Shown piece after piece: positions 1 to 20,000 of a stretch of DNA of 20,000 nt. The first letter of the stretch is position 1. Every line of letters starts with the position of its first letter. The position numbers and the translations under genes were made by a program. The stretch is from an uncultured virus (IMG/VR IMGVR_UViG_3300037466_001780) (Duplodnaviria > Heunggongvirae > Uroviricota > Caudoviricetes), in the IMG/VR virus record IMGVR_UViG_3300037466_001780. The stretch is one strand, 5' to 3'. The notes beneath the pieces were generated by a model. It did not search any database and had not been told where the DNA came from. It saw only the letters and a list, made by a program, of their open reading frames with translations.

Positions 1-260
1 TTTTCAATGGTATAACGGATAAATATTTGCTCGAAATTGAAGGGTTGTGTTCTCTTGGGAATAACGATGATCCGGGGGAATTGACTGTTACTTGTAAAGT
101 AAGTCCGACTGAATATAAGAAACATTTTCTTGGATTAAGTGACAACGTCAGTTATTTTGTAGAGCAAACCGACGCTGTTAATGCAGACCCATTTCATTAT
201 CGCGTACTGTTCCGTCCTGAATCCATCGTACCCGATATAGATTTGCAGACAAGCAAATAA
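1..260 (+). CDS. 5'-partial conserved phage protein (widespread beta-sandwich lipoprotein-like family, often mis-annotated as a Pin-like recombinase)
   Basis: The frame is open from the window edge (FNGITDKYLLEIEGLCS...YKKHFLGLSDNVSYFVEQ...YRVLFRPESIVPDID); the TTG at 27 is internal. Motifs match my recollection of this family. The lipobox would lie upstream of the window. Confidence 0.75.
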   Translation, partial: FNGITDKYLLEIEGLCSLGNNDDPGELTVTCKVSPTEYKKHFLGLSDNVSYFVEQTDAVNADPFHYRVLFRPESIVPDIDLQTSK

Positions 261-285
261 AAAGGACGCCTAAATAACGGCGTCC
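259..285 (-). terminator. Intrinsic terminator for the FtsK-relaxase operon
   Basis: Stem GGACGCC (264-270) / GGCGTCC (279-285), 8-nt loop; A-run 259-263 gives a U-tail on the minus strand only; overlaps the stop codon at 270. Confidence 0.7.
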
Positions 286-833
286 AGCGGCTTCTTTTGG
301 ATGATGTTAAACCCTGTCGGGGGTTTAATCTTGTACTCATAATCAGACACGATCCAAAGCGTTTTCGCGTCGTGCTGTTTACGTATAAACGATTCTGCAA
401 AGGCATCCACTTTCTGCTGCATCCGTTTTTGGCTTATGACCGTGCGCTGTAACTCGATTAGGATTGCTTCGCCATCCAATCGAGTGTAAGCATCCGGACT
501 GTACTCGTCGTTCACTTTCGGTTCGACTTCATATACCTTGGGCTGGCCGATCTGTATGTAGAGGTCGGCTATCCCGAGATAGTGCTGAATCTTAGGCGAT
601 TGCGGGTGAATAACTGAAGGATTCGGCATGTAGAGGTACGGTCGATCCTTCACTTGCGGAATCGGCAGAACGTATCCATCCCTTGTCAGCCGCTTCATTA
701 CTCGGTTTATGGTCAGTACCGGGCGGGCTACTTCAGGACAAGTCAGCGAAGCCAGTTGATCCCTTGACAAAACTCGGAAGTGTTTCAGAAGTTTCACGAT
801 CCTCTGATCCCTCTGCATCATCTTGGTTTCCAC
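270..833 (-). CDS. Replication-relaxation (Replic_Relax) family protein: winged-helix plus PD-(D/E)xK-like nuclease domain
   Basis: N-terminal RDQRIVKLLKHFRVLSRDQL...NRVMKRLTRDGYV (wHTH); conserved HYLGIADLY; PDAY...IELQR nuclease motif; directly follows an FtsK gene. True start may be ATG at 821 or 818. Confidence 0.85.
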   Translation of the reverse strand: METKMMQRDQRIVKLLKHFRVLSRDQLASLTCPEVARPVLTINRVMKRLTRDGYVLPIPQVKDRPYLYMPNPSVIHPQSPKIQHYLGIADLYIQIGQPKVYEVEPKVNDEYSPDAYTRLDGEAILIELQRTVISQKRMQQKVDAFAESFIRKQHDAKTLWIVSDYEYKIKPPTGFNIIQKKPLDAVI

Positions 834-1923
834 TCTTTCTGTACTTATTCAGGATTGCGACGGACTGTTCAGCCGACATGTAGGGAACCTGAACCGTTTC
901 CGGGAATCCGTCGAGAATAATCGCCCGGCCCTTAATCCGTCCAATATGCGCTGCATCCGGCAAGTCGAGAATGATCTTGGAATTCGTTTCATCTGCCGTA
1001 GCAAAACATATCCTCGATAACATGTTTGCCTTAGTTCGCGGTGCTAATACATCCTTGGCATCCGGTCGTTGGGAGGCGATAACTAAATGTATGTCAACAT
1101 ATCCGGCTGTCTCTGCTATTTCAGTGACCATCTCTTGAATAACATCGTCGTCCGCAAATCGGCCGTATTCATCGACGATTACAAAAAGCGGATTGACCTT
1201 TTCGTCGGGATACCGTTCGCGCAACTCTTTGAGGTCAACGCAATCCCCCTTGGACTTCAGCAACGCCTTCCGTTCCGCCACTTGATTTTGCACATCAGCG
1301 AGGAATACCCGAGCCTCCCCACCCGTTTCGGCGGTCTTAACTTGCGGGAGATTTTTGAACGGGTAAAGGTCAGTTATCTTATTATCAATGAAGATGATTT
1401 CGATGTTACCGTTCGTCACATCTATAAGATGGGTAGCCAAAAGCCGGAGGAATACCGACTTGCCCATCCGGGTTGCCCCGCCTACAAGAAGATGGCAACA
1501 CGTTTCATCCCAGAAATCGAGCATCTTCAGCCCGAACGGAGTAAAAAGCGGAATCGAAAGTCCCTCTTTCGGAAGTTGGTCAGTATAGTTCATGCTTGAA
1601 CTGAAAGGGGCGATGCCGAATTGAATCTCGAAAGTCGCACCGTAAAGCTGCTTGAACCGGACGTGTGTAGCGGTCGCCTGTTCCAACTCTTTCTTGTGCG
1701 CGGTTAAGTCCTCGTCGGTGATGCCGTAGGGTAGCGACACTTCCGCAACGACGGATTCTCCATCCCGGCGAACGTTCTTCAGATTCACGCCCTCGAAACA
1801 TTTCATATTTTCGAAGTACGCATTGGCCGAGCGTTTGATTACCGCTGTCGGCGTAAGCCTTTTGGCCCCGAACACGGAACCCGCCATCATCGCGGCCCCG
1901 ACAGTCATAAGAGACAAGATCAT
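733..1923 (-). CDS. FtsK/SpoIIIE-family ATPase (phage type)
   Basis: Walker A GGATRMGKS (about 1456-1482), Walker B VIVDE, IASQRPD and GRAI motifs; hydrophobic N-terminus; RBS AAGGAGGGAG upstream; no recognisable C-terminal gamma domain. Confidence 0.92.
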   Translation of the reverse strand: MILSLMTVGAAMMAGSVFGAKRLTPTAVIKRSANAYFENMKCFEGVNLKNVRRDGESVVAEVSLPYGITDEDLTAHKKELEQATATHVRFKQLYGATFEIQFGIAPFSSSMNYTDQLPKEGLSIPLFTPFGLKMLDFWDETCCHLLVGGATRMGKSVFLRLLATHLIDVTNGNIEIIFIDNKITDLYPFKNLPQVKTAETGGEARVFLADVQNQVAERKALLKSKGDCVDLKELRERYPDEKVNPLFVIVDEYGRFADDDVIQEMVTEIAETAGYVDIHLVIASQRPDAKDVLAPRTKANMLSRICFATADETNSKIILDLPDAAHIGRIKGRAIILDGFPETVQVPYMSAEQSVAILNKYRKSGNQDDAEGSEDRETSETLPSFVKGSTGFADLS

Positions 1924-1940
1924 GTAACTCCCTCCTTCAT

Positions 1941-1980
1941 TAATATGTTATGCGGATATATTATGTTACATTCTGTCACA
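1941..1980 (-). promoter_or_regulatory. Candidate sporulation-sigma-type promoter region for the FtsK-relaxase operon
   Basis: Minus strand has three CATA boxes: CATAATATA (1965-1957), CATAACATA (1952-1944) and CATATTA (1947-1941), just upstream of the RBS. No -35 element fits any one sigma at ideal spacing. Confidence 0.35.
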
Positions 1981-1998
1981 TGAAAGGTGTGATATGGT

Positions 1999-2487
1999 AT
2001 GCGGGTACTATGCTTTGATCCGTCAGGCAACTTTAGCGCTAATGAAGGGAAAGGCAGTTCTGGGTGGGCGTATTTCGAGGACGGACAACTGAAGGATTTC
2101 GGCAATATAAAAGCCGAAAAAGCGGAGAGTATTGAAAGGTATTGGCACGAACACGCTCGATTAATCGACCGATGGATGCCGAACAAAATTGTATGCGAGT
2201 CGTATAAGTTACAGCCCGGCAAGGCTATGGCACAATCGCACTCATCTTTAGAAACCAGTCAATTAATCGGCTATATTCGTATGACCGCTTGGGGGCATGA
2301 CTACGGAGAAATATCATTCGTACTCCAAGACCCGGCTTGCAAAACCCGCGTAGCCGATCCGATTTTAGAGCGCATGGGCATCATCGAAAAACGAGGTAAT
2401 CGTTACTACTGCCAAGACAAACTCACGAATGACCATCAACGTGACGCAATACGCCACGGCGTATATTGGCATAAATATGGTAAATAA
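1999..2487 (+). CDS. RuvC-like (RNase H fold) nuclease, probable Holliday junction resolvase
   Basis: N-terminal VLCFDPSG...SSGWAYF, central IVCESY, C-terminal NDHQRDA give the RuvC-type acidic arrangement; 162 aa; RBS GAAAGGTG. Confidence 0.75.
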   Translation: MRVLCFDPSGNFSANEGKGSSGWAYFEDGQLKDFGNIKAEKAESIERYWHEHARLIDRWMPNKIVCESYKLQPGKAMAQSHSSLETSQLIGYIRMTAWGHDYGEISFVLQDPACKTRVADPILERMGIIEKRGNRYYCQDKLTNDHQRDAIRHGVYWHKYGK

Positions 2488-2644
2488 GCCGCTGAAATTT
2501 TCGTCGCGCTACCCTAACGAAGTGGACACGAAAATTAAGGAATATGAAAAGCGGGGATACAAACTGAAGAACAGAGGGGTTTTCCGGAATGACCGGGGAG
2601 CCGCAGACCAAATTAAACATTGGGCGGTGATGATACGTGAGTAA
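2477..2644 (+). CDS. Small hypothetical phage protein (55 aa)
   Basis: ATG at 2477 overlaps the end of the RuvC-like gene and the ORF end overlaps the next start, as in a coupled operon; MVNKPLKFSSR...EYEKRGYKL...HWAVMIRE. Confidence 0.65.
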   Translation: MVNKPLKFSSRYPNEVDTKIKEYEKRGYKLKNRGVFRNDRGAADQIKHWAVMIRE

Positions 2645-2831
2645 CCCGATATTGATCGAGATAGTGAAGATGTTCGAGGCACAGCAGGAGAAGGGCTTTA
2701 ATAAGTACGGAGAGTATGTCAATATTGACAGTTATTCAATCATCGGATGGATTGAACACGCGCAACAGGAAATGATAGACGGACTCGTATACCTTGAATG
2801 TATCAAACAGAAATTAAAAACCCCCGATTAA
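2637..2831 (+). CDS. Small conserved phage protein, possibly an all-alpha NTP-pyrophosphohydrolase (MazG-like)
   Basis: Pattern QEKGFNKYG...WIEHAQQEMIDGLVYLE matches a common phage family (KG.KKYG...W..HA.EE..D...Y) with an ExxD metal-binding-like helix; GTG start with GGTGA upstream. Confidence 0.6.
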   Translation: MSNPILIEIVKMFEAQQEKGFNKYGEYVNIDSYSIIGWIEHAQQEMIDGLVYLECIKQKLKTPD

Positions 2832-2846
2832 GCACCGGGGGTTTTA
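2816..2846. terminator. Bidirectional intrinsic terminator at the convergence of plus-strand and late genes
   Basis: AAAACCCCCG (2817-2826) / CGGGGGTTTT (2836-2845) inverted repeat with a T-run on both strands; the loop contains TTAA (2828-2831), which supplies both stop codons. Confidence 0.85.
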
Positions 2847-3010
2847 TTATGGTTTTTGATGATGCCGTACAGCGTTGTCGCTGCGGTAATTAAAAGTACG
2901 ATACCTTCCACAATCGTTTGCTGTGTGTCATCGTCGATGCTGATGTGGAAAACTCCCCCGGCGATCAAAGCGATAAGTGCAACGATAGGCGCGATTACGG
3001 TTTTACTCAT
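2828..3010 (-). CDS. Small two-TM membrane protein, probable holin
   Basis: 60 aa; two hydrophobic segments (VIAPIVALIALIAGGVF and IVEGIVLLITAATTLYGII) joined by an acidic loop; basic C-terminus; ATGA overlap with the endolysin stop. Confidence 0.75.
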   Translation of the reverse strand: MSKTVIAPIVALIALIAGGVFHISIDDDTQQTIVEGIVLLITAATTLYGIIKNHNKTPGA

Positions 3011-3612
3011 TTTATCCCTCCTATTTTTCGTACTTCATCGGCAAGGCGATGGATTTCCTCTCTTGTTAGCGGGACGCCTCCGGCGTTGTGTATGTCGAGG
3101 TTCCAAGCCTGCCCAAGAATGGCGACAATCTTTTCAGCATCCTCTTTTTTCATTTCGGCATCATACTCCTTCAGCCCTTCGGATTGGATGATGGCGTTCA
3201 GTTTCTTTGCGTAGTCCGGATCGGTCGCATACCCGCATAAGTGAAGCGCGTCCGTCTGTTCTTCAGACGTTTTCGCTGAACGAACTCTAGCGTATCGGAT
3301 CGCTTGGAACAAGCGATCTTGATCCCGGTAGAAATCGTATATGGAATCGTAGGCTCGCCATACGGCGGTTGTCGTTATACGACGGCCGCCCACGACTTCC
3401 CACGTTGGTGTTGTGTAGGTCTTGCCCTTCCAAAACTCGTTCGGCGTTCCCCCGCCTACCTTAAATCCCCCAAGATTGTTATACTGGTTCAGGTTACAGC
3501 CTGTCTCCAAGATGTTCTGCGCGATCCGGACTGAAGGAAGAAGCGGAGAGCCTTCTTTCCTTGCCCGGATTGCGTGCGGCGCAACGGTTGCTATAAAGTC
3601 GGATCGGTTCAT
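3007..3612 (-). CDS. Endolysin, GH73 glucosaminidase/muramidase (FlgJ-like) with a short helical C-terminal domain
   Basis: SVRIAQNILETG (catalytic Glu), NNLGGFK, WRAYDS and GYATDPDYAKKL (YxTD) motifs; start moved to ATG 3612 (GGAG RBS, ATGA overlap with the upstream holin); 201 aa. Confidence 0.92.
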   Translation of the reverse strand: MNRSDFIATVAPHAIRARKEGSPLLPSVRIAQNILETGCNLNQYNNLGGFKVGGGTPNEFWKGKTYTTPTWEVVGGRRITTTAVWRAYDSIYDFYRDQDRLFQAIRYARVRSAKTSEEQTDALHLCGYATDPDYAKKLNAIIQSEGLKEYDAEMKKEDAEKIVAILGQAWNLDIHNAGGVPLTREEIHRLADEVRKIGGIK

Positions 3613-3842
3613 CCTTGCTCCCTCCTTTGTTCCGTAACCCATTTTTTGATCGCCTTGACGTCGGACTGAAGATTGTCGAGTGCTTGAAGTCCCTTGGCTT
3701 GCATTTCAATAACCGCGATGAATCGCTTTTCCCGCTCGTCATTCTTTTTAAGAACATATCGGATAATCCACCAAGTTCCGGCCGCTAATCCGACGAGTAA
3801 AACGTAGAATGGGCTGTCCGACGCATTGATAAAAGGCTCCAC
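3609..3842 (-). CDS. BhlA/UviB-family holin-like protein
   Basis: 77 aa; one N-terminal TM followed by YVLKKNDEREKRF and a coiled-coil (IQSDV-like LQSDVKAIK); AGGAGG RBS; directly upstream of the endolysin. Confidence 0.82.
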   Translation of the reverse strand: MEPFINASDSPFYVLLVGLAAGTWWIIRYVLKKNDEREKRFIAVIEMQAKGLQALDNLQSDVKAIKKWVTEQRREQG

Positions 3843-3854
3843 TGTTCGACCTCC

Positions 3855-6800
3855 TTATTGTCCCAAATTAATAGGCTTACCGAAGGGACTTAGGAGTTGG
3901 CCGATTGCGTCTAGGATGCTCGTCTCTCCGCTTCCAACATCATAGGCTGTGCGCCCATACTTTCCGCCAATATTGCCTAAAGCGTATTTAGCCCATGCGC
4001 CGGGGTCGAACCCGCCCTTATACTCTCTTTCATAATCAATGGGCTTCCCGGTGTAAAGGCTTTTGTTAGTTGCAACTTCCGTCGGAACTTTGAACATCGG
4101 GTTGAGCGACGAAAGCCCGTACCGGAGCGTTTCCGGAACGCTGCCGCTTAACACTTCATTCAGGTCGTTCAGCGGAAGCATAGGATCGCGGCCTTTGCCA
4201 AGCACTTTGAAGTAAGAAGGAACGGAGTACCCCGGCATGTCGGAGTTGTCGCCTTGATTCGCCCTCTTAATTCGCTCGTAAGTGCTGTAAAAACGCGGTT
4301 GCTGTGCGAGTTTTTCGATCTGAAGCGGGACGTTGTTTTTCATCCAGTTCCAGAACGGCACGATAGTCCGCATCACCCGGTCGCCTGTTGTCATTTCGTG
4401 ATAATTGAATAAGTGCTTGCGAACCAAATCTGAAGCGTGCTTCGTGGAGCCTGTTTCCAGCCCCTTCATAAACAGCGCAAGCCGTGTCACGTTGTCGGCA
4501 GGCTCCCCGAGTATTCTCCGCATCCCTTTAGCGACTTTGTTGTTATACATAAAGTGCGCTACTTTTGCGGTTCCGCCTTTTGCTTGACCGCTTTTAAGGT
4601 ACTCGGTCGGGTTGCCTTGATGCAGGACGCCCGTTTCAAGGGCTTGATCCCATACTTTCTGCTGTTCCGCTGTCGCTTTGCCCCGCTTCATGGCAATCAT
4701 CAGTTTCCCGGCATCAACGTAGTTCTTACTAGAAACGCCAGCGAGTGCGTTATTAAACAAGTTACCTGTGAAGTTGTTCATATAGTGCGATGGAACGTAG
4801 GTCGTATAAACTGAACGGATGATGCTCGTCACATTTTCGGCCAAAGTCAGGAACTTTTGAAAACCCTTATCCGTAAAGACTTGATCCGTTTTCTTCATCG
4901 CGTCGAACACTTCTTTATGAATCAACGTTCCCGGCTTTAGGTTGAGTGCGCCCGCTTCTTCCTTCGTCAACTGATGGAATTGACCTTTCACCCTAGCCGC
5001 TTCCGGCGTGTTGCTAATTGTATCGCGGATTAACCCGTTCTTCCGAAGTCCGTCCTGCAAGTCTTTCATCGCCCGGACTTTGATAGACTTGGTGTAACGT
5101 TTACCGAGCGCGTCGATAGGATCACGTTCGAACAGATTGGATAGAATGTCGATTTTATCGTTGATTTCTGCCAACGCTTCCGGATCGGTCGTTTTCTTCG
5201 CAGCGTCATCCAACTTATTAAGCGCATTATCAAGTTCCGCGAACGAATCGAAGGACTTCCGTTCTTTCGAAAACTTACTGCTTGTTCCCTTGGCTACGAG
5301 CCTTGCGAACGATTCGTCTTTCTTTGCGTACTCCGCAGCCCTGTCAAGCGCGTCCTGCGAAAGGTTTTTGATAACGTGCGGAGCGTAATTCGGAAGAACG
5401 CCCTGAAGAATACCCCGCTTGCTTTCTTCGCTGGCGATCTTTTGATAGATCGGACGAAGTTTATTGGCAACGGCCTGTGCGCGGTCTGAAATAGCCACGT
5501 TGTAGTTGTCCGGAAACTTGTTTTCGAGCAGATAGGCAACTTGCTTATTTTCTTCTTCGGAGAAATCCTTCGTCGCTTTCTTCAGGTCAGCAACGACATG
5601 TTCAGCCTCCCGCATCCCGACACGCTTCACGTTTTCGGCGTTTTGGATTTGTTCAGCCGCATGATTTACAATGCCTTCTCCCGCGACACCGAGTGTCCGG
5701 GGATTAAAGACATCGGTAACTTTGCCAATTTGGTCGCCTAGTTTCGACCTGCCGCCCATATCCTGAATGAACTGGTCGAGCGTTTTCGGAAGGCTAAAAT
5801 CTTTCGCAACTTCCCCGGTAATTTTCTGTCCGAGGATAGGCTGGTCAACAATTTCTGCCGTATGGCTTACATCGCCTATTTTCGTAGCCGCATCGTCAAT
5901 TGCAGTACGGATTGCATCGGCGGTTTTTCCTTTAATCGTGCCGGGCAATTTACCAAGAGCCGCGCCGAACGTCCGCATCGCTTCAGGCCCAAGATTACGC
6001 AAAGCAGGAATGTCATTTTCCAAACTTTTAACAAACGGCGCGAGTCGGTCTGCAACTCGCGGATCGAGTTGACTAAGGAAATCTTCGGCCTGAAATGGAT
6101 GATAATTTACAAACTGGTTATGGCCGATAACTTGATCTTCGACATTAAAATCCCGAAGGTTGTTCTTCAAATTGCCGTCATTACCGCGAAACTTGTTGAT
6201 GTAATCTTGGGCGACTTTGGACTGTTCCTGAAGATGGGCAAACTCTTGTACGTTCATGTCTTTTAAGTCATTAACTTCGATACCCATCTTCTTCAGAATC
6301 GCCTTTTGTTCTACATCCGTTTTTGCACCGATGTTGGCAAGGATGTCGGCGGCTGAAGCGGCTCCGGTAAGCCCAATCTTCGCCGGATTCTTCATCAAAA
6401 AGCCCGGTTTTGTGCCGAACTGTTTGGTGATTTTGGTAAATGGGATATCGAGGTTAATAAGCGCGTTTTGTGCTTGCCCACGCGCTGCTTTGCCTGCCCC
6501 TTCAATCGCATCGCGGGCGGCGAAACCTTTCTTAACGGCGAACCGTTCCGCGAGGTCGGGGTTAATACCCTTTGCAATAAGGTCGTTCTTCAGTTTTTCG
6601 AAGATATTAACGGCGGTATTTCCGGCGATATTGGTCAGGTTTTTGCCCTTAGTTGCTGCTTTTACGCCTGCTTTACCTGCTTCTTCAAGCGCGACTTTGC
6701 CTGCTGCTCTTGCCCCGGCCTTCATCGCGGAGCCTGCGCCGAAGGTTAAAAACGTGAGCGGATCGAATAAAATATCCCCCGCAAGCCCGCCCCATTTCAG

Positions 6801-7250
6801 CGCGGCGTCATTCTTCACACCAAAATTTTTAAGCGTTTGATCGAATCCCGGTTCGTTTGCTCCGGCTGAAGCCATCGAGCCGATAATCGGAATGTCCCGC
6901 GCATCGCCTGTACCGTCATTCCAAGCGTCCAACTGTCCTTTTCCAGCGCGAAGCCCAAGCTGAAGGGCATTGATAAATGGGATGTCATTTGCCCGGAGTT
7001 TACCGTCCGACCAAGCATTCGTCAGCGACGTAAGCGGTTTGGACGTTGCATTAAGCGTATGAAGGGCTGTCTGCCAAAGCGGTTGATGATAACCCGAGGG
7101 AGAACCCCCGGACGAACCGGAGGCTTTCGGGTTAAAACTGAAAGCAGCATCGCCGCCGATAGGGACGATAGGGGCGTGTCCTGTCGCGGGGCCAATTATA
7201 TTAGAGCCGATTAAAGCCAATATTTCTTCTGCTGTACGTGCCACATTCAC
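3855..7250 (-). CDS. Large (1131 aa) putative internal virion/DNA-ejection protein with an LPD38-like C-terminus
   Basis: Long ORF, helical and Ala/Lys/Gly-rich; N-terminal hydrophobic GGLAGDILFDPLTFLTFGAG; C-terminal LFNY...IVPFWNWMKNNVP and NPMFKVPTEVATNKSLYTGKPI motifs that I associate with large podovirus ejection/polyvalent proteins; last gene before lysis. CDS is certain, function is inferred. Confidence 0.65.
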   Translation of the reverse strand: MNVARTAEEILALIGSNIIGPATGHAPIVPIGGDAAFSFNPKASGSSGGSPSGYHQPLWQTALHTLNATSKPLTSLTNAWSDGKLRANDIPFINALQLGLRAGKGQLDAWNDGTGDARDIPIIGSMASAGANEPGFDQTLKNFGVKNDAALKWGGLAGDILFDPLTFLTFGAGSAMKAGARAAGKVALEEAGKAGVKAATKGKNLTNIAGNTAVNIFEKLKNDLIAKGINPDLAERFAVKKGFAARDAIEGAGKAARGQAQNALINLDIPFTKITKQFGTKPGFLMKNPAKIGLTGAASAADILANIGAKTDVEQKAILKKMGIEVNDLKDMNVQEFAHLQEQSKVAQDYINKFRGNDGNLKNNLRDFNVEDQVIGHNQFVNYHPFQAEDFLSQLDPRVADRLAPFVKSLENDIPALRNLGPEAMRTFGAALGKLPGTIKGKTADAIRTAIDDAATKIGDVSHTAEIVDQPILGQKITGEVAKDFSLPKTLDQFIQDMGGRSKLGDQIGKVTDVFNPRTLGVAGEGIVNHAAEQIQNAENVKRVGMREAEHVVADLKKATKDFSEEENKQVAYLLENKFPDNYNVAISDRAQAVANKLRPIYQKIASEESKRGILQGVLPNYAPHVIKNLSQDALDRAAEYAKKDESFARLVAKGTSSKFSKERKSFDSFAELDNALNKLDDAAKKTTDPEALAEINDKIDILSNLFERDPIDALGKRYTKSIKVRAMKDLQDGLRKNGLIRDTISNTPEAARVKGQFHQLTKEEAGALNLKPGTLIHKEVFDAMKKTDQVFTDKGFQKFLTLAENVTSIIRSVYTTYVPSHYMNNFTGNLFNNALAGVSSKNYVDAGKLMIAMKRGKATAEQQKVWDQALETGVLHQGNPTEYLKSGQAKGGTAKVAHFMYNNKVAKGMRRILGEPADNVTRLALFMKGLETGSTKHASDLVRKHLFNYHEMTTGDRVMRTIVPFWNWMKNNVPLQIEKLAQQPRFYSTYERIKRANQGDNSDMPGYSVPSYFKVLGKGRDPMLPLNDLNEVLSGSVPETLRYGLSSLNPMFKVPTEVATNKSLYTGKPIDYEREYKGGFDPGAWAKYALGNIGGKYGRTAYDVGSGETSILDAIGQLLSPFGKPINLGQ

Positions 7251-7256
7251 ACCCCC

Positions 7257-9644
7257 TTAGTTCGGGTTATACGTATGCCCACCACCGCCGCCACCGTTGC
7301 CGATAACTTTCGTTTTCAGCAGGTCGGCCACGCCTGTTTGTCCCGGCAGTTTTGCAAAGGTGAGGTCGTCAAGGACTTTGGCGTAGGCGTTTTGTGTGCC
7401 TAGCGCGTCAGCGATTGCAGATTGAATTACCTGCTTATCGTGATCGTATGTTGCCGATTTCGGATCGAGTTTCGTAAGTTGCGTGGTGTACGTTGTAATT
7501 TCCGTACCTTTTTGCTTAATAATCGTGGCAAGATTTTTCGCTTGTTGCGACCATTGGGAACTTTGTAATTTATCGGCGTTTTGCGATGCTTTTACGATAA
7601 ATTCATTCATATCCTGATCCAATTTCGCTTTATTGCTGTTTGCTCGTTCGATAATCGCATTCGCAGAGTTAACTTCCGACGCTTGGTTATGCCGAACAGA
7701 TTCAGCCAGTTTCAGCGAGTCGATTGTCGGCTGTCCGGTTGTTGGATCGTAGCCTAAGAATTGCGTCATTTTCAGGTTGTATTCCTGCGATAACTTCGCG
7801 GCGAGTTGTTGGTTGGAATTGTCCATTTTCGCATAAGCGATTTTTTCGTTGCTATCCAGTTTGTCATAGAACTGCTTATCCTGTTGACCCAACTGGTCGT
7901 ATTTAAACTGAAGATTGCCCATATCGGTGTTGTAGCCCATCGTCTTGCCGAGAAGGTCGATCATCGCTTTCGCCCGGTCGGTCATATTCTTGCTTCCGGA
8001 CTCGTACATTTTTTGGAACAACTGTTGTGCGATTTGGCTTGTGTTGACGTTTGCAAACTTCGTACGCGCATCTGCTAGGCTTTGGCTGTACCCGGCTGCG
8101 ACTTTCTGTGCTTGGGCAAGTGCGTCTTGGTTCGCCCGAGCCAGCGTCCGGCCTTGTGACAGCAGGAGGCGGGTATCCTGATCGTTCGCAAGCCCCGATC
8201 CGGCAAGGCCGCGATTTGCCATCGCCTGCCGAGCCTGAAGATAGTCTTGGAACGTTTTATCCTGCAAGTCCTGTTTCGTGTTGGCTAGTCCAGAATTGAT
8301 CCGCGAGAGGTCGGCCTCTTGGTTGGCGTTTAGCGAGTTAATAAGATTCGTGAGCGCGTCCCGCTGTTCTTTGGCCTGCGCTTCGGCTTGGGCTTGGGCT
8401 TGGGCCTGCATGTCGGCTTCGCTTTGTTGGTTCCCGGTGAGCATATCCAAGATGATTTTAATAAGGTCGTTTTGGTCGGTCGGGGCTGCTGCTTCCGTTG
8501 TTCCTGTCCCGGTTCCCGTTCCCGTCCCGGCTCCTGTCCCGGTCGAACCTCCGCCAAACGTCCAATGGCCTGAAGCATCACGCTTCCCGCCGTTGGCCGT
8601 GCCGTAATCCAAAGCCTCTTTTGCGATTCGGTCTTTGTCGGCCTGCGTCTTGGCGTTCTTCCATTGTTGGCCCAAATCTGCGATATGGCGTTGAATCGGG
8701 TCATTATAGTTGAAGTTATTGATACTGCTTCCATAGTCAGCAGGAAGCGGAGGTTCCGCCGCCGACGAAGGAAGTTCAACCGGATTTGTAATAACAGAAC
8801 CCGGCGAAGTCGTGCCCGGAGGAATCGTTGGCGACGGCGGGGTATCAATTGAAACCGGGCCTGTCACTCCAGCATCAACCGGAACCGAGATGTTCGGGAT
8901 ACCCGGATCGGTCGAAGTGGTTGGGAAAGTCCATTTTCCTGCCGCACTCCGATGTCCGCCAGCGGCTTCCCCAATTTGTTTCGATTCCGCCGCGATACGA
9001 TCCTTTTCAGCCTGCGATGTTGCATTTTTCCACTGTTGTCCAAGGTCGGCAATCTTCTTCATAAACGGATTGCTAGGATCGAAGTTTTCGATACTGCTTC
9101 CGTAATCTGAAGGGGTTCCGGTTGCCGTTGGAGCCTCTACCTTCTCTACGGGCGCGGGCGGTGGTGTCACAACGGGGGCAGGCGGCGGTGTTACGACAGG
9201 CGCAGGCGGTGCTGTTGGAGCAGGCCCGGACACGACTTGCCACGTTTTTAAAAGCGGACTGTCTTTCGTAACTTCGATGATGTTCCCGTTAATAGGCGAT
9301 TTAACGTAATATTTCTGTGTATCAGCAACAGGCGCGATGACAGGCGGTGTTCCGGCCGGGGCTGAAGAAGCAGGTGGCGGTACGGTCGGGTGTTGCTGCG
9401 TCTGCGTCGGCTGCTGTACCGGGGGTGAAGTCGGAGGAGGCGTTGTCTGCTGGCTCGGCTTATTAGCTGCGGCAACATAGGCATCATAAAGTGAACCGCT
9501 GGAATTTGTATTCGTATTCGTATTCGTATTAGTAGAAGTAGAGGAACCGCTCGGGCCTGAAACGACTTGCCACGTTCTTAGAAGCGGGCTGTTTGCGGTA
9601 ACTTCAATGATATTTCCGTTAATAGGAGATTTTACATAAGGCAT
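7257..9644 (-). CDS. 795-aa repeat-rich protein, putative ejection/pilot protein
   Basis: N-terminal half is Pro/Thr/Gly low-complexity with two duplicated domains; C-terminal half is Gln/Ala coiled-coil containing MANRGLAGSGLA, resembling the RGLxxSG motif of podovirus DNA-transfer proteins; RBS AGGGAG at 9660-9655. Confidence 0.6.
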   Translation of the reverse strand: MPYVKSPINGNIIEVTANSPLLRTWQVVSGPSGSSTSTNTNTNTNTNSSGSLYDAYVAAANKPSQQTTPPPTSPPVQQPTQTQQHPTVPPPASSAPAGTPPVIAPVADTQKYYVKSPINGNIIEVTKDSPLLKTWQVVSGPAPTAPPAPVVTPPPAPVVTPPPAPVEKVEAPTATGTPSDYGSSIENFDPSNPFMKKIADLGQQWKNATSQAEKDRIAAESKQIGEAAGGHRSAAGKWTFPTTSTDPGIPNISVPVDAGVTGPVSIDTPPSPTIPPGTTSPGSVITNPVELPSSAAEPPLPADYGSSINNFNYNDPIQRHIADLGQQWKNAKTQADKDRIAKEALDYGTANGGKRDASGHWTFGGGSTGTGAGTGTGTGTGTTEAAAPTDQNDLIKIILDMLTGNQQSEADMQAQAQAQAEAQAKEQRDALTNLINSLNANQEADLSRINSGLANTKQDLQDKTFQDYLQARQAMANRGLAGSGLANDQDTRLLLSQGRTLARANQDALAQAQKVAAGYSQSLADARTKFANVNTSQIAQQLFQKMYESGSKNMTDRAKAMIDLLGKTMGYNTDMGNLQFKYDQLGQQDKQFYDKLDSNEKIAYAKMDNSNQQLAAKLSQEYNLKMTQFLGYDPTTGQPTIDSLKLAESVRHNQASEVNSANAIIERANSNKAKLDQDMNEFIVKASQNADKLQSSQWSQQAKNLATIIKQKGTEITTYTTQLTKLDPKSATYDHDKQVIQSAIADALGTQNAYAKVLDDLTFAKLPGQTGVADLLKTKVIGNGGGGGGHTYNPN
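8556..9107 (-). repeat. Duplicated 61-aa domain in the 795-aa protein (copies 8925-9107 and 8556-8738)
   Basis: DYGSSI.NF....P....IADLGQQWKNA..QA.KDRIA.E....G.A.GG.R.A.G.WTF; 38 of 61 residues identical by hand alignment, no gaps. Confidence 0.95.
9222..9638 (-). repeat. Duplicated 29-aa motif in the 795-aa protein (copies 9552-9638 and 9222-9308)
   Basis: YVKSPINGNIIEVT(AN/KD)SPLL(R/K)TWQVVSGP; 26 of 29 residues identical, with many synonymous differences. Confidence 0.95.
9508..9530. repeat. In-frame hexamer microsatellite (GTATTC)3 GTATT encoding a Thr-Asn run
   Basis: Directly visible in the sequence; a similar (GGCTTG)3 at 8385-8402 encodes a Gln-Ala run. Confidence 0.85.
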
Positions 9645-9669
9645 GACGAGTCAACTCCCTTCGGACAGG

Positions 9670-9698
9670 ATTTTATCATATTTTGGAGGATGTGTATA
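9670..9698 (-). promoter_or_regulatory. Candidate sigma-A promoter for the 795-aa / 1131-aa / lysis genes
   Basis: Minus strand: TATACA (9698-9693), 17-nt spacer, TAAAAT (9675-9670) with an extended -10 TG at 9678-9677; sits between a terminator and the RBS. Confidence 0.55.
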
Positions 9699-9701
9699 CT
9701 G

Positions 9702-9731
9702 AAAAATAGGAGGGCTGAATTACAGCCCTCC
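9702..9731 (-). terminator. Intrinsic terminator after the XkdX-like gene
   Basis: GGAGGGCTG (9709-9717) / CAGCCCTCC (9723-9731) perfect 9-bp stem; minus-strand tail TATTTTT. Confidence 0.85.
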
Positions 9732-9751
9732 CGTTGTCAGGGTATTACGTC

Positions 9752-9889
9752 TTAACGCGGCGTGGCGATAATCGTATCTGCTTCTTCTTGGGTGAGATAG
9801 CCTTTTGTGACCGCGTTTTGGATGCCTGTTTCGTCTATGGTGTAGTTCTTCCAACTGGAAAGGAAGTACGCATAGAGTCGGCTTGTCAT
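9752..9889 (-). CDS. XkdX-family small protein (45 aa), not in the ORF track
   Basis: Hand translation MTSRLYAYFLSSWKNYTIDETGIQNAVTKGYLTQEEADTIIATPR*; the AVTKGYLTQEEA motif is typical of XkdX; canonical position after tail fibre and XkdW-like genes. Confidence 0.85.
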   Translation of the reverse strand: MTSRLYAYFLSSWKNYTIDETGIQNAVTKGYLTQEEADTIIATPR

Positions 9890-9892
9890 CGG

Positions 9893-10471
9893 TTACACCC
9901 CCAAGAGAAAGTTTACGGCTTCTTGTGTTGCGGTTAAGTCTGACCGGATTTCCGAGATTTGCTCCGGAATTGTAGGCGGGGCTTCGGGCTGAATAGGATC
10001 GGGAACTTCGACCGTTTCGTAAGCCATCTCCAAGCCCTCTACATAGTAAGGACTATCCGCTGTAATTTCGAGCGGTGGCTGCGCTTCGTACCGAACGGCG
10101 GGTTCCTCTATCGTTGTCCAGTATAGCGGATTGCCGTCGGAATCTTGTTCCTGTACTTCTTCAGTCGTCCAAAGCTGAAGAAATTGGCCCGTACCTTCCT
10201 GCCCGACGATATCGCCGTCGCGCTGTCCGATTACGTTTCCTTCTTCATCGAGGATGTCGATCTGCTCGTAAACCGGACGGGTCACTTCGTACTGCTTTTG
10301 GACGCCGTTTTCATCCATCATTGGCACCCGAACTGCGACCATTACAGGGGTATACGTTGCATCCACCGTTTTCTCCTGATGCGGGATCGTGTATGTTACT
10401 TCCAAATCCGCTTGCGGGAGAAGGTAAAGCTGCTTACCTTCTCCATCCACTTTCGGCTGTTGTTCGAGCAT
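9893..10471 (-). CDS. Acidic XkdW-like tail-fibre-associated/chaperone protein
   Basis: Lies between the tail fibre and XkdX; C-terminal PPTIPEQISEIRSDLTATQEAVNFLL coiled-coil is typical of this position; AAGGGAG RBS. Confidence 0.7.
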   Translation of the reverse strand: MLEQQPKVDGEGKQLYLLPQADLEVTYTIPHQEKTVDATYTPVMVAVRVPMMDENGVQKQYEVTRPVYEQIDILDEEGNVIGQRDGDIVGQEGTGQFLQLWTTEEVQEQDSDGNPLYWTTIEEPAVRYEAQPPLEITADSPYYVEGLEMAYETVEVPDPIQPEAPPTIPEQISEIRSDLTATQEAVNFLLGV

Positions 10472-10475
10472 TCGG

Positions 10476-13400
10476 TTACACTCCCTTCACAAGCGGTCTG
10501 CCCGCCAGTTTGAAGTGGTCGTAAACGGCTTCTGTCGATTTGAAAAGCAACGTACTGCTTTTGCTTTTGCGGAACGACACGACAACCAATTTCAATTCCC
10601 CGGAATCTGAAACGAGCATAGGTAGATAAATAAGGGCTTCGGTCGGCAAGGTTGTCGGAATGCTGAACTTGTAATTTCCGAGAGCGACACTTCCGCTGAC
10701 TGTATCGGAAGATAGCCGAACATCTTGCGTACTTCCCCTTACAACCGATTCACTTGTCGTGGAGTTAGGCTCGAAGTAAAGTCCTGCCGTTGGTACAAAG
10801 CGGTAGTTTCCGCTCGATGCAAGCGGCATCCGTTTCAACGTAAGACTGTCAAACGTCGTCAGTACACCTTCACTTGTAAACTTATCCGCGATCAAGTTGT
10901 AATCTGCTGTCGGAGACGGCAGGCGAGTAGTGATATTTTTATCGCCTACCGGATCGCCATCCGAAGTCGCAGACCCCGTTCCAAGCGTCGTGATAATCGG
11001 CGTACCTACCGCGAGTATCTTCGACTTGCTAATCGAACCTTGCCCCTGATACGGAACATACCGATACCACAGTTCCACTTGGGACGCTTCGCCAAGATTA
11101 CCGCCGAGATACTTGCTCGATTTCGCCGGGAACCAAAGTTTCATTTCCTTCGTCTCGGGCCGGATTTTCACGATGTTGCTCTTGGTGTAATCCACGTAAT
11201 CGGCAAGGGTTACGTCCAGTTTCACATAGTCGGTGTAAATGTTCGACGGATTTGTTGCCGATGCCGGGTAAGTGGAGTGAACGAGAACGTAAATTTTTTG
11301 GTTATTGTCGATATATGTGTTACTGGACGTCGTTTGGCTGATGGTTGCAGGCGAAGATGTCGTATTCGTGCCGTAAAGCGTATCTCCGCTTGTAGACCAA
11401 GAACCCTTCCACGCTTTCAACGTCGCTCCGTTCGTCAGAACCGAAGCATTATCCCCCGAGCCGTACCCTGTCCACGAAATGGTCATGGAACGAACCGCCG
11501 CTTTCAGTTGCGCCGTCGTCATGCCAAGATGCGAGAGGTCGAATTCGTAAATAAACTGTGCGTACTCTCCCGTTGTGCCTGCGGAATAGAAGTCAAGTAC
11601 ACCGTCTTGTTTAACAATGCTGCTGTATTCCGAATTGCTGATTTCCCCTGTTACGGTTGTGGGATTTGGAAACGTTGAACCGTGCGTCCATAACCCCCGA
11701 TGCGGAACCTCCACCGTACTCCCCGCCACTTTGCCGAGGAAGTTGAGCGTGACTTTCCGCTTGCGCCCCGGTGTCCATTCGGTTGCGGTTACACCCTTTT
11801 GAAGTTTTATTTGGGACACGTTAACCGTAACCGCCGAAACACTTGGAGTTCGGAAGTATAATCTGATAGCAGAAGAAGTGTCTGCGTCCGCTTTTCCAGT
11901 AAGCGTAATCTTAGTCGGTGTAGAGGAAAGCGTTACAGATTGTGCCGCCATTTGCACTGAACTGTCGCGGTATAGTTGAACATTAATCGTTCCGCTACCG
12001 CTTACCAAGCATGTTGCGGTAAAATACTCTCCCGCTTTTGCACTTCCTGCCGATAATACACCACCTTCGGGTGAAGATGTTCCGGGCGTAGCGATGGTAA
12101 TAGTGCCGGGAGTTGTTACAGATAAAGCACCGCCGTTATACGACGCCCATCCAGAAGTGTCTAGTGGGAATGCTTGGTTTTGATCTAGCATATTTTCCGA
12201 CAATACCGGGAACGGGTTCGTCGGCTGCAAGGTCGTAAACCCGCTTGCTTCCGTTGTGCTGTCAAACGCAGAGATTGCCGACGTTTTAAGCGTGATGGAC
12301 AGTTCAACATAGTCCGTATTTATGGTCGAAGCCGTTACGCCGTCCGATGCGTCTGCGTAAGCTAGAGCGTAATAGAAGCCGTTAGAATCCACTACGGAAG
12401 AAATTACGGTGTTATTTCTAGTCAGTGATGTAACCGTTCCGTTGGTGTGGGAAGCTGGGCTTGCATTCCATGCGCCATTAATCCATTCAGCAACATAAGC
12501 CTTGTTTCCCGCAAGACCCGAACCGTATCCATTCCAAGTACAACTAATCTGCGTGATGTTGTTTGTCAGCCATGTCTTTTTACTCGCCGTACCGTCTGCC
12601 GGGATTTCGCCGTACTTATCTTCGATAGCCCGGATGAGGTCGAATTGGAAAACGTGCTGGCTTACGTCATTCAAAGTTGCGCGGCTTGTTGTCGCCAGCG
12701 TTCCATCCAAGGCAAAAGCGTTATTATAGTTTGCTTGGCTAACCTCTGTACCTCCCGGTGATGGAGTGAGTGAGGTTGTCGTGATGATACCTTTAAGCGT
12801 GTGTGGGACTAAATCTGTACTTCCCGACACTTTCCCCGCAAAATTCGCCTTCACGCTCACCGTATTCGCTGCAAGAAGTTCATCCCCGTTGACCGCTGCT
12901 TTCAGAATATCCGTCGCCACTTGCGGGAGTCCCTTGCCTGCCGGATAGTTGACCGCATACGTGATCGTGATGTTACTTGTGTTCGTGGTCGGAGCCGTGG
13001 TGATCGTGTACGTTGCATCCTTTGTGCCGAGTCCGCTCCATGTTCCGGCGATGCCCGTGGCAGTGACGGTTGGGAGGGATGAAGATGTCTCCAAAAGGTA
13101 TGTCCCGCTTACAAAGTTAAGTCCTGCGCCGCCTGTCCACGAAAGCGTAGCCGTTGAATTGGTAGAATCAACGGAATCCACGGTCAAATCTGTTACCGTG
13201 TAAGTCGAAACTCCGTCGAAGCGGGTTACATGATCGCTTGCCGTAAACTTCGAAACGTCGCTAACTTTAATTGTCGTTGGTGAAGTTACGCCTGTTTTAT
13301 CCTCTAGGATTTTCGAGAATCCCGCCGTTGCTCCGGTTATTCCGCCATAATCCGAGTGAATCTTAATCGTATCCCCGATAGCCCATACGCCCGATGTTGC

Positions 13401-16400
13401 TTGCGTCGGGATAACATGCTTCGGACGGTTTACGCCGTTCCAAGTTGGATCGACCACATCCACGACGGTTATCGACTGCTGCGGGTCGCCGTAGGCGATC
13501 CGTTGCCCGTTGAAGTTGCCACCGTTTATGCCCTCGTAGTGGAACGTCGAAAGCGTGCCGGACTGAACCATGTGACCGTTGGCGAGATAGTCTTTGTCGA
13601 GATACCAGCGTCCGTAAGGGACGAATGGGTTTACGACGGAGCCTTTTTCTAGTTGCGGGAGCAACTTCGATACGTCGTCGGGAACGTTGGTTGAAGTTGG
13701 ATTATTACTCAGACGAATCTTTACTTTTGCCGTATTTGCGGCTGTCGTGAATGTTCCCGAAGGCGCAAAAGCTGTTCCTTGCACTACAAAAGTGCCGTCG
13801 CTTTGATACTCAAAAACGGTAATCGAACCCCCGTTTGAACTAACGGAATATTGCGTGTTTGGTTGAACCGGGATGAGGTTAATCGTTCTAATTCGAGAAG
13901 TTGTACTTGCGTTATTGCCGCTTGAATCATAACTGCCTTGCTCCCACGCATCCACCGTTGTCGGGCAAAGATTCTCCACAAAATTCGGGTACGAATCCAC
14001 ATACGGGAACAACGCACCGATCTTATCCCCGCCAGTCCAGTTCGCGTCAACGTCGATCAGGTTGTAGGTGGCTTGGTCGATTTGGTAAACAGCAAGACCA
14101 TAAGCCTGCCCTACGGTATCCCCCGTCGTGATCTCCAAACTTGGGATAAGTGTCGATGCGCTCCCGGTTGTTTGATATTTCAGGTACGTTGTTACATACT
14201 TCGTCGTATCAGACGTATTGCTTACGGCGGCTGTACTTACTCCGGCAACGGCGGGATTTGTAGATGAATTTTCACGCAAGTACATCGAAACAAGACCGCT
14301 TCCGCTTATCTTCTTTACGGTCGCCACATAAAGGTAATACGTATTTGGCTGAACCGCAGTAGAAGTAAACATTTTATTAAAAGGTACGGTACCGGAGAGT
14401 TTGAATACGCTTCTGCCATCTTGCACAATCACAACGGTCGCAGAGCCTAATGTCCATCCGCTGACGGAATCGCCGCGCCCCATAACGCCGATCTTATTGC
14501 TCAAATCCACGCTCGTCCCGTCAGCCCGCTTAACCGCCGTGCTGTTGAGTGTTTGCGCCAGCCCAAGCGGAGCCTTCCGAAGACCGTAAACGTCCTTTTG
14601 CGCCAGTTTCGTATCCTTGGTCGTCAGCGCACCGCGCATAAGGTTATCGAACGTGGATTCGACTTCCATGTTCGGCATGAAGTTAACCGGAATCCGATGG
14701 CGAAGGTCGATAATGTCCGATGCGTCGATGATGTTGGAGTAAAGGCCGTCGGGACGATGATCGGGCGCTGAATAAAGACCCCACGTACCGTTGCCGATGC
14801 TAACAAGAGTTGTTTGATTCGTACTTGTGTTCATTACCGTTACTTTGTTAGACCCGTCTTTTGAAAGAACATACACGCGAAGCGTTGGATTGCTCCCGAA
14901 GTTATTCAATGTGTCTCCGACTTGAACGTTATTGTAATCTGCCGCAGACAGTGTAATTTGCTGGTTTGAACCATAGGGAAGTGATGGAGAAAAGACTACA
15001 GATTGAGTAGTCGCCCAAAAATCCCTTGCCCCGTTCAGATTATCCCGCCGATACCCGCCGCTGTTACGACGCTTGATGCGGAAAAGGGGAATCGCGTAAA
15101 CGTAGCCGTCGTTGGTGGCGAGGTTCGTCTTTGAACTTGCATCACCCAATCCGGCGATATACAATCCAACATCGTCGGTAAAAATTTTCTTCGCCGTTAT
15201 GCCTGTTGCTTGTCGCGCAGATGCACTATAAAACGTATAAACGTTCGACACATCAGGAGCCGTCATCGGCGCACCCGCACCGCCTTGTGCCAACGTGTAT
15301 TGGTTCATAATGTTAAGCGGAGTTGCGAATCCGTCCACGCTGTATGTCCCAAAATCCACGCCATCGACCACGCGAATACGCCAAGACAGTGTGCCGCGCA
15401 CTCCGGTAGGGAACCATGCTTCGAGGAATACCAAGTCCTCGCGGTATCCGTAGGTTGGCGGGGCGTTGAGGGTAATAGCGGAATACTGTGTTCCGCCCGG
15501 AGTGTAATCGGCTTTATTGACCGATATTTTATATCCGTTAATCACTGCCGTTTGTGTGGGCATCCCGAAAGAGTTTAGTGGAGTGGTATTGTTTTGTGAC
15601 CACAGCAATAGCGGGAATCCATTCACACTGTTAGCTGGAGTTTTATTCGCATTGAAGTCCACCACGCCAGAATAACTGCGCTGGCGTTCAAAATCCGCCC
15701 TTACAGCATCAAGTGAATCAAAATCAGATTGCAAGGCCGTACCATTGGGATTGATTGCATTAATCTTAACCCACGCCGTACCTGACCATCTCCAGAATCC
15801 GTTATTGCTAGAAGTGCCATCAGCAGTTACCGAGTAAGCATCACCAGTAGCAGGAGATCCGGGCAGAGCAGCAAAGGTTACAACTGAACCTTTCCATTGG
15901 ATAGCCATGTTGGTTTGAATCGTGGTGAAGTTGGTCGTTCTTGTAGATTCAGCACTTACACGAGCATTTTCTGCATTTACCCGATTTCCCTCATTATTCG
16001 CCCTTGCATTTTCTGCGCTAACTCTACTATTTTCGGCAGTTACCCTCGCACTTTCAGTAGCAGACATATTGTTAACTACATCAGCAAGTGTTTCTGTAAC
16101 GGTGCCATTATCTTGTTGAGTCCATACCCTAGTAGAACTTATGTAATGATTTCCTCTGCCCATATAGGAGACGGAAACGGTTTTGCCTTCTTCGCTTGCT
16201 GCAAACTGAACAATTCCCTCGCTATAGTCAACAATGAACCCGGTTGCGCTTAATCCGCCAATAGGAATAGTCTTATTTTCAACATAACCTTGAATAGTCA
16301 CTCCATTTTTTGAGACCGGGATTTCTGCGAGTTGTATTTGTTGATTGATGATCTTTTTTGACTCGCTTAGAGGGAGAAATGGGTCGTCTATCTTACCCGA

Positions 16401-16442
16401 TCTATATTTGGTTATAGTGCTCGGTGTATATTCTATACTCAA
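10476..16442 (-). CDS. Giant tail fibre / receptor-binding protein (1988 aa) with an SPbeta YomF-like N-terminus
   Basis: TTG start with AGGAGG RBS; N-terminal GKIDDPF...QLAEIP...FIVDYSEGIVQF..SEEGK..V.YMGRG...RVWT resembles YomF as I recall it; AExxRxx heptads; Ser/Thr-rich beta domains with CBM-like ends (QLEKGSVVNPFVPY, KLQKGVTATEWTP). Confidence 0.85.
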   Translation of the reverse strand: MSIEYTPSTITKYRSGKIDDPFLPLSESKKIINQQIQLAEIPVSKNGVTIQGYVENKTIPIGGLSATGFIVDYSEGIVQFAASEEGKTVSVSYMGRGNHYISSTRVWTQQDNGTVTETLADVVNNMSATESARVTAENSRVSAENARANNEGNRVNAENARVSAESTRTTNFTTIQTNMAIQWKGSVVTFAALPGSPATGDAYSVTADGTSSNNGFWRWSGTAWVKINAINPNGTALQSDFDSLDAVRADFERQRSYSGVVDFNANKTPANSVNGFPLLLWSQNNTTPLNSFGMPTQTAVINGYKISVNKADYTPGGTQYSAITLNAPPTYGYREDLVFLEAWFPTGVRGTLSWRIRVVDGVDFGTYSVDGFATPLNIMNQYTLAQGGAGAPMTAPDVSNVYTFYSASARQATGITAKKIFTDDVGLYIAGLGDASSKTNLATNDGYVYAIPLFRIKRRNSGGYRRDNLNGARDFWATTQSVVFSPSLPYGSNQQITLSAADYNNVQVGDTLNNFGSNPTLRVYVLSKDGSNKVTVMNTSTNQTTLVSIGNGTWGLYSAPDHRPDGLYSNIIDASDIIDLRHRIPVNFMPNMEVESTFDNLMRGALTTKDTKLAQKDVYGLRKAPLGLAQTLNSTAVKRADGTSVDLSNKIGVMGRGDSVSGWTLGSATVVIVQDGRSVFKLSGTVPFNKMFTSTAVQPNTYYLYVATVKKISGSGLVSMYLRENSSTNPAVAGVSTAAVSNTSDTTKYVTTYLKYQTTGSASTLIPSLEITTGDTVGQAYGLAVYQIDQATYNLIDVDANWTGGDKIGALFPYVDSYPNFVENLCPTTVDAWEQGSYDSSGNNASTTSRIRTINLIPVQPNTQYSVSSNGGSITVFEYQSDGTFVVQGTAFAPSGTFTTAANTAKVKIRLSNNPTSTNVPDDVSKLLPQLEKGSVVNPFVPYGRWYLDKDYLANGHMVQSGTLSTFHYEGINGGNFNGQRIAYGDPQQSITVVDVVDPTWNGVNRPKHVIPTQATSGVWAIGDTIKIHSDYGGITGATAGFSKILEDKTGVTSPTTIKVSDVSKFTASDHVTRFDGVSTYTVTDLTVDSVDSTNSTATLSWTGGAGLNFVSGTYLLETSSSLPTVTATGIAGTWSGLGTKDATYTITTAPTTNTSNITITYAVNYPAGKGLPQVATDILKAAVNGDELLAANTVSVKANFAGKVSGSTDLVPHTLKGIITTTSLTPSPGGTEVSQANYNNAFALDGTLATTSRATLNDVSQHVFQFDLIRAIEDKYGEIPADGTASKKTWLTNNITQISCTWNGYGSGLAGNKAYVAEWINGAWNASPASHTNGTVTSLTRNNTVISSVVDSNGFYYALAYADASDGVTASTINTDYVELSITLKTSAISAFDSTTEASGFTTLQPTNPFPVLSENMLDQNQAFPLDTSGWASYNGGALSVTTPGTITIATPGTSSPEGGVLSAGSAKAGEYFTATCLVSGSGTINVQLYRDSSVQMAAQSVTLSSTPTKITLTGKADADTSSAIRLYFRTPSVSAVTVNVSQIKLQKGVTATEWTPGRKRKVTLNFLGKVAGSTVEVPHRGLWTHGSTFPNPTTVTGEISNSEYSSIVKQDGVLDFYSAGTTGEYAQFIYEFDLSHLGMTTAQLKAAVRSMTISWTGYGSGDNASVLTNGATLKAWKGSWSTSGDTLYGTNTTSSPATISQTTSSNTYIDNNQKIYVLVHSTYPASATNPSNIYTDYVKLDVTLADYVDYTKSNIVKIRPETKEMKLWFPAKSSKYLGGNLGEASQVELWYRYVPYQGQGSISKSKILAVGTPIITTLGTGSATSDGDPVGDKNITTRLPSPTADYNLIADKFTSEGVLTTFDSLTLKRMPLASSGNYRFVPTAGLYFEPNSTTSESVVRGSTQDVRLSSDTVSGSVALGNYKFSIPTTLPTEALIYLPMLVSDSGELKLVVVSFRKSKSSTLLFKSTEAVYDHFKLAGRPLVKGV
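11205..12855 (-). repeat. Duplicated domain of about 185 aa in the tail fibre (approx. 12287-12855 and 11205-11755) flanking a CBM-like domain
   Basis: Shared motifs NFAGKVSGSTDLVPH / NFLGKVAGSTVEVPH, FQFDL / YEFDL, TWNGYGSG / SWTGYGSG, INTDYVELSITL / IYTDYVKLDVTL. Confidence 0.85.
15940..16056 (-). repeat. Heptad (21-nt) AExxRxx coiled-coil repeats in the tail-fibre neck
   Basis: TESARVT AENSRVS AENARAN NEGNRVN AENARVS AESTR. Confidence 0.85.
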
Positions 16443-16462
16443 CCAAGTTGACCTCCTTTTAT

Positions 16463-16496
16463 AAAATAAAAGAAGAAGTCAATAATTGACTTCTTC
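16463..16496 (-). terminator. Intrinsic terminator-like hairpin between the FN3-like and tail-fibre genes
   Basis: GAAGAAGTCAA (16472-16482) / TTGACTTCTTC (16486-16496); minus-strand tail TTTTATTTT. Confidence 0.75.
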
Positions 16497-16532
16497 GGTG
16501 AGTTGTTTTCATATGTTAAATAAAATCTTGAT

Positions 16533-17723
16533 TTACGGGATACTGTTTAGCGAATCACGTAAGCCATTTAGATATGATGCCAAAACATCCTGCCCACTTG
16601 AGACCGAAGAAGGCGGGGAAGTGGGGGGAGACATACTCGCAATAGCTGTTCGAACCTCATTAAACATGTTGGCAGTAAACGAAAACCCTGATGAAAAGAA
16701 ATTGTTGTATGTCCACGAATAAGCCGACATGCCTTTCCAAGCCCGGAACTGTTGAATTTTATCGAGCAGCGCTTGCCATTCGGTGGCAGTTAAGTTGAAA
16801 TTTCCTCCTGATACTTTGGAAGTTGACCAAGCAAAATTGCTTGGACGAACAGCAGGGGTGGTCGTCGTGACGTTTCTATCAATTGTGGTTTCGTTGCCCT
16901 GCCTGTCCTGCGCGACAAATCGCAGCGCATAGAGTGTTCCAGCGTTTAAAGGATTGCCTAGTCCGTCAGCCGTGATATGCCCATCTGTTCCGCTTGCCGT
17001 AAACGTCGTGCCGATGTTATATAGCGTTCCTCCGCCGGGGCCAGACATGTAAATGTCCAATCGGTTAAATCCACTCTCTGAGTCCGATGACGACCATGTA
17101 AAGTCGATGAAGGTATCTCCCGGAGTCGTACCGATGGTAAGAGACGGCGGCGTGGTGTCCACCAGCAAACTAATGCTTGCTGAACCACTCCCACCCGATC
17201 CACCAGCGTTTGTCGGCGTGACGGTGAGTGAATAACTGCCCGATGATTGGTTCGTCAGTGTAAGACTGGTTAAGGTTGTCGTCCCGCTTGCTGCGCCAGA
17301 ATACGTGTAACCCGTAGCCCCACCCGGATTGCTCCATGAAAATGTTACATTTGCGGGAGCGTATGTAGCGGAACGGCTTGCCGACACAAGACCTGAAAGA
17401 CTGTTAGGGAGGGATGTGAACGAATTGCTTCCGCATGTGAACCAATCCCCGCTTACCGTTCTTACGCCACCATACAGAGTATAAGAGTTTCCCGCTGAAG
17501 TGGCCCCGCTCACCGATATCGTATTTGTTGATGTGCTACTGTTTACACTCGGGGCAGATTGACTCGAAACAAGACCACTCGGTTGCGTACTTTGCCCGTT
17601 TGTAAACGGAGCATTGAAAAGCGCAGCAGTTGTATAGAAACTAGTGTTAAATGGATTAGAAAGCCCACTGATCGACCAGTTAAATGACGTTGGGCCTGTG
17701 GGTGAACAATTTGTTGAAGGCAT
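16533..17723 (-). CDS. Ser/Thr/Gly-rich fibronectin-III/Ig-like tail protein (396 aa)
   Basis: Start moved to ATG 17723 (GGGAG RBS at 17735-17731; the longer ORF start lies inside a terminator). FN3-like motifs (VTFSWSNPGGATGY, YSLTVTPTNAGGSG, DTTPP, LNAGTLY); C-terminal RPSNFAW...FNLTATEW...FRAWKG domain seen in Bacillota phage tail proteins. Confidence 0.8.
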   Translation of the reverse strand: MPSTNCSPTGPTSFNWSISGLSNPFNTSFYTTAALFNAPFTNGQSTQPSGLVSSQSAPSVNSSTSTNTISVSGATSAGNSYTLYGGVRTVSGDWFTCGSNSFTSLPNSLSGLVSASRSATYAPANVTFSWSNPGGATGYTYSGAASGTTTLTSLTLTNQSSGSYSLTVTPTNAGGSGGSGSASISLLVDTTPPSLTIGTTPGDTFIDFTWSSSDSESGFNRLDIYMSGPGGGTLYNIGTTFTASGTDGHITADGLGNPLNAGTLYALRFVAQDRQGNETTIDRNVTTTTPAVRPSNFAWSTSKVSGGNFNLTATEWQALLDKIQQFRAWKGMSAYSWTYNNFFSSGFSFTANMFNEVRTAIASMSPPTSPPSSVSSGQDVLASYLNGLRDSLNSIP

Positions 17724-17753
17724 ACTTTCACTCCCAAATTGAAAAAAGAAACG

Positions 17754-17781
17754 AAAAAAGTCCTCCATGACAAGGAGGACT
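17754..17781 (-). terminator. Intrinsic terminator upstream of the FN3-like gene
   Basis: AGTCCTCC (17759-17766) / GGAGGACT (17774-17781), 7-nt loop; long minus-strand U-rich tail. Confidence 0.8.
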
Positions 17782-17788
17782 GGAAACT

Positions 17789-17821
17789 TTTACAATATGT
17801 GTTCGTATAATTGTATATAAT
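17789..17821 (+). promoter_or_regulatory. Probable sigma-A promoter region of the moron
   Basis: Two perfect TATAAT boxes (17806-17811, 17816-17821) and TTTACA at 17789-17794; -35 spacing is not ideal for either box. Confidence 0.45.
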
Positions 17822-17852
17822 GTAGTTAATAATTAATGATGAGGTGAATGAT

Positions 17853-18518
17853 GTGAGGAAATCTGTGATTGCAATTTCAAGTTTTCTTGTTGGTGTTTCT
17901 TGTATGACTATCACTTCTGCATTTGCTCAGACCCCATTGAAGCAGGTTAAGGCTTTCATTCGTAATGATTTAACCATTAAAGTTAATGGAAAAGAAACTC
18001 AAACGAACAATGACATAATTATTTACAACGACAGAACATATTTGGCCCTTCGGGATATAGAAGAAGTCTCAGGAATTATGGTTGGTTGGGATCAGAAGAA
18101 GAAGGAAATTTCTATTAAAACGGAAACCAGTGATCCATCTAATAGCAGCAACACTAACTCTGATCCGGTTTTAATCCCAATTCCGCCTGCAACTCCATTT
18201 GAGGTTGTCGATCCTGACACTAAAAAAATAGTTGCAAACGCACATCCACCGATTGTTATTAATGGTATTACTTATGTAAATGTTGGCGTACAACTTATGC
18301 TTCACGACTTGCCTTGGGATATAATAAAAATTCAATATAAAGAGAATGATTTTCCCATTGGTTTTGATATCAAATTAAAAGATGGAACTGTCGCACATTA
18401 TAATGCCTACTTCATTAGTAAGAATGTGGATACTAATTCTGCTGATCTGCTATTCAATACCTCTAGGAATTACTACATTAAGGAAGATATCATGAATTAT
18501 CTTATCAATAATATTTAA
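17853..18518 (+). CDS. Secreted copper-amine-oxidase N-terminal-like (stalk) domain protein; antisense moron
   Basis: GTG at 17853 with GAGGTG RBS; signal peptide MRKSVIAISSFLVGVSCMTITSAFA; IKVNGK...IIIYNDRTYLALRDIEEVSGIMVGWD stalk motif; AT-rich (18/60 GC in line 18361); its stop shares TTAA with the convergent tail gene. Confidence 0.85.
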   Translation: MRKSVIAISSFLVGVSCMTITSAFAQTPLKQVKAFIRNDLTIKVNGKETQTNNDIIIYNDRTYLALRDIEEVSGIMVGWDQKKKEISIKTETSDPSNSSNTNSDPVLIPIPPATPFEVVDPDTKKIVANAHPPIVINGITYVNVGVQLMLHDLPWDIIKIQYKENDFPIGFDIKLKDGTVAHYNAYFISKNVDTNSADLLFNTSRNYYIKEDIMNYLINNI

Positions 18519-20000
18519 CCAAACTTTGCTGTAACAGGAGGCAATCCGTCTACCGTTGCAGTGCTAAAATTTACATGAGTACCGCTAAAATTTACATTGC
18601 CTGCAAAATAAGTTGTACTGCCTACACTTGCATTGCCTATATGGATTGAATCGGATGATACAGTAATATCATTCGTACCTGAGAGCAGCAGATTATCGTG
18701 AGATAATAATAACTGCTCGTATCCTTGGCTCGTATCCTTAAAAATGCCGCCAGTTTGTATTCCGCCTGAATACCACTTTAAGAACCCTGTCGAGCCATCT
18801 AGAGTGAATCCATCTTTAGTCGATGAATTTAAAGATTGCAGCTCTGATCCGCTAAGGACAAGCCTTCTGCCAGTTGTCGCTGTCTGTAACACTCCACCTG
18901 TAATCGTAGGAGAAAATATTTGAGAACCACTAATGAAAGTTCCGCCTGAATAAGTACCATTGGCGATCTGTTGTGCTGTCGTAAGTGCACTATTCGCGGT
19001 TGATGACGCACTTGTTGCAACAGGATCACTGTTCACACTTGACCAAGAAATAGATCCACCGGACATATTAATATCGCCACTAATCGTTGCACCTGTAGCT
19101 GTGAACGTACCATCTACCGCAACTGAAAATTTACTACCTATATTCATGATTCCACTTGTCACATTGATATTAGAGACAGTTAAATCGCTGGCTATTAATT
19201 TTCCATCGATGCCTGCTGATAATTTATCCGTCCAAGTTACTCCATCAGCAGAGGATTGAATCTTAATACCATCTGTACCATTTATCTTTACACGGCTCTT
19301 ATTGTCTGCTCTGCTAACCGTAAGATCCATTGCAGAAACATTCATGCCGTTAGCATCGATACTTACTGTTCCCGCTGAGTTTGTAATAGTGAGATTCACG
19401 CCAGCAAGAATTTGCCCAATAAGTCTCTGAGCATAAACCCCATCAGCATTCATAACGGTATCCCATGTATTACCATTATTATCCGTTAGAGCGATTTGAC
19501 CATGCTGAATTACCACATATTTATTCGGATCTGTTAAATCTCTTGTGATAATTCCTTTGCGGTCAATAGTCACACTTTCATTGTTACTAGCAGTAATGGC
19601 TCTTGCCGCAGCACTCCATACACTGTCTAAAACACTCTGAACTTCATTTACATCTGAAGCAGCAGAATTCCATTTGTATTGATTATTCGAAACTGTGCCT
19701 GATGTAATATTCGATCTATATAGATCTCTGAGAACTCTAGCCTCATCGGTTAAGAGTTCTTTGACGTTACTTATGGTAATGGTGACATCATCTGATTCAT
19801 AATCAACACTAAATCCCATTATTTTTGCTTTAACGTCTATTCCGACTTTTGTGTTGGTGATTTTGATGATGTTGCCAAGTTGAAGTTTATTCCATCGTGA
19901 TTGCTCGGTAATGCATTTCATAAAATTGACAATGCCGATTTCCACAACAATCTTTGGTGTTTTAACTTTTTCAAATTCTTCAACCATAAGATCATAAAGT
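18515..20000 (-). CDS. 5'-partial tail-tip/spike protein, SPbeta YomG-like (siphovirus type)
   Basis: The frame stays open to the window edge (LYDLMVEEF...). WNKLQLGNIIKI...VKAKI...DYE...ITISN, then IALTDNNGNTWDTVMNADGVYAQRLIGQILAG and beta-helical repeats typical of siphovirus tail spikes. Confidence 0.82.
   Translation of the reverse strand, partial: LYDLMVEEFEKVKTPKIVVEIGIVNFMKCITEQSRWNKLQLGNIIKITNTKVGIDVKAKIMGFSVDYESDDVTITISNVKELLTDEARVLRDLYRSNITSGTVSNNQYKWNSAASDVNEVQSVLDSVWSAAARAITASNNESVTIDRKGIITRDLTDPNKYVVIQHGQIALTDNNGNTWDTVMNADGVYAQRLIGQILAGVNLTITNSAGTVSIDANGMNVSAMDLTVSRADNKSRVKINGTDGIKIQSSADGVTWTDKLSAGIDGKLIASDLTVSNINVTSGIMNIGSKFSVAVDGTFTATGATISGDINMSGGSISWSSVNSDPVATSASSTANSALTTAQQIANGTYSGGTFISGSQIFSPTITGGVLQTATTGRRLVLSGSELQSLNSSTKDGFTLDGSTGFLKWYSGGIQTGGIFKDTSQGYEQLLLSHDNLLLSGTNDITVSSDSIHIGNASVGSTTYFAGNVNFSGTHVNFSTATVDGLPPVTAKFG

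Follow-up and report, generated by a model that had tools for sequence, protein, structure and literature searches.

The 20,000-nucleotide stretch of DNA analysed here (the window), taken from an uncultured virus (IMG/VR IMGVR_UViG_3300037466_001780), raises the question of whether one virion can combine two strategies of DNA delivery. In the window, tail genes resembling those of the long-tailed phage SPbeta run through a tail fibre gene into large late genes that the original prediction likened to the ejection proteins of short-tailed phages. Three readings had been offered: a recombinant of two phage lineages, a long-tailed phage that retains an ejectosome, or a misassembly over fibre sequence common to two phages. 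The last of these is favoured by depth, contig graph and synteny, and it is likely that the window is a chimeric contig of two real soil phages, joined by the assembler at a tail-fibre stretch that they genuinely share.

Gene content of the window

The window opens on the plus strand with the C-terminal part of a gene for an RDF-like protein (3-260; Pfam Phage_VG64, E 9.5e-33; phrog_478, E 4.5e-33). It is followed on the minus strand by genes for a replication-relaxation protein (270-833; Replic_Relax, E 1.9e-8; phrog_2190, E 1.2e-24) and an FtsK/SpoIIIE-like ATPase (733-1923; PF01580, E 9e-10; phrog_1358, E 4.7e-53), and on the plus strand by a gene for a phrog_1981 protein (1999-2487) with 40% identity to a region of phage API480 annotated as resolvase. 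A lysis cassette of three minus-strand genes (2828-3842), assigned by Pfam and PHROG matches, encodes a holin (2828-3010), a glucosaminidase endolysin (3007-3642) and a BhlA-like holin (3609-3842). Next to it on the same strand lie the genes for p1131, a large conserved late protein recognised by tblastn and by hhalign to API480 gp16 (3855-7250), and for its partner p795, rich in repeats and coiled coils, which directly precedes p1131 in the direction of transcription (7257-9644). A terminator-like hairpin on the minus strand, identified by consensus match only, lies between p795 and the fibre group (9708-9732); it has a 10-pair stem with seven G-C pairs followed by a T run.

The fibre group, also on the minus strand, consists of a 45-aa protein (9752-9889), p192 (9893-10471) and a fibre of 1988 aa (10476-16442), p192 being next after the fibre in the direction of transcription. 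The two small genes had been taken for XkdX and XkdW. The former name holds loosely, as the 45-aa protein matches the SPP1 gp23.1 family (PF20787, SPP1_GP23-1, E 1.4e-12) while its XkdX match is below threshold (E 0.02); the latter name does not, as p192 has no XkdW match and no family match of any kind. Upstream of the fibre lies p411 (16533-17768, minus strand; phrog_37329, E 7e-22), predicted to be an FN3-like siphovirus tail protein. Its description as FN3-like agrees with tblastn matches to depositor-named fibronectin-like proteins of Tsamsa-type siphoviruses, apart from which there is only a weak match to Big_3_3. A YomG-like tail tip protein (Tal), truncated by the window end, is represented by its C-terminal part at 18515-19999 on the minus strand (phrog_6211, E 2e-59). 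The gene order of the minus strand is thus as originally described, but the run is not uninterrupted, since a plus-strand gene encoding p224 (17844-18518; Cu_amine_oxidN1, PF07833, E 5e-10; GC 33-37%) sits inside it.

Two phages probably joined in the fibre gene

The left part of the window, positions 1-14044, is identical without a single mismatch to G001, a virus record of 50,271 bp that is rated complete by CheckV, and the first differences occur at 14045, 14058 and 14084. G001 holds the RDF-like gene in full (14871-15251) and the same p192 gene, and its fibre protein is identical to that of the window from about residue 799, so that the C-terminal part of the window's fibre, from about residue 800 to 1988 (10476-14044, minus strand), is that of G001. 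The record encodes terminase, portal, capsid, a 658-aa tail protein and a fibre, and the interval between capsid and fibre has only genes of 91, 192 and 658 aa. No tape measure, major tail protein, Dit or Tal was found among the 46 of its 65 ORFs that were scanned, which include the whole structural stretch. The closest comparison is with API480 (Paenibacillus phage vB_PlaP_API480, MK533143.1), which electron microscopy shows to be a podovirus (PMC6937236). The identity of core genes is 31-39% over most of their lengths, with values of 35% for the portal, 36% for the terminase, 32% for gp11 against the 658-aa protein, 39% for the polymerase, 33% for the primase and 36% for the helicase. The left side, hereafter phage P, is most likely a short-tailed phage of the API480 kind with a genome of about 50 kb. 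Its late operon would run from terminase, portal and capsid through the 658-aa tail protein, the fibre of about 2000 aa, p192 and the XkdX-like protein to p795, p1131, holin and endolysin. As G001 is an independent assembly, phage P exists on its own.

The right part belongs to a different phage, R, that is also found alone. A second record, L038, overlaps the window at 19739-20000 with 99.2% identity and carries the tail genes of this side onward, at a GC content of 33-40%, with a Dit (phrog_33, E 3.5e-29), a tape measure of 1837 aa (phrog_4211, E 3.6e-162) and a Tal. The resemblance to YomG that had been proposed for the right-edge gene is confirmed there, because the Tal of L038 bears YOMG_N (E 2.9e-22) together with Prophage_tail (E 3e-18). 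The likeness to the YomF N-terminus was equally well judged, residues 5-142 of the fibre being about 31% identical to SPbeta YomF (E 1e-11). The N-terminal part of the fibre (14045-16442, minus strand; phrog_11315, E 4e-35) is thus of the siphovirus form, and R (14045-20000) is most likely an SPbeta-like long-tailed phage with tape measure, Dit, YomG-like Tal, FN3-like protein and YomF-like fibre N-terminus. As in the SPbeta tail tip, Dit and a long tape measure precede the Tal in the direction of transcription. R differs from SPbeta in its low identity, in the opposite-strand gene and FN3-like gene between Tal and fibre, and in that its fibre past residue 233 is of a Paenibacillaceae type common to the podovirus. 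The Tal part within the window matches 96 phage records, each at less than 60% identity, and among the matches listed these are mainly Bacillus and Lactococcus phages. A search for the true continuation of R to the left of about 12.2 kb did not recover it.

Composition and depth across the join

Between 3 and 16 kb the GC content is about 50%, whereas between 17.6 and 20 kb it is 33-44%. In tetranucleotide usage, the left side correlates with the remainder of G001 at 0.90-0.91 and the right side at 0.38-0.39. Depth was taken from Logan contigs of four soil or rhizosphere runs (X1, X3, X4 and X5), where it is one mean per contig and noisy for short contigs; 61-84% of each run was read, and no contig of X1 lies to the right of 15618. 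The window may itself derive from X1, which is for that reason not independent. Far to the left, the contig covering 8000-11291 (within contigs of 16-22 kb) has depths of 17.7, 18, 21 and 11.8 across the four runs, and the joint from 14087 to 14502 in the G001 form has 20.3, 20.3, 22 and 13.6, which gives a steady ratio of about 0.9. Contigs specific to R are 1.5- to 3-fold shallower than the left side, with 13.2-13.4 in X1, 3.3-11.2 in X3, 6.3-9.2 in X4 and 4.8-9.5 in X5. Were R to extend over the left part of the window, the depth there should equal that of P plus R, which is not what is observed in any of the four runs.

Depths that add up are confined to the stretch common to both phages (12331-14044), with 34.5 and 28.1 in X1, where the sequence on the left of the stretch has 16.6-17.7, and 23.9 in X3. 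No clear addition was seen there in X4 and X5, where the contigs differ from the window at 6 and 13 positions. Contigs end at 14044 and at 12246 or 12331, with branches at both ends of the repeat. In X3 the stretch is a single contig of 1714 bases (12331-14044) on which both right-hand forms converge, while one contig of X5 matches the window rightward from 12205 and is unlike it leftward. At the branch 14044/14045 no contig bridges beyond an overlap of 30 letters. Together with the step in depth this is the outcome expected of an assembly artefact, and by contig graph and depth 12331-14044 is the probable join repeat.

Origin of the join

The two fibre genes would be homologous past their differing N-terminal anchors and share the identical stretch of about 1.7 kb. 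As this is longer than short reads, the assembler would have come in from R and gone out along P. The situation resembles other repeat-spanning chimeric contigs of short-read metagenomes in its two-in, two-out graph around an identical stretch that exceeds the read length, in the unequal depth of its sides and in that both parents were assembled separately elsewhere; it differs in that the repeat is a real shared fibre cassette and not an insertion sequence or rRNA gene.

It is on the other hand conceivable that the join is real, and that an SPbeta-like phage recombined with a podovirus in the fibre gene and so gained the fibre end, p795 and p1131, the lysis genes and FtsK. Fibre genes are known hot spots of recombination, the fibre ORF continues unbroken and in frame through the junction, and R-form contigs (14015-14550 in both X1 and X3, from 14129 onward in X5) indicate that R truly runs into sequence identical to P. 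The far-left depth, however, is that of the P form alone in all four runs, composition shifts across the junction, the two gene sets occur together in none of the 30 loci where p1131 has a relative, and complete identity to an independent podovirus genome at 14,044 positions would demand a very recent event. The exact hybrid fibre protein is also known from one contig only (75,651 bp), compared with six contigs for the exact p1131, although this is weak evidence since the exact fibre protein of G001 is itself missing from the protein collection. A real join is consequently unlikely, a judgement that covers jointly its two variants, a hybrid virion and a tailed phage with a spare ejection module, and neither the recombinant nor the ejectosome-bearing long-tailed phage of the original prediction finds support. 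That a single genuine crossover in the fibre gene has given one virion with both a tape-measure tail and podovirus-type ejected proteins is decidedly improbable. Both situations might also obtain at once, the hybrid being a rare natural recombinant, far below its parents in abundance, that the assembler reported by chance. Contig building discards rare variants, so that a low-frequency form is compatible with the data, and both phages are present together in at least four runs; no positive evidence points to such a form, P by itself already accounts for the depth of the left part, and we regard the form as very unlikely. The chimeric contig is thus the preferred reading, in which the sharing of a fibre cassette is most likely real and the hybrid virion is not.

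As a consequence, the 75.6-kb source contig is unfit for use as a phage genome, and the artefact is chiefly a warning. The sharing itself is of wider interest, as a siphovirus of about 36% GC and a podovirus of about 49% GC have about 1.7 kb of fibre sequence in common without a difference. This points to a recent exchange of a fibre cassette between tail types, probably on a common Paenibacillaceae host; relatives of the fibre were found in genomes of Paenibacillus, Cohnella and Chengkuizengella.

The p795/p1131 module

Relatives of p1131 are numerous (4451 at E<=0.001). In the 30 loci examined for synteny, a p1131 relative is at the end of the virion operon in 29 (tblastn), and relatives of p795 are found in 13, each directly upstream of the p1131 relative. 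The 658-aa gene is present in 21, the phrog_1981 protein in 24 and the DNA polymerase in 14, while none has an R-type tape measure, Dit or Tal, nor a relative of p192 or p411. Judged by this gene order, p795 and p1131 form a late module that is conserved among API480-like podoviruses, and the discordance of tail types noticed in the window is real, since in none of the 30 loci do relatives of the two proteins adjoin genes of the YomG or YomF type. FtsK and Replic_Relax relatives, each and as a pair, occur in 18 loci. An FtsK/SpoIIIE gene has indeed been reported for phage Page (PMC3990757), as stated in the original prediction, but the pair is not a mark of podoviruses, because FtsK and replication-relaxation pairs are also present in Geobacillus siphoviruses.

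In API480, as in P, the late order ends in a very large protein followed by BhlA holin and endolysin. The 1631-aa API480 gp16, encoded just before the holin, has a C-domain homologous to that of p1131 (hhalign of the C-domain profile, Prob 97.6, E 3e-12). API480 differs from P in having this single gene in place of p795 and p1131, with no detectable match to p795 in gp16, in having four mid-sized tail genes instead of one fibre of 2000 aa, and in that FtsK and Replic_Relax are not annotated. Neither protein of P belongs to a described family: p1131 has no match in Pfam, PHROGs or PDB sequences, with weak partial PHROG matches for four of its relatives only, and p795 has none in these libraries nor in phage records. 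The motifs RGLAGSG in p795 and DPLT, PFWNW and NKSLYTGKPI in p1131, on which the likeness to ejection proteins had been based, are present in the translations, while their link to ejection proteins matched no library.

Possible function of p795 and p1131

The two proteins are probably internal or ejected virion proteins of P. They would be packaged in the virion, released at infection and help the DNA to cross the Gram-positive envelope. Support for the proposed likeness is indirect and comes from two phages. API480 gp16 was detected by mass spectrometry of unpurified particles with 71 peptides and 60.75% coverage (PMC6937236). In phi24B, a 2807-aa protein bearing LPD38 (gp47) is, like p1131, large and encoded alongside virion genes in a short-tailed phage; it is in the virion proteome and absent from the cryo-EM map, and its authors propose an ejection protein (10.64898/2026.04.10.717836). 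The p1131 profile reaches it with Prob 86 and E 5e-6 when built from 134 sequences, and non-significantly (Prob 16) when built from 42. The distant alignment is collinear, taking the C-domain of p1131 to residues 2219-2525 and so into LPD38 at 2490-2695. The two proteins differ in that p1131 lacks LPD5, LPD1 and MuF_C, and LPD38 stays below threshold in p1131 and its relatives (none in p1131 at E<=10, none in 46 distant relatives, and one of 19 long relatives under the cut-off). Against the likeness, no PDB sequence match to T7-type gp14, gp15 or gp16 or to any other solved ejection chain was obtained with p1131 or its 42-sequence profile.

It is possible, although less probable, that p795 and p1131 are not ejected, and that they are external tail parts such as needle, knob or wall-binding proteins, or anti-defence cargo of the polyvalent type with no role in a DNA channel. 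Besides the missing similarity to solved ejection proteins, this would fit the prediction of no membrane helix, as no 19-residue stretch in either protein is hydrophobic enough (top Kyte-Doolittle mean 1.2), the distant relation to an LPD-domain protein, the polyvalent proteins with such domains having been assigned to conflict functions (PMC5512222), a weak and partial match of two relatives to the PHROG 'tail fiber protein; host specificity' (E ~3e-8, no stretch passing alone), and the hairpin that parts the pair from the fibre group. It is less easily reconciled with the position at the operon end kept in nearly all loci, with the very large size of the proteins and the strong conservation of the p1131 C-domain (15 invariant residues in 42 sequences), and with phi24B, whose authors did not see the protein related to p1131 on the particle exterior (10.64898/2026.04.10.717836). 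With ejected or internal proteins as the preferred reading, the p1131 family, which is large, unnamed and found at the end of the virion operon in API480-like podoviruses, is a good candidate where DNA-delivery proteins are sought in short-tailed phages that infect Gram-positive bacteria.

The internal core and ejection proteins gp14, gp15 and gp16 of T7 are likewise large proteins with the same proposed role from the virion operon of a short-tailed phage. Differences are that the P proteins have no sequence similarity to the solved chains and no lytic transglycosylase domain, that the P genes come after the fibre and not before it, and that p192 groups with the fibre and the XkdX-like gene and not with the pair. 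The T7 proteins have 196, 747 and 1318 aa, which is roughly like the sizes in P.

Gene Content and Origin of the Two Sides

The window is probably an assembly chimera of two phages, the left side (1-14044) being a short-tailed, API480-like phage and the right side (14045-20000) a long-tailed, SPbeta-like phage. The minus-strand gene run described in the original prediction was largely recovered by ORF listing and family scans, except that XkdW was not found and XkdX only as a sub-threshold match. From the right, this strand carries the C-terminal 494 aa of the YomG-like tail tip protein Tal (18515-19999; phrog_6211, E 2e-59), a 411-aa protein (p411, 16533-17768), a 1988-aa fibre (10476-16442), a 192-aa protein (p192, 9893-10471), a 45-aa SPP1 gp23.1/XkdX-like ORF (9752-9889), the 795-aa and 1131-aa proteins (p795, 7257-9644; p1131, 3855-7250), a BhlA-like holin, glucosaminidase endolysin and second holin (2828-3842), FtsK (FtsK/SpoIIIE, 733-1923) and a replication-relaxation protein (Replic_Relax, 270-833); an RDF-like (Phage_VG64) gene fragment lies at 3-260. 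The four motifs that had been likened to short-tailed phage ejection proteins (RGLxxSG, DPLT, PFWxW and NKxxxTGxPI) were all present in window proteins. The run is interrupted by a plus-strand Cu_amine_oxidN1 domain gene for a 224-aa protein (p224, 17844-18518), which has 33-37% GC and, placed on the opposite strand between the siphovirus Tal and FN3-like genes, resembles an accessory insertion within the tail module. No tRNA or Rfam family was matched within the window, and megablast of 3855-20000 against phages gave zero matches.

The nearest virus record to the left side is G001, a virus of 50,271 bp rated complete, which matches window 1-14087 with only three differences, at 14045, 14058, and 14084; positions 1-14044 are therefore identical. 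Past 14087 the similarity is limited to two patches, 14488-15131 and 15348-15464, at about 80% identity, and there is none right of 15464. The virion block of G001 runs from terminase, a 151-aa gene, portal, a 281-aa gene and capsid through 91- and 192-aa genes to a 658-aa protein, a 2080-aa fibre, p192, p795, p1131 and the lysis genes, and a scan of 46 of the 65 G001 ORFs detected neither a tape measure nor a tail tube, Dit or Tal. Its GC content is even (43-53%). The portal, terminase and 658-aa protein are 31-39% identical to those of the Paenibacillus phage API480, as are the DNA polymerase, primase and helicase.

On the right side, the Tal fragment matched 96 phage records, all below 60% identity and, among the matches listed, mostly from Bacillus and Lactococcus phages. 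For p411, the C-terminal half matches proteins of Tsamsa-type siphoviruses annotated as "fibronectin-like". Querying viral and metagenome contigs with Tal yielded L038, a virus contig that ends inside Tal and overlaps window 19739-20000 at 99.2%. The SPbeta likeness proposed for the right-hand genes holds, as fibre residues 5-142 are about 31% identical to SPbeta YomF and the N-terminal part of Tal in L038 contains YOMG_N (E 2.9e-22) and Prophage_tail (E 3e-18). Beyond Tal, L038 encodes Dit and a 1837-aa tape measure at 33-40% GC. It also carries a tyrosine-integrase-family gene (349-1365; Phage_integrase E 5e-22) inside the siphovirus tail region, an odd location, roughly 1 kb ahead of the tape measure gene.

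The Join Within the Fibre Gene

The N-termini of the two fibres are unrelated (233 aa in the window vs. 327 aa in G001), after which the proteins are homologous: residues 430-655 are about 80% similar, a divergent cassette spans 656-785, and from about residue 799 the match is complete. The stretch 11000-19000 is present in eleven soil and rhizosphere runs, with at least half of the sampled words in eight. Four of the eleven (X1, X3, X4, and X5, X1 possibly being the sample from which the window came) were analysed, all as Logan contigs and with 61-84% of each run read, with depth taken as the mean per contig and with window parts lacking contigs in X1 and X3 excluded from the evidence.

In every run 8000-11291 is covered by a contig of 16-22 kb, with a depth of 17.7, 18, 21, and 11.8 in X1, X3, X4, and X5, respectively. 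The joint in its G001 form (14087 to 14502) follows at 20.3, 20.3, 22, and 13.6, a steady ratio of about 0.9, and the contigs specific to the right side are shallower than the left contig in all four runs, at 13.2-13.4, 3.3-11.2, 6.3-9.2, and 4.8-9.5. The step in depth that the original prediction had named as a sign of misassembly was thus found. Summed depth was confined to 12331-14044 (34.5 and 28.1 in X1, where the depth immediately left of it is 16.6; 23.9 in X3); clean additive depth was not seen in X4 and X5. Contigs end at 14044, the exact onset of the difference between G001 and the window, and at 12246/12331. The overlap between the window-form contig 14015-14550 and the shared contig is just 30 letters, and one X5 contig fits the window rightwards from 12205 but differs from it on the left. 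The graph has the shape given by a repeat of about 1.7 kb that two paths enter and two leave; the window joins the right-hand branch, which is shallow, to the deep left-hand one.

If the owner of the right side also owned the left, the depth on the left should equal the sum of the G001 form and the right-side form, which was not so in any of the four runs. A true hybrid phage is improbable, and the hybrid virion module of the original prediction is most likely not real. The exact hybrid fibre protein was found in one contig only, the 75,651-bp source contig, while exact p1131 occurs in six contigs, of which the longest is of equal length. That the join is a rare natural recombinant living alongside both parents is somewhat less probable than a true hybrid. 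Tetranucleotide composition correlates with the rest of G001 at 0.90-0.91 for window 1-14044 vs. 0.38-0.39 for 16443-20000; the intermediate value of the fibre N-part (0.59-0.71) is consistent with a podovirus-type fibre module naturally resident in the siphovirus. The sequence that the siphovirus itself carries left of about 12.2 kb was not recovered: viral and metagenome contigs gave no hit when scanned with the proteins of the fibre N-part and p411, and exact DNA scans with the loose end of the X5 contig and a 40-mer specific to the right side were empty as well.

An assembly chimera leaves three real components, each ordinary in kind, namely a new API480-like podovirus, a fragment of an SPbeta-like siphovirus and a fibre cassette recently shared by the two. 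The fibre is a patchwork of cassettes exchangeable among co-occurring strains. Logan contigs break at further points inside the fibre gene (11264-12924), at 11291, 11412, 12246, 12331, 12626, and 12924, and the podovirus in X3 has another fibre allele at about 11.3-12.3 kb.

Family and Possible Function of p795 and p1131

Among 1.84 billion representative proteins p1131 has 4451 relatives (E<=0.001). Against 50,697 phage records it gave one weak match, in a circular "Podoviridae sp." genome of 42.6 kb that carries WhiB genes (MW202795.1, 7435-10755), and the family therefore extends to phages of other host phyla; here too the relative, preceded by a "hydrolase" gene, closes the virion block as its last large gene. 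In a genome collection the single protein query gave no match and the profile query matched one MAG contig. This contig and 29 virus contigs form a set of 30 loci with a p1131 relative, in which tblastn detected p1131 in 29, the phrog_1981 protein in 24, FtsK and Replic_Relax in 18 each, p795 in 13 and the fibre in two, as a 200-aa piece; p192, p411, p224 and Tal were found in none. The 658-aa protein of G001 is present in 21 loci and its polymerase in 14. A PHROG scan of 73 ORFs from four loci gave tail protein, fibres/spikes, p795-like and p1131-like proteins in order, followed by holin, endolysin and then FtsK and replication genes, with no tape measure except one 77-aa domain fragment. The p795/p1131 pair belongs to the short-tailed lineage. 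As p1131 relatives do not lie beside YomG/YomF-like genes (the right-side tape measure, Dit and Tal N-part had no match in the 30 loci), the discordance between long-tailed and short-tailed genes in the window, pointed out in the original prediction, is real.

Neither p795 nor p1131 matched Pfam, PHROGs or solved chains, and a PDB sequence search returned only apolipoprotein-type coiled-coil noise; p795 had no match among phage records, and no membrane helix was predicted in either. The conserved core of p1131 is its last 380 residues, with 15 residues, including the PFW motif, invariant among 42 sequences. A profile of 134 C-domains matched API480 gp16 (Prob 97.6, E 3e-12), a 1631-aa protein encoded directly before the BhlA holin, and more weakly a 2807-aa protein of podovirus phi24B (Prob 86, E 5e-6), where the alignment extends into the LPD38 domain; the 42-sequence profile gave Prob 95 and 16, respectively. 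Unpurified API480 particles yielded 71 gp16 peptides in mass spectrometry (PMC6937236). The phi24B protein is described as part of the virion proteome and absent from the map, and its authors propose ejection (10.64898/2026.04.10.717836). It is argued elsewhere that such polyvalent proteins enter with injected DNA (PMC5512222). On balance, p795 and p1131 are somewhat more likely than not to be packaged and released at infection, a mechanism inferred in all its steps.

Three other assignments were rejected. A T7-like gp14/15/16 trio of p192, p795 and p1131 was dropped: p192 groups with the fibre and XkdX-like ORF, and these are followed by a terminator-like hairpin (9708-9732; consensus match only). 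A fusion of p795 and p1131 as the origin of API480 gp16 was dropped since no match to gp16 came from the p795 profile (Prob 0.08). An LPD38 identity, a lead at rank 24 only in the ESM Atlas, was unsupported by Pfam (0 of 46 distant p1131 relatives; 1 of 19 long relatives, below cut-off).

p795 contains internal duplications (DNA 9223-9309 vs. 9553-9639, 82% alike), a second 60-aa motif present twice, Pro/Thr-rich linkers, (TN)n and (GT)n runs and, close to its C-terminal end, a Gly7 tract. In the 18 podovirus-like loci, FtsK/SpoIIIE and Replic_Relax are conserved as a pair immediately beyond the lysis genes, and the phage with this translocase and relaxase-like protein also encodes its own polymerase; the RDF-like gene occurs in only two of the 30. 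In a related phage (L009, 18652-21903) a LAGLIDADG homing endonuclease gene separates the two parts (455 and 307 aa) of a split ribonucleotide reductase gene.
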